Below, one piece after another: positions 1 through 64,000 of a stretch of DNA of 64,000 nt (the first letter of the stretch is position 1; every line of letters starts with the position of its first letter). The notes below the pieces were generated by a model. That model searched no databases, had not been told where the DNA came from, and saw only the letters and a program-made list of their open reading frames with translations. The stretch spans positions 106,022,001 through 106,086,000 of the forward strand of contig CM059431.1 in the NCBI GenBank assembly GCA_030390025.1. The letters are read 5' to 3'. The stretch is from Squalus acanthias. Lineage: Eukaryota. The position numbers and the translations under genes were made by a program.

Positions 1-1625
1 TGCAGACATTGTAGTTAAGGAGGAGGAGTGTGAAATATTAGTCGAGATAAACATAGTGAGAGAGGAAGCATTGAAGGGTTTAGCATCTTTGAAAGTAGAT
101 AAATCGCCAGGCCCGGATGAAATGGATCCCAGGCTGTTAAGAGAAGCAAGGGAGGAAATAGCGGAGGCTTTGACCATCATTTTTCAATCCTCTCTGGCTA
201 CAAGTGTGGTGCCGGAGGACTGGAGGACTGCTAGCGTTGTACCGTTGTTTAAAAAGGGAGAAAGGGAAAGACTGAGTAATTACAAGCAAGTCAGCTTATT
301 ATTGGAAAAAATTCTGAGGGACAGTATTAATCGTCATTTAGAAAGGCACGGATTAATCATGGACAGTCAGCAAGGATTTGTTGAGGGAAGGTCGTGTCTG
401 ATTAACTTGACTGAATTTTTTGAGGAGGTAACAAGGTCGACGAGGGTAGTGCGTTTGATGTAGTCTACATGGATTTTAGCAAATCTTTTGACAAGATCTC
501 ACATGGCAGACAGGTCAGAAAAGTAAAAGTGCATGTGATCTAAGGGAAAGTGGCAAGTTGGATCCAAAATTGGCTCAGTGGCAGGAAACAAAGGGTAATG
601 GTCGACGGGAGTTTGTGTGGCTGGAAGGCTGTTCCCCATTGGGTTCCCCAGGGCTCATTAAGAGGTCCCTTGCTTTTGTGGTATATATCAATGATTTAGA
701 CTTCAATGTAGGGGGCATGATTAGGAAGTTTGCAGAGGATACAAAAATTGGCCATGTGGTTGATGGTGAGGAAGATATCAATGGACTGGTCAGGTGGGCA
801 GAAAAGTGGCAAACGGAATTCAATCCAGAGAAGTGTGAGGTAATGCATTTGGGGAGGGCTAACAAGGCAAGAGAATACACAATAAATGTAGGATACTGAG
901 AAATGTAGAGGAACAGAGGGATCTCGGAGTGCATGTCCTCAGATCCTTGAAGGTAGCAGGACAAGTGGATCATGTGGTTAAGAAGGCATACGGGATATTT
1001 TACTTTATTAGCCGAGGCATAGAATATAAGAGCAGGGCAGTTATGCTAGAACTGTATAAAACACTAGTTAGACCACAGCTAGAGTACTGCGTACAGTTCT
1101 GGTCTCCACATTACAGGAAAGATGTGATTGCACTAGAGAGGGTACAGAGGAGATTTACGAGGATGTTGCCAGGACTGGAGAATTTTAGTTATGAGGAAAG
1201 ATTGGATAGGTTGGGGTTGTTTTCTTTGGAACAGAGGAGGCTGAGGGGAGTCTTAATTGAGGTGTCTAAAATTATGAGGGGCCTAGATAGAGTGGATAAG
1301 AAGGACCTATTTCCCCTAGCAGAGAGGTCAATAACCAGGGGGCATAGATTTAAAGTAATTGGTAGAATGATTAGAGGGGAGTTGAGGAGAACTTTTTTCA
1401 CCCGGGGGTGGTGGGGGTCTGGAACTCATTTGCTGAAAGGGTGGTAGAGGCAGAAAGCCTCATCACATTTAAAAAGTACTTGGATGTGCACTTGAAATGC
1501 CAGAACCTACAGGGCTACGGACCAAGAGCTAGAAAGTGGGATTAGGCTGGATAGCTCTTTGTCGGCCGGCACAGACACGATGGGCCGAATGGCCTCCTTC
1601 TGTGCCGTAAATCTCTATGATTCGA
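1..1625 (+). mobile_element. CR1-type LINE, ORF2 RT half plus 3' UTR, frameshifted, runs off the window start
   Basis: KSPGPD, VPEDWRTASVVPLFKKG, QQGFVEGRSCLINL, FAEDTK (degenerate FADD), FNPEKCEVMHLG, LYKTLVRPQLEYCVQFWSP; CR1 3' UTR gggccgaatggcctccttctgtgc. Confidence 0.95.
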
Positions 1626-2870
1626 TGATAAAACTGTCTCTTTGAGTGTCATGGAAGCTCAGAAGCTTCTCAAGCCTCACCTTGAATGAACTGCCTGCAG
1701 TGCCTCCACGTAATTTACTGCTAGCTATCTGCTACTGCCTCTTGTAAAGAAAAGTTAACACACTTCTGAACACTTAATTAGAAATAAAATAAATCAAAAC
1801 ACAAAACTTAGTACCAGTACCAGTACCCAGTTCTGGTTTGCTCTACCCTCAGTCTCAATATGTGCCAACCTGGGTCTAACCGATTTTACATAGAATCACA
1901 GACGCATACAGCACAGAAGGGGGCCATTTGGCCCATCGTGCCTGTGCTGTCTCTCTGAAAGAGCTGTCATGCTTAGTCCTAAGAGAATCATAGAAGTTTA
2001 CTGAATCATAGAATCTTACAATTTTTGACCATCTTACGTAATTTCTTTTAGAATGTGTTGCCTCCACATATATGTGATTCGGACATTCTCCTCCACATAC
2101 TGCTGCCACGAATACACGGCTACTCCTGCACACTGCTCAATATTTAATAAAACTGACGCACCAACAGCCTCAACAACCCTTTCTGCTTCCCTGACCTTGA
2201 AGTCGCTTCCAATTTTTCTTTCAAGACACAAATCCTTTAAACTCACTGTAACCTGGGGCAAAGAATTTACTCAGAGTCAGGTTTTCAATAACAAAGTAAT
2301 GACATATGTTCCTGTCCCATTTATGAATCAAATTTGCCCATTGGCTTTTACTGTTATTAGTTTCTGCTTGTTCGATATATTGTTAGTTTTTCATATGGTC
2401 AAATGGAAAATGCTTATATCACAATTCTTATCACTTTTTTTCCCCTAAAGGCCACAATCCTGTAGTCCCCTCGTGGCAAAAATAAATAATAAAACCCATG
2501 TACATGATCTTTAATTTCCTTTCTTCTTTTCTTACCATAGAATTCATACTTTTTCCCCCAATCTATAGTGTATTGTCACACTACAAATGATTACCTGTTC
2601 ACCTTAAGACAGCAGCTGCAATGATCAGATGCAGCCTTTGCCCGAGAATTATAATCTATATTATCGGAGCGAACTGCGCCCTTACTGAACAGTTCCATCT
2701 TGTTTTTTGTGTTGTAAGCATTCAACTGGCAACCTGCTGGACCACCATGTATTGGTACCAGACTGGCGACTTCAAGGGAGTGAGCATGTCACTGCTCCAC
2801 TGTGTCTAACGCTTATCGCAACAAATGGATTGAAGTGCGCGTGAGGGATAGATGGCGACAACGAGACTAT

Positions 2871-3193
2871 GGGCTGGATTTTGTCTTGGGGTCGTGTCAT
2901 CCGCATTTCGTGTTATCCACCCGCCTGAAATTGGATGTGGGAGATTGATGCAATTTTCACTGAATTGGGCAATTGAGTTCCAGCATGTGGGAACCCATCA
3001 ACCAATTAGTGGTTTCAGTCTGAAAGTCGCCTCTGATGATGTCATTATTGTAGAACAGAGACTGCCTGGTCTGGTTTCAGAGATTGCCTGGCCTTTGCTG
3101 TGAGAGGACCTGGATGCAAAATGAGCAGCATCTCAGCAGAGAGAGAGAGAGAGAGAGAGAGACACAGAGACAGAGAGAGACAGAGAGAGAGAC

Positions 3194-3237
<44 letters not shown>

Positions 3238-3681
3238 TTTTTTTCCATCCAGGTCCTCCAAAGGCCCCGGCAGTCTCTGAAGACATTCAATGCAGTAGCA
3301 TCAGAGGCGACTTTCAGACCTAATACTACTACTACCTTCATCCCATCTCGGTTGTAATAGTGGACCTGCAGCTGATAGTCAGCTGTCCACTTGTGCTCCC
3401 GCCAGGTTTCACTGGCGTGTTTCACATCAGGCGTGCTTCACATCAGAAAAGGGTTAAACTAGCTAAAACATTTCAAAATGGCATTACAGAGCCAATTTAG
3501 GGCTTGTTAAGGGCTTTAATGGCCTCTCCCGCCTCTTGGAGGTGGGACGGAGTCTGGAACACCGCACACAATTTTATCAAAATTGCGTGGAGGCGGGTTG
3601 GGGTTGGGACCCCCGAATCTGCAACTTTAACCCCCCACATGCCTCCAAACCCGACTCCACGGGTCATTGAAAATCTTGCCC
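2871..3681. mobile_element. PIF/Harbinger-like MITE
   Basis: Imperfect TIRs gggctggatttt / aaaatcttgccc, 3-bp TSD TAT on both sides, internal (GA)n. Confidence 0.65.
3138..3234. repeat. (GA)n/(GACA) microsatellite
   Basis: Seen directly; explains the RE-rich and SL-rich spurious ORFs. Confidence 0.95.
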
Positions 3682-5704
3682 TATGTCTCCCAACTCCCGT
3701 TGTACTGATCTCTGCTTTGATAAAGGAGCTCAAGAGGCCTGGAAGATATTGTGAACCAGACTGTAGCACACAGCTTGTGACTGTTACATTGACTGGGGTA
3801 GATTTCCTCTGTTCGCTGCATGTTAGCTACATATAAACACAGCAGGATAATTATCCTCAGATCGTATTTCCAGTAAATCCGCGGACGCGCTCTTTTAAAA
3901 CGCGTTTTTTTGCAATTGCAATAGAAATAACAAACCGGCAATCTTCCGCCGCTATATTTAGACTGTCACCAACACACAGTACCCGGGGAGGGGGGAATCA
4001 TCCCACAAAGATGCATCATTCCGGGATCAGGAATGCCACATTCACTTTGTCAAGATCTTACCATCAAGAATATTGTCAACCACATTTACTGAAGGAAAAC
4101 CATGTTGGACTGTAAACTGGAAAAGTAATAATTTTGCTGTCTGTTTCGATCTAATCCTTTCAAATTTCCCCGAAAAGCATGTGTGCAGAGTGAGGACAGT
4201 AGAATCATAGAGCTATGCATTTTAATTCCATTGCCTTGTATCCTTTTCCATTTCAAATACATCTCCGATTACCTTTTGAATGATTGTATAGTCTCCTTCC
4301 TCAATAGCAACTTGTGATAAAACATTCAATGCTCTTGTAACAATCTGTGTGAAAAGAAATCCTTTAAGTTCCCCTTGCGATCAGCCCTTGCGATCAGCTA
4401 TCAAGAAACTGCAGATTCACAGTCCGTGTCGGCCCATTAAAATTGGAAGTTTGCCCTCAATCGAGATAAGACTTTGTGGCCTATTATTTGCGAGCTTTTC
4501 CTTCTCTTGAACAGGGGTATGAGATTTGTCACCCTGCATGCTTTTAGTACAATTCCCACTTCCATAATATTTTAGGGGAAAATTAAGATTTGTACCATTG
4601 CTATCTCCTCTCCAGCTTCCTGTAGTATTCCGAATGCTTCCCACATGGGTCTGACATTTTTGCCTTGACTCCAATTAGCTTTTTTTTTTTTAACACCGTC
4701 TTCCTCATCCTCCTCAGGTTTTCCTGTGGCCCCACTTTTACTTTCCTCTAAAAACGGAGATGAATTAATTTTTAAGCATCTCCGCCATTCTTGGACTCTC
4801 AAGAGCTTTGTCTCCAAGTGGTTTCAACCCATCTTTGTCCATTTGTTTCTTATGTACTTATAAAAACCCTTGCTGTATCCCTGTATGTTTACCAACAATC
4901 TACTTTCAGACTTCTGGTTAGCTTTCCCAACCTCCCTTTTAGCTTCCTTCTATTCCATTTTTATATTACTCATAGTTTTTTTTTGTATTATGCCCCTATA
5001 TTTATCATGGTCATCTTTTTTTAAAACTTGTTATTTGCAGCAAATGTGTGAAATGTTCTTTGTAAATGTGTTTGTGATATTGTTACAAATAGCACAGAGA
5101 ATATCCTTCCACGGTGTACTTTTTAATGAACGTGTTATTTCTGGCTGCACGAGAGATGTTCTTTCTCCAAAACTACACCTTAAAGTTCAGCAGCAATAAT
5201 GCAAAGATTCAGTCTGAATGTGAAAGATGAACATGATAGCAAAAAATAGACTGTTGACTGAGCACCTGTCTCCAGTTCTCTCCAAAGGAGTGAAAATAAA
5301 ATACCGTAAAAAATCTGAAATCAAAATTACTGAGGTGGTAGAGTGTGATGGAGCCCCTATGCCTGGAGAATCACAGTAATGGAAGGGGAGGAGGGGCACA
5401 CGGGTTCCATTCTCCCATTCAACTGATATCCCAATCTCAGCTGCACCGCTGTGTGTGGCGATCAACAAAAATCAGCTGGATCCTCACCAGAGGGAAAGAA
5501 AAATGAGGAGAGTCGACCCTGAGCAGTTATTGCGTGCCTCCTAGTTCAAAACAGCACCAGAGGAAGCAAAGAGCCAGCTCACATGTCTGTCCTTTATATC
5601 ATAGGATATTCTTGGCCTGAGGAGACCAAAAGAATACAAATAAATAGATGCATTAATAGGATGATCATGAGGCTTGTGGAACTGCAGCAGTGTGATCCGA
5701 GGTG

Positions 5705-6000
5705 AAAGAAAGACTTGTATTTCTATAAGGTCTTTCACAACCTCAGGACATCCCAAAGCGCTTTATGGCCAATGAAGAATTCTTGAAGTGTATTCACTGT
5801 TGTAATGTAGGAAATGCTGCAGCCAACTTGCACACAGCAAGCTCCCACAAACAGCAATATGATAATGACCAGATAATTTGGTTTAGTGATGTTGGTTGCG
5901 GGATAAATACTGGCCAGGACACTGGGGAAAACTCCCCTGCTCTTCTTCGAATAGTGCCATGGAATCTTTTATGTCCACCTGAGAGGACAGATGGGGCCTC
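5705..6000 (-). mobile_element. SacSINE1/DeuSINE-like SINE, 5'-truncated
   Basis: Matches the 3' half of the full copies at 15780 and 49016 (gaaagacttg..., cacagcaagctcccacaaacagcaat). Confidence 0.8.
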
Positions 6001-7127
6001 CTCTTGAAGACAGATTCAAGGAGCCTATAGTGACCACCAGATTGAGTGGCTTTTATAAAAACAATCTATTGATGCTTTTATTTACCTCAAAATTATTGTT
6101 AAAAATACATCAATCAATGCATCTCATTGATAAATAATTTTTCAGAAGGACCCTTGTCAATGCTACGACATACAATTTTTTTTTTAGAAAATTCCAAATT
6201 TCTTATCCTATTACAAACAGTTGTCTATAATTACTGAGTATTCCCTGAGAAATAATACAATTTAATCTATTTTTATGTTTAAAGTAATATCTGAAGAGTC
6301 AGGCGATAGCTACTTGAGGCATCCATTTCTCTGGAGATCTCGCGCAGTGCTTCCCAAACTGGGGGACGTGCCCCTCTGGGGAGGGAGGTGCTGAGATCAT
6401 CCGGGGTTCTTCAGGAGGGCAGGCTCGCCAAGAACAAGAGCCACCAAAGAGGCCTGGCCTATAGCCAGAGAAGGTGCATTATTGGGTGATCTCAGCTGAT
6501 CCTCGCTGATCTGTTGGACCTATCAGAGCTACTTCCGGTGCATAGCAACCGATTACTGTTGCACCAGAAGCTGCCCTGATTGGCCCAATGTCCACTTCTA
6601 ATGCGAGGCTGCACCAATTAAAAGTGAAAGACATTCCTCCGGCATTTCCATTTTGCTCCGGGAAAGCGGAGATCCTTGAAGCAGTTGGCTAGTTGAGGCA
6701 TACAATCCATACATGACTGAATGCAGGCGAGAGCATTTTGAACTTCCCTCAATTTTCCCCCCCAATATTTGAAACCAATAGGATTGTGCTCTGCCACCTT
6801 CTTGGGGATGACAAAATACTGGGGTAAAAGTTCTTGGGCGGGTGCGCAAAACAGGAGGTATTGGATCAATCGCCTGCTATACACAATTCAGTTGACTGCA
6901 ATGAAATTGCACATCGGGTGAGTATAACAGGCGGCCAGAGCGACCACGCCCAATTTACATTACCAAGGATGAATTTCTATCCAACTGTTCCTTCGAAGAA
7001 AGCGGGAGGGGGGTCATGAATGGCTCATGATCTTCAAAGGGGGACTCAGCATAAAAAATTTGGGAAGCTCTCCTTTAGAGGGCAGTTCATCTGAGTAGTA
7101 TACCACCCTATGGTTGTTATAGAAACA

Positions 7128-7461
7128 TAGAAACATAGAATCTAGGAGCAGGAGTAGGCCATTCGGCCTGTCGAGCCTGCTCCACCATTCAATACGATCA
7201 TGGCTGATCATCCAAATCCAATACCCTGTCCCTGCTTTAATCCCCACAGTACACATATCCCACCCTACCCCCGTAACCCCACGTATTTAATTCCCCCGAA
7301 CATATCCCATCCTATCCCCATAACCCCACATATTTAATCCCCCCCTAACACTAAGGATCAATTTATCATAGCCAAATCAACCTAACCCGCGCATTTTTGG
7401 ACTGTGGGAGGAAACCGGAGCACCCGGAGGAAACCCACGCAGACACGGGGAGAATGTGCAA
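7128..7461 (-). mobile_element. HE1-like V-SINE, 5'-truncated, with CR1-derived tail
   Basis: V-domain-like ggaaaccggagcacccggaggaaacccacgcagacacggggagaatgtgcaa joined to a CR1 3' tail ending in (agaaacat)n. Confidence 0.75.
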
Positions 7462-7620
7462 GGCAAGAGACCTTTTTAAACATTAATTATTAAAAAGTAG
7501 CACTAATTGATGTATTTTTGAATAACGTGTTAAAAGTAAATTAAAATTTCAGTAGGCCACTTTTATAACAGGCAACTCAAGCTGGTGGTCACTTTAGGCT
7601 GCCTATACCTGTCTTCAGGA

Positions 7621-8113
7621 GGTAGAGGGGGTGCAGAGGAGATTTAAGAGGATGTTGCCTGGACTGGGGAATTTTAGCTATGAGGAAAGATTGGATGGGC
7701 TGGGGTTGTTTTCTTTGGAACAGAGGAGGCTGAGGGGAGACCTAATTGAGGTGTATAAAGTTATGAGGGGCCGAGATAGAGTGGATAGGAAGGACCTATT
7801 TCCCTTAGCAGAAGGGTCAATATCCTGGGGGCATAGATTTAAAGTAATTGGTCGGAAGTTTAGAGGGGATTTGAGGAGAAATTTTTTCACCCAGAGGGTG
7901 GTGGGGGTCTGGAACTCACTGCCTGAATGGGTGGTAGAGGCAGAGACCCTCATCACATTTAAAAAGTACTTGGATATGCACTCGAAGTGCCGAAACCTAC
8001 AGGGCTGCGGACCAAGTGCTGGAAAGTGGGATCAGGCTGGATAGCTCTTTGTCGGCCGGCGCGGACACGATGGGCCGAATGGCCTCCTTCCGTGCTGTAA
8101 ATTTCTATGATTC
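7621..8113 (+). mobile_element. CR1 LINE 3' fragment
   Basis: ORF QRRFKRMLPGL...[12 protein letters not shown]...FFTQRVVGVWNSLP plus 3' UTR. Confidence 0.9.
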
Positions 8114-8367
8114 TGAACTCACCGCTCACTACCAGACTCACGATTCTCCTGTTTATATATCTATTTATTTGTCTTGTCCTGGTCTCCTCAGGCCAAGCAC
8201 ATCCAATGATTTCAAAGAGATTACAACCACTGCTCCCACTTTTTCAGGCAGCAGGTGCTGGTAATGGTTATGCAATTCCCATTTACACCTCCTCTAGACC
8301 CATCTTCCGTTTATTTACCTGTCCCACTACCACCCCCTTTTGCTCCCATCATCATCCCTTTTGTCAT

Positions 8368-8885
8368 ATTATAAAAAGGATATAGAGGTGCTGGAGAGGG
8401 TGCAGAGAAGATTTACAAGGATGGTACCAGAAATGCGAAGGTATATCTATCAGGAAAGGGTGAACAGGCTGGGTCTCTTTTCTCTTGAAAAAAGAAGGCT
8501 GAGGGATGACCTAATAGAGGTCTTTAAAATTATGAAAGGTTTTGATAAAGTGGATAGAGAGAGAATGTTTCCACTTGTGGTGGAGCGCATAACTAAAGGC
8601 CATCAATATAAGATAGTCACCAAGAAATCCAATAGGGAATTCAGAAGAAACTTCTTTACCCAAAGAGTGGTGAGAATGTGGAACTCGCTACCACAGGGAG
8701 TGGTTGAAGCAAATAGTATGGATGCATTTAAGGGGAGGCTAGACAAACATATGAGGGAAAAGGGAATAGAGGGGATAGATTTAGATGAGGAAAGATGGGA
8801 GGAGGCTTGAGTGGAGCATTAACGTCAGCGTGGACTTGTTGGGCCAAATGGCCTATTTCTGTGCCGTATATCCTATGTAATCCTA
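8368..8885 (+). mobile_element. CR1 LINE 3' fragment nested in the PLE
   Basis: YKKDIEVLERVQRRFTRMVP...FFTQRVVRMWNSLP. Confidence 0.9.
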
Positions 8886-9011
8886 TGTCATTTAAATCAC
8901 TCCTGCCTTCCATCCTATCACAGACCTTCCCTTTTGTTCTATCCTCCCTCCCCCCCCCCCTTTCCCTGCTCCTATACTTTCTTAAAACCGGTTAGAGCTG
9001 TAATGTTTTAC

Positions 9012-9048
9012 AGTTCTGACGAAGGGTCACAGACCTGAAACGTTGACC
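9012..9048 (+). ncRNA. Minimal hammerhead ribozyme motif (PLE family A)
   Basis: agtt-CTGACGA-a-gggtc-aca-gacct-GAAA-c-GTT-gacc: core intact, stem I weakened. Confidence 0.6.
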
Positions 9049-9610
9049 CTGTTTCCTCTCTCACTGCAGGTGCTGCCTGACCTGCCGAGAGTTTCCAACA
9101 TTTTCTGTTTGTATTTCAGTGATGTAGAGGACAAGTCAGTGACCATTTCTCAGAAATGTATTGAAGTTCTTCTCACCAACTGATCCGCTCCCGTCATTAG
9201 TCTTGTAGTGGTCATCGCTGGTCTCTTCATGATGTCAAAAGATCCCTGGATTTCTTCTTTTGCTAGCTGCTACCATATGAGGAATCTAACTCAAAAGCTA
9301 AAAAGATTGGGAATGTAAAGATCATGTTTTGATACACTATTGGGAGATTGTAGAGGAGCGGAATCCCTGGGGGATATCTAATACCTTCTTTATACCGAGT
9401 CCTTCGTGCCTTAATCTGAGCTCAGCGATTGAATTCCCAATATCAGACTGAAGTGAAGCTGACTGTTGTGCATTGGAGCCTCTCAAACACGGGACCTTTA
9501 TGACAGTCGTTGTAATTTTCAAGCAGTAGCAGAGCGTAGTCACAAATTCACGTACTGCAGGCTGGGTGGTCACAGCCCATTTACAGTGGTTTCATTCAGT
9601 GTTGGCATTT

Positions 9611-9952
9611 AAGAATGTAAGAACTAGGGGCAGGAGTAGGCCATACGGCCCTTCGAGCCTGCTCCGCCATTCAATAAGATCATGGCCGATCTTCTACCTC
9701 AACTCCACTTTCCCGTCCGACGCCCATATCCTTTGATTCCCCTAGAGTCCAGAAATCTATCGATCTTAGCCTTTAATATACTCAACAACTGCACCACAGC
9801 CCTCTGGGGTAGAGAATTCCAAAGATTCACAACCCTCTGAGTGAAGAAATTCCTCCTCATCTCAGTCTTAAATGGTCTACCACTTATCCTGAGGCTGTGA
9901 CCCCTAGTTCTAGACTCTCCAGCCAGGGGAAACAACCTCTCAGCATCTACCC
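9611..9952 (-). mobile_element. CR1 LINE 3' fragment
   Basis: RLFPLAGESRTRGHSLRI...FFTQRVVNLWNSLP. Confidence 0.9.
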
Positions 9953-10538
9953 CATCATCCTTTATGTCATCCTTATTTTGCTGCAGTATTGATAGGGTGT
10001 CAAACACAGAATTTGTCACGTCACACTGACAGGATTTACTACACATATGCATTAAAAATTTGGTGGCGAAAATTGGGCAGTGAATTGGACTCAGTCCAGA
10101 CTAATTCCAGCCCAGACCAATTGAATGAAAACCTTTTCTATCGCTCGGCTGTGCAATAAATTCTGGGCCATTCCCATTTGGCCTGGGCTCGTAGCACAAA
10201 ACTGGCGTTAAGATGGTGTGAAGGCACATTGCTGGGGCAGAGCAGGAGGATATTCATTCTGCATCTAGCATGCATGACCTGATGCTTGATGCTGACAGAG
10301 GGTGACACAAATGGGAAAGTGTTCCATTTCCCAGCACTAACATCTCTTTATTTTGATGAGCGCAAATGTTCACCTCATATTAGAAACTGGATGGTTCATG
10401 GTGCGCTGCGCTAAATTAATCAAAAATTGAGATCATATCATTCGCCATGAGAAAGAAACTCAAGCAGTTCGCGACAACCGAATTGGACTGCTGCCTGTAA
10501 TTTACTGAACTTCATAAACAGATATTGTATATGTATAT

Positions 10539-10970
10539 GGCACTTTACAGCCTTCTGGACTCAACATCGAGTTCAACAATTTCAGACCATAACCTCTGCC
10601 CCTATCTTTTTTTCTTTTTCTTCTCTCTCTCACATGGCAGCTGTCGATCATCCTGCCATTGCCATTTACACTTCATCTAGAGCCATCTTTTTTTTCTTAA
10701 CTTGTCCCATTACCATCTCCTTTTGCCTTGCACCATCATCCCTTTTGTCTCTTAATCTCTCCTGCCTTCCATCCTATCACAGACCTTCCCTTTTGTTCTT
10801 TCCTCCCCTCCCCCCATTCCCTGCCCCTACACTTGCTTAAAAACCTCTTCCATCTCTCACTTCTTCCAGTTCTGAGGAAGGGTCATCGACCTGAAACATT
10901 AACTCTGTTTCTCTCTCCACAGATGCTGCCTGACCTGCTGAGTATTTCCAGCATTTTCTGTTTTTATTTT
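10539..10970 (+). mobile_element. Penelope-like element 3' end (family A) with ORF C-terminus and hammerhead motif
   Basis: 10539-10592 reads GTLQPSGLNIEFNNFRP*, the TLxPxGLN motif that ends PLE GIY-YIG domains. A pyrimidine-rich UTR follows, then CTGAGGA-agggtcatcgacct-GAAA at 10872-10896. Confidence 0.8.
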
Positions 10971-12859
10971 ATATTATATATGTATTCATTGGAGGTAACC
11001 AAAATTTGATTTTTTAAGTATTTGCTTTTTCAACAACAATCTTTCTGTGAGGAAAAAATCCTCTATTTTCTTCCCAAATCTCACGGGCTTCCCCAGTGCC
11101 TGTACCACAGACCAGTCAAGAGGCTGGACAACCTGGATCCAGGCTTTTCTGAAGTCATTCTCAGCAAGACACCTGGTGACGTGGAAGAGCAGCCCAGGGC
11201 CAAGTCTCCTTGTGACCTTCCCTGCTCACTGCGAGAAGGCCCCCTTGGCATCACTCGGCACCTGCACACAGAGCGATGTTGATGAAATCACAACCTCTGC
11301 AAATCAAACCTTGGTTCCCCCGTCACAACAAAGCGTTGGTGCACCGATTGTACGGGTCACTGCACCACGGTCAGTGGTGGATCGCTCCAACATCATGCTG
11401 AAAGCATGCAACGTGACATAGGACACCGGGTTATTTCGGAAGGTAGATCGCACAGAAATCGAGTAACTATCCACATATAGATAATTGGAAGGCAAACGCG
11501 TGCTGACCCATACTTAAATTGTATTGCCATGAGCTGGAACCCGAGGAACCCCCATGTTAAAACCATGCAGGACGGTATGTATCCGGGAGCTGAATGAGAT
11601 CACAGCAGGAGCTGAAGTTGCATGACGGCAAGCATCAAGGAGATGTAAAAGGATAAAACAAAGATGTGTAGCGGGGGACACCCCACTGTGTAGATTCATT
11701 TGAAATAAGTTTCAATCTAATCTGATAAAATAGATCCACAGCAGCGGCCCTTGGAGGAGTGTGCAAATATCACAGGATTAGAATAGACCATTCTCTTCAG
11801 CAGCTTGCTCCCGTGAAGTCTACGGTGTTCTGGGATGTTCAGCAATTTTTTTGTGCATTAGGGTGTGTTAGGAACAGCTTAATAGAAAGCATATTCATTT
11901 TATTTTGGTGGGAAGGAACGGGAGAAAGGGTTATTGTTTAATGAACAGAACTTTTCAAGTCCATTAAGAGTGAACCATTGAATTAAAAACCATTCTAGTT
12001 CGATTAAAATACAGGAATAGGGCGAGGGTGGGGGAGAACTAACTGAATGAGACAGTCGTTGGGATTTGCATAGTTCAGCAATAACACAGAAGCCACGAGT
12101 TAATTTTGTCGTGTTAAATAAAAGACAGGCATTCAAAGCAAAATATTTCTCTAACTGGAACAAATTCACACAGTTAACACACTTAAAGGAGTTGAAAAAA
12201 CTGGGAACCGCAATTCAAAGACTTCTCTGCAGCAGGTCAAAAGAATTCCATTAAGATTATTAATGCAGCTAGCCGTCTGCTCAGCCAACATGAAAGACTT
12301 TACCAAGCTGCAATCACAAATAACCCATCAAACGGAGTAACTCACTCACAGCAATTTTCATAAAGAAATATGAAAGCGATTATAAGACGCTTGGGAATAA
12401 AGTGCAGATGGGATGCCAATACCTGCTGAGCTCTTTACAGGGAGGAACCCCACGGGAAGGGAAATGGCTGTGGACAAGTCACATATGGCTGCAAGGACCG
12501 CGCTTTAACCACTTGTGGGCTAATGATACTTTTTTTTCCCAAATGAATGTGACAAGATTCCTATTTTTTCCCCCTTTTGAGAGGAAAAAATTACTCTTCG
12601 GGCGGTCTTGTTCTGTTACACGTTCTTTGATTGGGTTTTAAAGACTACTGCCGTGACTCGTTATAGGTTAAATACAGACTGTGTGTTAAAGGGACACTCC
12701 ATTTCTGAAAAAGCATACACAGAGTTAAAGAACGATTCAGCACAGAAACAGGCCATTCGACCCTTCAAATCACGCCAGCATTCTCTTCACTTGAATCATC
12801 TGGTCTAATCCCATTCAGCTGCTCACCCATTCCTCCTCATAATCTGAAATCTTCTTCCT

Positions 12860-13095
12860 TTCGCACAAAGGGTAGAGGAAATCTGGAAAACTCTCTCCCC
12901 CAAAAAGCTGTTGAGGAGGGGCGGGTCAATGGAAAATTTCAAAACTGAGTTTGATAGATTGTTGTTAGGCAAGGGTCGTAAGGGTTATGGAACCAAGGCG
13001 GGTAAACGGAGTTGTGATACGGATCAGCCATGATTTAACTGAATGGAGGAACAGGCTCAAGGGGCTGAATGGCCTCCTACTCTTCCTATGTTCCT
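12860..13095 (+). mobile_element. CR1 3' end fragment
   Basis: cacaaagggtag..gaaatctgga...ggggctgaatggcctcct...cctatgttcc; same subfamily as 54567 and 59349. Confidence 0.8.
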
Positions 13096-14044
13096 TTTCA
13101 ACTAACTGAGTAACTTCTAAAACAATTTACAGACTCATCTTAAATGATGGCATGGACTCTGTTTCAAAATGTTTGTTTGGCAAACCTGTTTTCATTTGTT
13201 GAAAACCGCACAACCTGATCATATAAATCGTGCCAAAACCATCGTGTTACTTGCGTGTGATGCAACTGTGCTGAAGCTGAAAATATTCTACCTCCCCAAA
13301 CAGACAGTAAAGGTTTGCCAAATGCTTTTCCGTGCAGCCCAATGAAAAGCAAAATCTCGACAACCTCTGCACTCTTGGGGGGGGGGGGGGGGGGGAGGGG
13401 AGGAGAGGGGGGGAGGGGAGGGGGGAGCGTTCTGCTTCATTGACAGGTTCTGAGAACATTGCACGTGGAGGAAGAATTATTCCATGCCTACTCATCTGTG
13501 CGGCAATATAATCCAAGTTCCTTGACATGAATTGAAGTCTGTAGCTGACAGATATCACAATGGTAGCTGTAAATGGCACGGGCCTGTCCTACAATATGTA
13601 TAGGAAATGAAAGCCCATAACATTGCAGTATGAGTCAATCAGTATGAGTCATTCAGTTTGACAACATCACAGTTTAAGGCACACCGTGCAACCAGAGATA
13701 TTTGTTTCTCAATATTTAACCACAACTTCTGTCTTTAAATGTACATAGCATCACCTCGAAATTTGAAAGTAATTTTTCGGCCACAACGGCGAGTGTGTTG
13801 AGGCCTATCTTCTTGATTCCGCAGACTGTACGTGCTGCCAGAGGGAGGTCAGGACCCCAAACATTCCACCGCAGTATAGGCCCCATGGTATAGATGCAAG
13901 CCCAAATCTGGTTCCAGAGCCCGTCCTGATACCGAAACAAAGCGAAGGAGTCTCATACCACTTCACTTTGGAGTCGGCTTTCACGCGTGAGTTACATTCA
14001 AGTGTCAGTGTGAAACCTTGGGGAGTGTGAACGCATTGTAACAG

Positions 14045-14258
14045 TGATGCGGAGATGCCGGTGTTGGACTGGGTGGACAACAGTGAGAAGTCGCACAACA
14101 CCAGGTTATAGTCCAACAGCTTTATTTGAAATCACAAGCTTTCGGAGCGCTGCTCCTTCGTCAGGTGAAGTCTTCACCTGACGAAGGAGCAGCGCTCCGA
14201 AAGCTTGTGATTTCAAATAAAGCTGTTGGACTATAACCTGGTGTTGTGCGACTTCTCA
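14045..14258. mobile_element. Palindromic PLE-derived element (family B) with two inverted hammerhead motifs
   Basis: Perfect 87-bp inverted arms (14084-14170 / 14172-14258) with a 1-nt centre, a ~39-nt unpaired tail, and a 12-bp TSD gcattgtaacag (14033-14044, 14259-14270). Confidence 0.85.
14174..14210 (+). ncRNA. Minimal type-I hammerhead ribozyme motif (mirror copy on the minus strand at 14132-14168)
   Basis: tcac-CTGACGA-a-ggagc-agc-gctcc-GAAA-g-CTT-gtga: stem I tcac/gtga, stem II ggagc/gctcc, palindromic AGCT stem III. Confidence 0.75.
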
Positions 14259-14340
14259 GCATTGTAACAGGTTTTGGTTTAGGATTAATCCACCAATGCA
14301 GCAACTGCACTAAGAACAGCATTTTCCAAACTTCCAGGCT

Positions 14341-14800
14341 GGAGTTGCCAACTCAGGTTGGACGTTTTCCTGGCTGTTTCATCACCTGACCTCTCCCCTC
14401 CACCCGTCCCTCCCAGTCAAACTAGTTCTGACTGGGAAAACTCGGAAAGAAACAAGGAAAAATACATGCTTAGTGTCCAGCGACAGGTTCTGAGAACATT
14501 GCGTGTGGAGGAAGAATTATTCCATGTCTCATCTGTGCGTGCAATATAATCCAAGTTCCTTGACATGAAGTGAGGTATAAAGGATGAACAAAAACCCCAT
14601 TTAATAATATTGGAGGGTTTTTTTCCACCTCCAATATTATTCAAACTAATAAACTAAAGTGTTCAAAGAAAATTAAAAAATTAAAACACTTTCTTAATGC
14701 CTCAATGACTTTTCTCCTGGGTTTTTCTCGCAGCAGTGTCTTGGAGACAAATCTTTAATTCTTGGAGATTCCTGGGCAATCTTGGCGGGTTGTCAAACCC
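14341..14800. mobile_element. Degenerate hAT (Blackjack-like) MITE
   Basis: Ends gttgccaac / gggttgtcaaaccc; internal similarity to the 41600-41872 copy. Confidence 0.5.
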
Positions 14801-15779
14801 GACTCCAGGCCCATACAATTTAAACGGGTCAAAGCAGTAAATATAAGCCCAAATTAGACTGAGTTGCCTGGTTTCAGAACCCAGGCTTCAAGGGTTCCAC
14901 GTGGCCGGAGGCCTGCTAAGATGTCACAAGGCCCTAAATTAATGTCATCCTCAGTGTAATAATCTCTTTGCTGTGCATGATTCAATGTGTGAATTAGAAC
15001 CTCCCACTTCTAGGGTTGGCCTGCATCAGGAGAGTGTAAACACCTGGGTGAAAATCTCACGTCCTCCCCTGCAGGCAATGAAGTGAAGGCAGTTGGCTCG
15101 TGAACTCACGCAATCCATCAGATAAAACAATCTGTGCAGCCATAAGCATTAACTCTAGAAGGCTGTACTCAACTTGAATGATCTTGATTGAAACTAAAAG
15201 GATAGTCCTGATTTGAACTTAATGTGATCTCTGTGGAGCTATAAGCGAGGATAGGAAGGGAAGCTGTACATGTGAATGAAAGTATGACCACAGCAATCAT
15301 ATGCTGATGTCCTCGGGTAATTTAACAACTTTCCCTCAGGGTGCAGTAAATCAATTTTCAATCTGAAAGTAATGGGTTCCGAGGAAGTCAGTAGAAAATT
15401 AGTCAATTTTACTGTGGGAAGGAGCAAGCAAAAAGAAAAAAAATCTAAAGCCTTCACCCTGGTTAGAAAGCTTCCGTAGCAAATATATCAGGCATCTGTA
15501 AAATATATGACATGGCAAACGATAGGTGGTGTAGTGGGTTAGCACATTATCCTTTCACCTGTGGGACTTGAGGTGGAATCCAGCCAATATGGAAGTTTCT
15601 TTTCTTTCCTGGCTGTCAGGTTTCTATGCAAAATAAGCTTTGGCAGCTGTGAAACTATCTAGCTTATGGGCTCAAATCCACAATAAAAAGCCCGTCATAG
15701 TTCATCATTTATTGACACAAAACGGAGAGTCTCACTCTGAGGCCACAAGGACAGTTGGTGTAAGAAATGGAAGCATTCA

Positions 15780-16250
15780 AAGAAAGAAATAAAGACTTGC
15801 AATTATTTAACACCTTTCATGACCTCAGGACATCCCAAAGTGCTTTACAAGCCAACAAAATACTTTTTAAAGTGTAGTCATTGATGTAATGTCAGAAGCA
15901 CGGCAGACACATTCGTGCCCAGCAAGCTCCCATGTGATAATGACCAGATAACCTGTTTTAATGATTTAATGGTTGAAGGATAAATATTGGCCAAGAACAC
16001 TGGGGATAACCCCCCTGCTCTTCTTTGAAATAGTGCCAGGAGATCTTTCACGTCCACCTGAGAGGGCAAACGGGGCTTCGGTTTAACATCTCATCCAAAA
16101 GACAGAACGTCTGACAGTGCAACACTCCCTCAGTACTGCACTGGGAGCGTCAGCCTAGATTTTTGTGCTCGAGACTCATGGAGTGGGACTTGAACCCACA
16201 ACCATCAGACTCAGAGGCGAGAGTGCTATCCACTGAGCCATGGCTGACAC
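15780..16250 (-). mobile_element. SacSINE1/DeuSINE-like SINE, full length
   Basis: On the minus strand: tRNA-like head with A box (tggctcagtgg) and B box (ggttcaagtcc), Deu-like core, tail ending in tttc repeats. Confidence 0.85.
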
Positions 16251-18224
16251 CAATCAGAGTGTTGCAGTAGGGTTCACTGTTCTGGGGGTAAGGCTAAGAC
16301 ACATTGCTGGAACAGTGTAAATGTACTCTACATCTGGCGAAGTTTGAACCTAACCTGGAAGAGTTTGATGCTGACACTTGATGCCAAATTGGAAAAACTT
16401 CCGATTTCCCACAAGTGTTATCCCTCACCAATAATTCATGCAAAAATTGTCCGAGTCCAAATGACATTCTTTTGCTCAATACATGTCAGCATGTTCAAAT
16501 ACACAATTTTCACCACCCTATCCCTACCATGTGCAGCCAAAGTTACACCCTGATGCTCAAAACTCTCAGGACAGAAATACGCAGGAGCAGGTAGAATGGC
16601 CAATAAAGTGCATATCCCATGGGCCACTTAGAAGGAAGTCTGACACAGAGCATTAAACAATCGCAGAAGACACAGGGAACAGAGGGCACACTGTCATTGT
16701 ACTGTGTGCGTACAGGAAAGGAGAAGGAAGTAAATCAGTAGGATCATTACTTAAAAACTTGTATTCAAAAACATTTTTAAACTGGGAAATAGTTTTTTTT
16801 TCCCCACCCAGCACTTAGAAGCTTTATAAAATCTCAGAGGCCTCTTCAGGTGCTTATCAAGCCTCGGAGGCTTTCTCAGTTCATATTTATTACATCAAAA
16901 CAAATCATGTTACAAATGTGTTACAGGTACCTGCAGAGACTCTGTACAGGTTATTAGATGATGAAGACATGTACACTGCAAGACAGAAAACAGTTTCAAT
17001 ACTTTAGGGTTTTACCTCACGCAAGAGTCAAACAGTAACACTGCGAGAATCTTTGCAGCCTAGAAATTACTGTCAGTGGTGTCATCGTATGCTTAATGGC
17101 TGGTATAAAGTTCGTCTCTTCATTATTTTAATGGACACCTTAAACGATTTATTTTAAATGAGTGAACATCGCCATTAAAATAATAGAGAGGAATATTCAA
17201 AAGAAGCAGGTCAAGTGTTGCTACGATAACATCATCGAGAGTCATTTCTAACCTTAAGTGTTTAATCAATCAACAACAGTAAAAGACCAAACAATGTGCA
17301 CGAGATACATTTGTTTAAATTATTCCGTTCCCATTCTCCTTTTTTTACACTGCCAGTTAATAGCAACCACAGTTCTCAGGCCTGTTACTGCTTCCAGCCT
17401 GCATTTGATTTTCAGAATCTCACCCAACAATTCTGGAATGTTCTCGCATTGTCAGATCGTATCGCTTGTGTGTCGGTGCGAGAAACCTATCGTCCGCTGT
17501 TTTAAATGACCGTTTCGGATTACCCTTCCCCATCACTTGTTATACATCGCGCACGCTGCTTGCCTGAGTAATTTACGCCTGTACTGAGTCACCAGCGGAG
17601 ACCTTTATTTCTCCCCTTGCAAATGGTCAGGATGGGAGTGTTTATCATTTTAGACACTTGCTCCTGTTTATTTTCATGAAAAAAAGTATTTTTCTTTCCT
17701 TTGAAGTTTAATAAGCAAATTCTCTTTTGGTTTCACCAGTTTTTTTGCCCAGTGTTTCATTACATCGCTGTTCAACCTCTCACAACATCCTCACTACTGA
17801 AAAAACAAGGAAAGGCTCACTTAAACCGTCAAACAAAAATTAAACATAGTTTACAGACAGAGCACACACTGGGCAACATGCTGCGCAGTCTCTCCCACTT
17901 GGAGGGCTGTTGTGAAAAAACGATTGCTTTCTGAAGTGTATCCTCTATTATGCTGCCACATGTCACATACACCCCAGTTCACTTTAACGAAGGCAAGCAA
18001 ATCCATGGAAATACCCGTCTCCCTGAGCCAGTATATTTTGAAGATTTTTAACTCACACACTCAAGCTGCTCTTGGCACCACAAAGGAAATTTTAAAAAAG
18101 GTTTTAAAAGCAAAAGTCATCCTGTTTGGGCATCTTTTGGTCCCCCGGATCCTCTTCGCGCTGTTTTCATCCAGCGGGAATGGCTTCCCTGCTCAGGCTA
18201 CCAGTTAAAATTGCAGTCGGGTCT

Positions 18225-18528
18225 CGATGACATCAACGGGACCCAATGACATCAACAGGAATCAATGACATCACCAGGAACCAATGACAGCATCTGGACC
18301 CAATGACATCACCAGGACCCAATGACAGCATCTGGACCCAATGACATCACTGGGAACCAATGACAGCATCTGAACCCAATGACATCACCAAGATCCAATG
18401 ACATCATCGGGAAAGAATGACATCACCCGAAACCAATCACATCACCAGGAATCAATGACGGCATCTGAACCAAATGACATCACCAGGAACCAATGACATC
18501 ACCAGGAACCAATGACAGCATCGAGACT
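18225..18528. repeat. 19-bp minisatellite, about 16 units (caatgacatcaccaggaac)
   Basis: Seen directly; two variants (…acatcacc… and …acagcatc…) often alternate. Confidence 0.9.
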
Positions 18529-19245
18529 CGACGTGCATATATAAAGAAGGACCCCGCTGGCTGTGGGCAGGTGTCCCTGCTGCCTGCTCAGTAGAGCAGG
18601 TTAAAATCTCAAACGTTGGGATCCTGGCAGGTAAGCAACCTGGGCAATTTTAACTGCCCACCCACCTGGTTTCCACCAGACAGGTAAAGTTAAAATCGCC
18701 CCCACTATTTGCTGAACCACAGCTGAAAAAAGAATGCTGAATAAATATGTTTTATTGGTGTTAACATGTTTGTCGATATTATAGGATCAAATATTCGAAT
18801 GAAATGTCTTCGACTGAGGAATATGTCATAAAGCTGTTTTGGTTTTCTAGAAACTAAAGGTCATTCTGCAAAGAATGAAATTAGTTCAGTCATAAAAGTT
18901 ACTAAACATTGGTGTTTGCCCTTCAATAGGAACTTCTCTCAACCCTCGCCAGTTTGTCTTGACTTTCAGAACGCCGCTCCTCTTTCACCTCTCTCCTCAA
19001 CTTAATTTGGTTTTCTTCGTAATAGCTAGGATTAGTGTGTGGTACTCTTGTCCTCACTATCATTAAACTGGCAGCCCTGGCAACTTGGAGCAAATCAATG
19101 TAGTTGCTGGGCCACTATTATTGTTGGTCCACTCTGACCTGAGCTAGGATACCTCTCCAACTTCTAAATACCACAATGTAGATGTGCGGATTCCTTTATT
19201 TTCACTCCAGTTTAGGCTCTTTCTCTGCTCTCTTGAAGATGTACG

Positions 19246-19642
19246 GTACGGTAGCATAGTGGTAATGTTACTGGACTAGTAGTCTACTAGTCTAGAGGCC
19301 TAGACTAATGATCCAGAGACGTGAGTTCCAAATCTCAATTAAATAAATCTGGAATTAAAAAGTTAGTATCAGTAATGGCGACCATGAAACTAGCAGATTG
19401 TCGTAAAAACCCATCTGGTTCACTAATGTCCTTTAGGGAAGGAAATCTGCCGTCCTTACCCGGTCTGGCCTATATGTGACTCCAGACCCACAGCAATGTG
19501 GTTGACTCTTAACTACCCTCTGAAACGGCCTAGCAAACCACTCAGTTGTATTCAAGAAGACGGCTCACCACCACCTTCCCAAGGGCAATTAGGAATGGGC
19601 AATAAATGCTGGCCCACATCCCGTGAATGAATAAAAAAAAAA
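19246..19642 (+). mobile_element. tRNA-derived SINE (MER131-like core) sharing its tail with the LINE at 23536
   Basis: Head ggtagcatagtggt...gagttc, core ctggttcactaatgtcctttagggaagg, tail gctcaccaccaccttc..aagggcaattagg..gggcaataaatgctggc. Confidence 0.7.
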
Positions 19643-21103
19643 TCTTATGATTTGATATGATTCCATGGGCAGTATTTGGCCTTCAGCACCTTGTCCAATT
19701 CATGTGTGAGCTTTAACAGTGTCAAAAGTTTATTGCTCTCTAGAGGGTATCATTGCTGGGTTGTCCGCTGTCTCGCCCAGTAGTCACAGACCCGCACCTC
19801 CAACAGGGGTTGGTGTACCGTGATAAGGAACAGGAAACCTCACCGATGTTCCCTTCCCTAACGCAACCAATGGTAGCCTCCCGCCTGCTGCCCTGACTGA
19901 GATCTGCAAACTTAGCACAAGATCAGGGGTCGAACCTGAGACCTCCCTGGCCTGCGTGACTTAGAGACGGTAACGATACCATGAGCCATCAGGGGAGCTT
20001 GAAGTGATGATTCTACCAAGCAGTACAAGACAGAAAGCCAATTAAATTGCAAACTCTCCTATTCCACCTTGTAATGTGTACATCCCACAAACACAAGAAT
20101 TGGTAGATCCAATTAACTTACATGGTTCCTTTAAAATACCACGTTGTACAGCTTTGATATTTGATTGACGTTCAGATAGTGCAGACGTGTTGGCATTAGT
20201 ACTCGACAGGCAGCCAATTGGATCATTCAATTTTAATAACTTATCTACCAATCATGAATAAATTGAAAGTGGCACCAAAAATGTATTTGTAAACATCTCA
20301 TGCACGTTCAGCACAGATAAATATTCATAAGCCGATGCTGCAGACCAGATTACAAAAGCCAATTCACAATAAAAAAAATCATTACAGTGCAAGGGGACCA
20401 ACCCCACCGTCAATGATGTTGGCATCAACAATTATCATCAATAAATGGAAAGTGGTATCCAAAAGCCACTGCCCCTCCCCAAAATATAGAAACAGCCGCA
20501 AACATTTATTCGTGCTCTCTCATCAATATAATGTGGCAAAGTTCATAAGGAAGGAAGGAATACACACCACAATTAAACCTGTAGCACAGTACCCAGTGTT
20601 TAGTGCTGTGAATAGTGAGGGATACAGAAGTGAAATTCCTCCTTCAACAAAGAGTCGAAGTATGTCTGCTTTTCTCCCAAACTAACGACCCGTTAACCAA
20701 ATCCCAGGAACGCACAGCTCTGAATCGCAGGATTTCCGAGAACGAGATTGCACGGGTCATTAACTCTGGAGAAAGGCAGACATTCTCCAGTTTCCTTTTG
20801 TTAAAAGAGGCATTTCACACCCTTTAAGATTCGGCAGTAAAGCAGCAAGTACCCCTGCCTTTGTGCTGTACAGAAGCAGGGGTTCAATGAAATTGCGTTG
20901 CAGCGACAACGTGCAGTGGCTCCACCCATTGCTTTTGAACACATTCAAATCAAAACAGAAGGAGGAAGGTGATGGGAATTAAAAGTGTTGAACCTGTGAC
21001 CCTGGGCGGGGGGTTGTGCAAGGACTGAAACCCAATTTGGCGTGAAGCAAAGTTTCGATTTTACAACAGCAACATCTGGAAAAAGGAAAAGGTGGTCACT
21101 TAC

Positions 21104-21305
21104 TAGAGTTTGGGTCAGAGTTGCCATCAGCCTCCGTCCTCTTGTCTGGGGAAGCCTGCTCGTAGAACTCGTCCTGCGGCTGAACCAGAGGGAGAGGGTG
21201 TGAGATCAGCGTGCCACCATTTACCGGCTCGTGGTCTCCTAAACCACTATCACTGCAGCTTTCCTGGGAGCCGTCAGGCAGGTGAAATGTAACGCGGCGC
21301 TGAGA
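21104..21305 (-). CDS. PCDH9: Protocadherin-9 internal coding exon (cytoplasmic domain, RRVTF PP1-binding motif and CM1-type motif)
   Basis: Minus strand encodes [67 protein letters not shown]. From memory this is near-identical to vertebrate PCDH9 and clearly closer to it than to PCDH11. Acceptor is polypyrimidine ttctttgctcttctctccAG (AG at 21307-21306); donor is GTAAGT (21103-21098). Exon is 202 bp, phase 0 in and phase 1 out. Confidence 0.95.
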
Positions 21306-21769
21306 CTGGAGAGAAGAGCAAAGAACATAGAAGTTAATGTTCTTCTTTGCTTTTTTCACCCCCCCCCCCCTTCCAACTTTCAGACAAACTATCGTGGGTT
21401 TTTACCCCCCCCCCCCCCCAGTGTAAATTGGTGCTAATCCTTTCCACGACAAGCAACTACTTCAGGCAGAAAATATTTACCAAAAGCACAATTCCATATT
21501 CAGATATTTCATGTTATATGTTACTCTTATTCTGACAGTTTCATTAAAGTGCTATCTGTAGCAATGCATCAGCACCTTGCATTTACATAGCGCCTTGAAT
21601 GTCGTAGAACGCCCCAAGACGCTTCAACACACAAAGTAAAATGCACCTCAAAATCAGCTAAACTCAGAGGAAACACGTCCGATTCCTGCACACAACAGAC
21701 CTGCAGGTGTTATCTGATGGTACAAAAATAGCCACCTTATCTGTTGTAGGCTAGCTTAGACCACATCCA

Positions 21770-21960
21770 CAACAACAACAGCTTGTATTTATACAGCACC
21801 TTTAACATAGTAAAACGTCTCAAGGCGCTTCACAGGAGCGATTATCAAAGAAAATTTGACACCGAGCCACATAAGGAGATATTAGGACAGATGGCCAAAA
21901 GCTTGGTCAAAGAGGCAGGTTGTAAGGGGCGCCTTAAAGGAGGAGAGAGAGGCGGAGAGG
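21770..21960 (-). mobile_element. L2 LINE 3' tail
   Basis: (aac)n end, tttatacagcacctttaac..., matches L2 copies at 24317 and 38652. Confidence 0.8.
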
Positions 21961-22472
21961 TTATTTTTATCTTCACTGCAGAAAGATATCAAGTCTGCAC
22001 AGTGGAATGATTAACATTCATTATATAATACAATGCTATATATATATATATATATAAAAATCAGCGTTAGTTAATTTTGCTGTTCATTAAATAGATAACT
22101 AAATAAATAACAGACATAAGGTGGATTAGTGATGGTACCATCGCCTGGCACTGCCCATTGGTGAGACTGTCTGAGCTATCCATGTATTAAATGGACGCTG
22201 AATTGTTACCACCTAAACCCCTCACACACATCATTAACTCAGGAGCGTCTTAAAGGAGGAGTGAAGGGTAGAGAGGCAGCAAAGTTTAGGGAATTTCAAG
22301 AGGGCTGTGTTTTTTTTGTTGAACTATTGGTATTGCGGAGCTGCATGGAAATGAATGACTTTCAACAGAGATGGAGCCAATTTACTCATAGGCAGTTCAA
22401 TAAATAGAAGCCTCAGAAAACAACAAGGAGTTGAAGGCCAGCGCTAAGGCTGTGCCATTAAGCTGACTTAGT

Positions 22473-22544
22473 ATCTCCTTAGTATTGTGGTTAGTATCCC
22501 CGCCTGTCATGCGGGAGACCGGGGTTCAATTCCCCGATGCAGAG
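22473..22544 (+). pseudogene. tRNA-Asp(GTC) pseudogene
   Basis: ttagtattgtggttagtatccccgcctGTCatgcgggagaccggggttcaattccccga closely follows vertebrate tRNA-Asp. The acceptor stem is disrupted, there are CpG-decay changes, and no T-run terminator. Confidence 0.8.
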
Positions 22545-22561
22545 AGGTTATTGTAATGGAA

Positions 22562-22858
22562 ATGGTAGCATAGTGGTTATGTTACTGAACTAGCAATCCA
22601 TGAGACATGAGTTCAAATCCCCTGCTGGGCAATTTAAATACAATGAATTAAAAAAATCTGGAATAAAAAAAGCTAGTATACGTAATAGTGATCATGTAAC
22701 TACTGGATTGTTGTACAAAACCCATCTGGTTCACTAATGTCCTTTACGACAAATTCACCCACACATGGACGGCAGTGGTTCAAGAAGGCGGCTCACCACC
22801 ACCTTCTCAAGGGCAATTGGAGATGGACAATAAATCCTGTGAATGAATTTTTTAAAAT
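22562..22858 (+). mobile_element. MER131-like tRNA SINE, internally deleted
   Basis: Same head, core and tail as 19246 and 27043. Confidence 0.7.
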
Positions 22859-23535
22859 GCCACTCATCCAAAACGACTGCTTCAATCTGAGAATCTATTA
22901 TGTTTCTGAAATCATATGGGGTGGAGGTGGCGGGGATGAATGAGCCTCAAACAGAGTGCCAGAGAGTTAGGTATAGCACTGATGAAAGTGCAAACTGCAA
23001 GAAATGTCGGAGGTGTATATAATGAGTCATTTAGAGCAATGATCAACAATATATTGAGTTTTAAGTTATTGTTTTAACGTGGGATAGAAGGGAGAGAGAA
23101 AGCAAAAACTTTTCTCTCTGCCCTCTTTATCTCCGTGTAGCACATCCATTAGAATAACAGTTCAAGAAAATTTTTTAAAGCAAAATTAAAAAAAAAACTT
23201 TTTAAAACGCTGCCCGATTGCGCTGGTTCATGGCAGATTTTGCATTTGACGATATGCAAATGAATTTAAGCAGAAACTCGGGGGGGGGGGGGGGAAACAC
23301 TTTTCAAAACGGGCGCAATTTGCTCTGGAATCGGCAATTGCACCCAAAGTGGAAACTCCACCCCTATTTATTCTCTTTTAGAACTTCTTTTGACCTCTGA
23401 CATCAGACACCTGCTCCTCTCTCCTTGTCATTACTCATGGCCTCCTCACCCATTTAGTTAGCTCAACCCAACTCTCTCTCAGACATATTTGATGTCCATT
23501 GCAATAAGCCAAAGTACCTTATGTATTTTACACAC

Positions 23536-24042
23536 TTTCCACTTGCCTGGATGAGTGCAGCTCCAACAACACTCAAGAAGCTCGACACCATCCAGGACAA
23601 AGCAGCCTGCTTGATTGGCATCATCCACCACCTTAAACATTCACTCCCTCCACCACCGGCGTACCGTGGCTGCAGTGTGTACCATCTACAAGATGCACTG
23701 CAGCAACTCGCCAAGGCTTCTTCGGCAGCACCTCCCAAACCTGAGACCTCTTCCACCTGGAAGGACAAGGGCAGCAGGCGCATGGGAACACCACCAGCTC
23801 CAAGTTCCCCTCCAAGTCACACACCATCCTGACTTAGAAGTATATCGCCGATCCTTCATCGTCGCTGGGTCAAAATCCTGGAACTCCCTCCCTAACAGCA
23901 CTGTGGGAGTGCCTTCACCACACGGACTGCAGCGGTTCAAGAAGGAGGCTCACCACCACCTTCTCAAGGGCAATTAGGGATGAGCAATAATTGCTGGCCT
24001 TGACAGCGACGCCCACATCCCATAAACAAATATTAAAAAAAA
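23536..24042 (+). mobile_element. LINE 3' fragment (CR1/L2 superclade, distinct family)
   Basis: LKKLDTIQDKAACLIG, LNIHSLHHRRTVAAVCTIYKMH, KSWNSLP; A-rich end. Confidence 0.8.
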
Positions 24043-24316
24043 GTTATGTAGCTGGTGTACCTCACACTAACTTGAGTGCATGTAGACATCTGCTCACACT
24101 CAAGTATCCATCATTGGAACTCAAACACTTCAACAACGAGTTTTCAGGACAATATATATATTTACCACAACAAAGAATTGTTCACAATATGCTTTAGTTT
24201 TATTTTTATTGCTGTGACAACTTATTTTTACGGTAATTTGTAATACCACACCTTATTGTGCCCTCACATCTCCCTTCTGTTTAGTAACCCTAGCAAGATA
24301 ATTTGCTGGCTGACAA

Positions 24317-24780
24317 TGCTCGTGTCCTAACTCACACCAAATCCCGTTCACCCATCACCCCTGTGCTCACTGACCTACATTGGCTCCCAGTTAAGCAACA
24401 TCTCCATTTTAAAATTCTCATCCTTGTTTTCAAATCCCTCCACAGCCTCAATCCTCCCCATCTCTGTAACCTCCTCCAGCCCCACAACCCTCCAAGATGT
24501 CTGCGCTCCTCCACTTTTGGCCTCTTGAGCATCCCCGATTTTAATCGCTCCACCACTGGCAGCCGTGCCTTCAGCTGCCAGAGCCCCAAGCTCCGGAATT
24601 CCCTCCCTAAACCTCTCCGCCTCTCTACCTCTCCTTCCTCCTTTAAGGCGCTCCTTAAAACCTACCTCTTTGACCATGCTTTTGGTCATCTGCCCTAATA
24701 TCTCCTTCTTTGATGTCGCTCCTGTGAAGCACCTTGGAACATTTAAGGCGCTAATAAATACAAGTTGTTGTTGTTGTTGT
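24317..24780 (+). mobile_element. L2 LINE 3' fragment
   Basis: ARVLT..SPITPVLTDLHWLPV...FKILILVFKSL...AFS....NSLP...FKALLKTYLF; (ttg)n tail. Confidence 0.9.
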
Positions 24781-25559
24781 ATTTCTAAATGATATAGAAA
24801 CCGTAAGGGTAGTTGGAGGCACTTACATCAACTTTGATCAAACTCTTTACTTCCCCCTCCACTCCCTGCATTATAGAACTATAGTCTTCCCTTGTGTGCT
24901 GTCTCAGGCAATGGCCCACACTTCTATAGTGCAGAGTGATCTAAACAAACGTCTCTGCGAACTCAAGTATCACTGCCGTTATAATAAGTTAGCGTACAAG
25001 AGAAAATTGCCTGAGTGACACCGATGTGACCTCGGCTCCCCACAGGCTGAATCTTTTTTTTCCCCAGATAGAACGCCTGGCCCCATGAGGGCGTGTGTCA
25101 CTTTTACATTCGGCAGAACAGCAACAGGCCAATTCAGCTGTGGTCTTTGTATCACCTCTGCCACACTCAAATCAACACCCAAAGCACATAGTGAACCTTT
25201 ACCTGAAGGAAAAGAAAATACAATTTTGTTTGAGTTTAAAACCATGGGTTCCTGGTGCCTTACAAGCTTAAGGCTGCATTGTCAGAACAATGATGGGTGA
25301 CTGCTGACCTACTGAGGCTTTGTATCTCCTTCACTACGGAACGAGATACATGTCAGGAACTGGGAGCTAACTAGTTGGCCTCAAGTACTGCATGTGGAAA
25401 TAGGTTACAAAAATCTTTGCAAGTAAAACGTCAGTGTTGAACTCGGTGTTTCCCTTGCACCGCCATCTAATCTTAGCTTCACTATGTTCTTTGTATATAG
25501 TTTAGAAAAAATGCTGGCACTTTTAATAGACTTAGCCGAGGTGGAAACATTGCCTGGAA

Positions 25560-25720
25560 TGAGATAGATAGATTTCTAGACACAAAAGGCATCAAGGGGT
25601 ATGGGGAGAGAGCGGGAATATGGTATTGAGATCGAGGATCAGCCATGATCATATTGAATGGCGGAGCAGGCTCGACGGGCCGAATGGCCTACTCCTGCTC
25701 CTATTTTTCTATGTTTCTAT
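25560..25720 (+). mobile_element. CR1 3' UTR fragment
   Basis: gatcagccatgatc..gaatggcggagcaggctcga.gggccgaatggcctactcctgctcct. Confidence 0.8.
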
Positions 25721-26732
25721 GAACGGGAATTTCTTGGGAATTCCTCGTTCAGACTGGGCGACAAAGTCTGCCTGGTGCAATGGCAGATCCAATTTATTCC
25801 GCAGATCTCCAGCAAGGTTTTACAACTCCATCTTCAGTTTTGGAACGTGAAGGTGGTGGTTTCCATAATGGGCTTGATTCATTGGGCTGGAGACAGCAGC
25901 GCAGTAATGAATGCTGCGACGCATCTCATTGTTGCACACGTTGGAAAGCAGCTTGAACTTTTTGTTTTAAAGACTGTAAACACAAGCTGCTGCTTCTCTG
26001 TATCTGCTATTTTATTGCTTTCATAGGAAGGGATTCAGAAAACAAGAATCCATTCTTCAGGCCTCCATGGCTCCAACACTTCTGGACACCCCCAGAAAGG
26101 AATGTGCAGTGGGCTCTGATAAAAGCAGCATCTTTTTGCCGAGTTTCTCTTTTTGAAACAGTAAGTGTAACCCAAATGGAATTCTTCCAGGCACCCTGCC
26201 ACTGAAAACCAATTGAGTTCCTCTGACAGGCTGGAAGTGCCCGATTCGAAAAGCCGATGCTGTGCTCACACTCTGGTGGGTAGAAAAGTGTAAGCTTTAC
26301 CACCCGTATCTTGAATTAAAACACAACCGTTTAACCTCTCGAGTACCACGGCTCCTTGAAGACGTGCGTGCTTTCCGCTCGACAGGCAGAAGGCAAATTT
26401 CCAGGCGGAGCTTCTCCCGTACAGCCGCCGTAACTTTGGCGGAAGAGCCGCGGAAAGCCCGGAAAACAAAAGATACGGCAGGCTATCGGGAAAAACCGCC
26501 TTGGAAATTCACCCACTAGCTGTTTGTTTGTGAATTCTGTTCTTTGTGTGCGGCACTGCTGGGAACGTGCAGGTGAAAACAGGATCCAGCTGTGATGCAC
26601 CCCATGTTCAAATAGTTTGCTTGCCCACTTCAGCCACCGCCTCGGCTCACATATGATGAACGGCCACCTGGATCAGGTACCGCAGGCCTGTGCAAATGTG
26701 CTTCCGCTTCAGTCACTTTCTTCAGGCAAGAG

Positions 26733-26868
26733 AAAGAAAGGGCTTGCATTTATATAGCGCCATTCACGACCTCAGGCCGTCCCAAAGCGCTCGACAGCCA
26801 CTGAAATACTTTGGAAGTGTGGTCACTGTTGTGATGCAGGGTAACGCGGCAGCCAATTCGCGCACAGC
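26733..26868 (-). mobile_element. SacSINE1-like 3' tail
   Basis: gaaagggcttgcatttatatagcgcc...gcagccaattcgcgcacagca. Confidence 0.75.
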
Positions 26869-27008
26869 AGTTCTGACGAAAGGTCATCGACCTGAAACGT
26901 TGACCCTGTTTCTCTCTCCGCGGGTGCTGCCTGACCCGCTGAGCATTTTCCAGCATTAATTCCTGTTTCTCCTCCAGCTTTCCAGCATTCGCAGGGTTCT
27001 GCTTTTGT
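26868..27008 (+). mobile_element. PLE family A terminus with intact hammerhead core
   Basis: agtt-CTGACGA-a-aggtc-atc-gacct-GAAA-c-GTT-gacc (26869-26905) followed by the family A tail. Confidence 0.75.
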
Positions 27009-27042
27009 TTCCAGAAGTGTAAAGGTTGTACAAACCATTAGG

Positions 27043-27522
27043 GGTAGGGTAGCATAGTGGTTATGTTACTGGACTAGTAACCCAGAAGCCTGGACTAATG
27101 ATCCCGGAGACACGAGTTCATAAGCCCAGCTGTGGAATTTAAATCTGGTTAATTAAATAAATCTGGAATTTAAAAAAAGCTAGTATCAGTAATGGTGACC
27201 ACGAAGCTTGTCGTAAAAACCCATCTGGTTCACTCATGTCCTTTAGGGAAGGAAATCTGCCGTCCTTACCCGGTCTGGTCTATACGAGACTCCAGACCCA
27301 CAGCAATGTGGTTGACTCTCAACTGCCCTCTGAAATGGCCGAGCGAGCCACTCAATTGTACCAAACCACTATGACAAAGATCACTGTGGGAGCACCTTCA
27401 CCACACGGACTGCAGCGGTTCATGAAGGCGGCTCACCACCACCTTCTCGAGGGCAATTAGGGATGGGCAATAAATGCCGGCCTTGCCAGCGACGCCCACA
27501 TCCCATAAACAATTTTTTTTTT
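27043..27522 (+). mobile_element. MER131-like tRNA SINE, near full length
   Basis: Head, core and an extended LINE-derived tail (cactgtgggagcaccttcaccacacggactgcagcggttc...). Confidence 0.75.
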
Positions 27523-28016
27523 AATGTTTAGTTTATTTTGATTTTTTTTTCAGTTCAGGCTTTTGATTGGGTTGAAATGTTCGAACGCTGTTGCAACGTT
27601 GCCTTATTTGCAGCATTTTTAAAGCTAACCGTTCTCTGCTAAACGCATGAAAAAATGCTGTTTAATATTTTGGTTGGTTTTTATTTTTGACTGATGTCGA
27701 TCTGCAAAATATCAGGCATTGCAAGCTGCCTAGCAGGACAAGGCAGTTGCTTTCCCCTCTGCTAAGTGCACCAGTGGAGTTGCTCATGCTGAGTGCGAGG
27801 TTGGCAATGGAGACCTTCAGTAAACAAACCTGTCAGCATTTCACAAGCATTTTTCATTTTCTTGACAGCAGGAAAAGAAAAATAATATTCTATCCCATGC
27901 CTCAATTCAGGATGAGTTACAAATACCTGTAGATTTACTTCGCAGTCGGCTGTCCAATACGCCTAGACCCAATCTCACTCGCTCACTCATGTGGCCTTGA
28001 AATTACTCTGTGCATA

Positions 28017-28612
28017 TGGGGTAGACGTTATGCTGCAGCTGTACAAAGCCCTGGTTAGACCACACCTGGAGCACTGTGTACAGTTCTGGGCACCACACCT
28101 TAGGAAGGATATATTGGCCTTGGAGGGAATGCAGCGTAGATTTACCAGAATGATACCCGGACTCCAAGGGCTAAATTATGAGGAGAGATTACACAAACTA
28201 GGGTTGTATTCCCTGGAATTTAGAAGGTTAAGGGGTGATCTGATCGAAGTTTGAGAGAATATTAAGGGGAACAGAAAGGGTAGATAGAGAGAAATTATTT
28301 CCGCTGGTTGGGGATTTTAGGACTAGGGGGCAGAGCCTAAAAATTAGAGCCAGACCTTTCAGGAGTGGAATTAGGAAACACTTCTACACACAAAGGGTGG
28401 TAGAAGTTTGTAACTCTCTCAAACGGCAATTGATGCTAGGTCAATTGTTAAATTTAAAATCTGAGATTGATAGCTTTTTTTTTTAACCAAATGCATTAAT
28501 GGATATGGGCCAAAGGCGGGTATATGGAGCTCGGTCGCAGATCGACCATGATCTCATTGAGTGGTGGAACAGGCTCGAGGGGCTCAATGGCCTCCTCCTG
28601 TTCCTATGTTCC
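28017..28612 (+). mobile_element. CR1 LINE 3' fragment
   Basis: [25 protein letters not shown]...[10 protein letters not shown]. Confidence 0.9.
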
Positions 28613-28927
28613 CATGACATTCCCCAGTGTTACCACAGCCCAGGAACATCTCGCCGTGTTAGCAAACCCCAGGACCGCTTCCTCTCTAGAACCCAAATCC
28701 AACTAGTACACCTTGCCGCGCATGTTGCTGTGCATCTGCAGCTTCATAAACAGGAAGGGATAAAAATGAAATATGTAGCTAAATGAATATTGAAACTATA
28801 AAGGCCACTCATTTACAGAATAATGGACAGAGTCGGGGAATTTGATCCCAAAGCACTGGCAAAACAAGAATACCACGTAATAAAATTGAATTTGGCTTAT
28901 TCAGTTATCGTAAACCAGCCGCCCTGA

Positions 28928-29068
28928 CAACGTTCCCTCTAAGCTGCACGGCCACGCAACTCTTTGCTGGTCCCGCGTAGCCTGGGACCGGTTTTTCTAA
29001 TGTTAAATTTCATGCATGCGCGAAACTTTGAGGGGCCGCGCACCCAAAAGAAATTAGGGGGAACATTG
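28928..29068. mobile_element. hAT MITE, 141 bp
   Basis: TIRs caacgttccctctaa / ttagggggaacattg; perfect 8-bp TSD cgccctga (28920-28927, 29069-29076). Confidence 0.85.
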
Positions 29069-29689
29069 CGCCCTGATGTTGTGCCTTACGTGGTGTAAAA
29101 CCCTTATTATTCTAAAACATTGGTCCTGGAAGTTCTGCGGTGGTTCTCCTGATCTCCCACTGTATCTTCAGCAGGAGACTGGCGGACGGGCAGAGAAACG
29201 ATGCAAACAGCGTTCAGCTGTTTACGCTGCATCTCTGGGGTATCTGCTCATCTTCCACCAGAGTCATGTCAGTACCCCTACGGAATTTCAGGAGCACTCT
29301 ATTCTCCAGATCACTGGGAGCATTGCCACAGGAATCCTGCTAATGGTATATTTAAAGTCTTGCAGGTGGTGCACTCTGTTTATGTGGGCGACATTTACCT
29401 CCTGTCACACTTTGCCTGTTACACTGTGCTGCTACTGTTGTGGAACAGCGTGCCCTCCTATTCACCATGAGCATTGTCGCAGGAGATCTGATAGCATATT
29501 TTATTTGGAAAGAGCTTGAACAATGCTGCTTGTGCAAGACTGATTCCACTATGGACTTCAGTGCAGACTGTATGCGTAGGGTAAATCCACCATACCAGTC
29601 TTGTCCATGCCCATCAATGACATTTTAATATGGCAGTGTCAAACATGGGTTGGCATGGTTCCTGCAGGATGCTTTGATTTTTCTGGAGT

Positions 29690-29930
29690 TTTTTTTATGC
29701 GTTCGTGGGATGTGGGTGTTGCTGGCAAAGCCAGCATTTATTGCCCATCCCTAATTGCCCTTTGGGAAGGGGGTGGTGAGCTGCCTTCTTGAACCGCTGC
29801 AGTCCGTGTGGTGCAGGTGCTCCCACAGTGCTGTTGGGGAGGGAGTTCCAGGATTTTGACCCAGCAACGATGAAGGAACGGTGATATATTTCCAAGTCGG
29901 GATGGTGTGTGACTTGGAGGGGAACTTGGA
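29690..29930 (-). mobile_element. LINE 3' fragment (family of 23536)
   Basis: QVPLQVTHHPDLEIY..SFIVAGSKSWNSLP. Confidence 0.8.
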
Positions 29931-31216
29931 AGTATGGAAAATCTGAGCTGGAAATGACCACGCCAGCATTCATATCAGTTGGCGCGCTAGTCATGATAAC
30001 AGCCCTGTTCAGTTCACAGACACTGACTGACTTCAAATCAATCAATACTTTTTATACCAGCCAAACATTGCTTAATAAAGTTCCTGTCTCCAAACCACAG
30101 GTACTAAACGCTAACTGGTAATTATTCACATGCAGGTCACATTCACTGATGATGACTGACACTTGGAACCAACATTGTCACATAACACTCCAGCTGTCAG
30201 ATCCCAGGAATCAAACCTATTGCTCTGTACAGTAACAGCAGAATCAACACAGCAACTTATAAAACACACCAAGTAGCCTGAACCCGATTTATTACATATT
30301 TAATAGATTGACGGGGGTATGCTTTTTTCTGATCCCTAATGACAGCAAAAGGCAGCGTGACTATAAAGCAGAGCCCACCTTACGCCCCTGTTGAGTCTTT
30401 CCCATCAGTAAACCAAGAAAAATATACTCCTATTTTCTCTAAATCCAGCTAACATCAGCGGGATTTTTTTTCCCCAACAACTTTTATTGTGAGTAACACG
30501 TTATCAATTTACTGCAATAATACAAACATAACATTGCTTCAAACAGCAGCAGAGAAAATCCCTCCTGAAAACACCAATAAATAACTCCATTAATAAGTGA
30601 ACGTACACCTCTCTCCCACAAACGCAATGCCCCCAACAAATGACCCTTGCTTTTCACAAAAGCGTTAACCTTCCCATATTCTTGATAAGAACGCTATGGT
30701 GTGGCGCACTTCAAGCCCATGTTCTACCATCCCTAATGCTAAACTAGTTTTCCGCACTCCCCCAGATAACCCTGAACATTTGGGAATTCTTTGTAAATCA
30801 GTTTTTTTTTCCAAATTCACATTAGCCCCGAGTGCATTCTTTCACCGGGCTCTTGACTGTAGAAGTTCTGGTTTCTATGGGGGGCTGATACACTGTTTCA
30901 TTGTTTTAAGCTCACATATTAGCCAGGAATCCAAGGAAAACAATCACAAGATTGATTTGGATGAAGGAGGCCTTTTGACCATTGATTTTTTTTTTCACAA
31001 CATGGACCCACATCTCTAGCTTCAGGGCCATATTTCCACTGGTTATATCAGGGAATAATTTTTTTTTCCAACAATTTCATGAATAATAACGTGCTAAATA
31101 AAGAAAAGAAGTCGCTTTTGTGCTAAACCAAAAGCAGGGATAGGGAAACCTATCAAATTGTTGCCCTGAATCCAACATGGCACTGTTAAGGAGAGAGCAA
31201 GACAATAAAGGTCGAT

Positions 31217-31943
31217 GGCCCAGAGTTTGCTGGAGCAGGGCATCTCACGGCGTGCCCAGTTTGTTTGATTTTATCCTGGACCCTTCAGTCCGAACAATTT
31301 TTTGCGTTCCAAGTTGATGGACGTGTGACATGGGCAACGTGGCATCTGAAACCTTGGTGAATGATGGGACCAACAGTCTATCTATCTCCTTAACCAATGA
31401 GATTTAAGGATTGAGAAATAAACAGAGGAACGACGGGGAAGGAAATAGGGTGAATTAGAGTCAAACAGGTACAGAAAGAGAAATAAGGAGAGGGAAAGGA
31501 GGATTTAATTAAGAGAGTGAGAAGCAAGAGAGAGAAAGGAAAAAGAAGTTAAAACATTTTAAATTTTAAATTTAAAAAAATCTAAGATCAATTTACTACC
31601 TGAAGCAATGAGACCACACAGTTTCACTTGTTCCCTTTCTGAGTCGGAGACACTGACTGGCACTGCAGGAACAGAAATCCCGAGGTTAAAAGGTTCCTTA
31701 CACTGTTAAATACCATCCTTAACTTTCTGCGGCAAGTTACATTTGTGTAAACAGCGCAAATGCAGCAATTTCTTGACTCTCACCCGGGGGGGGGTTGAGG
31801 GCGAGCTGTTGTTTTCGCGAGGCTAATGGCGGATTCGCAACTCATGGCGTATCACTTCCTCGCCACAAGTTGCTGGGTTATTTACACACGAATAGCGGCG
31901 TGCGCGTTGAACGCGCCGTTATGTTACCAGTAAATTCTGGGAC
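31217..31943. mobile_element. Harbinger-like MITE
   Basis: Imperfect TIRs ggcccagagtttgctgg / ccagtaaattctgggac. Confidence 0.6.
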
Positions 31944-32044
31944 AATGTGTCTTCTTTAAACATTGTTCAGGCAGGATGTGGACTTCAAACCCCAAAAGAA
32001 TAAATGATTTTAAATCATGGACTACAACTGCTTTCAAGTTACTG

Positions 32045-32760
32045 GGCCACAATTTGGTGTAAAAAAAACAAACGGTGAGGCTAATGGCGCGCAATTGCCA
32101 CAGCAACTTTAGGCGAGGGGCAGATGCGTGGTTAAACGCGGAAAAAACAAAAGTTGCTGTCCGAGATGCGCCACTCTGCCGTTACCTTCGTGGAAACGGC
32201 ATCTCGCCGTCTGCCTCACCATCGAAATGCATTGTACGGCGTGAAATTCCTGTATTTGCGCAGAAGATACGAACCAAACTCACCACAGAAAGTCTTGCCC
32301 ATTTCAGTCTAAGTAACCTTTTAATTGTTAATTGCTGCCAGTCAACCTCTCCAGCACTGAAAATTAACTGTTGCAAGTGTGGAGTCTCATTCCTTCAGGT
32401 TTTAATTGTTAGAGATTTTAAAAATGTAAAATTTAATTTTCTGTCTTTTCGTGATGCAATCTTTCTTTCCCTCTCTTTTTTCTCTTTCTGTACCTGATTT
32501 GACATTGAATTCCCCCACTCTAATTCATCCTCCTTCTCAGTCATTGCACTGTTTATTTCCCAATCCTTCAATCTGATTGGTTAAGGAGATACCCTGTTGC
32601 TTGCCCTGTTCACTCAGGCCCCAGATGTCCGGTTTCCCCTCGCTGCGTCGTTATCAGCTCGCACTCTCGGCAACTTGCCACACAAATTTTTTTAAAAAAC
32701 TAAACATCCAAGGGCAAGTCTGACGAACGGCAGATGCTGTTAGATGCCACGCCACAGCAT
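32045..32760. mobile_element. Related MITE copy, inverted relative to 31217-31943
   Basis: For example ctctttctgtacctg...gtttatttcccaatccttcaatctgattggttaaggagat is approximately the reverse complement of 31385-31480. Confidence 0.6.
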
Positions 32761-33627
32761 ATTAGAATCATAGAATGGTTACAGCACAGAAGGAGGCCAT
32801 TCGGCCCGTCGAGCCCGTGCCGGCTCTCTGCAAGAGCACTTCAGCTAGTCCTGCTTCCCTGCCCTTGCCCCGTAGCCCTGCAAATTGTTTTTCCTTCCGG
32901 TACTTATCCAATTTACCTGAAGGAAAAAATAAAAATTGCAGGCCAAATTCTTATTCCAATTATCTCCCTATTTCTCCTGAAGATACTGACTCTTGCTCTG
33001 CTATATGCCATGGGGGCTGACAGTCCTCTGGCACTTAGCCTAACTGGCCATTCTTCACATGTGGGCACTTGACTGTGGCAGGAGTCAAATCCAACTCCGA
33101 TCCTCTTCTCATTTAAAATCCACAGACATGCGCTTCTCAGCAAGGATTACTGAATAGGGATCAGAAGCAGGAGCACGGGATTATCTTTTCCACATCCCAA
33201 CCTAAGGCACTGGGGCCAATTAAGAACCCCAGTAACTACCCCAGGTGAGATCAGCCAACTGAGCACACAACAGGAATTGAACCTGAAATCACCTGTCTTT
33301 ATGCTTTAGCACCAGCCCATGATATGCATTCATCTACCAAACCAGCAAGGGAGCTTCCCCAACATCCTGCTTACCAAATGTGCTGACAGTTCATTTCGTT
33401 CCGAGGAGTTTTTATTTTCTGTAGCAGATAATGAGCTATGTATGAAAATTGCACTGGTCTTTGTCTCTCGTGAATCATGAAGCTGCGAACTAGAATTACA
33501 TCAAATTTTGCAGCATGAAAGCAGGCCATTTGCTGCTTAATATCTTGTTTTCCTCTGTCCATTTCCTATCTTGGTGTGGCTGGGTTAAAGGGTGTTGCAT
33601 TTATAAAAAAAACAGTTCTGATTTTCC

Positions 33628-33836
33628 CACCCTACTTCATCTAACCCCATCAGCATATCCCTCTATTCCTTTCTCCCTCATGTGTTTATCTAGCTTCCCC
33701 TTAAATGCATTATGCTATTCGCCTCAACCATTCCCTGTGGCAGCGAGTTACACATTCTAATCACTCTCTGGGTAAAGAAGTTTCTCCTGAATTCCCTGTT
33801 GGATACGTTAGTGACTATCTTATATTTATGGCCCCT
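33628..33836 (-). mobile_element. CR1 3' fragment
   Basis: RGHKYKIVT..SNREFRRNFFTQRVIRMCNSLP. Confidence 0.85.
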
Positions 33837-33865
33837 ATATAGCTTCTTATACATCCAGATGTCTG

Positions 33866-34460
33866 ACTGCAATTATATAGGGCCCTGGTGAGACCACACC
33901 GGGAGTATTGTGTACAGTTTTGGTCTCCTTACTTAAGGAAGGATATACTTGCCATAGAGGGAGTGCAACAAAGGTTCACCAGACTGATTCCTGGGATGGG
34001 GGGATTGTCCTATGAGGACAGATTGAGTAGACTAGGCCTATATTCTCTAGAGCTGAGAAGAATGAGAGGTGATCTCATTGAAACATACAAAATTCTTACA
34101 GGGCTTGACAGGGTAGATGCAGGGAGGATGTTTCCCCTGGCTGGGGAATCTACAACCAGGCGTCACAGTCTCAGAATAAGGGGTTGGCCATTTAGGACTA
34201 AGATGAGGAGAAATTTCTTCACTCAGAGGGTGGTGAATCTTTGGAATTCTCTACCCCAGAGGGCTGTGGAGGCTCAGTCGTTGAGTATATTCAAGACAGT
34301 ACCGATAGATTTTTGGATATTAAGGGAATCAAGGGATATGGGGATAGTTCAGGAAAGTGGAGATGAGGTAGAAGATCAGCCATGATCTTATTGAATGGTG
34401 GAGCAGGCTCGAGGGGCTGAATGGTCTACTCCTACTCCTATTTCTTATGTTTTTATGTTT
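33866..34460 (+). mobile_element. CR1 LINE 3' fragment
   Basis: RPHREYCVQFWSPYLRKDI...FFTQRVVNLWNSLP plus UTR. Confidence 0.9.
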
Positions 34461-34478
34461 AAATGATTTGAAACACAG

Positions 34479-34878
34479 AAAAGAAAAAAAAAGACTTGCA
34501 TTTATATAGCGCCTTTAACGATCTCAGGACATCTCAAATACTTTACAGCCAATGAAGTAGATTTGAAGTGTAGTCACTGTTGCAATGTAGGAAACGCGGC
34601 AGCCAATTTGCGCACAGCAAGCTCCCACAAACAGCAATGTGATAATGACTAGATAATCTGTTTTTGTTATGTTGATTGAGGGATAAATATTGGCCAGCAC
34701 ACCGGGGAGAACTCCCCTGCTCTTCTTCGGACCAGTGCTGTGGGATCTTTAACGTCCACCTGAGAGAGCAGACAGGGCCTCGGTTTAACGTCTCATCCGA
34801 AAGACGGCACCTCCGACAGTGCAGCACGCCCTCAGCACTACACTGGGAGTGTCAGCCTAGATTTTTGTGCTCAAGCCT
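34479..34878 (-). mobile_element. SacSINE1-like SINE lacking its head
   Basis: Matches the other copies in this window. Confidence 0.85.
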
Positions 34879-37014
34879 CAAGTAAAGGGTTACGATCTCT
34901 GTTTGCCTTTCTTATTTTGTATACGATGAAAAGCAATATGTCAGCCAGCAAGGTTTGTTGAATATATTGCACATTTAAAAATATAATTCAGAGACCTAGG
35001 TGAAGTATCAAGGCCATGAGTGCAGCACACCGCCAGGGTAAAAAAAAGAGTAGGAGAGAAAATGAGATCAATTAAGAATTGATGGTTAGGTGAGGCCAAC
35101 CTTCCAATGTTCTGTCCAAAATTATACAATCTCAAAACAGAATTAGTTACTAAAAGGTAGAAATAATTGTCGCCAATATTAAAATAATTGGGCTATCACC
35201 ACCATTAAAATACTGGACAGAGGAATGTCATTGTTTATCATTGCTTAGTTCAGTACGACCTCAAAATGATTATTGGTGATGATGCTGCACAGATGTTCGA
35301 CACGCTCATATCAAATTCCTCTCTGCCCTGGAGACAGTAACCCATTTGAAATAAACAGATTAACACCTCTGTTAAAATAGTGAAGTTAGGAATCTGATGC
35401 AAGCACATAATGAGTGTTTGAACCTTAAGATTGCTCACAGTAACTTCCAGCCTTCTACTCCACTGAACCTTTGGAATAGCGTTACATCTGGTTGGTGTCA
35501 AGTCAACTCTAAATAAACTCTGTAAATTACTGACAGTTACGTTACAATTCTGATGAAACTGCTATTGCGGGCATCTGTTGTGAGCACATTTCACTCACAG
35601 GAGGGGACACAGGTGTGAAATGTTATTGCTGGAAGATTTTCACATTTTTTCAAATGTTGACAATTCACTTTAACTTCCTGCTTAGGCTCAGTGCTTCCAA
35701 CTCCTGCTGATCAAAACTTCCACACTTGGGTGGTTGGTCACTATTGGGGTGAACTAACCTATCTTGCTCTCGCTCTCCAGCTCCGAACCATTTGAGCTGT
35801 TAAAACGCTGGGGGTGGGGGTGGTGGGTGGGAGGTTGGTGGGGCGGTGTTAATCTTATCTGTACCTCCAATTTGGCACAGTTCAAAAATCAGATGGAAAA
35901 ACTAGGATTTTTTTTTTTTTAAAGCAGAACAAACTGATTACAACAATACATTGCACATGCTGTGCACGCACAGCACATCTTGGCTCATAGACATGTTTTC
36001 GTTTTATCCTTCCTCCACTTTTATTTTATGAAAAGACATTTTTAAAGCACATAAAGAGATGCCAGGCAGTGGGAGGAAGGCATCAGCCATGTCACTTGGC
36101 AGCTGTGAATTCAGCTGCAGAGCCCGCCAGCATCCACACGAGCAGGAGGTAATCATCAATAAATAAAACTCAGCGAGCAATATGAGGTTTATTTAATCTG
36201 GTCTTAATGTGCTATGTTTATAGTCACTAACAGGGGCTGAATTACTGTTTTTTGTTTCCTCCAGTGATTTAGATTCTGTTTACCACAATAAACATTGTAT
36301 TCGCAATGGAAAAGATCCTCGCCAACATAAGTGAAGGATTTGGTAATGCCGAAACAGCTTGCAATAGATTGAGTATCGATGATATGCCCTTGGCAGATGT
36401 GGTCAATCCAATCTACAAAGCCTAACATCACACATAAGATCCAAGTTCCTAAGAGAAATTCCCTCTGATTTAAGGATCCAAAGGCTCACAGCAATATGAA
36501 AAGAACAACATTTCTTAAGTTGGATCTGTTACTGGCAAGTTTAAAAAAAATACATACTAGTGGATCTCCTGTGGCATTGCTCACACACAGTCTGAGATCA
36601 GAAACATGGTACTGATGTTTATCTGCTCGTCTGACCTGTCCCTTTAAGGCTTAAGTGCTCATTCTGGAGAACATAAGACCATAAGAAATAGGAGCAGGAG
36701 TAGGCCATTCGGACGTGATACAAACAAGCAAATCTAGCTAATTGCAGCTGTTTGTAAACTGCCGAGGTCAATCAAGGGGGAATTGTAAATTGCTTTCAAA
36801 TGTTGAACTCTCGTTCAGTGACAGAGTTTATCTTCTTTGATGATTGTTTCGATATGTCAGTTAGCTGTGCTTCTTGTAACAGGCGGCGGGAAGTTACAGC
36901 GCCACTTCTGGAGCAAACAAGAGTAACTGCCATTCCTGCGTTATTGTATTTTTTTTAAAGCGGTAACTGTGCCATTGTCTGGAAGAAGTAATAAGACCAG
37001 GTGTTACTAATATA

Positions 37015-37292
37015 AAGAAAGACAGACAGACTTGAATTTATATCACACCTTTCACCTCCCCGCCCCCCAGACTGTCCCAAAGCGCTTTACAGTCAATGAA
37101 GTACTTTTGAAGTGTAGTCATTGTTGTAAAGTAGGAAACGTGGCAGCCAATTTGTGCACAGCAAGCTCCCACAAACAAAAGTGTGGTAATGATCAGATCA
37201 TCTGTTTTAGTGATGTTGGTTGAACGATAAATATTGACCAGGGCACCGGCGGGGGAGAACTCTCCTGCTCCTCTTTGAGATAGTGCCATGGA
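37015..37292 (-). mobile_element. SacSINE1-like 3' half
   Basis: Matches the other copies in this window. Confidence 0.75.
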
Positions 37293-38651
37293 AGAATACA
37301 CACCAACAAATTATGCACACTTGTGTCTTTGTGGATACAACTGAAGGTCTTGCTATGCTGCTGTCAGTACTTCCCTAGTCCCAGACATGTGTGCTGTTTG
37401 TTCTATACACCATCCAGAAGTTCCATTTCACTCTACATTTTTTTTAAATTCATCCCTCCACTTCCTTATTTCTCCTCCTGTTCCTCCATCTATTTAGCCT
37501 GGACAAGTGGATCGAGCCATTCAGTGCAGGACATTCTTAAGAGCTTCCCAATCTTTGAATGTGAAAGGGCAATATGATGACTATAACACCACTAGCCACA
37601 TCACTGGAGCCAATTATACCACGCAAATGAAAGGATTACGTATAATCCTCAGGATTATATTGAGAATCAGTCGATATATTAAAGAACTCCAGTTTCAGAT
37701 TGTATTCCCTGAGGTGTTCATTGCAAACATTCTGCCTACACCACGCAATCCACACATTGCAACTTAATAATTATCTTTCTAATATGAAGTCTAAAAAAAA
37801 CACTTATTATAGTAACTACATTTTCAGCTGATGTGGATGACATTTTGGAAGATTTATTTTTACACAGTAATCATTTTTTCCAATGACTGTGCGTATAATT
37901 GTGTACATTTGCAAGCCATACAACACATTACACTCAAAACACTATCTCAATTCACCATTTCTAAGCAGCAGTATTATATGAAGCCCTGAGGCTCATTGTC
38001 TGTACAATGTAATGATGCCACTTACACTGGGTACAGGGATCCAGAGGAAAAAAAAAAGTCTTCCTTTTAACTAGTTGCACACCAAAATCAAGACTATTGG
38101 AAATATTTGGTATAATGATCACGTAGGAACAGGAGTAATCCATTCAACCCCTCGAGCCCGCGCCACCACTCAATTAGACGAGGGCTGATCTGTATCTAAA
38201 CTCCAACTCCTCGTTTAGTTCCGTAACCTTTAACACCCTTGCCGAACAAAAATCTATCAATCTCAGTTTTAAAAAAACAGGCCGATTTCATCCAGCACAA
38301 TGCAGTGAGGAGGACAGTAACTTTCCTACCTTTTTTGGGTTTGCCCACTAACTGTGGAGGGACAGGAAGTCCCGGCAAGCAGCCCACCCCAAGGGAAGCG
38401 AACGTGAACAGGAAATTGGATGGGCTTCTTGCATGAACTTACCAGAACCACTGCTGGTGGAGGGAAACTAGAGGAGGAAATAACTTATTTTTTTTAAACA
38501 ATGGATAGAGCCACTAAAATGATTCACAGAGAACAAGACAGTTTTAACTGGTCTGTAAAGCTATGCAATTGCAGTCAGAGAATTCAAATTTCACATACTC
38601 CAGGATGCCGTCCCAGCGGTCAACCTTGTCCCCTGGACCGCAGGAATATTT

Positions 38652-38955
38652 AAACAACAACTTGCATTTATATAGCGCCTTTGACGTAGTAAATCGTCCC
38701 AAGGTGCTTCACAGGAGCACAATCAAGCAAAAATTGACACTGAGCCACCTAAGGAGATATTAGGACAGGTGATCCAAAGCTTGGTCAAAGAGGTCGGTTT
38801 AAAGGAGCATCTTAAAGGAGGAGAGAGAGGTAGCGAGGCGGAGAGGTTTAGGGAGGGAATTCCAGAGCTTAGGGCCTGGGCAGCTGAAGGCACGGCCACC
38901 AATGGTGGAGCGATGAAAATCGGGGATGCGCATGAGGCCAGAATTGGAGGAGAGC
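38652..38955 (-). mobile_element. L2 3' fragment
   Basis: IGGRAFSCPGPKLWNSLPKPLR on the minus strand; L2 tail. Confidence 0.85.
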
Positions 38956-40639
38956 AATGTTTTTTTTCGTAAGTCAGCACTTGGGAGTCCAGACAGGCAA
39001 TTCAACCATGGGGTCATAACAGCCTATGCCGATCCCATCCTCACCCAAATTCAGTCGGGGACTCTGTGCTCCCTGACTGAAAACACAGAGCTATCAAGTG
39101 TCACTCATCTCAGGTGACAATCCCTCCTATAAAATAAAAACGGTAGCTGATATATTTTCAATAGGTTTGGGATCCGTTTCGCTCTTCCAGATCGTAAAAT
39201 TCACTGTTAACATTAAACCTCACATTGGCAGCCCTGTCCCACTGCTATCCCGATGGAGATCAGCAGCAAAGATTGAACCTGAGATCTTCCTGCATGGCTA
39301 AGTGCCGCACCAGGCAAACACACTTAGCCACTGAGGCGTGAAAGCAGCCCTGAAGCACTTACTTTTCTAATGGGTTTAAATTGCGCTGGGAGATCTTTAG
39401 TAACTAACGCATTGTGTTTCTACGAAATTCCTCTGTCCACTGTTTTAATCATGGCGTTAACCCATTTCGCGAATAGCGCACAGTTTCAACCTCTCAAAGG
39501 TTTCAAATATTATTTTTTTTTATCAAGCCTCTGAGGGCAGGACTTCATGCCACAACAATAATAATATCCTCACCGTCCCGGGAGGTGCAGGGCAGGCCAA
39601 TTTACCTCAAGCCTGGTGACAGCCCAAGACCAGCAGTTCAATCAACTGCTAGTCAGCAATCCAAACATGTTACGGTCCCACCCAGCCAACCTGCTCCCTT
39701 CCCTGAAACCATGTGGTGGGCTCACTGCTGCCAGAACTCAGAGACGCACGAACATCGGAAAGCTAATATAGTGGAAAATTACATTGCTGCCTGCAGTTAC
39801 CACTTGGCAGCTCGGCTGTATCACCTACGACACATAATCCCAATTTGTTCTATCGCCCAGTGTTTTACAACCAAGGAATTGATTCAGGCTTTGAGATCAG
39901 GCTTCCCAAGTCCTGAAGTGAGATTTTCCATTAGTAGAAAGGTAAACACATCTCTTGCATTTGAATTTCCTTGTGATCTGTCTTACTCCCAGTAATGTGC
40001 CATGGTTGACAACACTGTATTGCTCCCCAGCTTACTTATAACATTGCATGTCACATTTTTAATGATGTTTTATATGTCCACTATCAATGTAAGGCTGAAC
40101 AACAGCTCCACGGGCCTTTGCCAACCTTCCCGATTTAAGGAGAGTAATGAAATGCCTCCCGCTCCAACATTACTGCTTTATTCTTCCTTTCCCCATACCG
40201 CACTGTGATCATTTAATAACTACAGCCCCTGCAGAAGTCTCATGTCTTACTATCACGTTCAGTAGAAGCTCCAGTATAGTGTGGAGCTGCTACAATGCTG
40301 AAGCCCAAACAAAATCAGTCAGTATGACAAGCAGCAAAGGGAGGCTTCATGCCATTGCCTAGATGCCAATGCATATGTGATCAGGGACGAGGTAAGCTAA
40401 TTAAGCTTGCCTTGTGCAAGTCGATCTTTCTGACACCTCTTTGTTTCATTTTCTCTTAATAATGAAAAATAAACACTTTTGTTTTTTTCGCCTCTCCTTC
40501 CTTTCTCTTTGGACCTCTCCTTATCCTTTTTCACCCTGTTCACTTGTCCTCCTGATTTGTGATTTTTTTTAAATGCAATGAGGTTCAAACTCTTGTTTTT
40601 CTCTTTACAACCTTTCGGACTTTGCCCCCATTTTTTCAG

Positions 40640-41009
40640 ACGGCAGCTGTTGTTGATGATTCTACTATTCCCATTTACACCTCCTCTAGACCCATCTTTT
40701 GTTTCTTTACTTGTCCCATTACCATCTCCATTTGCCTTGCACCACCATCCCTTTTGTCATTTAATCTCTCCTGCCTTCCACCCTATCACAGACCTTCCCT
40801 TTTGTGCTTTCCTCCCCTCCCCGCTTTCCCAGCTTCTGTACTTGCTTAAAACCTGTTACATCTCTAACTTTTTCCAGTTCTGATAAAAGGTCATCGACCT
40901 GAAACGTTAACTGGGTTTCTCTCTCCACAGATGCTGCCTGACCCGCTGAGCATTTCCAGCATTTTCTGTTTTTATTTCAGATTTCTAGCATCCGTGGTGT
41001 TTTGCTTTA
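40640..41009 (+). mobile_element. PLE family A 3' end with mutated hammerhead
   Basis: ccagtt-CTGATaA-a-aggtc-atc-gacct-GAAA-c-GTT-aactgg (40874-40914): 6-bp stem I, core G8 changed to A. Confidence 0.75.
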
Positions 41010-41599
41010 GCATCCTGTTTTTCCCCACACTGTGCATCAACTGCAGACCGCCGGCTCGACCTACGCCCAATCCTCCACCAGTGTCGCTGTGGGTCTGGCG
41101 CGTGAAGATGTATGAGAGTGAGCTGAAAAAATAATCCTCTCCCCCTCCGTCCCTTGAAATTTCCCCTCCTCCCTGAGGGACAGTACTTGGCCCTTGAACT
41201 GTGGAGCAAAGGCGGATAAATGGAATTGAGGTACAGATAAGCCATGATCTGATTCAGGCTTGAGGGGCTGAATGGCATCAAAATTATGGCAACACAGTAG
41301 ATTGAAAGTGGGGTTCACTACTCCATGGTGTCATATGGTGCACCCATGCCCTGCATCACCAGGCCATCTCCATCTTCTTTTTCCACTTTTATCTAATTTC
41401 ATACCCTCTTTTTCTCAATGTTATTGGCTCATTTACATCCTTTTCCTTTTTCTGTTCTTATCTTCTGCTCTTTTTCACTTCCTCCTGAATCTCCTTACGT
41501 GCCCTGTTCTGTTATTACTTCAACCGCACTGTTTTTACTTCACATGTCTTTCTTTCCAATCTACTCTCACCTTTCTTTCTCAATCGGCATCTGCTATTT

Positions 41600-41872
41600 A
41601 GGGTTGCCAACTTTGGTTGGACATATTCCTGGAGATGTCCTTCAGACCTCCTGACATCAACTGCCCCACCCAGTCGAACAGCCATTTTATTCCCTATCTC
41701 TAATCTTTTTATACCTAATAAAGGAAAGTGTTCAGAGAAAATGTAAAGAACACGTCATTTCTTTTTTAATGCCGCTACGATTTTTCCTCCCGGGATTGGT
41801 CTCAACGGTGCCCAGGAGATTAATCTTCAATTCCAGGAGACTCCAGGGTAATCCTGGAGGGTTGGCAACCCT
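41600..41872. mobile_element. hAT (Blackjack-like) MITE
   Basis: Perfect 12-bp TIR agggttgccaac / gttggcaaccct; no clear TSD. Confidence 0.7.
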
Positions 41873-42291
41873 GGTAATATGTAGGGGAGGGGAGGGGAGG
41901 GTTAATCACGCAGCATTACCTCCCTGAGAGGTGTGGGGGGAGGGAGGGGGGGGGGTGCGGAGGGGGCGGATTATGAATTCTCCCACCCTGCTGTCATAAC
42001 GATATATGAATTCATGAAGATATATGAAATCAATAGCTATGTTGTCTGTTGCTTTGCTATTTACAGGTCAATAACAGGAGAGTGACATTCTTGTAATTTG
42101 ATTCTCTATGATGTCTCATTTTGCAGAGCAGCAATGTTTAGTTTATTTTTTAATGCATTCTGGACGGGCAAAACCTATTAAGTGACAAATACAGTAAGGC
42201 ATTATTTGTGAATGATGTCCGCCTCCCCTAGTCCTTTCAATCCTGCAGTATAAACCTTTCAGTCAGATATCACAGAAAATCTTAACGCTGA

Positions 42292-42782
42292 AATAATAAC
42301 AACAACAACTTGCATTTATTTAGCGCCTTTAGTAAGGCGCTTCACAGGAGCGTTATCAAACAAAATTTTGATGCCAAAACTCATAAGGAGATATTAGGAC
42401 AGGTGACCAAAAGCTCGATCAAAGAGGTAGGTTTTAAGGAGCGTCTTAAAAGGAAGAGAGAGAGGTAGAGAGACGGAGAGGTTTAGGGAGGGAATTCCAG
42501 AGCTTAGGGCCCAGGCAGCTGAAGGCCAATGGTGGGGACTGGAGAAACACAGCGATCTCGGAGGTTTGTAGGGCTGGAGGAGGTTACAGAGATAGGGAGG
42601 GCCGAGGCCGTGGAGGGATTTGAAAGCAAGGATGAGAATTTTAAATTTGAGGCATTGCCAGACCTCCGGTGAAGCCACTGCAGGCCAGTGAGCACGGGGG
42701 GTGGGGGGGCGGGCGGGGGAGGTGATGGGTGGACAGGACTTGGTGCGAGTTAGGATACAGGCAGCAGAATTTTGGATGAGCA
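42292..42782 (-). mobile_element. L2 3' fragment
   Basis: FKILILAFKSLHGLGPPYLCNLL on the minus strand; (aac)n tail. Confidence 0.85.
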
Positions 42783-42845
42783 GAATTAATCGATTGAATA
42801 AATACGTCTGGTTTCTACAATTTTTCTGTCATGACAGTCCATCAA

Positions 42846-42846
<1 letters not shown>

Positions 42847-42878
<32 letters not shown>
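42847..42878. repeat. (CA)n microsatellite
   Basis: Seen directly. Confidence 0.95.
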
Positions 42879-42882
<4 letters not shown>

Positions 42883-44690
42883 TATTCTGGCACTAACACT
42901 CGGCATCTTACGTTGACTTGGCTTGCAGCTCCTGCTCTTCATATTGACATTATTAAATTGGAGGAATATATTGCACAAACATGTGGTAGAAAAGGAACAG
43001 CAACAGTAGGAGACTCCTGAAAAGACTATGCAAATCTCAGGCTTTCGCATAATGATAAATCTTGCCCCATATCGGCAGAGGAATTGCTCCATGCTGAATT
43101 GAGGCTGCATTTTTTTTTAAAAAAGGAGAAACCCTTGATAAATCAATCTCCACAATAAAAAAAGCATTCTAACAAACAGAAATGTAATTTGCTGCGTGCT
43201 TGTTTAAACAGCTGACTGGAGTGTTTATTATGCTTGATTGCTGCCCTTCAGCAACACTTAATACCTTTTTTCAATGAGCTGTCATCTCCGCAGCTACCGG
43301 ATGAGTAAGTTCAGATCATATAAGATCTGACATCGGCAAAATCTCAACCGCAAAACAATTTTATGTAGCGTCGGAGCTCGCATTTAATTTGGAATGACAA
43401 CTGTGTACCACAGCGTGTGTGTGAGATAGCTTCTGAAGCCCACACAACCTCTCCCCAGACTGCAGATGGAGCTGTTGGAGTAAATTTAACACCACTTCGC
43501 AACGACAATTAAAATTTCATGGCAGTAATAGGCAGCAACAGCGCTGCGCTTCCTCCCCACTCCTGTGTTATTTACTCTGGGGGAGGAGCGGGAAAACAGG
43601 TTTTCACAAACATCACAAGCAAGTAAAAAAAAATTGCTGTTTACCGTGTTAAAATTGAATAGTACCAAAACTGGTTGAGTAAATAAAAATGACAGTGGGA
43701 GGGAGGGAGGGAGGAGGGGGGGATATGAAGATATCTGTTACTGTTTGTTCGTCGACAAGCAAGACCATTAAATGGTCATTATATCAAGAATAATTTAATT
43801 GTTAGGCTAAAGCTACTGGATAATTAGGATCCCCTTTGAACACCAAGTGAATATTGCATGCTGTGTTAATATACTTTATTAGCCACAGAGGGACCACAAA
43901 AGTTATTAACTTGTTCATATAAAGCTCTTAAGAGGGGCAAAAGAGATTCCAAACATTTGGCATTAAGCAGCAGTTCTGCATTGTTTCAAGCACTAGCAGT
44001 CAAAAAGATGATTATCAGTTCAACACAGACATGTCATTAAGAACCACCCAAAGATTTGGTCAAGTGGTACCAGACATATCATTTTCTGGGGTGTATAGCT
44101 GTGGTACTAGAGTCGAATTGTAGGCGCCATTCAGTGTCACTCACAAGTGAGGAGTCTGAATGCTTCTGCTGTGCGATATAACCTTGTAGTAGTAGTAGTA
44201 TATTTTTCATCTGTAAGTTAAAGAAAGAAATCAATATATCTTACCGAAAGAAAAATCATTTTTGGCAGTTAACAAACGGTCAAGTTCGTGAAGGCATTCA
44301 GTACTCAAAAGGATCTGTGCAGTTTCATTTCCGTGATGTGTGCCAGTGGTAAAACACTTGCTTTGGGTGTTTGTTTAACTGCAATGTTAAGTAAACCTCT
44401 TTCATAAAGCAAGAGTGTATCGGCATTTTGTTTGGAAACTGTACACTCTCAGTAATTACAAATCCTGAATCCATTTCCCTATTTAGGAAGATTATCTACA
44501 TTATTGGGCAAAATACGCTCATCAAAAGAAAAAAAAAACAAATACCGAGTGACTGATGGACAGAGGCAGAAGCAGAGAAAGAGAGAAAGCACCATGAGTG
44601 GAGAGAATGAGAGCGAGAGAGAGCGAGAGAGAGAGAGACATAGTTGGAGAGAAAGAGAAGGAGCTAACTGCTAAACTAAGATTAGTTCCT

Positions 44691-44910
44691 AACAACAGAA
44701 ACTGCTGGAAACACTCAGCAGGTCAGGCAGCATCGAGGAGAGAGAAACAGAGTCAGCGTTTCGAGTCGGGGACCCTTCGTCAGAATGAAGTGTCCCCGAC
44801 TCGAAACGTTGACTCTGTTTCTCTCTCCTCGATGCTGCCTGACCTGCTAAGTGTTTCCAGCAGTTTCTGTTGTTATTTCAGATTTCCAGCATCCGCAGTA
44901 TTTTGCTATG
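44691..44910. mobile_element. Palindromic PLE family A element
   Basis: ~91-bp inverted arms (44690-44780 / 44785-44875) plus a right-hand tail; probable TSD attagttcctaa (44681) / attatttcctaa (44913); hammerhead-like core on the minus arm. Confidence 0.8.
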
Positions 44911-44964
44911 ATATTATTTCCTAATACATCTGCAAGTGTGCAGGGTATTGAGGTAAAAGATTAC

Positions 44965-45753
44965 GGGCTGGATTTTATCAATGGAGACGTGCTGGAGGCG
45001 GGACTGCTGGTTTCCGGGTTTTAGTCCCGCCCCCAGTGACATCTGACCAACCCACTCTATTTTCCCTTGATTGGCCTTGTTAAGTCTGCCCTGTGGGCTT
45101 ACCGGCCAATTAAGGGAAAGCCGGTGACAGATGACGCCAGCGTATGACGCCTCATCTGTCGAAATTTTTTTGACAGATGAATTGTGAGCGCTTGACAGGC
45201 TCACCAAGACCCCTCTCCTCAGCAGAAATCAGATGGCTGCTGCATCTGAGAATGCAGCAGCCATTCTGTCATCTCTGCCGTTGAGATGAGGCACCTCCGG
45301 ATCCTCAAAGGTTGAAGCCTGCCGAAAGAAGCAAAGGTAAGGAAACTTTTTCCAATACGTTATGCTCACCTCTCATACTTACCTGTCCACACTTGCACCC
45401 ATCACTCACCTCTACAGCTGACATTTCGACCCCTCTCACCCCTGCAGACCCACTGCTCGCCTCGCTGACCCTGGCGAGGTTCACAGACGTCGGGAAGCCC
45501 GCATCAGCAGGCGTAAAATGGGGAAAAGCCTCTTAACTGCCTGTTAGTTACCTGTTAACAGGCAGTTAATTGGCTCTAATCCCCTTCCCGCCTCGAGGAG
45601 ATGGGTCCCTGCGCAAGTCGGGGACCCGCCTCCCAGAAAGATGGTTCGGAGGCGGGTTGGGAGCGGGGTTGGGGCCCGCTCCCAATTTTTCCCCCGTATT
45701 CCCAGCAGTCCCGCCTCCAAACCCGACTCCTCAGGGCTGGTAAAATCCAGCCC
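44965..45753. mobile_element. PIF/Harbinger-like MITE
   Basis: Perfect 13-bp TIR gggctggatttta / taaaatccagccc with 3-bp TSD TAC. Confidence 0.8.
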
Positions 45754-46244
45754 TACACTTCAGAAGACAAAAAGCTGAAGCATCTGAGACAAGCACACAG
45801 TACTAAATACTGGCAGCGGTACCGAAGATTTATTTTTTGATTACTGGTTTTAGATAAGCTTGTGCCAACGAGAGGGGCAAGTAAAAAAGGTAAAGGAAGC
45901 TGGAGGGATGTGGATGATTAAGGAAATAGAGATGTGGTGGACAGGCACAAGGTATTCGATACCATCGGCTGCCCAATTAGATTCAGTAATTCTATTACGA
46001 CTGAGAAAGAACATCACTCCACCATTGGCTGCCGTGGCTTCAGCTACAGGTTCACGTGATCTGCAAGAGTCAGAGGCAGAGTTTGTGTTCCCTCACTCGG
46101 TAAGTGTGGGATGAAATGGTCTTGTTTAACGTCAGTGCGCAACGCTTCAGGTCAGACAGTCCATTTAGTCTTTTCATTGCAACGGAGAGTGAAATCAATT
46201 CAAACAAATGCTGGGTGCCGTGAACCAGACAGAATGGCGAGGGA

Positions 46245-46455
46245 CACAAAAGCAAAATACTGCGGATGCTGGAAATCTGAAATAAAAAGAGAAAATGCTG
46301 GAAATACCCAGCAGGTCAGGCAGCACCCGTGGAGAGAGAAACAGAGTTTAACGTTTCAGGTCGATGACCCTTCATCTGACGAAGGGTCATCGACCTGAAA
46401 CGTTAACTCTGTTTCTCTCTCCACGGGTGCTGCCTGACCTGCTGGGTATTTCCAG
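46245..46455. mobile_element. Palindromic PLE family A element
   Basis: ~79-bp inverted arms (46298-46376 / 46378-46455) plus a left-hand tail; probable TSD cagaatggcgaggga (46230) / cagaatgaagaggga (46453); CTGACGA...GAAACGTT at 46376-46404. Confidence 0.8.
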
Positions 46456-49015
46456 AATGAAGAGGGAGTTATTTTGCACCAGCCAGACGTAGAATGTTGC
46501 TAAAACCCTTTCTATCGCTCTCCCACCTGCACCACCTTTTCTCTGAACATGGTGGGGGTAGATTTTTCGCTCTGGGTGCAATCGGGAAATTGCGTCCAAA
46601 ATGCGCTTGGAATTGTGCTGCTGCGGTTACGGGTTTCTGCTGTAATTCATCTGTCTAATCGCACACGAACAATCCTCCATGAACCAGCGCAATGGGGCAG
46701 AAGATAATTGTTTCTTTTTTTCGCTCTCGCCGTTTCAAAGTATTCCTCGATGTGTTTAAGAGCGGTAACCTGGTGCAGTTTTATTAATGCAGCTGAAAAT
46801 GGGTTTATCACCAAAAAATAAGCATTTTTAATCAGGGTGTCCAGTCCTCTGCCTGTGAGTAACTTGATTTAAAATCACTGAAAACTACTTAAAAAAACGA
46901 TACTGAACCATTTAATAGTTTAATTGGTGTACACTAGTCCGTTTCTTAGTAAATTAAACATGTTTTGATGTAAAAAGACATTTAAAATGTGTCGACTGGT
47001 GCCTGTGCCCCGAAGACAATGAGCGCGATTTGAAGAGCCTTCCCGAACCAGCTTGATCGACGGAATCTCGCAACGTCCACCTGGGGGGGGGGGGGGGGGG
47101 GGGCGCGGCCAGTTTTGTGGGCGGGGCCTGATCTGGGAGAATCGAATCTTGAACCAGCGTGAAAGATCGCGGGAAATGAGCGCGAGTGGTTTTGGGCGTA
47201 GCTCATTGACGTTTTAAAGTTCCCCGATCCTGCGCGCTAGTTCGGCCAATTCCGCCCACATTGCGCTGACATAACTGGTGGAAACAAACGGAAGCGCGAC
47301 CCTCTTTGGTTTGACAACCAATTTGGAGTCGTTCATCCAGCAAATAAACCACTGATGCCAGGCAAGAGTAGCCCAAATAAGGCAAGTTAAAAAAAAAAGA
47401 AATGGCACCCACGGCAAAAACAAAGAGCGTTGACTTTCGAAGAGTTAAAGGACACAATTAGTTTGCACCGATGAGCTGATTTACAGTTGGGTTGGACAAC
47501 AAATCTTAGCTTGTTTTTAAACGGGGAACAAACAAAAAAGGTTTGCCCAGTGGGCTGCTGAATAAAGCATCATTGTGGACAGCTGAGGAGGAGATTGTGT
47601 ACTTGATCTTTTTTCAGTACTGTCAGCGCCAGTCAGTACTATCACAGCTTCACGCTCTGCACATCACCAATGCTAAATATCACCATTCAGACACTTTTGC
47701 CTTGTCAGAATTGCAATTTAATTCCTGAGGAGCTCGCTGACTGACCTCTCAAAATCCCGAAGCCTTTGATCAAAACGCAAGTGAAATGCAATAAATGGGG
47801 GAACGAGATGGTAGCTAAGCATTAATTGGGGGATGACAACACAAAGTAGCAGAGAGAGTTAATCAATGCACCCAATTCTGCGCCATTATCCTAGAGGAAC
47901 TGCAAACACCATGACATAGAGGCAGCTTTCCCCACCTCAACAAATGCCCCCAAATAGACCACGCAAAGTCCTTCTCCATTTTTGCATGTTACTTAGGATG
48001 GGACGGTGGGGGGGGTGGGGGGGGGGGGGGGGGGAGGAGGAGGGGGGGGGGGTGGCGGTTGGGGGCGGGGGAATGATGATCACAAACTATCTCCTGTTCT
48101 TCGACATGGATACAAAACGACAGGCTTCAGTTCGAGGCTTTCTGAAGCTGTCATTTCTAAAGTAGCCATTTCTGCTCCAGAACAAAGGACACTTTGCCAT
48201 CCTTCGAAATGATGCTAATCTTTCGGGACATGCCTTTTCAAAAAAAAAGATGAAATCACCATCGGAGTAGAGCACTGTTCACCCTCCACAGAGAAAATGA
48301 CCTCGGAATGGGAATCTTATCAAGACAAACAGATCTTTTGTGCATTCAGTATTACATTTAAAGCAAAAAGAAGGCAATTTGAGGTCTTGCTTGACAGCGC
48401 TGAACGCACTGCTGTTGATCCCATGCTGTGTGAGTGGCTGAAAATTACTGAATGTGGATAAACTAATAGTGCAGAGGTTACAAATGGACCCTTGCACCCG
48501 TTCCATGTAGCTTAGTCGCAGAACCGATCTACCTGTCATAACAATGCTTTGCACACAAAGATAAACACTTGTTGAAAGCACTTCACTCCTTAGGGGACAT
48601 ACTTAGCATCGTCAGGGCATGAGACAAGGCTATCGGTATGGTAACCACCATAGCCCCCCCCCCCCCCCGCCAATATTTAAATGCTATGGAGTTTATTATT
48701 CCCACTAGAGCTCACTGCCCAACAAATGAAGCCATTATCCACCATTTTACGCTGATCCAATCTGTCGATATTGTAAATGCAAAAAAAATCTTCACAGTAA
48801 GTGCAGTTAATCAGGAAATGTTCAGACAGAGGAGCACAGGCAACCGAGATTGGGATTCCATAAAGGACTTGTCTGAATACACCATGGGTTTTTTAATGCT
48901 ATGCTAGCCAACCACAGTGGTGATATTGTTCTGGTCCTTATGTAATTGGCAGATTTCCTGAATCTATGCAAGCTTTATTGCAAGTTCCACTACTTAGTCA
49001 AACGTGAAGCCTATT

Positions 49016-49490
49016 AAAAAAAGAAAGACTTGCATTTCTATAGCGTCTTTCATAACCACCGTACATCCCAAAGCACTTTACAGCCAATGAAGTATTTTTT
49101 GGAGTGCAGTCACTGTTGTGATGTAGGAAAGGCGGCAGCTGATTTGCACACAGCAAGCTCTCACAAACAGCAATGTGATAATGACCAGATAATCTGTTTT
49201 AGTGATGTTGATTGAAGGATAAATATTGGCCCCAGGACACCGGGGATAACTCCCCCTGCTCTTCTTCGAAATAGTGCCATAGGATCTTTAACATCCACCT
49301 GAGAGAGCAGACGGGGCCTCGGTTTAATGTCTCATGGGAAAAAAAGCACCTCTGACAGTGCAGCACTCTCTCAGTACTGCACTGGGAGTGTCAGCCTAGA
49401 TTATGTGCTCAAGTCTCTGGAGTGGGATTTGAACCCACAACCTTCTGACTCAGAGGTGAGGGTGCTACCCACTGAGCCACGGCTGATACA
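49016..49490 (-). mobile_element. SacSINE1/DeuSINE-like SINE, full length
   Basis: A and B boxes, Deu-like core, tail. Confidence 0.85.
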
Positions 49491-49703
49491 TTAATGGGCG
49501 ATACATAAAGGAAGATGTAGAATCTGGATCAAAGCCGTCATGGTCCACAAGTCTAATACCATCAATATATATTGCATTTCTCTGCCGCTTTCCCCACATC
49601 AAACAATTCATTTATTGGGGATGACTCATTATCATCAGAGAACTTTACCGCCATAAATTTTTTTTGAAGACAAAGAAATAAATTTTATTTGCTCATTGCG
49701 TGA

Positions 49704-50222
49704 TGGCATATTTTCCACTTGCCTGGATGAGTGCAGCTCCAACAACACTCAAGAAGCTCGACACCATCCAGGACAAAGCAGCCTGCTTGATTGGCACCTC
49801 ATCCACCACCTTAAACATTCACTCCCTCCACCACCGGCACACCGTGGCTGCAGTGTGTACCATCTACAAGATGCACTGCAGCAACTCGCCAAGGCTTCTT
49901 CGGCAGCACCTCCCAAACCCGCGACCTCTTCCACCTAGAAGGACAAGGGCAGCAGGCGCAGGGGAACACCACCACCTCCAAGATCCCCTCCAAGTCACAC
50001 ACCATCCTGACTTGGAAATATATCGCCATTTCCTTCATCGTCATTGAGTCAAAATCCTGGAACTCCCTACCTAACAGCACTGTGGGAGTACCTTCACCTC
50101 ACGGACTACAACGGTTCAAGAAGGCGGCTCATCACCACCTTCTCGAGGGCAATTAGGGATGGGCAATAAATGCTAGCTTTGCCAGCGACACCCACATCTC
50201 ATGAATGAACAAATTTTAAAAA
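49704..50222 (+). mobile_element. LINE 3' fragment (family of 23536)
   Basis: YFPLAWMSAAPTTLKKLDTIQDKAACLIG...HSLHHRHTVAAVCTIYKMH. Confidence 0.8.
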
Positions 50223-50377
50223 ATACCCACGTTTAATTTTACCGATGGTTACAGGTATAGGACCAGCTTATGCTTTAGTCTGTTTGTGTTAGCCACAGAG
50301 GCAGAGCAAAGGAACTCTGGTTCATGACCATATGCTCTGGCTCTGATAGTTACGTTTTAAGTGTACAGCTTAATTCA

Positions 50378-50920
50378 AGAATCATAGAAATTTACGGCAC
50401 AGAAGGAGGCCATTCGGCCCATCGTGTCTGCACCGGTCGAAAAAGAGCTATCCACCCTAATCCCACTTCCCAGCTCTTGGTAGCCTTGCAGGTTACAGCT
50501 CTTCAAGTGCATATGCACATACTTTATAAATGTGATCAGGGTTTCTGCCTCTACCACCCTTTCAGGCAGTGAGTTCCAGACCCCCACCACCCTCTGGGTG
50601 AAAAAAGTTCTTCTCAACTCCCCTCTAAACCTTCTACCAATTACTTTAAATCTATGCCCCCTGGTTATTGACCTCTCTGCTAAGGGAAATAGGTCTTTCC
50701 TATCCACTCTATCTAGGCCCCTCATAATTTTATACACCTCAGTTAGGTCTCCCCTCAGCCTCCTCTGTTTCAAAGAAAACAACCTCAGCCTCTCCAATCT
50801 TTCCTCATAGCTAAAATTCTCCAGTCCTGGCAACATCCTCGCAAATCTCCTCTGTACCCTCTCTAGTGCAATCACATCTTTCCTGTAATGTGGTGACCAG
50901 AACTGTGCGCAGCACTCTAA
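50378..50920 (-). mobile_element. CR1 LINE 3' fragment
   Basis: ALERVQRRFARMLPGL...FFTQRVVGVWNSLP. Confidence 0.9.
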
Positions 50921-51035
50921 CCTTCAGTAGAGGAAAAAATAATTTTCCTTTAAAAACATAATTATATTGCCCCATTGCATCAAAGCATAATTAAGCAGCA
51001 GTAGGAGATACAAGCTTAAGTGTTCATTGTACATC

Positions 51036-51222
51036 AACAACAACTTGCATTTGTATAGCGCCTTTAACGTAGTAAAACGTCCCAAGGCGCTTCACAAGAA
51101 GCGTTATCAAACAAACTCTGACACCGAGCCACATAAGGAGATATTAAGACAGGTGACCAAAAGCTTGTTCAAAGAGGCAGGTTGTAAGGAGCGTCTTAAA
51201 GGAGGAAAGAGAGGCGGAGAGG
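51036..51222 (-). mobile_element. L2 3' tail
   Basis: Same truncation point as the 21770 copy. Confidence 0.8.
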
Positions 51223-51297
51223 TTATTTTTATCTTCACTGCAGAAAGATATTAAGTCTGCACAGTGGAATGATTAACATTCATTATATAATACAATG

Positions 51298-51299
<2 letters not shown>

Positions 51300-51337
<38 letters not shown>
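51300..51337. repeat. (TA)n microsatellite
   Basis: Seen directly. Confidence 0.9.
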
Positions 51338-51344
<7 letters not shown>

Positions 51345-51841
51345 ATCAGTGTTAGTTAATTTTGCTGTTCATTAAATAGATAACTAAATAAATAACAGAC
51401 ATAAGGTGGATTAGTGATGGTACCATCGCCTGGCACTGCCCATTGGTGAGACGGCCTGTGATGTCTGCATATCCGTGTATTAAATGGACGCCGAATTGTT
51501 ACCACCTAAACCCCTCACACACATCATTAACTCAGGATTCTGTCTGAGAACATGTGTGAATACCAAGAACCAGAATCTGTACATTCAACGATAGCGGCCA
51601 AAAGTAATCTCTTCTGAGGCAGAATGTGTGAGGATCAGAGAAGGAGAGAGAGTACTGTACCAGTGCATTTTTTTAACAAGTCTCAAGACTCCTTGATGCT
51701 CAAGATTAATGATTTTTTTTTACATGCGTGAAAGAATTCACCAACAATGTTCCATTTATTAGCGCAGTGCTTTCTGCTTCAAAGCACATTTTAGGAATGT
51801 ATCACATGTAGCAGCCTTTTAAGTGATAACTAACTGTTTTT

Positions 51842-52003
51842 AGATGTTATTTTTTTCTTCACTGCAATAATTTATTTACTTGGTCGACAGAAAAATAACT
51901 AATGCTGATTTATATATATATAGCATTTTATTATGTAATGAATGATCCTCATTCTACTGTGCAGACTTGATAACTTTCTGCAGTGAAGATAAAAATAACA
52001 TCT
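51842..52003. mobile_element. Small AT-rich TIR element (MITE-like)
   Basis: 25-bp TIRs agatgttatttttttcttcactgca / tgcagtgaagataaaaataacatct (1 mismatch); inverted partial homologues at 51221-51360 and 21960-22075. Confidence 0.6.
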
Positions 52004-52186
52004 GAGTAGTTCCCTATCCCGTAATGCCCAGCACCAGAAAATGACTTGCAGATTGCAAATAAACAGCATTGTGTCTCATATTATTTTTACTCTTTCATTA
52101 AATATTTATGGTAATACATTTTACTAGACTAAGCAGAATTGTACTTATTATGATAATAGTTCCACAAGTTTTCAAAACGTCTCCAG

Positions 52187-52572
52187 GTGTCTTGGCTTGA
52201 CTCAGTGGGTAGCATTCTTGCCTGTGAGTCAGAAGGTCGTGGGTTCAAGCCCCACACCAGAGACTTGTGCAGATAGTCTAGGCTGACACTCCAGTGCAGT
52301 GCTGAGGGAGTGCTGCACTGTCGGAGGTGTCGTCTTTTGAATCAGACCTTAGACCGAGGCCCCATCTTCCCTCTCAGGTAACGTTCTCCCCGGTATCCGG
52401 ACCAATATTTCTCCCTCAACCAACACCTAAAAACCCACCTGGTCATTAACACATTGCTGTTTGTGGGACCTTGCTGTGCACAAATGGGCTGGCGCGCTTC
52501 CTATAATACAACAGTAACTACACTTCACTTCAAAACACCTTGGGCATCCAGAGGTGGTGCAAGTCTTTCTTT
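52187..52572 (+). mobile_element. SacSINE1-like SINE
   Basis: tRNA head (gactcagtgggtagc..gggttcaagcccc) and Deu-like gcagtgctgagggagtgctgcactgtcggagg. Confidence 0.8.
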
Positions 52573-53120
52573 CTTACGCCTCTTTTGTTTCACCACTTTG
52601 TCGCCAATGTTACTCCAAAGTCAGCTGCCATGTAAATGAGTTGGTTCCACGGCACTGGTGGCAGCTCATTTACAAAAGAGGCGATGTTCGCTCACAACCC
52701 TGACAGCAGCACCGCCTCCAACAGAGCTCTGCAAAGCTGCTGCAGCAGGCGGCCATCTTTTGGGTGAGGCAGCTTGAACAGCTAATTGGTTAACAGCCAA
52801 ATCTTCCAGGCCAATGAAATGGTTTTCTTTTGCACAGCACTTTCCTCACCCAGCTGACAAACTAGCAGCCCTAACAAAACGTGACTGGCAAGTGATCTTC
52901 AAGCAATGGCGCTCGTGCGGTATAAATGGATTCCTTCTTGAAGTGCATTGGCAGCACGAGGAACTCACTGGATGCAAGGATTACTGTGAGTTTCTGATAT
53001 CTTACAAGGAGCGACCCAAATGGTTTTGAAAGATTTTATAACTATATACACATGTGTATTTTACAATTTCAGTTCAATATTCCCTGATGTATCTTTCAGA
53101 CTAATAGGACGGCGTATTGG

Positions 53121-53572
53121 ACGTCAACCTTGGCTCAGTTGGTAGCACTCTCGTCTCTGAGTCAGAAGGTGAATGATTTGAGTCCCACTCCGGAGACTTG
53201 AGCCCTCCAGTGGGGAGAGGGAGCGCTGCGCTGTCGGGAGGGGCCGTCTCTCGGATCAAACGTTAAACCGAGGCCCCGTCTGACCTCTCAGGTGGGACAC
53301 GAAAGATCCCACGGCACTATTTCGGAGAAGAGAAGGGGAGTTCTCCCCGGTGTCCTGGGACAATATTTATCCCTCAACCAACAACTCAGGCAGATGATGT
53401 GGTCATTTATTTCATTGCTGTTTGTGGGAGCTTGCTGTGCACAAATTGGCTTCCGCGTTTCCCACATTACAACAGCGACTACAATTCGAAAGTGCTTCAT
53501 TGGCTGTGAAGCGCTTTGGCATGTCCTGAGGTCATGAAAGGCGCTATATAAATGCAAGTTTTTTCTTTCTTC
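53121..53572 (+). mobile_element. SacSINE1-like SINE
   Basis: Head, core (ttaaaccgaggccccgtctg) and tail (gcgctatataaatgcaagt). Confidence 0.8.
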
Positions 53573-54566
53573 TTGCTACATTATGCTTTTATCTTTGTCA
53601 GTCATTCTCTCTATCTACCCGTTTTGTATTTCATTTGAGGTTTTTTCTCTTTTTTTTCCTCTTGCTATTGATCTGCCTGCATTGTTGCTGGCGGAGAGGG
53701 TGAGTAGGTTCTGCTTCCTACATCTCTGCCAATATATTATAATCAGTAGCTAGGGGGTGCAAAGGATGAGCCCAGGTGACGTTTTTCCTCTCCCTGTGAG
53801 AAGTACCTGCCCTTCTGCTCACCCCATCTTGAAATCAGTCAGTCACTGCATGGGCTTTCCCAGAATAAACCTGGGATTCGCAACTCCACAGTACATCGTA
53901 TTAATGCTCCAACGCCTTCTGTCCAGTCTTTTCTAAAGGGGAAAAAGGATCCCCAGTGCCTTCGGAATGGGTGAGCTAATCAAAATCAAAATCGCTGCTA
54001 AAGAACTGATTGACTTCCTGAAAAATACAGCCAGCATGACCGCTGCTGAAAGGATGGCAACAGACACCTAGACAAAGACGTTAAGAAAAAAATCTGCATA
54101 GCAATCTCGCTGCTACCCACTATAGGGCACAGCATGTATCTGCATGAACTCATTTCTCTCACTCTCAAAACGTAAATTGTAACACAAGCTGCTATTAATT
54201 ACATGACTCTAGTTCTACTCACTTGTGGTATGGAGGTTGTTATATCTCTGCAGGAGCTCAGCTTAGATGAGCTCAGATGTTCAACATTAACGAATATTCC
54301 CCACATGTATAGCCATTTACTGAGAAGCTAGCCTTTTTTTTTGCTATGTGACCTGCTGCTTTTATCCCAGTGAAAACTGCTGACTTTTGCAGCTGAATAC
54401 AAGTCAGAACTGAAATCTATGATTTTGCTCCGTAAAGGCCAGAAGACCAAAAAATGTCAAAACTGTTTTCGTGTGATTGGACCTGCTCTCATCCCTTCCC
54501 CCCCCCCCCCCCCCCCCCTCGCCACGTTGTTAAACTTTTGTTTCACATGAACAAAACCGTGGTCGG

Positions 54567-54943
54567 ACTTAATTGAAGCGTTTAAGGAGATTCAAAGATT
54601 TGACAGGGTAGATAGAGAGAAACTATTTCCTCTGGTTGGGGGGCGGGAGTCCAGAACAAGGGGACATAACCTTAAAGTTAAAGCTAGGCCGTTCAGGAAG
54701 CACTTCTTCACACAATGGGTAGTGGAAATCTGGAACTCTCTCCCCCCAAAAAAGTTGTTGAGGCTGGGGGGGGGTCAATTGAAAATTTCAATACTGAGAT
54801 TGATAGATTTTTGTTAGGCAATGGTATTAAGGTTATGGAACCAATGCAGGTCGATGGAGTTAAGATGCAGATCAGCCATGATCTCACTGAATGTTGGAAC
54901 ACGCTCGAGGGGCTGAACGGCCTCCTCCTGTTCCTATGTCCCT
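54567..54943 (+). mobile_element. CR1 3' fragment
   Basis: gatagagagaaactatttcctctgg...ggggctgaacggcctcctcctgttcct. Confidence 0.8.
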
Positions 54944-55850
54944 AATTGCAGTGGAAAACACAGCAATCAGAGCTTGCGAACTTAAAGCTATCTTCTTCCT
55001 TTGCCTCCTGTCGGTTTTGTTTTACGCGTTTACAAGTTTTTAGTAATGGTCTGACTGATACTCTCATCGCCAAAGAAGGAAGTTCTCCATGCTTTGTCAG
55101 CGCAGTCAGTGTTGCATGGCTACAGTGTCTAACACGAGTGTGTTTGACAGACTTGGCCTTTGGTGAGATGAAAGCGTCTATCGTCTGTATTCAAGTCACT
55201 GCATTAGCTTTTCCATGTTCTGTCCAAGCTGCCGGAAACATAGCCAATGCTGATCACTGCAAGTGGCTCATGTAACATAGATTTCCTTAATTCTTATTCA
55301 AGTAAGTTGCCAGTCAAGGAGGACTCAGCCTTTCATCTCATTATAAAACTGTGAGTCATTAGAAAAAAATCTTGGCATTGAGGGAGAGAGAAAGAGATCT
55401 GACAGTTCAAATTTTAGTCAATCCTCACAGTTCCTTTTCTTATTTAAAAATAGACTATCTTCAACAAACAGCATGGCTTTTGTGCATGTTATGAAAAGCA
55501 GGTCTGTAACAAATAGAATATGAATGGTAAACTTTACAATTAACCATCAACACTCGTATCTCACATTTTTATTTAATAGTTCTTCTACCTTCAAGCGTGA
55601 TACCAAATCTTTTTTTTTAAAAGAGTGCTGGATGGTACATTAGGTTAGATAGTGATTGTTCACCTCCAGAACCTGGGTTCAAATGGGATTCAAATCTCCT
55701 CCGTCTGCCAGCTGTAAGAGTCTTCTGTGAAATGAGTTTCATCAGTCTCAAACCAGTTCTTAGTGGAAAGAGAACTTCCGCTAATTCAACACTGGGTTGA
55801 CAAGTGCACTCAGAAAGGGGGCTTAAAACAAACCTCTATATCTCTAAAAC

Positions 55851-55938
55851 AACAACAGAAAATGCTGGAAACACTCAGCAGGTTAGGCAGCATCGGGCAG
55901 AGAGAAACAGAGTTAACGTTTCAGGTTGATGACCCTTC
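55851..55938 (-). mobile_element. PLE family A terminus, hammerhead truncated
   Basis: Minus strand gaagggtcatcaacctgaaacgttaactctg...; the CTGA part is missing. Confidence 0.7.
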
Positions 55939-55945
55939 TATATCT

Positions 55946-56610
55946 CTGGCTCAATGGCTAGCACTCTCGCCACTGAGTCATGAAGGTTGTAGGTTCAAGT
56001 CTTAGAAGTATATCGCCGATCCTTCATCGTCACTGGGTCAAAATCCTGGAACTCCCTCCCTAACAGCACAGTGGGAGCACCTTCACCACACGGACTGCAG
56101 CGGTTTAAGAAGGCGGCTCACCACCACCTTCTTAAGGACAATTAGGGACGGGCAATAAATGCTGGCCTTGCCAGCGACGCCCGCATCCCATAAGCGAATT
56201 TAAAAAAGTCCCACTCCCGAGCCTTGAGCACAAAATCCAGGCTGACACTCCCAGTGCAACACCCAAGGAATGTTGCACTGTCGGAGGTGCTGTCTTTCTG
56301 ATGAGACGTTAAACCGAGGCCCCGTCTGCTCTCTCAGGTGGACGCAAAAGATCCCTACGGCACTATCTGGAAGAAGAGCAGGTGAGTCCTGGGCTATTAT
56401 TTATCCCTCAACCAACATCAATAAAAACAGATTATCCGTTCATTATCACAATGCCGTTTGTGGGAGCTTGCTGTGCACAAATTGGCTGCCGCGTTTCCTA
56501 CATTACAGCAGTAGCTGCACTTTAAAATGACTTCATTGGCTGTAAAGTGCTTTGGGACGTCCTGTGGTCGTGAAAGGCATTACAGAAATGCAAGTCTTCC
56601 TTTCTTTCTT
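55946..56610 (+). mobile_element. SacSINE1-like SINE interrupted by a LINE 3' fragment (56002-56205)
   Basis: The head ends at ggttcaagtc and resumes at aagtcccactcc after the LINE tail; aagtc is duplicated. Confidence 0.8.
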
Positions 56611-57256
56611 TGGTAGTCCATTCTATTCTGGTCTTTGCGGTTCTGCCAGTCAGTACTGGCATTTGTAAGGCTGTGTTTGAGCACTCGAAGCTTCCCAAGT
56701 CTAATTAAACAACACTGGCTTTACTGGCAGGTTTGAGAGCATCATACTTTCATCGATACAGAGAGATTAAAAATCCATATAACAACCTTAAGCGTAGGGG
56801 AATGTCAGCCAGTAACATTTCACTTCAAACTGAATATTGATTTGTGCTCACAGTATTGTTTAATAAGGCTTAATTCGAGCAGCTGAGCCAATGAGGCTGC
56901 TGCTATAATTATGAACACGAATACAGTGGCCAGTATTATACAGTGTCCGTGGCTCTTTCTGCAATGTATTGCGGAATTTGCATAGCACTTGTCGATGCTG
57001 AGTGATGGAAGCAATTTGGGGTCAGTATCAATTGAGAAGGCTAAAGTAGAAAAAGACATGCTGTAAATGCAAGCACAAACTCGGGATGGGAGCGTAACCA
57101 CCATTTAAAGGGGAAGGGATAATTAAAGGGGAGTGTCAGACTAGTTAGAGGAGCGACAACCTGTTGGAGGCAGATACTTCCTGGTCCACGCCCTGAAACC
57201 TACGCCATGACACGAAGTGGAACACCCGCCCATTCTCCACTACCTGATTTACAGTG

Positions 57257-57581
57257 GTCATGATGCGGCGATGCCGGTGTTGGACTGGGGTGGACAAAAA
57301 TTAGAAGTCGCACAACACCAGGTTATAGTCCAACAGTTTTATTTAAAATTACGAGCTTTCGGAGCGCTGCTCCTTCGTCAGGTAAAGGTACAGTGAGGGA
57401 ATCGATTACACAGTATATATACACAGTATATCTCTGCAGACAAATTGTTCTCTGTGTATATATACTGTGTAATAGATTCCCTCACTGTACCTTTACCTGA
57501 AGAAGGAGCAGCGCTCCGAAAGCTCGTAATTTTAAATAAAACTGTTGGACTATAACCTGGTGTTGTGCGACTTCTCATTTT
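57257..57581. mobile_element. Palindromic PLE family B element with two inverted hammerhead motifs
   Basis: ~132-bp arms (57295-57426 / 57452-57583, about 3 mismatches), 25-nt spacer, 12-bp TSD tgatttacagtg (57245-57256, 57582-57593). Confidence 0.85.
57349..57385 (-). ncRNA. Minimal type-I hammerhead ribozyme motif (mirror copy on the plus strand at 57493-57529)
   Basis: ttac-CTGACGA-a-ggagc-agc-gctcc-GAAA-g-CTC-gtaa; stem I ttac/gtaa covaries with tcac/gtga of the 14-kb copy. Confidence 0.75.
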
Positions 57582-57728
57582 TGATTTACAGTGTTACAAT
57601 GGGGAACTGCCAGTGGAAAATATAGAATGGTATCTCATCACAGTATGACCTAGAGACCTTACCTGGCTTTTCAATGATTACTTCACTTCCAGAAATAAAT
57701 ATAAATATAGATATATGTGTATGTAATG

Positions 57729-58040
57729 TAACAACAGCAGCTTGCATTTATATAGCGCCTTTAGCGTAATAAATTGTCCCTAGGCATTTCACAGGAGTGT
57801 TATTAGACAGAATTTGACACCGAGCCAGATATGGAGTTATAGGACAAAAGCTCAGTCAAAGAGATAGGTTTTAAGGAGCTTCTTAAAGGAGGAGAGAGGT
57901 GTAGAGAGGCGGAGAGAATTACAGAGCTTAGGGGCTAGGCAGCTGAAGGCGCGGCCACCAATGGTGGAGCAAGAGGCCAGAATTAGCGGAACGCAGGGAT
58001 CTCAGAGGGTTGTGGGGTGGAGGAGGCTGCAGTGATAGGG
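57729..58040 (-). mobile_element. L2 3' fragment
   Basis: cttgcatttatatagcgccttta...ggcagctgaaggc.cggccaccaatggtggagc. Confidence 0.8.
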
Positions 58041-58824
58041 TAGATTATAGATATATATGTGTACATATTTGTAAATGTTGGTGGTCTAATCTTTAAAAGA
58101 ACACATGGTACACTTTCAAGTGAAAGCAATAACTCATTGACCCAAATAAACACAACTCCCAGGGTCGAGGGCTGCTGACAGAGCTTACTTGTGCATCTGG
58201 TTGAAGTAGCATCTTCCACAGTCAGCAGTTCTACTAACAGTAAGACCTGCTCCATGCTCTACCCTCATGCTGTTTAAACAGTACTGATCCATTACAACGG
58301 AGGGAAACCACTCGGCAGTGAGGCTCCTGCTGGGAGCATCTGCCACGGTGGAGCAGGGTTTTCAACATTTATTACTTTTTGTTATTCATTCACTAAAGAA
58401 AAGCTGCTAAAAAAACACTGTAATTGGAGAGAATCCGCCCCGTTCCCCCACGCCACCATCCTTCCCCTTCACTCCCTGGGAACACTTTCATCTCTGCTCT
58501 CTCGGGTCTGATGGTGTGAGTTGGAAGGTTGGGATTCCTTTCCACATGACTTCTAGTTTGGAGTGCGTTAGGGGGACACAGACACAGCAATTCCAGATCA
58601 TCCTCCCAATACTAAAATTGAAAGGATTTCTGCTCAGTGTTGCAGTACTAAGTGCATCGGAGTACCAGTATGCTGCACAATGGAAAAGTGAGGTATGGGT
58701 CTCAGATCTCTGATTTCATTCATATTGAGTTCTAGTCCCAACTTCAAGGACCAGCCTGGAAGGCTGGTGTTTACTTGCAGAGGGAGAAAGAATTTTTGAG
58801 AAATAGCCAACACAGGTCATTCTT

Positions 58825-59044
58825 TACATAGAATGCACAGCACAGAAACAGGCCATTCGGCCCACTGGCCCATGCTCCACACGAGCCTTCTCCCACCCCT
58901 CTTCCTATAACCCTATCAGCATATCCTGCTATTCCTTTCTTCAGCTTCCCCTTAAATGCATCTACGCTATTCGCCTCAACCACTCCCTGTGGCAGCGAGT
59001 TCCACATTCTCACCACTCTCTGGATAAAGAAGTTTCTCCTGAAT
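58825..59044 (-). mobile_element. CR1 3' fragment
   Basis: VRMWNSLPQGVVEANSVDAFKGKL. Confidence 0.85.
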
Positions 59045-59348
59045 TTGTGTGCCGGGGGGGTGTGGGGGGGTGTACAATGTTGTCACAAGCAAGTGTTCAT
59101 ACATAAACACGCATACTGCACCCATGTTCCTGGGCCAGTGACCACTGCAGAGACCATCTTAATGTGTGAAACATTAAACGTTCAGAACCCCTTTAATATA
59201 CAACACACAGAAAGGTCAGGTTACCCTTCTCTACAGGCCGACCTGCTGTCTCATACATCCAAAATTGCTTGTCTGTTGCTTGCTTTGTTTACCGGGGTGG
59301 AAACAGTTCCCCAGTGGCGGGGGTCCACTTGCTAAAAGAAGAAAATAA

Positions 59349-59922
59349 GGCTCTGGTGAGACCCCCATTTAGAGCACTGCGTTCAGTTCTGGGCATTGCA
59401 CCTCAGGAAGGATATATTGGCCTTGGAGAGGGTGCAGTGTAGATTCATCAGAATGATACCATGGCTAAAAGGGTTGAATTATGAGGCAGGTTGAATAAAC
59501 TAGGCTTGTATTCCTTTGAATATAGAAGATTAAGGGGTGATCTAACTGAGGTGTTTAAGATAATTAAAGGATTTGATAGGGTAAGATAGAGAGAAACTAT
59601 TTCCTCTGGTGGGGGAGTCCAGAACAAGGGGGCATAACATTAAAATTGGAGTTAGGCTGTACAGGGGTGATGGCAGGAAGCACACTCTTCACACAAAGGG
59701 TAGTGGAAATCTGGAACTCTCTTCCCCAAAAAGCTGTTGAGGCTGGGGAGTCAATAGAAAATTTCAAAACTGGGATTGAATTATTTTTGTTGGGCAAGGG
59801 TATTAAGGGTTACGGAACCAAGGCGGGTCGATGGAGATAAGATACAGATCAGCCGTGATCAAATTGAATGACAGCACAGGCTCGAGGGGCTGAATGGCCT
59901 CCTCCTGTTCCTATATTCCTAT
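59349..59922 (+). mobile_element. CR1 3' fragment
   Basis: ggctctggtgagacccc.tttagagcactgcgttcagttctggg..., FTQRVVEIWNSLP, UTR. Confidence 0.85.
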
Positions 59923-60165
59923 AAGAGGTCACAGTTCAATATCTATGTGAATGCAGTCCAGTCTGTGCCGATAAGCTTTAGTCTGTGGAAATTTCCTTGA
60001 GCTTGCTGTTCATTCCGTTTCAATGGGATACACCAATGTAAGGAAGCTCAGCTCTCATTAGAACTGAAGCTTGGTCTACAGAGGCCCGAGAGCTGAACAA
60101 TTTCTGGCTCCGCACTGCACAACATCTTCACCACCCTGCTGAAGGTAAGGTCATTAGGAGAGAGC

Positions 60166-60454
60166 TTACATAGAATTACATAGAACGTGCAGCACAGAAA
60201 CAGGCCATTTGGCCCAACAGGTTTATGCTCCACACGAGCCTCCTCCCACCCATCTTCATCTCCCTTTAACAGCATGTCCTTCTATTCCTTTCTCCCTCAT
60301 GTGCTTATCTAACTTTCCCTTAAAGGCATCTAGGCTAGTCGCCAAACTGCTCCTTGTGGTAGTGAGTTCCGCATTCCAACCACTCTCTGGATAAAGAAGC
60401 TTCTCCTGAATTCCCTGTTGGATGTATTAGTAACCATCTTATATTTATAGCCCC
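60166..60454 (-). mobile_element. CR1 3' fragment
   Basis: CR1 UTR plus the same truncation point as 33628-33836. Confidence 0.8.
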
Positions 60455-61051
60455 CGTATAGCTTCTTATACACTCAGATGATTTGAATCACAGTAAAGGG
60501 TTACGATCTCTGTTTGCCTTTCTTGTGCTTTATACAATGAAATCCTCTGCTGGCAAAATGCCCGCTGTATTCTGCTGAGCCTTTAACTCCTAAGTTTAAC
60601 ATGTCCCTGTATTGTATTCACACATGTAAACAAATGGATTATTATTTCCTTACGTATTTCCAGTATTAAAGAGAGAATAATTAAATCCTGGGAGTGATTA
60701 CAAGGCTCTAATCTTGTTGAAGGCTTCTGCCGACGTCAGGAAGCACAAGGGAAGTTGGAGCGGTCCCTTGAACCTTGTGAATAAAGTGGCAACCTTGAAA
60801 TTACTGGCTACCTCTCTGTTCATTCTCACATCATGTCACCAGCAAAATCTGTGCTCGAGGTTTTTAACCTGTGTTGGATCCGTTTTCGCCTTTTGCCAAT
60901 GACAGGTTGATGGCCAGCGCAGTGCATATAGCTCACTAAATTATTAATGGCTGCATGCTTTTTGGGTGATTATTCGCAGCGGCTAAGTGGGAAATAACAG
61001 AGTCGTGCTACATTAATAAGAAGAAAAAAAGCGCAAAACAAACTGACAGTT

Positions 61052-61501
61052 AAAATAAAGACAGAAGGTGATGGAAATACACAGCAGGTTAATCAGCATC
61101 CGAAAAGATAGGTTAGTGGTTTGGGTGCAGATCCTTTGTCAGACCGGGAAGATAAGCAAGTCCCTGAATAGGAGTGAAATAAAAGGAAGAAGAGGTGTGG
61201 GAGAGGAAGAGGAAGAACAACAGAAATCAAGAGTCAAGTATGAAAGCGACTATCACAAAGAGGGCAGTTGGGTTATGGAAAATTGGAAAGAAATGAAAAT
61301 CTGTTGGACAATATAAAAAGATCATGAATGTCAGGCAGTGAAGGAACCTGTAAAAAAACTCAACTCCAAAAGGGATAGGAACAAAGTGGAAAGTGGATGA
61401 GAAAAGTAGACAGAAAATGGGGGAGACAACTAAGATGTGAAATTGCTGAAGTCACTGTGGAGACCAGAGCCTTGCAGACTGCACAGAGGAAAGAGTAGAT
61501 A
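61052..61501 (-). mobile_element. Old, divergent Penelope-like element 3' end
   Basis: 61501-61430 reads YLLFPLCSLQGSGLHSDFSNFTS*, comparable to GTLQPSGLNIEFNNFRP* at 10539. Downstream lie a decayed ctgacaaaggatctgcacccaaac and a family-A-like tail. Confidence 0.6.
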
Positions 61502-61734
61502 CCAGGGGCAATTGGACCACCCTCTGGTGTCAGTGGGGTACTTTGCCCAGCAGCAGCATGCTTTGGAAATTCTGGTGCGCACTTACTGCGGTTCTACCAT
61601 TCGGAGAATAGTGAGCAGTGCGCGCCTCTATCTTTCTGATTTAGATCTCTGGTGGGTGAGACTTCCTGGCAGTGGATTCTTGAAAAAGTACCCAGACTCT
61701 GTCTGAAATTTGCACTGAGCTTGGTTAGAACAAT

Positions 61735-62165
61735 GATTGGTCCCCCATCCACCACCTTAAACATTCACTCCCTCCACCACCTGCACACCGTGGCTGCCAT
61801 GTGCACCACCTACAAGATGCACTGCAGCAACTCGCCAAGGCTTCTTCGGCAGCACCTCCCAAACCCGCGACCTCTTCCACCTAGAAGGACAAGGGCAGCA
61901 GGCGCGTGGGAACACCACCACCTCCAAGTTCCCCTCCAAGTCACACACCATCCTGACTTGGAAATATATCGCTGTTCCTTCATCGTCGCTGGGTCAAAAT
62001 CCTGGAACTCCCTCCCTAACAGCGCTGTGGGAGTACTTTCACCACACAGACTGCAGCGGTTCATGAAGGCGACTCACCACCACCTTCTCAAGGGCAATTA
62101 GGGATGGGCAATAAATGCTGGCCTTGCCAGCGACACCCACATCCCATAAACAAATTTTTAAAAAA
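61735..62165 (+). mobile_element. LINE 3' fragment (family of 23536)
   Basis: LNIHSLHHLHTVAAMCTTYKMH...KSWNSLP. Confidence 0.8.
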
Positions 62166-62377
62166 TGTAGGAGACCAAAGATGGGGAAGATGGAAGTAGG
62201 AATAGGAGAGGGACTTGAACTGGCTGACTGACAGATTATCTACTTGCATGCAGGAATGCAATAGTAATATTGTACTTGGGTTAATTTCCACAATTGCCTA
62301 TGTGTTGAATTCCTCCTCTCACTCATGTCCTGAACTGTACATACATTGCCATTCCTTCATCGTCCCTTGGTCAGTAT

Positions 62378-62837
62378 AAAAGAAAAGAAAGATTTGCATT
62401 TCTATAGTGCCTTTCACAATTCAGGACATGCCAATGCGCTTTACAGCCAATTAAGTACTTTTGAAGTGTAGTCACTGTTATAAGGTAGGAATCGCGACAG
62501 CCAATTTGCCCACAAACAGCAATGTGATAATGACCAGATAAACTGTTTGGTGATGTTGATTGAGGGATAAATATTGGCGAGGACAACAGGGATAAACTCC
62601 CCTGCTCTTCTTTGAAATAGTGCCATGGTATCTTTTACGTCCACCTGAGAGAGCAGACGGGGCCTCAGTTTAACATCTCATCCAAAAGACGGCCCCTCTG
62701 ACAGTGCAGCACGCCCTCAGTACCGCACTGGAATGTCAGCCTAGATTTTTGTGCTCAAGTCTCTGGAGTGGGATTTGAACCCACAACCATTCTGACTCAG
62801 AGGTAAGAGTGCTACCAACTGAGCCATGGCTGACACT
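62378..62837 (-). mobile_element. SacSINE1-like SINE, full length
   Basis: A and B boxes, core and tail. Confidence 0.85.
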
Positions 62838-62989
62838 TGGAATATCTTGGAATTTCCTTCCTAACAGCGTCATGACCATAAGTATTGCATTAGCACAGTG
62901 CTGACTGTGGCAGAACCACAAAGGCAGACTGGAGAAAGAAAGAACTTGCATTTATGTAGCGTCATCACCATAAGTATTACAATAGAGAA

Positions 62990-63190
62990 AAATAAAGAAA
63001 TATTTGCATTTCTATAGCGCCTTTCAGAACCTCAGGACTTCCCAAAGCGCTTTACAGCCAATGAAGTACTTGTTGAAGTGTAGTCACTGTTGTAATGTGC
63101 GAAACGCGGCAGCTAATTTGGGCACAGCAAGATCCGCCAAACAAGCAATGAAATAATGATCAGATAAATCTGTTTTAGTGATGTTGGTTC
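62990..63190 (-). mobile_element. SacSINE1-like 3' fragment
   Basis: Matches the tail of the other copies. Confidence 0.75.
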
Positions 63191-64000
63191 AAAGAGGACA
63201 CCCACCACCACTATCTAGGGATGGGCAATAAATACAGCCCAGTGTTGCCCAGATCCCACGAACAAATAAAAAAAAATTCACGCTTCAGGCTGATAAAAGA
63301 AGCAGCTCCCTTTCTACGCACAACGAGATATCTGTTAATAAAGAGCAGCAAGATTCTCAGTGAAGCATTACGGTGGAGTAGCACAGGAACAGGGAGCCGA
63401 GAGAGCAACTGTACCAATGGAAATCAAATTGGGGGGTTTCTCAAATTTTCCATAAAGTGTGGGAATTGATTCTTCTCACCATTTCAGGAGAATGCAATCA
63501 GGAGTTGGTGGGTAAATGAGGGGGATTGCATCAGTCCTTCCTCGTTCCATTATTTTCAACACATTGCGTTATTGATCAGGCCTCAATGAATGCCAAGAAA
63601 AAAAGGTCTGGTTAAGAATTACTGTGACATTTCCCATTGTACAAATAAAGTGATGGCGATAAGCTGAGCCCTTAAAAGAAACTACAGCTCTCAGCTTCTA
63701 TTTACAAGACAAGACAAAGCAGGGAGTGTTGAACTGATTGTTACAGAGACCTAAGAAAAGGATTCTTTCGCATATGTATTTCTACTTAATCCTCCTTAAT
63801 TAACTTTTAGTTTCAAACAAACTCAGTAATTGAAGCATATATATTTTTCTGAGCGTAAGGCCTGCTTTTACCAGCATAAGAGTTTAAAAAAATAGAAAAA
63901 TAAGATTATATCACTCACTTATAAATTAAAAACCCTGTCCAATAAGGTAATTTTATATTAAGCCCCGTTTTAACATTAAAAAACAATTACATTTTTGTTT

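Follow-up and report, generated by a model that had tools for sequence, protein, structure and literature searches.

Minimal hammerhead ribozymes have been described in Penelope-like elements (PLEs), and those of animals are, in the parts of the published work considered here, silent as monomers or when the element's protein is missing (PMC4209133, PMC11167929). As far as those reports go, PLE insertions are heavily 5' truncated, are flanked by short target-site duplications (TSDs) and may carry a head-to-head inverted second copy (PMC3846280; 10.1101/2021.04.23.441226), and they end in an optional tail of 30–40 nt, present in one arm only (PMC3846280; 10.1101/2021.04.23.441226; PMC11167929). 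These insertion features recur in the repeats reported here, which we call family A. In the window, i.e., the whole 64-kb stretch of DNA that was analysed, family A is represented by eight intronic insertions in a PCDH9-like gene, most of them with a decayed minimal hammerhead motif. We consider it highly probable that these are 5'-truncated pLTR copies of an endonuclease-bearing PLE, with minimal hammerheads that are predicted to be inert and neutral decay of the lone copies.

Family A and its probable parent element

The earlier note listed seven copies of family A, and family-A sequence is present at all seven named places (9012, 10868, 26869, 40874, 44751, 46376 and 55910). However, two of these (44751 and 46376) are two-armed palindromes rather than single copies, and an eighth fragment had been missed. 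The corrected inventory is as follows.

8231–8367, plus strand: 5' piece of the 9012 copy, cut off from the remainder by a CR1-type LINE fragment (~8368–8885)
8886–9119, plus strand: 9012 copy, with its hammerhead at 9012–9048; core and ACGT intact, helix I of only 3 bp; short 3' end
10539–10592, plus strand: ORF end, comprising the final 17 codons of the parent ORF with its stop, GTLQPSGLNIEFNNFRP*; the copy is 5' truncated at 10539
10593–10975, plus strand: 3' untranslated/pLTR part of the 10868 copy, the longest copy; short 3' end
10868–10904, plus strand: hammerhead of the 10868 copy, with ACGT changed to ACAT
26868–27005, plus strand: 26869 copy; core and ACGT intact, helix I of 3 bp; tail present
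40623–41008, plus strand: 40874 copy; G8-to-A substitution in the core, helices intact; tail present
44690–44907, both strands: 44751 insertion, a head-to-head palindrome
46249–46458, both strands: 46376 insertion, a head-to-head palindrome
55846–55938, minus strand: 55910 copy, starting just inside the core (~+3); short 3' end
61051–61100, minus strand: eighth fragment, 3' only and diverged, possibly of a sister subfamily

The copies are stumps of 50–440 nt, a nested set of 5'-truncated versions of one sequence that extends into the ORF, and neither a full ORF nor partial tandem or tandem copies of family A were found within the 64-kb window. The order of parts is the ORF end, ~280 nt of untranslated repeat, the hammerhead, ~100 nt to the first 3' end, and an optional tail of ~30 nt. 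In the 44751 palindrome, the minus arm has the core with U16.1 changed to C, and the plus arm has the tail without the core; in the 46376 palindrome, the plus arm has core and ACGT with a helix I of 1 bp, and the minus arm combines the tail with a broken core. The 26869 copy adjoins a SINE fragment and has its 5' end at helix I (-5 relative to C3).

The ORF end lies where it had been reported, and the proposal that the minimal hammerhead belongs to the terminal repeat of a PLE, anchored to an endonuclease-like ORF end, is supported by contigs from relatives, by the 3' ends and by PLE motifs in the part of PMC4209133 considered. In contigs from four organisms, the frame of the peptide GTLQPSGLN runs on upstream and encodes what looks like the end of a GIY-YIG domain; one and the same loose end, at 10539 and in frame, is shared by 22, 16, 40 and 211 contigs in 4/4 runs (4 of 24 listed runs, one per organism). 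The 17 codons of the window together with 10 in-frame codons of the relatives fit E-x3-I-x2-L-x-T-x2-P-x-GLN, a putative end of a GIY-YIG domain, and the ORF end may be Neptune-like. Pfam returned no family for the 24-aa ORF end or for a 100-aa frame over the PCDH9-like exon, and a reverse transcriptase and a full GIY-YIG domain were not recovered in the window or in pattern searches of other contig collections. Hammerhead patterns had no match in metagenome and prokaryote genome contigs, nor had the ORF-end pattern in metagenomes, collections that are not expected to contain shark DNA. In 40874, an open frame of 47 aa that crosses the hammerhead and was considered as a possible ORF start gave four candidates, none at E<=0.01, which is weak evidence.

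The 3' ends of family A, numbered with the 40874 copy as reference, fall at +94 to +103 in five arms, at +126 to +128 in four (40874 included) and at +82 in one, i.e., two classes ~30 nt apart whose difference is the PLE "tail". This tail is confined to one arm in 4/4 palindromes, two of which belong to family A and two to the other hammerhead family in the window, family B.

14045–14258, both strands: family B palindrome; both strands carry an intact hammerhead, the minus arm has a 39-nt tail, 12/12 TSD
57261–57583, both strands: family B palindrome with an internal spacer; both strands carry an intact hammerhead, the minus arm has a 34-nt tail, 12/12 TSD

Outside the core, where little shared sequence had been noted, the two families are unrelated, their local score being reached by 106/1000 shuffles. 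TSDs of 9–15 bp flank 4/8 family-A and 2/2 family-B insertions, and none was found in the window for 4/8 family-A insertions. The 10868 copy has a candidate 9-bp TSD, AT-rich and weak, at 10528 and 10977; the 44751 palindrome has one matching at 11/12 positions (44681 and 44913) and the 46376 palindrome one matching at 13/15 (46230 and 46453). That of the 55910 copy is 11/11 (55835 and 55937), and this copy was therefore truncated at insertion.

Two of the eight insertions are inverted head to head, and in 4/8, on either strand, the 5' junction falls within -5 to +7 of C3. No insertion (0/8) starts at the predicted hammerhead cut site, so hammerhead cleavage was ruled out as the origin of the 5' ends. 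Junctions of both kinds, 5' and fold-back, concentrate at the catalytic box, ~30 nt 5' of the cut site, and this bears on how PLE insertions end. In the origin that we propose, the PLE protein would nick DNA and reverse transcription would start at either of two positions within the RNA, leaving short or tailed 3' ends, two steps borrowed from published PLE work. Synthesis would often stop at helix I or the catalytic box of the hammerhead and may sometimes go on as an inverted second arm, yielding a head-to-head palindrome. To cut, the hammerhead of the source element would need either to dimerise through the palindrome ACGU or to have the PLE protein present, and lone copies would decay neutrally afterwards.

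The hammerhead motif

The CUGANGA and GAAA boxes are intact in 5/6 arms scored (9012, 10868, 26869, the minus arm of 44751 and the plus arm of 46376); in 40874 the change of G8 to A breaks the core. An extra A stands between A9 and 10.1 in 6/6 arms. Helix II (5 bp) is paired in 30/30 cells across the six arms in which it is present, and the variants named previously are there together with a variable loop, which bears out the claim that they are compatible. This is compatible pairing and not covariation, because the changes are one-sided (0 two-sided changes versus the commonest pair in six sequences) and the score is not above the shuffle control (reached by 340/500 shuffles); covariation was therefore discarded as structural proof. 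That stem III is ACGT holds for 4/6 arms, which have ACGT/GUU, but not for 10868 (ACAT) or the minus arm of 44751 (ACGC); the G at 10898 makes up 76–97% of contig depth in relatives. Helix I is 3–5 bp long in the four solo plus copies and 1–2 bp in the palindrome arms. None of the core-bearing arms (0/6) combines the core, ACGT and a 4-bp helix I, and core plus ACGT with a 3-bp helix I is found only in 9012 and 26869.

A strict minimal-hammerhead descriptor has six matches in the window (two in family A, four in family B) and none in 100 shuffles. Of the 12 Rfam matches to the window at E<=1, none is to a hammerhead family, as would be expected of a motif that lacks loop 3; the miRNA-like Rfam matches, all below the gathering score, were set aside as hairpin artefacts of the palindromes. 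Stability lends no support, with folding z-scores of -0.2 to -1.9 for four monomers, and in the predicted monomer fold of 9012 and 26869 the core is paired with the cleavage triplet. When dimers were folded freely, the results were swapped or core-paired structures and not a double hammerhead, under an energy model that does not score the catalytic core. The family-A hammerheads are predicted to be inert here, and the repeats are likely to be the inert ends of a PLE.

Strand orientation and alternative readings

The strands can be named relative to the host gene by one exon.

21104–21305, minus strand: internal exon of the PCDH9-like gene, 202 nt, with acceptor and donor present

The best Atlas match of its peptide is "PCDH9 protein (Fragment)" (score 0.93), and since the exon lies on the minus strand, the plus strand is antisense to the PCDH9-like gene, which confirms the orientation assumed in the earlier note. 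That note had also stated that solo copies with a complete or near-complete core are all on the plus strand, and had read this as purifying selection against free self-cleaving motifs. All core-bearing solo copies do lie on the plus strand (4/4), but two of these four are broken, and the numbers do not sustain selection. The binomial p is 0.125, a Fisher test (4,0 vs 0,2) gives p=0.067, and orientation among strictly intact cores gives p=0.47. Over all eight insertions family A is oriented 5:3 (p=0.73), or 5:5 with family B added. Among other repeats in the window the counts are 10:9 for CR1-type ends, 7:1 for a second LINE and 3:8 for a SINE, so that a LINE family without a hammerhead motif is more skewed than family A. 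Truncation at the core is found on both strands. Intact cores are missing from every gene-sense arm that is not part of a hairpin, and neutrality can account for this only as chance (p ~0.07–0.13). We attribute the strand pattern in the window to small numbers and to a truncation hot spot inside the core; a weak bias may still exist genome-wide.

Three other readings were weighed. The first, which we regard as very unlikely, is that a genuine but ordinary antisense bias targets cryptic splice-acceptor-like sequences of the repeat and not the ribozyme. On either side of the hammerhead lies an acceptor-like site made up of a pyrimidine tract and CAG, one just before helix I and one at ~+50, and at least one AG is present in 4/4 antisense-only copies versus 0/4 insertions that have an arm in gene sense (post hoc Fisher test, p=0.029). 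However, the pyrimidine tract of the site scored in 26869 is weak (8/17), the +50 AG is altered in 15–28% of contig depth in relatives, and a third acceptor-like site near +100 is kept in gene-sense arms (15/17 pyrimidines at 46278 and 13/17 at 55845). Splice acceptors have been put forward as one target of the antisense bias of ERVs (according to the part of PMC1794541 considered), and the D. virilis Penelope is described as having an intron that ends at helix I (PMC4209133, in part). No spliced joint at either site was seen among the contig joints listed.

It is very improbable that selection removes gene-sense intronic copies able to cut pre-mRNA, so that intact ones remain antisense or locked in hairpins. 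Besides the 4/4 antisense core-bearing solo copies, both solo gene-sense copies are without the core, and all three gene-sense CUGANGA cores (44783, 14164 and 57381) are predicted to be paired in hairpins (-174 to -237 kcal/mol). Yet the orientation test is not significant (p=0.067–0.47) and antisense solo copies are equally broken (2/4). Retrozymes are depleted from Xenopus introns according to a preprint whose portion considered here makes no mention of strand (10.64898/2026.07.22.740005). Other reports, likewise considered in part, point the other way: a single S. mansoni minimal hammerhead gave no cleavage (PMC4209133), the Anolis hammerhead cleaves only with the element's protein (PMC11167929), and hammerhead-cut introns are still spliced (second-hand account in PMC2995048). 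We hold as equally improbable the wider proposal that tens of thousands of PLE minimal hammerheads are weak dimer- or protein-activated cutters of pre-mRNA in vivo, strongly enough for shark-like genomes to have purged gene-sense intact intronic copies; if it were true, strand bias would be a genome-scale readout of ribozyme activity. Given its very high copy number, family A makes in vivo cutting by animal PLE hammerheads testable by a genome-wide orientation count of intact versus broken motifs. A literature search by title and abstract start, with most subscription journals outside its scope, found no orientation test on PLE hammerheads.

Finally, it is scarcely credible that the short copies are a non-autonomous hammerhead RNA (retrozyme or SINE-like, ~100–130 nt) mobilised in trans and not truncated PLE transcripts: although 4/8 copies start at the hammerhead and summed contig depth at helix II is 1.7–17x that of the upstream repeat (depth being neither copy number nor expression), the window has no tandem arrays, the nested truncations reach the ORF, and 0/8 copies start at the predicted cut site, the starting point expected of a cleaved or circular monomer.

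Comparison with known systems

The reading that we prefer, family A as decayed ends of a PLE, places it close to several described systems, each compared here with the parts of the publications considered. With the minimal hammerheads of PLEs (PMC4209133) it shares the CUGANGA box, an extra base before helix II and GAAA, as well as a palindromic 15.2–16.2 stem, the absence of loop 3, a short helix I and a U-rich upstream sequence. It also shares an NUH triplet, the GUU of family A occurring in several listed motifs, and the prevalence of solo truncated copies with some opposite-strand pairs. The pair 10.1–11.1 is mostly G-U or A-U in family A (G-C in 1/6), whereas G-C is usually conserved in minimal hammerheads, although such variants do occur in the published alignment (PMC4209133, in part). 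The part of that alignment considered contains no shark motif, "shark" has no match in its searchable supplement (PMC4209133), and our literature search found no description of PLE minimal hammerheads in a shark-like lineage.

Unlike the PLE insertions in the portions of PMC3846280 and 10.1101/2021.04.23.441226 considered, family A is present in the window only as 50–440-nt stumps. PAc (Poseidon, Anolis carolinensis) also has two 3'-end classes, explained in its case by two internal starts of reverse transcription, and likewise has a hammerhead close upstream of its 3' ends and, in the part of the report considered, no ends at the hammerhead cut site (PMC11167929). Non-LTR retrozymes, too, are PLE-derived hammerhead repeats, reported in one chondrichthyan in the portion of the preprint considered (10.64898/2026.07.22.740005). 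They are tandem arrays, whereas family A is dispersed and contiguous with an ORF end (10.64898/2026.07.22.740005, in part); with no head-to-tail tandem monomers in the window, family A was rejected as a retrozyme. Family A is thus one more family in the hammerhead class described in 2014 (PMC4209133, as far as the part considered extends).

Family A and its parent element

Family A is very likely a relic of the terminal repeat (pLTR) of a Penelope-like element (PLE), as judged from its sequence, and its parent is known here from an ORF end, short of the reverse transcriptase (RT). All seven sites at which the earlier note placed single copies are real and belong to one repeat, but two of them are two-armed palindromes (44690-44907 and 46249-46458). 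BLAST within the window added an eighth, 3'-only piece (61051-61100, minus strand) and showed that the 9012 copy (copies are named by approximate motif position) originally started at 8231 and was later split by a CR1-type fragment. The hammerhead motif is not due to chance: six motifs in the window, two in family A and four in family B, satisfy a strict descriptor that requires the core, at least 4 bp of helix II, a palindromic helix III, NUH and a 3-bp helix I, and 100 shuffled windows gave none. Rfam gave no hammerhead match in the window. Families A and B have no significant likeness outside the core, as had been noted.

Four public runs out of 24 listed, from four organisms, supplied contigs that were aligned to 10400-11050, a stretch that includes the ORF end GTLQPSGLNIEFNNFRP* (10539-10592). 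Upstream of 10539 they carry an identical 30-letter loose end (22, 16, 40 and 211 contigs). Manual translation in the frame of GTLQPSGLNIEFNNFRP* shows this end to be stop-free and to contain EEQHLIF, so that the copy in the window has lost the 5' part of a longer ORF. The proposed anchor to a PLE GIY-YIG C-terminus is an in-frame ORF end extended in relatives; the two pieces combined are a putative end of that domain, and Pfam had no match for the 24-aa ORF-end piece. Contigs in three runs (20, 21 and 223 of them) also commonly have a loose end before 10912, which points to a sister subfamily that would have the 3' part in common and a different helix II region, and to which 61051-61100 may belong. 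An open frame of 47 codons (40868-41008, plus strand) crosses the hammerhead and extends into the tail; the 10868 copy has 42 codons of it, and no protein relatives were found.

State of the family-A hammerheads
9012 and 26869: CUGACGA, helix II, ACGT and GUU triplet all kept; helix I of 3 bp
10868: ACGT changed to ACAT
40874: helices perfect; G8 changed to A
44751, minus arm: U16.1 changed to C
46376, plus arm: helix I of 1 bp
Remaining two palindrome arms and 55910: no box

With these defects, none of the six core-bearing arms is fully intact, and the claim that stem III is ACGT throughout fails in 10868 and the 44751 minus arm. Compatible variation of stem II holds in that all 30 helix II cells are paired, but the changes are all one-sided relative to the commonest pair and score no higher than shuffles. 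In the predicted monomer fold of 9012 and 26869, the core GACG pairs with the cleavage-site CGUU, which would be a non-catalytic arrangement. In run X1, 74% of the depth at the free N7 (10876-10877) has C and 25% has T, and no G-to-A change is listed at the adjacent essential G8, the sole G>A site being 10880; this hints at core constraint in the source elements, with reference bias as a possible alternative.

Insertion anatomy and loss of the box

Insertion anatomy is independent PLE evidence. Counted from C3, 3' ends lie at +94 to +103 (five arms), +126 to +128 (four, one being the reference copy) and +82 (one). Both A and both B palindromes have a 3' extension on one arm only (39 and 34 nt in B), which corresponds to the 30-40-nt 'tail' at one end of inverted PLE insertions described in PMC3846280 and 10.1101/2021.04.23.441226; for an Anolis element, PMC11167929 traces the tail to two internal RT start sites.

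Target-site duplications (TSDs)
46249-46458: 13/15
55910: 11/11
44690-44907: 11/12
10868: 9/9, AT-rich
Both family-B insertions: 12/12

TSDs were sought and not found at the other four family-A copies. Because they flank truncated and palindromic copies, truncation and inversion date from insertion. In the second family-B palindrome, the arms are separated by about 100 nt of non-element, itself mostly palindromic sequence (57388-57490), which might be flanking or foreign DNA picked up in the fold-back. The 55910 insertion adjoins a tRNA-headed SINE (55948-56610, plus strand) split by a LINE 3' fragment (56001-56207).

The 5' junction lies at -5 to +7 of C3 in four of the eight family-A insertions (p about 0.002 against a uniform null, post hoc, with window choice allowed for).

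5' junctions or palindrome centres at the helix I/CUGA box
Family A: 26868, 44785, 46375-46379 and 55938
Family B: 14171

The predicted cut site (+29), at which none of the eight insertions starts, lies about 30 nt downstream of this cluster, and hammerhead cleavage was rejected as the source of 5' ends. Loose ends of relatives at 10870-10877 echo the cluster (in run X21, 109 contigs start at 10870 and are dissimilar upstream of it). Three of the four runs also have opposite-strand joints near 10888. Since junctions cluster at the box on either strand, its loss is a frequent outcome of insertion. The hot spot might come from transcripts that start there, from an intron that ends at helix I, as happens in D. 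virilis (PMC4209133), or from RT stopping.

Strand orientation within the host gene

A 202-nt minus-strand exon (21104-21305) has a pyrimidine-rich acceptor and a GTAAGT donor; its nearest Atlas cluster is named 'PCDH9 protein (Fragment)', at a score of 0.93 and a recognition value under the tool's reliability mark. Neither long-ORF listing nor motif searches gave further exons in the window, the rest of which appears to be intronic. Elsewhere lie a tandem array of 19-nt repeats (18189-18560) and a tRNA-like sequence (22474-22544, plus strand; 38.7 bits, over the Rfam gathering score) with acceptor-stem mismatches.

Complete or near-complete cores in solo copies were said to occur only on the plus (antisense) strand, gene-sense ones being broken; four of four against none of two do follow this pattern, but the skew is not significant and completeness does not extend to full intactness. 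That the pattern stems from splice-acceptor-like sites in the repeat rather than from the ribozyme is improbable: two of the sites fit (4/4 versus 0/4, p=0.029, post hoc), but the third is retained in gene-sense arms.

Candidate acceptor-like sites (pyrimidine tract and CAG)
10868 and equivalents: just before helix I
10921 and equivalents: about +50, then ATG
40979 and equivalents: about +100, at tail start

Still less probable is purifying selection against gene-sense self-cleaving motifs in the pre-mRNA, as the earlier note proposed: the core is absent from both gene-sense solo copies, and all three gene-sense cores are predicted to pair within hairpins, but the solo-copy skew gives p=0.125 (binomial), 0.067 (Fisher) or, for strictly intact cores, 0.47, insertions counted by main arm are five plus and three minus (p=0.73; 5:5 with B added), local repeats scatter as widely (CR1-type 3' ends 10:9, second LINE 7:1, SINE 3:8), and the mechanism is doubtful. 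A single minimal hammerhead did not cleave and dimers did little (PMC4209133), the Anolis motif needed protein to cleave and its cut site matched no read ends (PMC11167929), and hammerhead-cut introns remained spliced in work cited by PMC2995048. No strand-bias test of PLE hammerheads was found in the literature covered, which was incomplete.

Comparison with known hammerheads

In sequence, family A agrees with the PLE minimal hammerhead as given by the consensus in the PMC4209133 supplement; its main departure is at pair 10.1-11.1, which is mostly G-U or A-U. A literature search of incomplete coverage found no description of the family. On these sequence features, family A is very likely a further member of the already described PLE minimal hammerheads.

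What the first reader, a model, noticed from the sequence alone, without database searches (positions are those of the whole stretch)
14033..14270. Perfect 175-nt fold-back element carrying a hammerhead ribozyme motif on each strand
Seen: perfect 87-bp arms around a single base (14171), an unpaired ~39-nt tail and a 12-bp TSD. Each arm reads tcac-CTGACGA-a-ggagc(agc)gctcc-GAAA-g-CTT-gtga, a complete hammerhead core with a loopless palindromic stem III (AGCT). Established: minimal hammerheads that cleave as dimers occur in Penelope-like pseudo-LTRs, and PLE insertions can leave inverted termini with a short tail. Inference: this is a young, non-coding ~214-bp PLE derivative. On either strand the antisense arm is transcribed before the ribozyme, so in PCDH9 pre-mRNA the hammerhead would be locked in an 87-bp duplex, a possible ADAR/Dicer substrate. 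That could make such insertions tolerated in genes or supply small RNAs against the parent element.
Basis: partly seen in the sequence, partly recalled or inferred. Interest (0 to 1): 0.8.

Follow-up and report, generated by a model that had tools for sequence, protein, structure and literature searches.

The report
Shark Penelope retroelement leader palindrome
This perfect DNA palindrome in a shark gene's intron is one of tens of thousands of short insertions of a Penelope-type jumping gene; the layout is known, but the copies' ends suggest it likely forms when both sides of the DNA cut copy the same short front end of the element's RNA.

Summary
Observation confirmed: 87-bp perfect arms, one centre base, 39-nt tail, 12-bp target duplication, and a minimal hammerhead with covarying stems. 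It is a truncated, inverted insertion of a high-copy Penelope-like element (PLE). The parent has an intact 892-aa RT plus GIY-YIG-type ORF, and the tail ends at its ATG. The inverted-plus-tail layout is published, and this scan has noted it in other genomes (72 notes, at least 10 genomes). What the counts add: 112 of 119 inverted copies not picked by their tail pair one tailed with one tail-less arm. The arms share subfamily alleles. Inner ends pile up at an initiator-like A about 30 nt behind a TATA-like box (804 copies against 35 five bases upstream), and a G precedes that A in 87 of 100. The palindrome's centre base is that A. Best reading: both nicked target strands prime cDNA on the capped RNA leader, run off its 5' end and are joined, giving a dead-end stub rather than a self-spreading family. 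No sharp pile-up appears at the ribozyme cut site. The small-RNA/ADAR role is untested.

The parts
14033..14044 (.). Target-site duplication, left copy (12 bp)
   Evidence: 12-13 bp in 115 of 175 pairs
14045..14083 (-). 39-nt tail: leader positions 88-126, ending inside the parent's ATG; inferred first RT start site
14084..14170 (-). Tailed arm, leader positions 1-87, sense on the minus strand
14132..14168 (-). Minimal type I hammerhead of the tailed arm (stem I TCAC/GTGA, core CTGACGA, extra A, 5-bp stem II, GAAA, palindromic AGCT); predicted cut between 14136 and 14135
14171..14171 (-). Centre base: the A of the initiator-like motif (leader position 0), inferred transcription start; preceded on the minus strand by G
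14172..14258 (+). Tail-less inverted arm, leader positions 1-87; its outer end is the inferred second RT start site
14174..14210 (+). Hammerhead of the tail-less arm; predicted cut 3' of 14206
14259..14270 (.). Target-site duplication, right copy
57245..57593 (.). Second insertion of the same family in the window: other subfamily, arms reaching past the TATA-like box, 12-bp duplication

Best explanation
The palindrome is a truncated, inverted insertion of an abundant Penelope-like retrotransposon, likely made when each of the two nicked target strands primed its own cDNA on the short 5' leader of the element's RNA and the two cDNAs were then joined at the RNA's 5' end. Shown: the sequence is the element's pLTR from the initiator-like A to the ATG, duplicated head to head with one tailed and one tail-less end, inside a 12-bp duplication. 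Inferred: (1) a TATA/initiator promoter in the pLTR starts a capped RNA 7 nt before the hammerhead core; (2) the protein cuts both strands 12-13 nt apart; (3) one 3'-OH starts at about +128 (the ATG) and the other at about +87, in fixed pairing; (4) both copy through the uncut ribozyme and run off the cap, often adding a base that reads as an extra G; (5) the ends are joined by 0-4 nt microhomology or short templated patches. The product lacks the TATA box and the ORF, so it would be a dead end. In the host pre-mRNA it would fold as a duplex of about 85 bp with the ribozyme unformed.
For: Parent: 892-aa intact ORF from the ATG at the tail end, flanked by this pLTR (L151); RT PF00078; DKG, YIDD, C-x4-C-x2-C and VVY..WYIG read in the sequence; relatives at 80-94% in shark-annotated proteins and about 45% in turtles, many with PF01541. 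The window's own hammerhead variant is linked to the endonuclease end in L116, L117 and L153. Abundance: 12,865 exact 40-mers, 32,980 exact tail 31-mers, 4,662 ORF 24-mers. Pairing: 168 of 175 inverted pairs are tailed plus tail-less; 112 of 119 among loci not picked by the tail, p 9e-26 against 50%. On inspection the 7 exceptions are 3 tailed arms with deletions, 2 unrelated neighbours, 1 true tailed/tailed and 1 true short/short. Two cDNAs: in 24 of 56 pairs the tail-less arm reaches more than 5 nt further 5' than the tailed arm, so it cannot be a fold-back copy of it. Same source: in 105 pairs the arms disagree at six subfamily sites 1-9.5% of the time, against 10-57% if random. Both arms tend to stop within the leader or both pass upstream (16/2/4/37, p 6e-9). 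5' end: a TATA-like box with an initiator-like A 27-35 nt behind it in 41 of 43 reference pLTRs; 58 of 127 arm ends at positions 0-17 against 15 at -30 to -1; genome-wide 804 arms start at A0 against 35 at -5 with the same filter. In a subfamily whose initiator lies at -6, ends reach -6 (11 of 100 listed) and thin out beyond (4 at -7, 2 at -8; hand count). G precedes A0 in 87 of 100, against 16 of 35 at -5 and 15 of 100 at position 36 (hand counts; tests). Untemplated G is taken as a cap sign for LINE-1 and SVA (PMC4859970). An Anolis PLE nicks and extends both strands from two internal start sites that bound the tail, is predicted to be a dimer, and uses uncut RNA (PMC11167929).
Against: No transcription start was mapped; the initiator motif is weak, the region is pyrimidine-rich, and I chose between candidate A's. 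The extra G in inverted copies can also be read as the partner arm's last base. In copies without a partner it is only 11 G against 6 A (hand count), which is not decisive alone. Ends are spread over 0-17, not only at 0 (16 of 127 at 0-1), so trimming must be assumed. In the -6 subfamily 44 of 100 junctions sit on a GTAC palindrome, and the filter could not see ends beyond -8. In vitro the Anolis enzyme showed no start-site difference between strands, so the fixed pairing is not explained by it. The 2x2 table omits 18 tailed arms that reach upstream and have no partner within 1.5 kb. Allele sharing could also come from same-epoch source elements or from conversion between arms. One RNA or two RNAs of one locus cannot be told apart. 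Most sampled loci come from one contig.
Confidence: 0.62

Rival explanations
1. One cDNA snaps back on itself (or an antisense RNA self-primes, as proposed for rotifer PLEs) and is copied back to form the inverted arm.
For: PMC3846280 reads head-to-head palindromes as self-priming on an antisense template (passages). Partner-less copies often carry CAG or TCAG between the duplication and A0, the mark expected of a short snap-back onto the core (L285, L286, L312). The CAG|A junction is very common. This copy alone (tailed arm to 0, short arm to 1) fits.
Against: In 24 of 56 pairs the short arm holds sequence missing from the tailed arm, and the tailed arm always holds a tail missing from the short arm. 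Short-arm outer ends often overlap a T-run as expected for target priming. Tail-less copies also occur alone with duplications.
Confidence: 0.15
2. Ends pile up near position 0-17 because RT stalls in the hammerhead fold or because the self-complementary stems favour joining there, not because the RNA starts there.
For: Many junctions use microhomologies of the stems (GAAG, GTGA, AAGCTT, GTAC); ends spread over the whole 5' half of the ribozyme.
Against: A 23-fold drop between position 0 and -5; the edge moves with the initiator in another subfamily; position 0 lies outside the predicted fold; G excess only at that position.
Confidence: 0.13
3. The 214-bp palindrome is a non-autonomous element or retrozyme that spreads as such and serves as a small-RNA or editing substrate.
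For: The same centre occurs in 11 of 60 loci that start at A0. Non-autonomous PLE derivatives are described (PMC8557442; bioRxiv 10.64898/2026.07.22.740005). The RNA would be a long duplex.
Against: Centres and arm lengths form a continuum. No TATA box or ORF in the copy. The ribozyme cannot fold in the duplex. The layout is not a tandem array. No RNA evidence: the one putative RNA run laid showed no cover of the unique flanks.
Confidence: 0.07
4. The inner ends mark ribozyme cleavage of the template RNA.
For: Arms starting exactly at the cut (position 36) number 246, against 56 at position 44 and 153 at position 28, under filters of different strictness; 28 of 30 inspected are true junctions; no G excess there.
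Against: This copy and most others contain the whole ribozyme. Among 100 listed arms ending at 30-42, counts are flat over 30-39 and close to a uniform expectation (8 at 36 against 6.0; hand count). Only 4 of 127 arms end at 35-38. 7 of the 30 use a GTGA microhomology. Four of 35 variants with a changed core (CCGACGA) also spread.
Confidence: 0.03

Closest known systems
Inverted-pLTR plus tail insertions of endonuclease-bearing PLEs (Adineta vaga Pen2a_Av, PMC3846280; PMC8557442 Fig. 2 legend; D. virilis Penelope, PMC2377424)
   Same: Head-to-head inverted pLTR, 30-40 nt tail on one side, target duplication, partial tandems, TATA plus TCACT-like initiator in the pLTR.
   Different: Here both halves are only the leader. 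Pairing of tailed and tail-less ends is counted (112 of 119), and inner ends are tied to the initiator A with an extra G. The rotifer paper proposes antisense self-priming.
PAc (Poseidon of Anolis carolinensis), PMC11167929
   Same: Two internal RT start sites bounding the tail, both strands extended, hammerhead at the pLTR/ORF junction, uncut RNA as main template.
   Different: There the start sites lie inside the ORF and the ribozyme overlaps the ATG; here the sites are about -40 and +1 of the ATG. This protein has the linker Zn-finger-like motif that Poseidon lacks. No strand preference was seen in vitro.
Minimal hammerheads of metazoan PLEs, PMC4209133
   Same: 4-bp stem I, extra base between 9 and 10.1, G10.1-C11.1, palindromic 15.2-16.2, no loop 3; opposite-strand pairs 100-700 bp apart were noted.
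   Different: Stem II is 5 bp; no cleavage assay exists for this variant.
LINE-1 twin priming and cap-derived G (review PMC4859970)
   Same: Second target strand primes a second cDNA, giving an inversion; extra G at complete 5' ends.
   Different: In L1 the two cDNAs cover different parts of the RNA (recalled); here both cover the same leader and start at fixed internal sites.
Non-LTR retrozymes (bioRxiv 10.64898/2026.07.22.740005)
   Same: PLE-related, type I hammerhead, non-coding.
   Different: Retrozymes are head-to-tail tandems; this is a head-to-head single insertion.

Membership tests
EN+ Penelope-like element | Single ORF with RT and C-terminal GIY-YIG endonuclease attached to this pLTR | tested here: met
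   892-aa ORF, PF00078. The GIY-YIG core was read by eye; Pfam gave no PF01541 hit on the query itself, but many homologs carry it.
EN+ Penelope-like element | Partial tandems forming pLTRs and inverted 5'-truncated copies | tested here: met
   L151, L152 tandem; L153-L159 inverted
EN+ Penelope-like element | 30-40 nt tail at one end and a target duplication | tested here: met
Neptune/Nematis clades | CX2-5CxxC motif between RT and EN | tested here: met
   CHGNLCKTC; definition from PMC8557442 passages
Neptune clade | RT phylogenetic placement | not tested
   no tree was built
Minimal type I hammerhead of PLEs | Core, stems I and II with covariation, extra base after A9, palindromic stem III | tested here: met
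Minimal type I hammerhead of PLEs | Self-cleavage as a dimer or with protein help | not testable with these tools
   The computed active dimer (-20.7) is less stable than an inactive one (-30.5); the genomic footprint is inconclusive.
Non-LTR retrozyme | Two or more head-to-tail ribozyme units | tested here: not met
   head-to-head single insertion
MITE / DNA transposon | Terminal inverted repeats directly inside the duplication at both ends, uniform length | tested here: not met
   one-sided tail, variable lengths, RT parent

The most novel reading that the evidence does not exclude
The shark genome holds a base-resolved record of the PLE insertion reaction: a staggered 12-13 nt cut, two target-primed cDNAs with an obligatory split of start sites (one at the ATG, one about 40 nt upstream), copied from one capped RNA through an uncut hammerhead and joined at the cap. 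Because the start sites lie in the mRNA's own 5' leader, unit-length transcripts yield only promoterless palindromic stubs. Full copies would need read-through into a second pLTR and ORF start, which would explain both the inversions and the known need for tandems.
Probability: 0.45. Interest if true: 0.66.

Novelty: new member of a known kind. Interest (0 to 1): 0.4.

Why it matters
The single copy is ordinary. The family matters because how PLEs make their tandem and inverted ends is stated to be unresolved (PMC8557442, passages), and here tens of thousands of insertions and intact ORFs give sharp predictions: cut stagger, fixed pairing of start sites, RNA 5' end, cap copying and no need for ribozyme cleavage. 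These can be tested in the existing in vitro system. Such stubs are also easily mis-annotated as MITEs or microRNA hairpins.

Tried and rejected
DNA search of the genome with the arm returned nothing because common words are skipped; patterns were used instead. Rfam gave no hammerhead match. Pfam gave nothing on the endonuclease fragment. A ribozyme-cut footprint looked promising in the first 30 loci and but did not hold as a sharp peak. Both arms ending near 36 (4-5 of the inverted loci) is not specific: similar symmetry appears at the control positions 44 and 28. An apparent second upstream ribozyme in the 3' region has a broken core and was not pursued. Read data were contigs only, so starts, ends, editing and small RNAs could not be seen. 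An empty site was sought: the second sample's left-flank contig stops at 14001, and one other organism's contig follows the left flank to 14010 and then continues with sequence unlike the tail. That is at most a weak hint of an empty site and is not used as evidence. The last protocadherin exon was not in the first 200 kb and was found in the next 200 kb. Look-up of earlier notes by sequence was empty. Paper search found nothing.

Full report
Observation. The element is as described: a 12-bp duplication, a 39-nt tail, two perfectly complementary 87-nt arms and one centre base. On the minus strand it reads: inverted arm (positions 87 to 1), A (position 0), then positions 1 to 126. Read-derived single-copy contigs cross both outer junctions; none listed spans the centre. 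It lies in the last intron of a minus-strand delta-protocadherin; the name PCDH9 is recalled.

Family and parent. The 3.7-Gb genome has 12,865 exact matches to a 40-mer of the arm and 32,980 to a 31-mer of the tail. Sixteen arms in 464 contiguous kb extrapolate to about 128,000 arms, a rough figure from one region. Longer copies lead into an endonuclease-coding end. A pattern from it has 4,662 matches. Of 10 regions chosen for close pairs of matches, one holds an intact 892-aa ORF between two pLTRs and a second holds the same full reading frame in an inverted structure. The protein has PF00078, DKG, YIDD, a C-x4-C-x2-C linker and a VVY..WYIG core; Pfam did not call the GIY-YIG on the query. 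The closest of 1,722 homologs are shark-annotated. The intact copies belong to a sister subfamily (about 90% identical unit). The two regions with the window's own pLTR type and long ORF parts that I looked at are frameshifted or truncated (L153, L116/L117). The tail ends at the ORF's ATG: tailed ends fall at 125-131 in 157 of 172 arms (target bases add chance matches).

Hammerhead. Core and stems are kept while loop II and the upstream sequence vary. Covariation is seen in stem I. This matches the minimal hammerheads of PMC4209133 (parts 1-2 of 4 read), which cleave weakly and only as dimers, and for which opposite-strand pairs were already noted. Four of 35 variants have a changed core. In the palindrome the ribozyme cannot form.

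How the inversion forms. Of 175 inverted pairs, 168 join one tailed and one tail-less arm; 112 of 119 among loci not selected by the tail. Inspection leaves one true tailed/tailed and one true short/short case. Duplications are 12-13 bp in 115 of 175. The short arm often contains sequence absent from the tailed arm (24 of 56 pairs; 15 the reverse; 17 within 5 nt), which argues for two cDNAs. The arms share subfamily alleles (20 of 105 pairs differ at any of six sites, 82% expected at random), and both tend to stop in the leader or both pass upstream (with 18 unpaired upstream arms left out). PMC11167929 (parts 1-2 of 4 read) supplies the biochemistry: both strands are nicked and extended, two internal start sites bound the tail, and uncut RNA is used. 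It saw no start-site difference between strands and no RNA reads ending at the cut.

Why the arms stop where they do. In 41 of 43 reference pLTRs a TATA-like box lies 27-35 nt before an initiator-like A, at position 0 or -6 by subfamily; a similar motif pair was described in a rotifer pLTR (PMC3846280, passages). In loci not selected for the ribozyme, 58 of 127 arms end at 0-17, 15 at -30 to -1, 16 at 18-60 and 38 further upstream. Genome-wide, 804 arms begin exactly at A0 and 35 at -5. In a -6 subfamily the 100 listed ends were 2, 4, 11, 9, 9, 44, 4, 7, 10 for positions -8 to 0 (hand count); the 44 sit on a GTAC palindrome. The base before A0 is G in 87 of 100, against 16 of 35 and 15 of 100 at control positions (hand counts), which fits copying of the cap as accepted for LINE-1 and SVA (PMC4859970, passages). 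Against this, the G can belong to the partner arm, and partner-less copies give only 11 G to 6 A. The window's element is the cleanest case: tailed arm to A0, short arm to 1, the G shared. The same junction occurs in 11 of 60 such loci. Short CAG or TCAG patches in partner-less copies show that some snap-back also happens.

Ribozyme cut. Counts at 36, 44 and 28 were 246, 56 and 153, but the finer listing is flat over 30-39 with a drop at 40 (3 of 100 rows dropped as small indels; one microhomology class is excluded by the filter). A cut footprint is not shown; at most a few per cent of arms could come from cut RNA.

Comparison and novelty. The layout is published (PMC8557442 passages; PMC3846280; PMC2377424 passages, which also notes the need for partial tandems). 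Retrozymes are tandem arrays (bioRxiv 10.64898/2026.07.22.740005, parts 1-2 of 5 and passages). Searches showed no paper that ties PLE inversion junctions to the transcription start or cap, or that counts the pairing of ends. I saw most hits only as listings, the library lacks most subscription journals, including older PLE reviews, and no supplements were read, so this may be in print. Earlier notes of this scan report the same kind of element in other genomes, two with the twin-priming or start-site idea. My reading was noted before that look-up, and those notes are not independent support.

Verdict. A real, ordinary insertion of a known kind, in a family that offers a good test of an open mechanism. 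Class assignment about 0.97; two-ended priming with run-off at the RNA start about 0.62; interest 0.4.

Noticed in passing
window 46232-46466: A second hammerhead family (stem III ACGT, stem I AGTT/AACT in other copies) with the same layout: tail, inverted arms joined at the ribozyme's 5' side, and an imperfect 12-bp duplication.
   Followed up: partly
window 57245-57593: Second copy of the same family with the compensatory stem I pair (TTAC/GTAA); both arms pass the TATA-like box (to -38 and -61).
   Followed up: yes
window 13442-13538 and 14482-14576: An imperfect direct repeat of about 95 bp, 1,040 bp apart, brackets the unique segment that holds the insertion; origin unexplained.
   Followed up: no
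L029 1100-1270; L030, L047, L079, L087, L118: Just after the ORF stop, some subfamilies carry a hammerhead-like remnant with a broken core that resembles the second family; in L029 the inversion starts from that region with its own one-sided end, hinting at a relic pLTR still used for initiation.
   Followed up: no
L049, L071, L085, L144 and short copies L075, L077, L086, L102: Subfamilies with CCGACGA in place of the CTGA core have multiple copies, suggesting spread with an impaired ribozyme.
   Followed up: partly
L007, L035, L173, L192, L309, L310: Short templated repeats at the inner junctions, as expected of polymerase-theta-type end joining (recalled).
   Followed up: no
P0019: A shark epn2 isoform model includes about 260 residues of this element's protein at 94% identity: an exonised or mis-annotated insertion.
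   Followed up: no
window 14600-14644 and 45533-45569: Shorter inverted repeats (17 and 14 bp arms) not related to this family.
   Followed up: no
window 575-1447, 8298-8810, 33867-34385, 50375-50923: Fragments of CR1/L2-type LINE reading frames (type recalled); many of the PLE copies examined sit inside such LINEs.
   Followed up: no

Follow-up and report, generated by a model that had tools for sequence, protein, structure and literature searches.

Minimal hammerhead ribozymes (min-HHRs) are an established feature of Penelope-like elements (PLEs): pairs of such motifs, lying on opposite strands 100-700 bp apart and supported by covariation, were described in metazoan PLEs, and a single motif did not cleave while dimers cleaved at low levels (Cervera and De la Pena 2014, PMC4209133). 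Inverted 5'-truncated PLE copies with a one-sided tail of 30-40 bp, a target-site duplication (TSD) and palindromes at their junctions are standard as well (PMC3846280, PMC8557442). Both the minimal hammerhead and the hairpin layout have already been described for PLEs (2013-2021). For PAc, a Poseidon-type element of Anolis carolinensis, the tail was traced to two internal starts of reverse transcription, and the PAc protein was found to cut and extend both target strands with uncleaved RNA as its substrate (Frangieh et al. 2024, PMC11167929). Hammerhead-bearing, non-autonomous elements related to PLE pseudo-LTRs (pLTRs), the non-LTR retrozymes, were reported in one chondrichthyan genome (bioRxiv 10.64898/2026.07.22.740005). 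The origin of the tandem and inverted PLE structures has been called undefined (PMC8557442), and the role of the PLE ribozyme was left open in the PAc study (PMC11167929).

Within the 64,000-nt stretch of DNA analysed here (the window), a 349-bp insertion at positions 57245-57593 consists of two head-to-head repeat ends set in 12-bp TSDs (Table 1). It is highly probable that this insertion is a heavily 5'-truncated PLE with a predicted min-HHR in each arm, and that pairing in the ribozyme was selected in active parents of the element rather than at this locus. The insertion belongs to one of two hammerhead-bearing families in the window, here called family B. A literature search on shark or chondrichthyan Penelope elements and hammerheads, covering open papers and a minority of subscription papers, found no paper devoted to this family, and the word 'shark' does not occur in the one searchable supplement of PMC4209133.

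Table 1. Positions of the 57-kb insertion, of its family B relative and of the family A copies in the window.
Feature	Position	Strand	Details and evidence
Left TSD, 12 bp	57245-57256	+	Exact match to 57582-57593; 0/3000 controls
One-sided 38-nt "tail" of the putative PLE end	57257-57294	-	Missing from right arm; similar end in L002
Left (tailed) arm, probable 5'-truncated pLTR piece	57295-57426	-	Inverted repeat; element sense on minus strand
Candidate poly(A) signal AATAAA, just 3' of the motif	57338-57343	-	Sequence; also in 14-kb copy, L001 and L002
Predicted hammerhead motif, minimal type I	57349-57385	-	Motif scan, ten-motif alignment, pair counts, folding
25-nt centre: 2 nt of junction and 23 nt continuing the right arm upstream, in parent sense	57427-57451	+	
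Right (tail-less) arm	57452-57583	+	Element sense on plus strand; last 2 nt common with TSD
Second predicted hammerhead motif, N7 = A (57501)	57493-57529	+	Motif scan
Right TSD, 12 bp	57582-57593	+	Exact match to 57245-57256
14-kb copy, same family (B)	14033-14270		TSDs 14033-14044 and 14259-14270; 39-nt tail 14045-14083
14-kb arms	14084-14170, 14172-14258		87 nt, 0 mismatches; 1-nt centre 14171
14-kb motifs	14132-14168, 14174-14210	-, +	
Family A motifs, unpaired single copies (n = 4)	9012-9048, 10868-10904, 26869-26905, 40876-40912	+	
Family A motifs of two hairpins and of a copy cut within its core	44751-44787, 46372-46408, 55911-55945	-, +, -	
Family A palindrome	44682-44924		Tail right; ~11-bp TSD, 1 mismatch; the 6-nt centre extends the left arm, which has no tail
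Family A palindrome	46230-46467		Tail left; ~15-bp TSD, 2 mismatches; the 1-nt centre extends the right arm, which has no tail

The anatomy of the insertion is largely as an earlier note on this DNA had described it. The duplicated 12-bp target site (TGATTTACAGTG) is the longest exact repeat of the flanks, and none of the control window pairs at the same spacing had 12 nt or more in common; the two arms, given there as about 132 bp around a 25-nt spacer, are each exactly 132 nt long. The insertion is lopsided, with the left arm reaching 38 nt further than the right. The note had also held that one arm varies only at the free N7 position, which is true inside the motif, where N7 is the sole change, and fails over the full arm, where 3 of the 132 positions are mismatched (57302/57576, 57377/57501 and 57404/57474). 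As one of three arm mismatches, the N7 difference is no evidence by itself; the A at N7 in the right arm may be a change after insertion, an assembly error in the hairpin, or an N7 = A allele, which makes up 2-11% of the family depth in the sequencing data described below. The right-arm differences at 57474 and 57501 are both C-to-A and both at CpG sites, and may reflect damage or consensus errors in the hairpin.

Contigs of four public sequencing runs (X1, X3, X6 and X9), out of 20 listed, were aligned to the left half of the locus (56950-57451, with ~55% of X1 read), and 7525, 12438, 1322 and 2078 family B contigs aligned in the four runs. Contigs from X1 and X3 join the left flank contiguously to the tail (56950-57282), which places the insertion in both data sets of organism A; a contig of X6 ends at 57240, and X9 does not cover the flank. 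The left flank contains a short repeated stretch at 57103-57140, with a depth in X1 of ~50 times that of the flank, and in X1 as in X3 a single contig joins this stretch to the short end of the element. In all four runs contigs bridge from the motif to ~57420-57426. In other copies, the part of the centre at 57429-57451 is preceded by a common upstream sequence, and in one X3 contig the left arm runs on into the complement of the spacer end.

On the sense strand of the element the motif reads, in order, stem I, CUGANGA, an extra A, stem II, GAAA, GCU with the cleavage base, and stem I, which is the type I order and the core (CUGANGA ... GAAA ... UH) of the min-HHRs of PLEs. In the minus-strand motif of the 57-kb insertion, stem I is UUAC/GUAA, the core is CUGACGA, stem II has 5 bp and a 3-nt loop, and the triplet is CUC, with the predicted cut after 57353. 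The A at 57374 and the pair G57373-C57361 agree with details given for PLE min-HHRs (PMC4209133), and helix III consists of the self-complementary AGCU alone, which is the palindromic, loopless 15.2-16.2 arrangement of that class. As in that class, helix I is short, helix II is paired and compensatory changes occur, though from few independent events. The motif thus has the minimal type I design of the min-HHRs in PLE pLTRs, and differs from the Schistosoma families described in PMC4209133 by its helix II of 5 bp, where theirs has 7-8 bp.

Folding of the motif recovered stems I and II, with an energy within the range of shuffled sequences (z of -0.7 to -1.2). Unconstrained co-folding of two 37-mers did not recover the dimeric hammerhead, and the Rfam hammerhead models gave no match anywhere in the window at E values up to 1. 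Rfam miRNA models did match over the palindrome centre (mir-4536, 46.7 bits against a gathering score of 76); we rejected these matches as an effect of any long hairpin. As stem III is loopless, the monomer is predicted not to cleave, and in the parent the ribozyme would act as a dimer held together by the self-complementary AGCU, or would be assisted by the PLE protein.

The assignment to PLEs draws on the architecture and on relatives in metagenomes. The one-sided tails of the two family B copies (38 and 39 nt) fall within the 30-40 bp typical of PLEs and occur at one end only, the family has two element ends (57259/57260 and near 57303), and the 57-kb insertion is an inverted, 5'-truncated pLTR-like copy, head to head and within a TSD. 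A tblastn search of the window with the L002 frame (best E 0.18) gave no open reading frame (ORF) for a PLE reverse transcriptase (RT) or endonuclease, at the insertion or elsewhere. A pattern scan of metagenomes returned a near-identical motif at two loci, on contigs L001 and L002, and the same kind of scan returned none in viral contigs (two scans) and none in prokaryote genomes. In L002 a 177-aa frame lies upstream of the motif; its nearest Atlas clusters consist of eukaryotic proteins of the GIY-YIG type (score 0.97), with Pfam PF01541 on 23-34% of the members of those clusters. A direct Pfam scan of this frame returned no family, and a search of the PDB gave two matches, neither with a stretch passing on its own. 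The 3' end of L002 after the motif aligns with the end of the 57-kb element, tail included; any link of the 57-kb end to a full element is thus indirect. Both metagenome contigs are marine and carry near-identical PLE-like ends; by eye, the upstream part of L001 can be read on the opposite strand as an RT-like frame, L002 contains part of its start a second time, inverted, and both contigs may be inverted PLE arrangements.

Compared with described elements, the insertion shares with the Pen2a-type inverted-pLTR insertions of Adineta the head-to-head truncated copy, the one-sided tail, the TSD and the junction palindrome (PMC3846280), but is a pLTR end alone, with no ORF and no direct pLTR. The TSDs of the window palindromes (11-15 bp) are longer than those of the rotifer PLE examples (8-10 bp; PMC3846280). 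As in PAc, two element ends ~40 nt apart define the tail, and the hammerhead is retained uncleaved in inserted copies. In PAc, however, the ORF starts inside the hammerhead and reverse transcription starts 111-118 nt into the ORF (PMC11167929), whereas the 57-kb element has its sole candidate ATG at the tail end, ~90 nt 3' of the motif; this ATG (57261-57259, inside the 38-nt tail) may be the start of the parent ORF, and the AATAAA downstream of the motif is a possible poly(A) signal. The element resembles the non-LTR retrozymes in being non-autonomous, hammerhead-bearing and related to PLE pLTRs. These are, however, head-to-tail tandem repeats (bioRxiv 10.64898/2026.07.22.740005), and assignment to them was rejected: at least two head-to-tail hammerhead units are required, while the 57-kb insertion is a single head-to-head structure with a TSD and the window copies lie head to head.

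The case for selection on the ribozyme had been built on a comparison with the sole other family B relative in the window, at 14033-14270. This copy is an independent insertion, as had been proposed, with another 12-bp TSD, another centre and 87-nt arms. An alignment of 93 bases shows 8 differences between it and the left 57-kb arm, 3 of them inside the motif (57384, 57350 and 57353 among 37 nt). All three are compatible with the structure, in agreement with the original proposal: 57384 and 57350 form one compensatory pair in stem I, C-G in the 14-kb copy and U-A here, and the cleavage triplet changes from CUU to CUC at 57353. When three changes were placed at random, all were compatible and included a Watson-Crick swap in 0.5-1.5% of the trials, a post hoc figure. 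The two-copy comparison therefore amounts to a single compensatory event, picked afterwards, and is suggestive.

A broader comparison includes family A, the second hammerhead-bearing family, whose motifs have the same length, different stems and the palindrome ACGU. Among its members, the 10.9- and 40.9-kb copies carry damaged motifs (a mismatch in 15.2-16.2; loss of G8). We aligned ten motifs, nine from the window and that of L001, representing two families and one outside relative. The 5'-truncated family A motifs at 46350-46376, 44778-44814 and 55911-55945 were left out, as were the 14-kb right arm and L002, which are identical to other rows; two rows in which the 5' strand of stem I is cut by the junction (44783, 46376) were kept. 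In this alignment 92% of the cells are paired (82.5% in helix I, 100% in helix II), and both sides have changed in 8 of the 11 pairs, across all three helices, including 4/4 pairs in helix I and 3/5 in helix II. The covariation score is 0.66, as compared with 0.29 in shuffled alignments and at most 0.13 when the partners were slid, and the count of both-sided pairs was matched in 43 of 500 shuffles. Compensatory swaps separate family A from family B in all three stems, among them the both-sided swap in the 15.2-16.2 palindrome, AGCU in family B and ACGU in most family A copies. These pair counts, as read from the aligned sequences, reflect few events, namely two families and one outsider.

The contigs of the four runs provide a view of variation within family B. 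With a threshold of at least 5% of depth, and with alignments clipped upstream of 57385, which takes 57384, the partner of 57350, out of the tally, 7 of the 37 motif positions (57349-57385) are variable: the whole of loop II (three bases), N7, H17 and two bases of stem I. Across the 23 positions of the core, stem II and stem III, none carries a variant at this threshold in the four runs (hypergeometric p ~3e-4, with sites treated as independent), and three of the variable sites touch CpGs. The GUAA allele of stem I accounts for 41-63% of depth at 57350 in each of the four runs; it is therefore a subfamily allele and not private to the 57-kb copy, and both stem I forms (UUAC/GUAA and UCAC/GUGA) represent major subfamilies. 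The variant at 57385 makes up 75% of the clipped depth in X1 and 6-20% elsewhere; a partner variant at 57349 would fall under the 5% threshold, and none is listed. Among loose ends behind 57365 we observed a further subfamily, in which an A-U pair of stem II is replaced by G-U, with a 4-nt loop.

Together, the pair counts (8/11) and the family-wide pattern of variable sites support the suggestion that the hammerhead was under selection in the parent elements, and, at the level of sequence, are stronger support for it than the two-copy comparison. We consider it very unlikely that the motif is a dead relic in which the stem I swap arose by chance or mutation bias, with no selection on structure in recent parents. 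Such a reading can point to the single compensatory event between the two cited copies, both of whose changes are transitions, and to PAc, where hammerhead mutants still insert in vitro and where no RNA-seq ends were found at the cleavage site (PMC11167929), but it sits poorly with a core, stem II and stem III that show no variant at the 5% threshold while loop II, N7 and H17 do, and with the stem-by-stem swaps between families A and B. Any such selection would have acted in tandem parent elements and not in the 57-kb stub. Each strand of the insertion carries a single sense motif together with the complete complement of that motif, and an arm-to-arm hairpin of -236 kcal/mol is predicted for read-through RNA. 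Given one sense copy per strand and this long predicted hairpin, the motifs of the stub are likely inert.

Loose ends in the contigs mark the two ends of the family. Among the matches listed, those at 57259/57260 number at least 39 and at least 51 contigs in X1 and at least 50 in X3, and those at 57303 at least 64 in X1 and at least 72 in X3; the latter end is likely clipped a few bases early by the private base 57302 of the 57-kb copy. Contig joints linking 57298-57303 to 57419-57421 are same-strand and head-to-tail; in these tandem joints one unit stops at the tail-less site and the next starts at a TATA-like run. Fold-back joints are scarce, with two opposite-strand joints in X1 and one further centre in X3.

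How the hairpins form can be approached from the four palindromes of the window (14, 44.7, 46.3 and 57.4 kb). Tabulating their fold-back points and TSDs, as the earlier note had suggested, gave four different centres and TSDs of 12, ~11, ~15 and 12 bp, and a fifth centre from the same subfamily occurs in one X3 contig, bearing out the idea that a palindrome forms afresh at each insertion. Of the routes named there, snap-back or template switch, fresh formation stands, but a plain single snap-back cannot make the 57-kb copy: the tail is present in one arm only and the spacer continues only the other. Simple copying of one arm from its partner therefore does not account for the structure, which calls for two primed strands. 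The join at 57427-57429 is consistent with microhomology over a short TA, and a 7-nt direct repeat (57407 and 57420) lies next to it. The centre extends the arm without a tail in every one of the four hairpins (1, 6, 1 and 23 of 25 nt, two of these cases resting on a single T), for which the one-sided chance is 1 in 16, and in all four the tailed arm is the more 5'-truncated one. The arms of the four palindromes stop within 1, 1, 6 and 25 nt of each other, and the 57-kb arms have 5 variants in common relative to the 14-kb copy and differ at 2 positions over the same stretch; the close stops and the common variants argue against two independent truncations.

We prefer a model of fold-back and capture, to which we assign about an even chance. 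By extension from studies of PLEs elsewhere, both strands of the target would be cut by the endonuclease, staggered by 12 nt, and uncleaved RNA would be reverse transcribed from two internal starts, one at the tail end and one ~40 nt upstream of it; one of the cDNAs would abort early. The cDNA from the tail-less start would then fold back and copy itself, and the sense strand made in this way would pair with the second cDNA, primed from the tail end on the opposite strand of the target. A general rule can be drawn from this, namely that the unpaired centre of PLE hairpins always continues the tail-less arm, with the tail-less cDNA folding back and the tail-end cDNA capturing the copy, such that a tailed palindrome within a TSD results from a single RNA. 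The rule is tentative and we hold it to be doubtful as a generality; if true, it would settle a sequence of steps on which the PLE literature is undecided. No statement of it was found in a literature search confined to a minority of subscription papers, open papers and part of the supplements.

The other half of the probability falls to routes that keep the PLE identity and form the hairpin differently. Two independently primed cDNAs, from twin priming of a protein dimer on two RNAs, could be end-joined with no fold-back, and such joining would supply the two primed strands that are called for by a tail and a spacer belonging to different arms. Both target strands are extended by the PAc protein, for which a dimer is predicted (PMC11167929), and the A at N7 of the right arm matches an allele at ~10% depth in organism A, as two templates could give. 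We nevertheless regard end-joining as rather unlikely, since stops as close as 1, 1, 6 and 25 nt are rarely expected from independent truncation, the 57-kb arms share more variants than they differ by, and the tail-less arm has the longer 5' reach in every copy. In a search on Penelope twin priming, no title or abstract dealt with the mechanism of PLEs. Self-priming on an antisense template has been proposed for palindromes at head-to-head PLE junctions (Arkhipova et al. 2013, PMC3846280, the sole PLE-focused paper that our search on head-to-head or inverted self-priming returned). At the 57-kb locus the TATA-like run can be read both ways at 57414-57421. Long palindromes are also prone to central deletion, which counts in favour of the related possibility that a longer perfect palindrome was trimmed later at its centre. 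Trimming should, however, remove either side equally, as opposed to the one-sided pattern of 4/4 centres, and neither antisense self-priming nor trimming explains by itself a tail on one arm only; we consider this pair of routes unlikely. A different identity, a foldback MITE copied by a DNA transposase from one master palindrome, with the hammerhead look inherited or incidental, is hardly tenable. The long inverted arms, the TSD and the lack of an ORF are what such an element would have. Foldback elements and MITEs are defined by terminal inverted repeats flush with the TSD and by a uniform centre and TSD length, whereas here the centre differs in every copy, a 38-39-nt extension lies outside the inverted repeat and the TSDs vary from 11 to 15 bp. 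Single non-palindromic family A copies in the window and the same-strand tandem joints in the contigs also speak against it. A single master MITE, which the earlier note had doubted, was rejected on the four different centres.

Taken alone, the 57-kb insertion matters little, adding one more PLE family with the known combination of a min-HHR and inverted ends. The fold-back and capture model and the proposed selection on the ribozyme nevertheless find useful material here: the family is young and very abundant, its UUAC/GUAA and UCAC/GUGA subfamilies would allow a linkage test of ribozyme selection, and its many hairpins with readable centres would allow a count-based test of how the hairpins are made. 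Elsewhere in the window we observed a tandem array of ~370 bp with a 19-bp unit (18189-18560) and, on the plus strand at 22474-22544, a tRNA-like match above the Rfam gathering score (38.7 bits), which may be the head of a SINE or a pseudogene of a tRNA.
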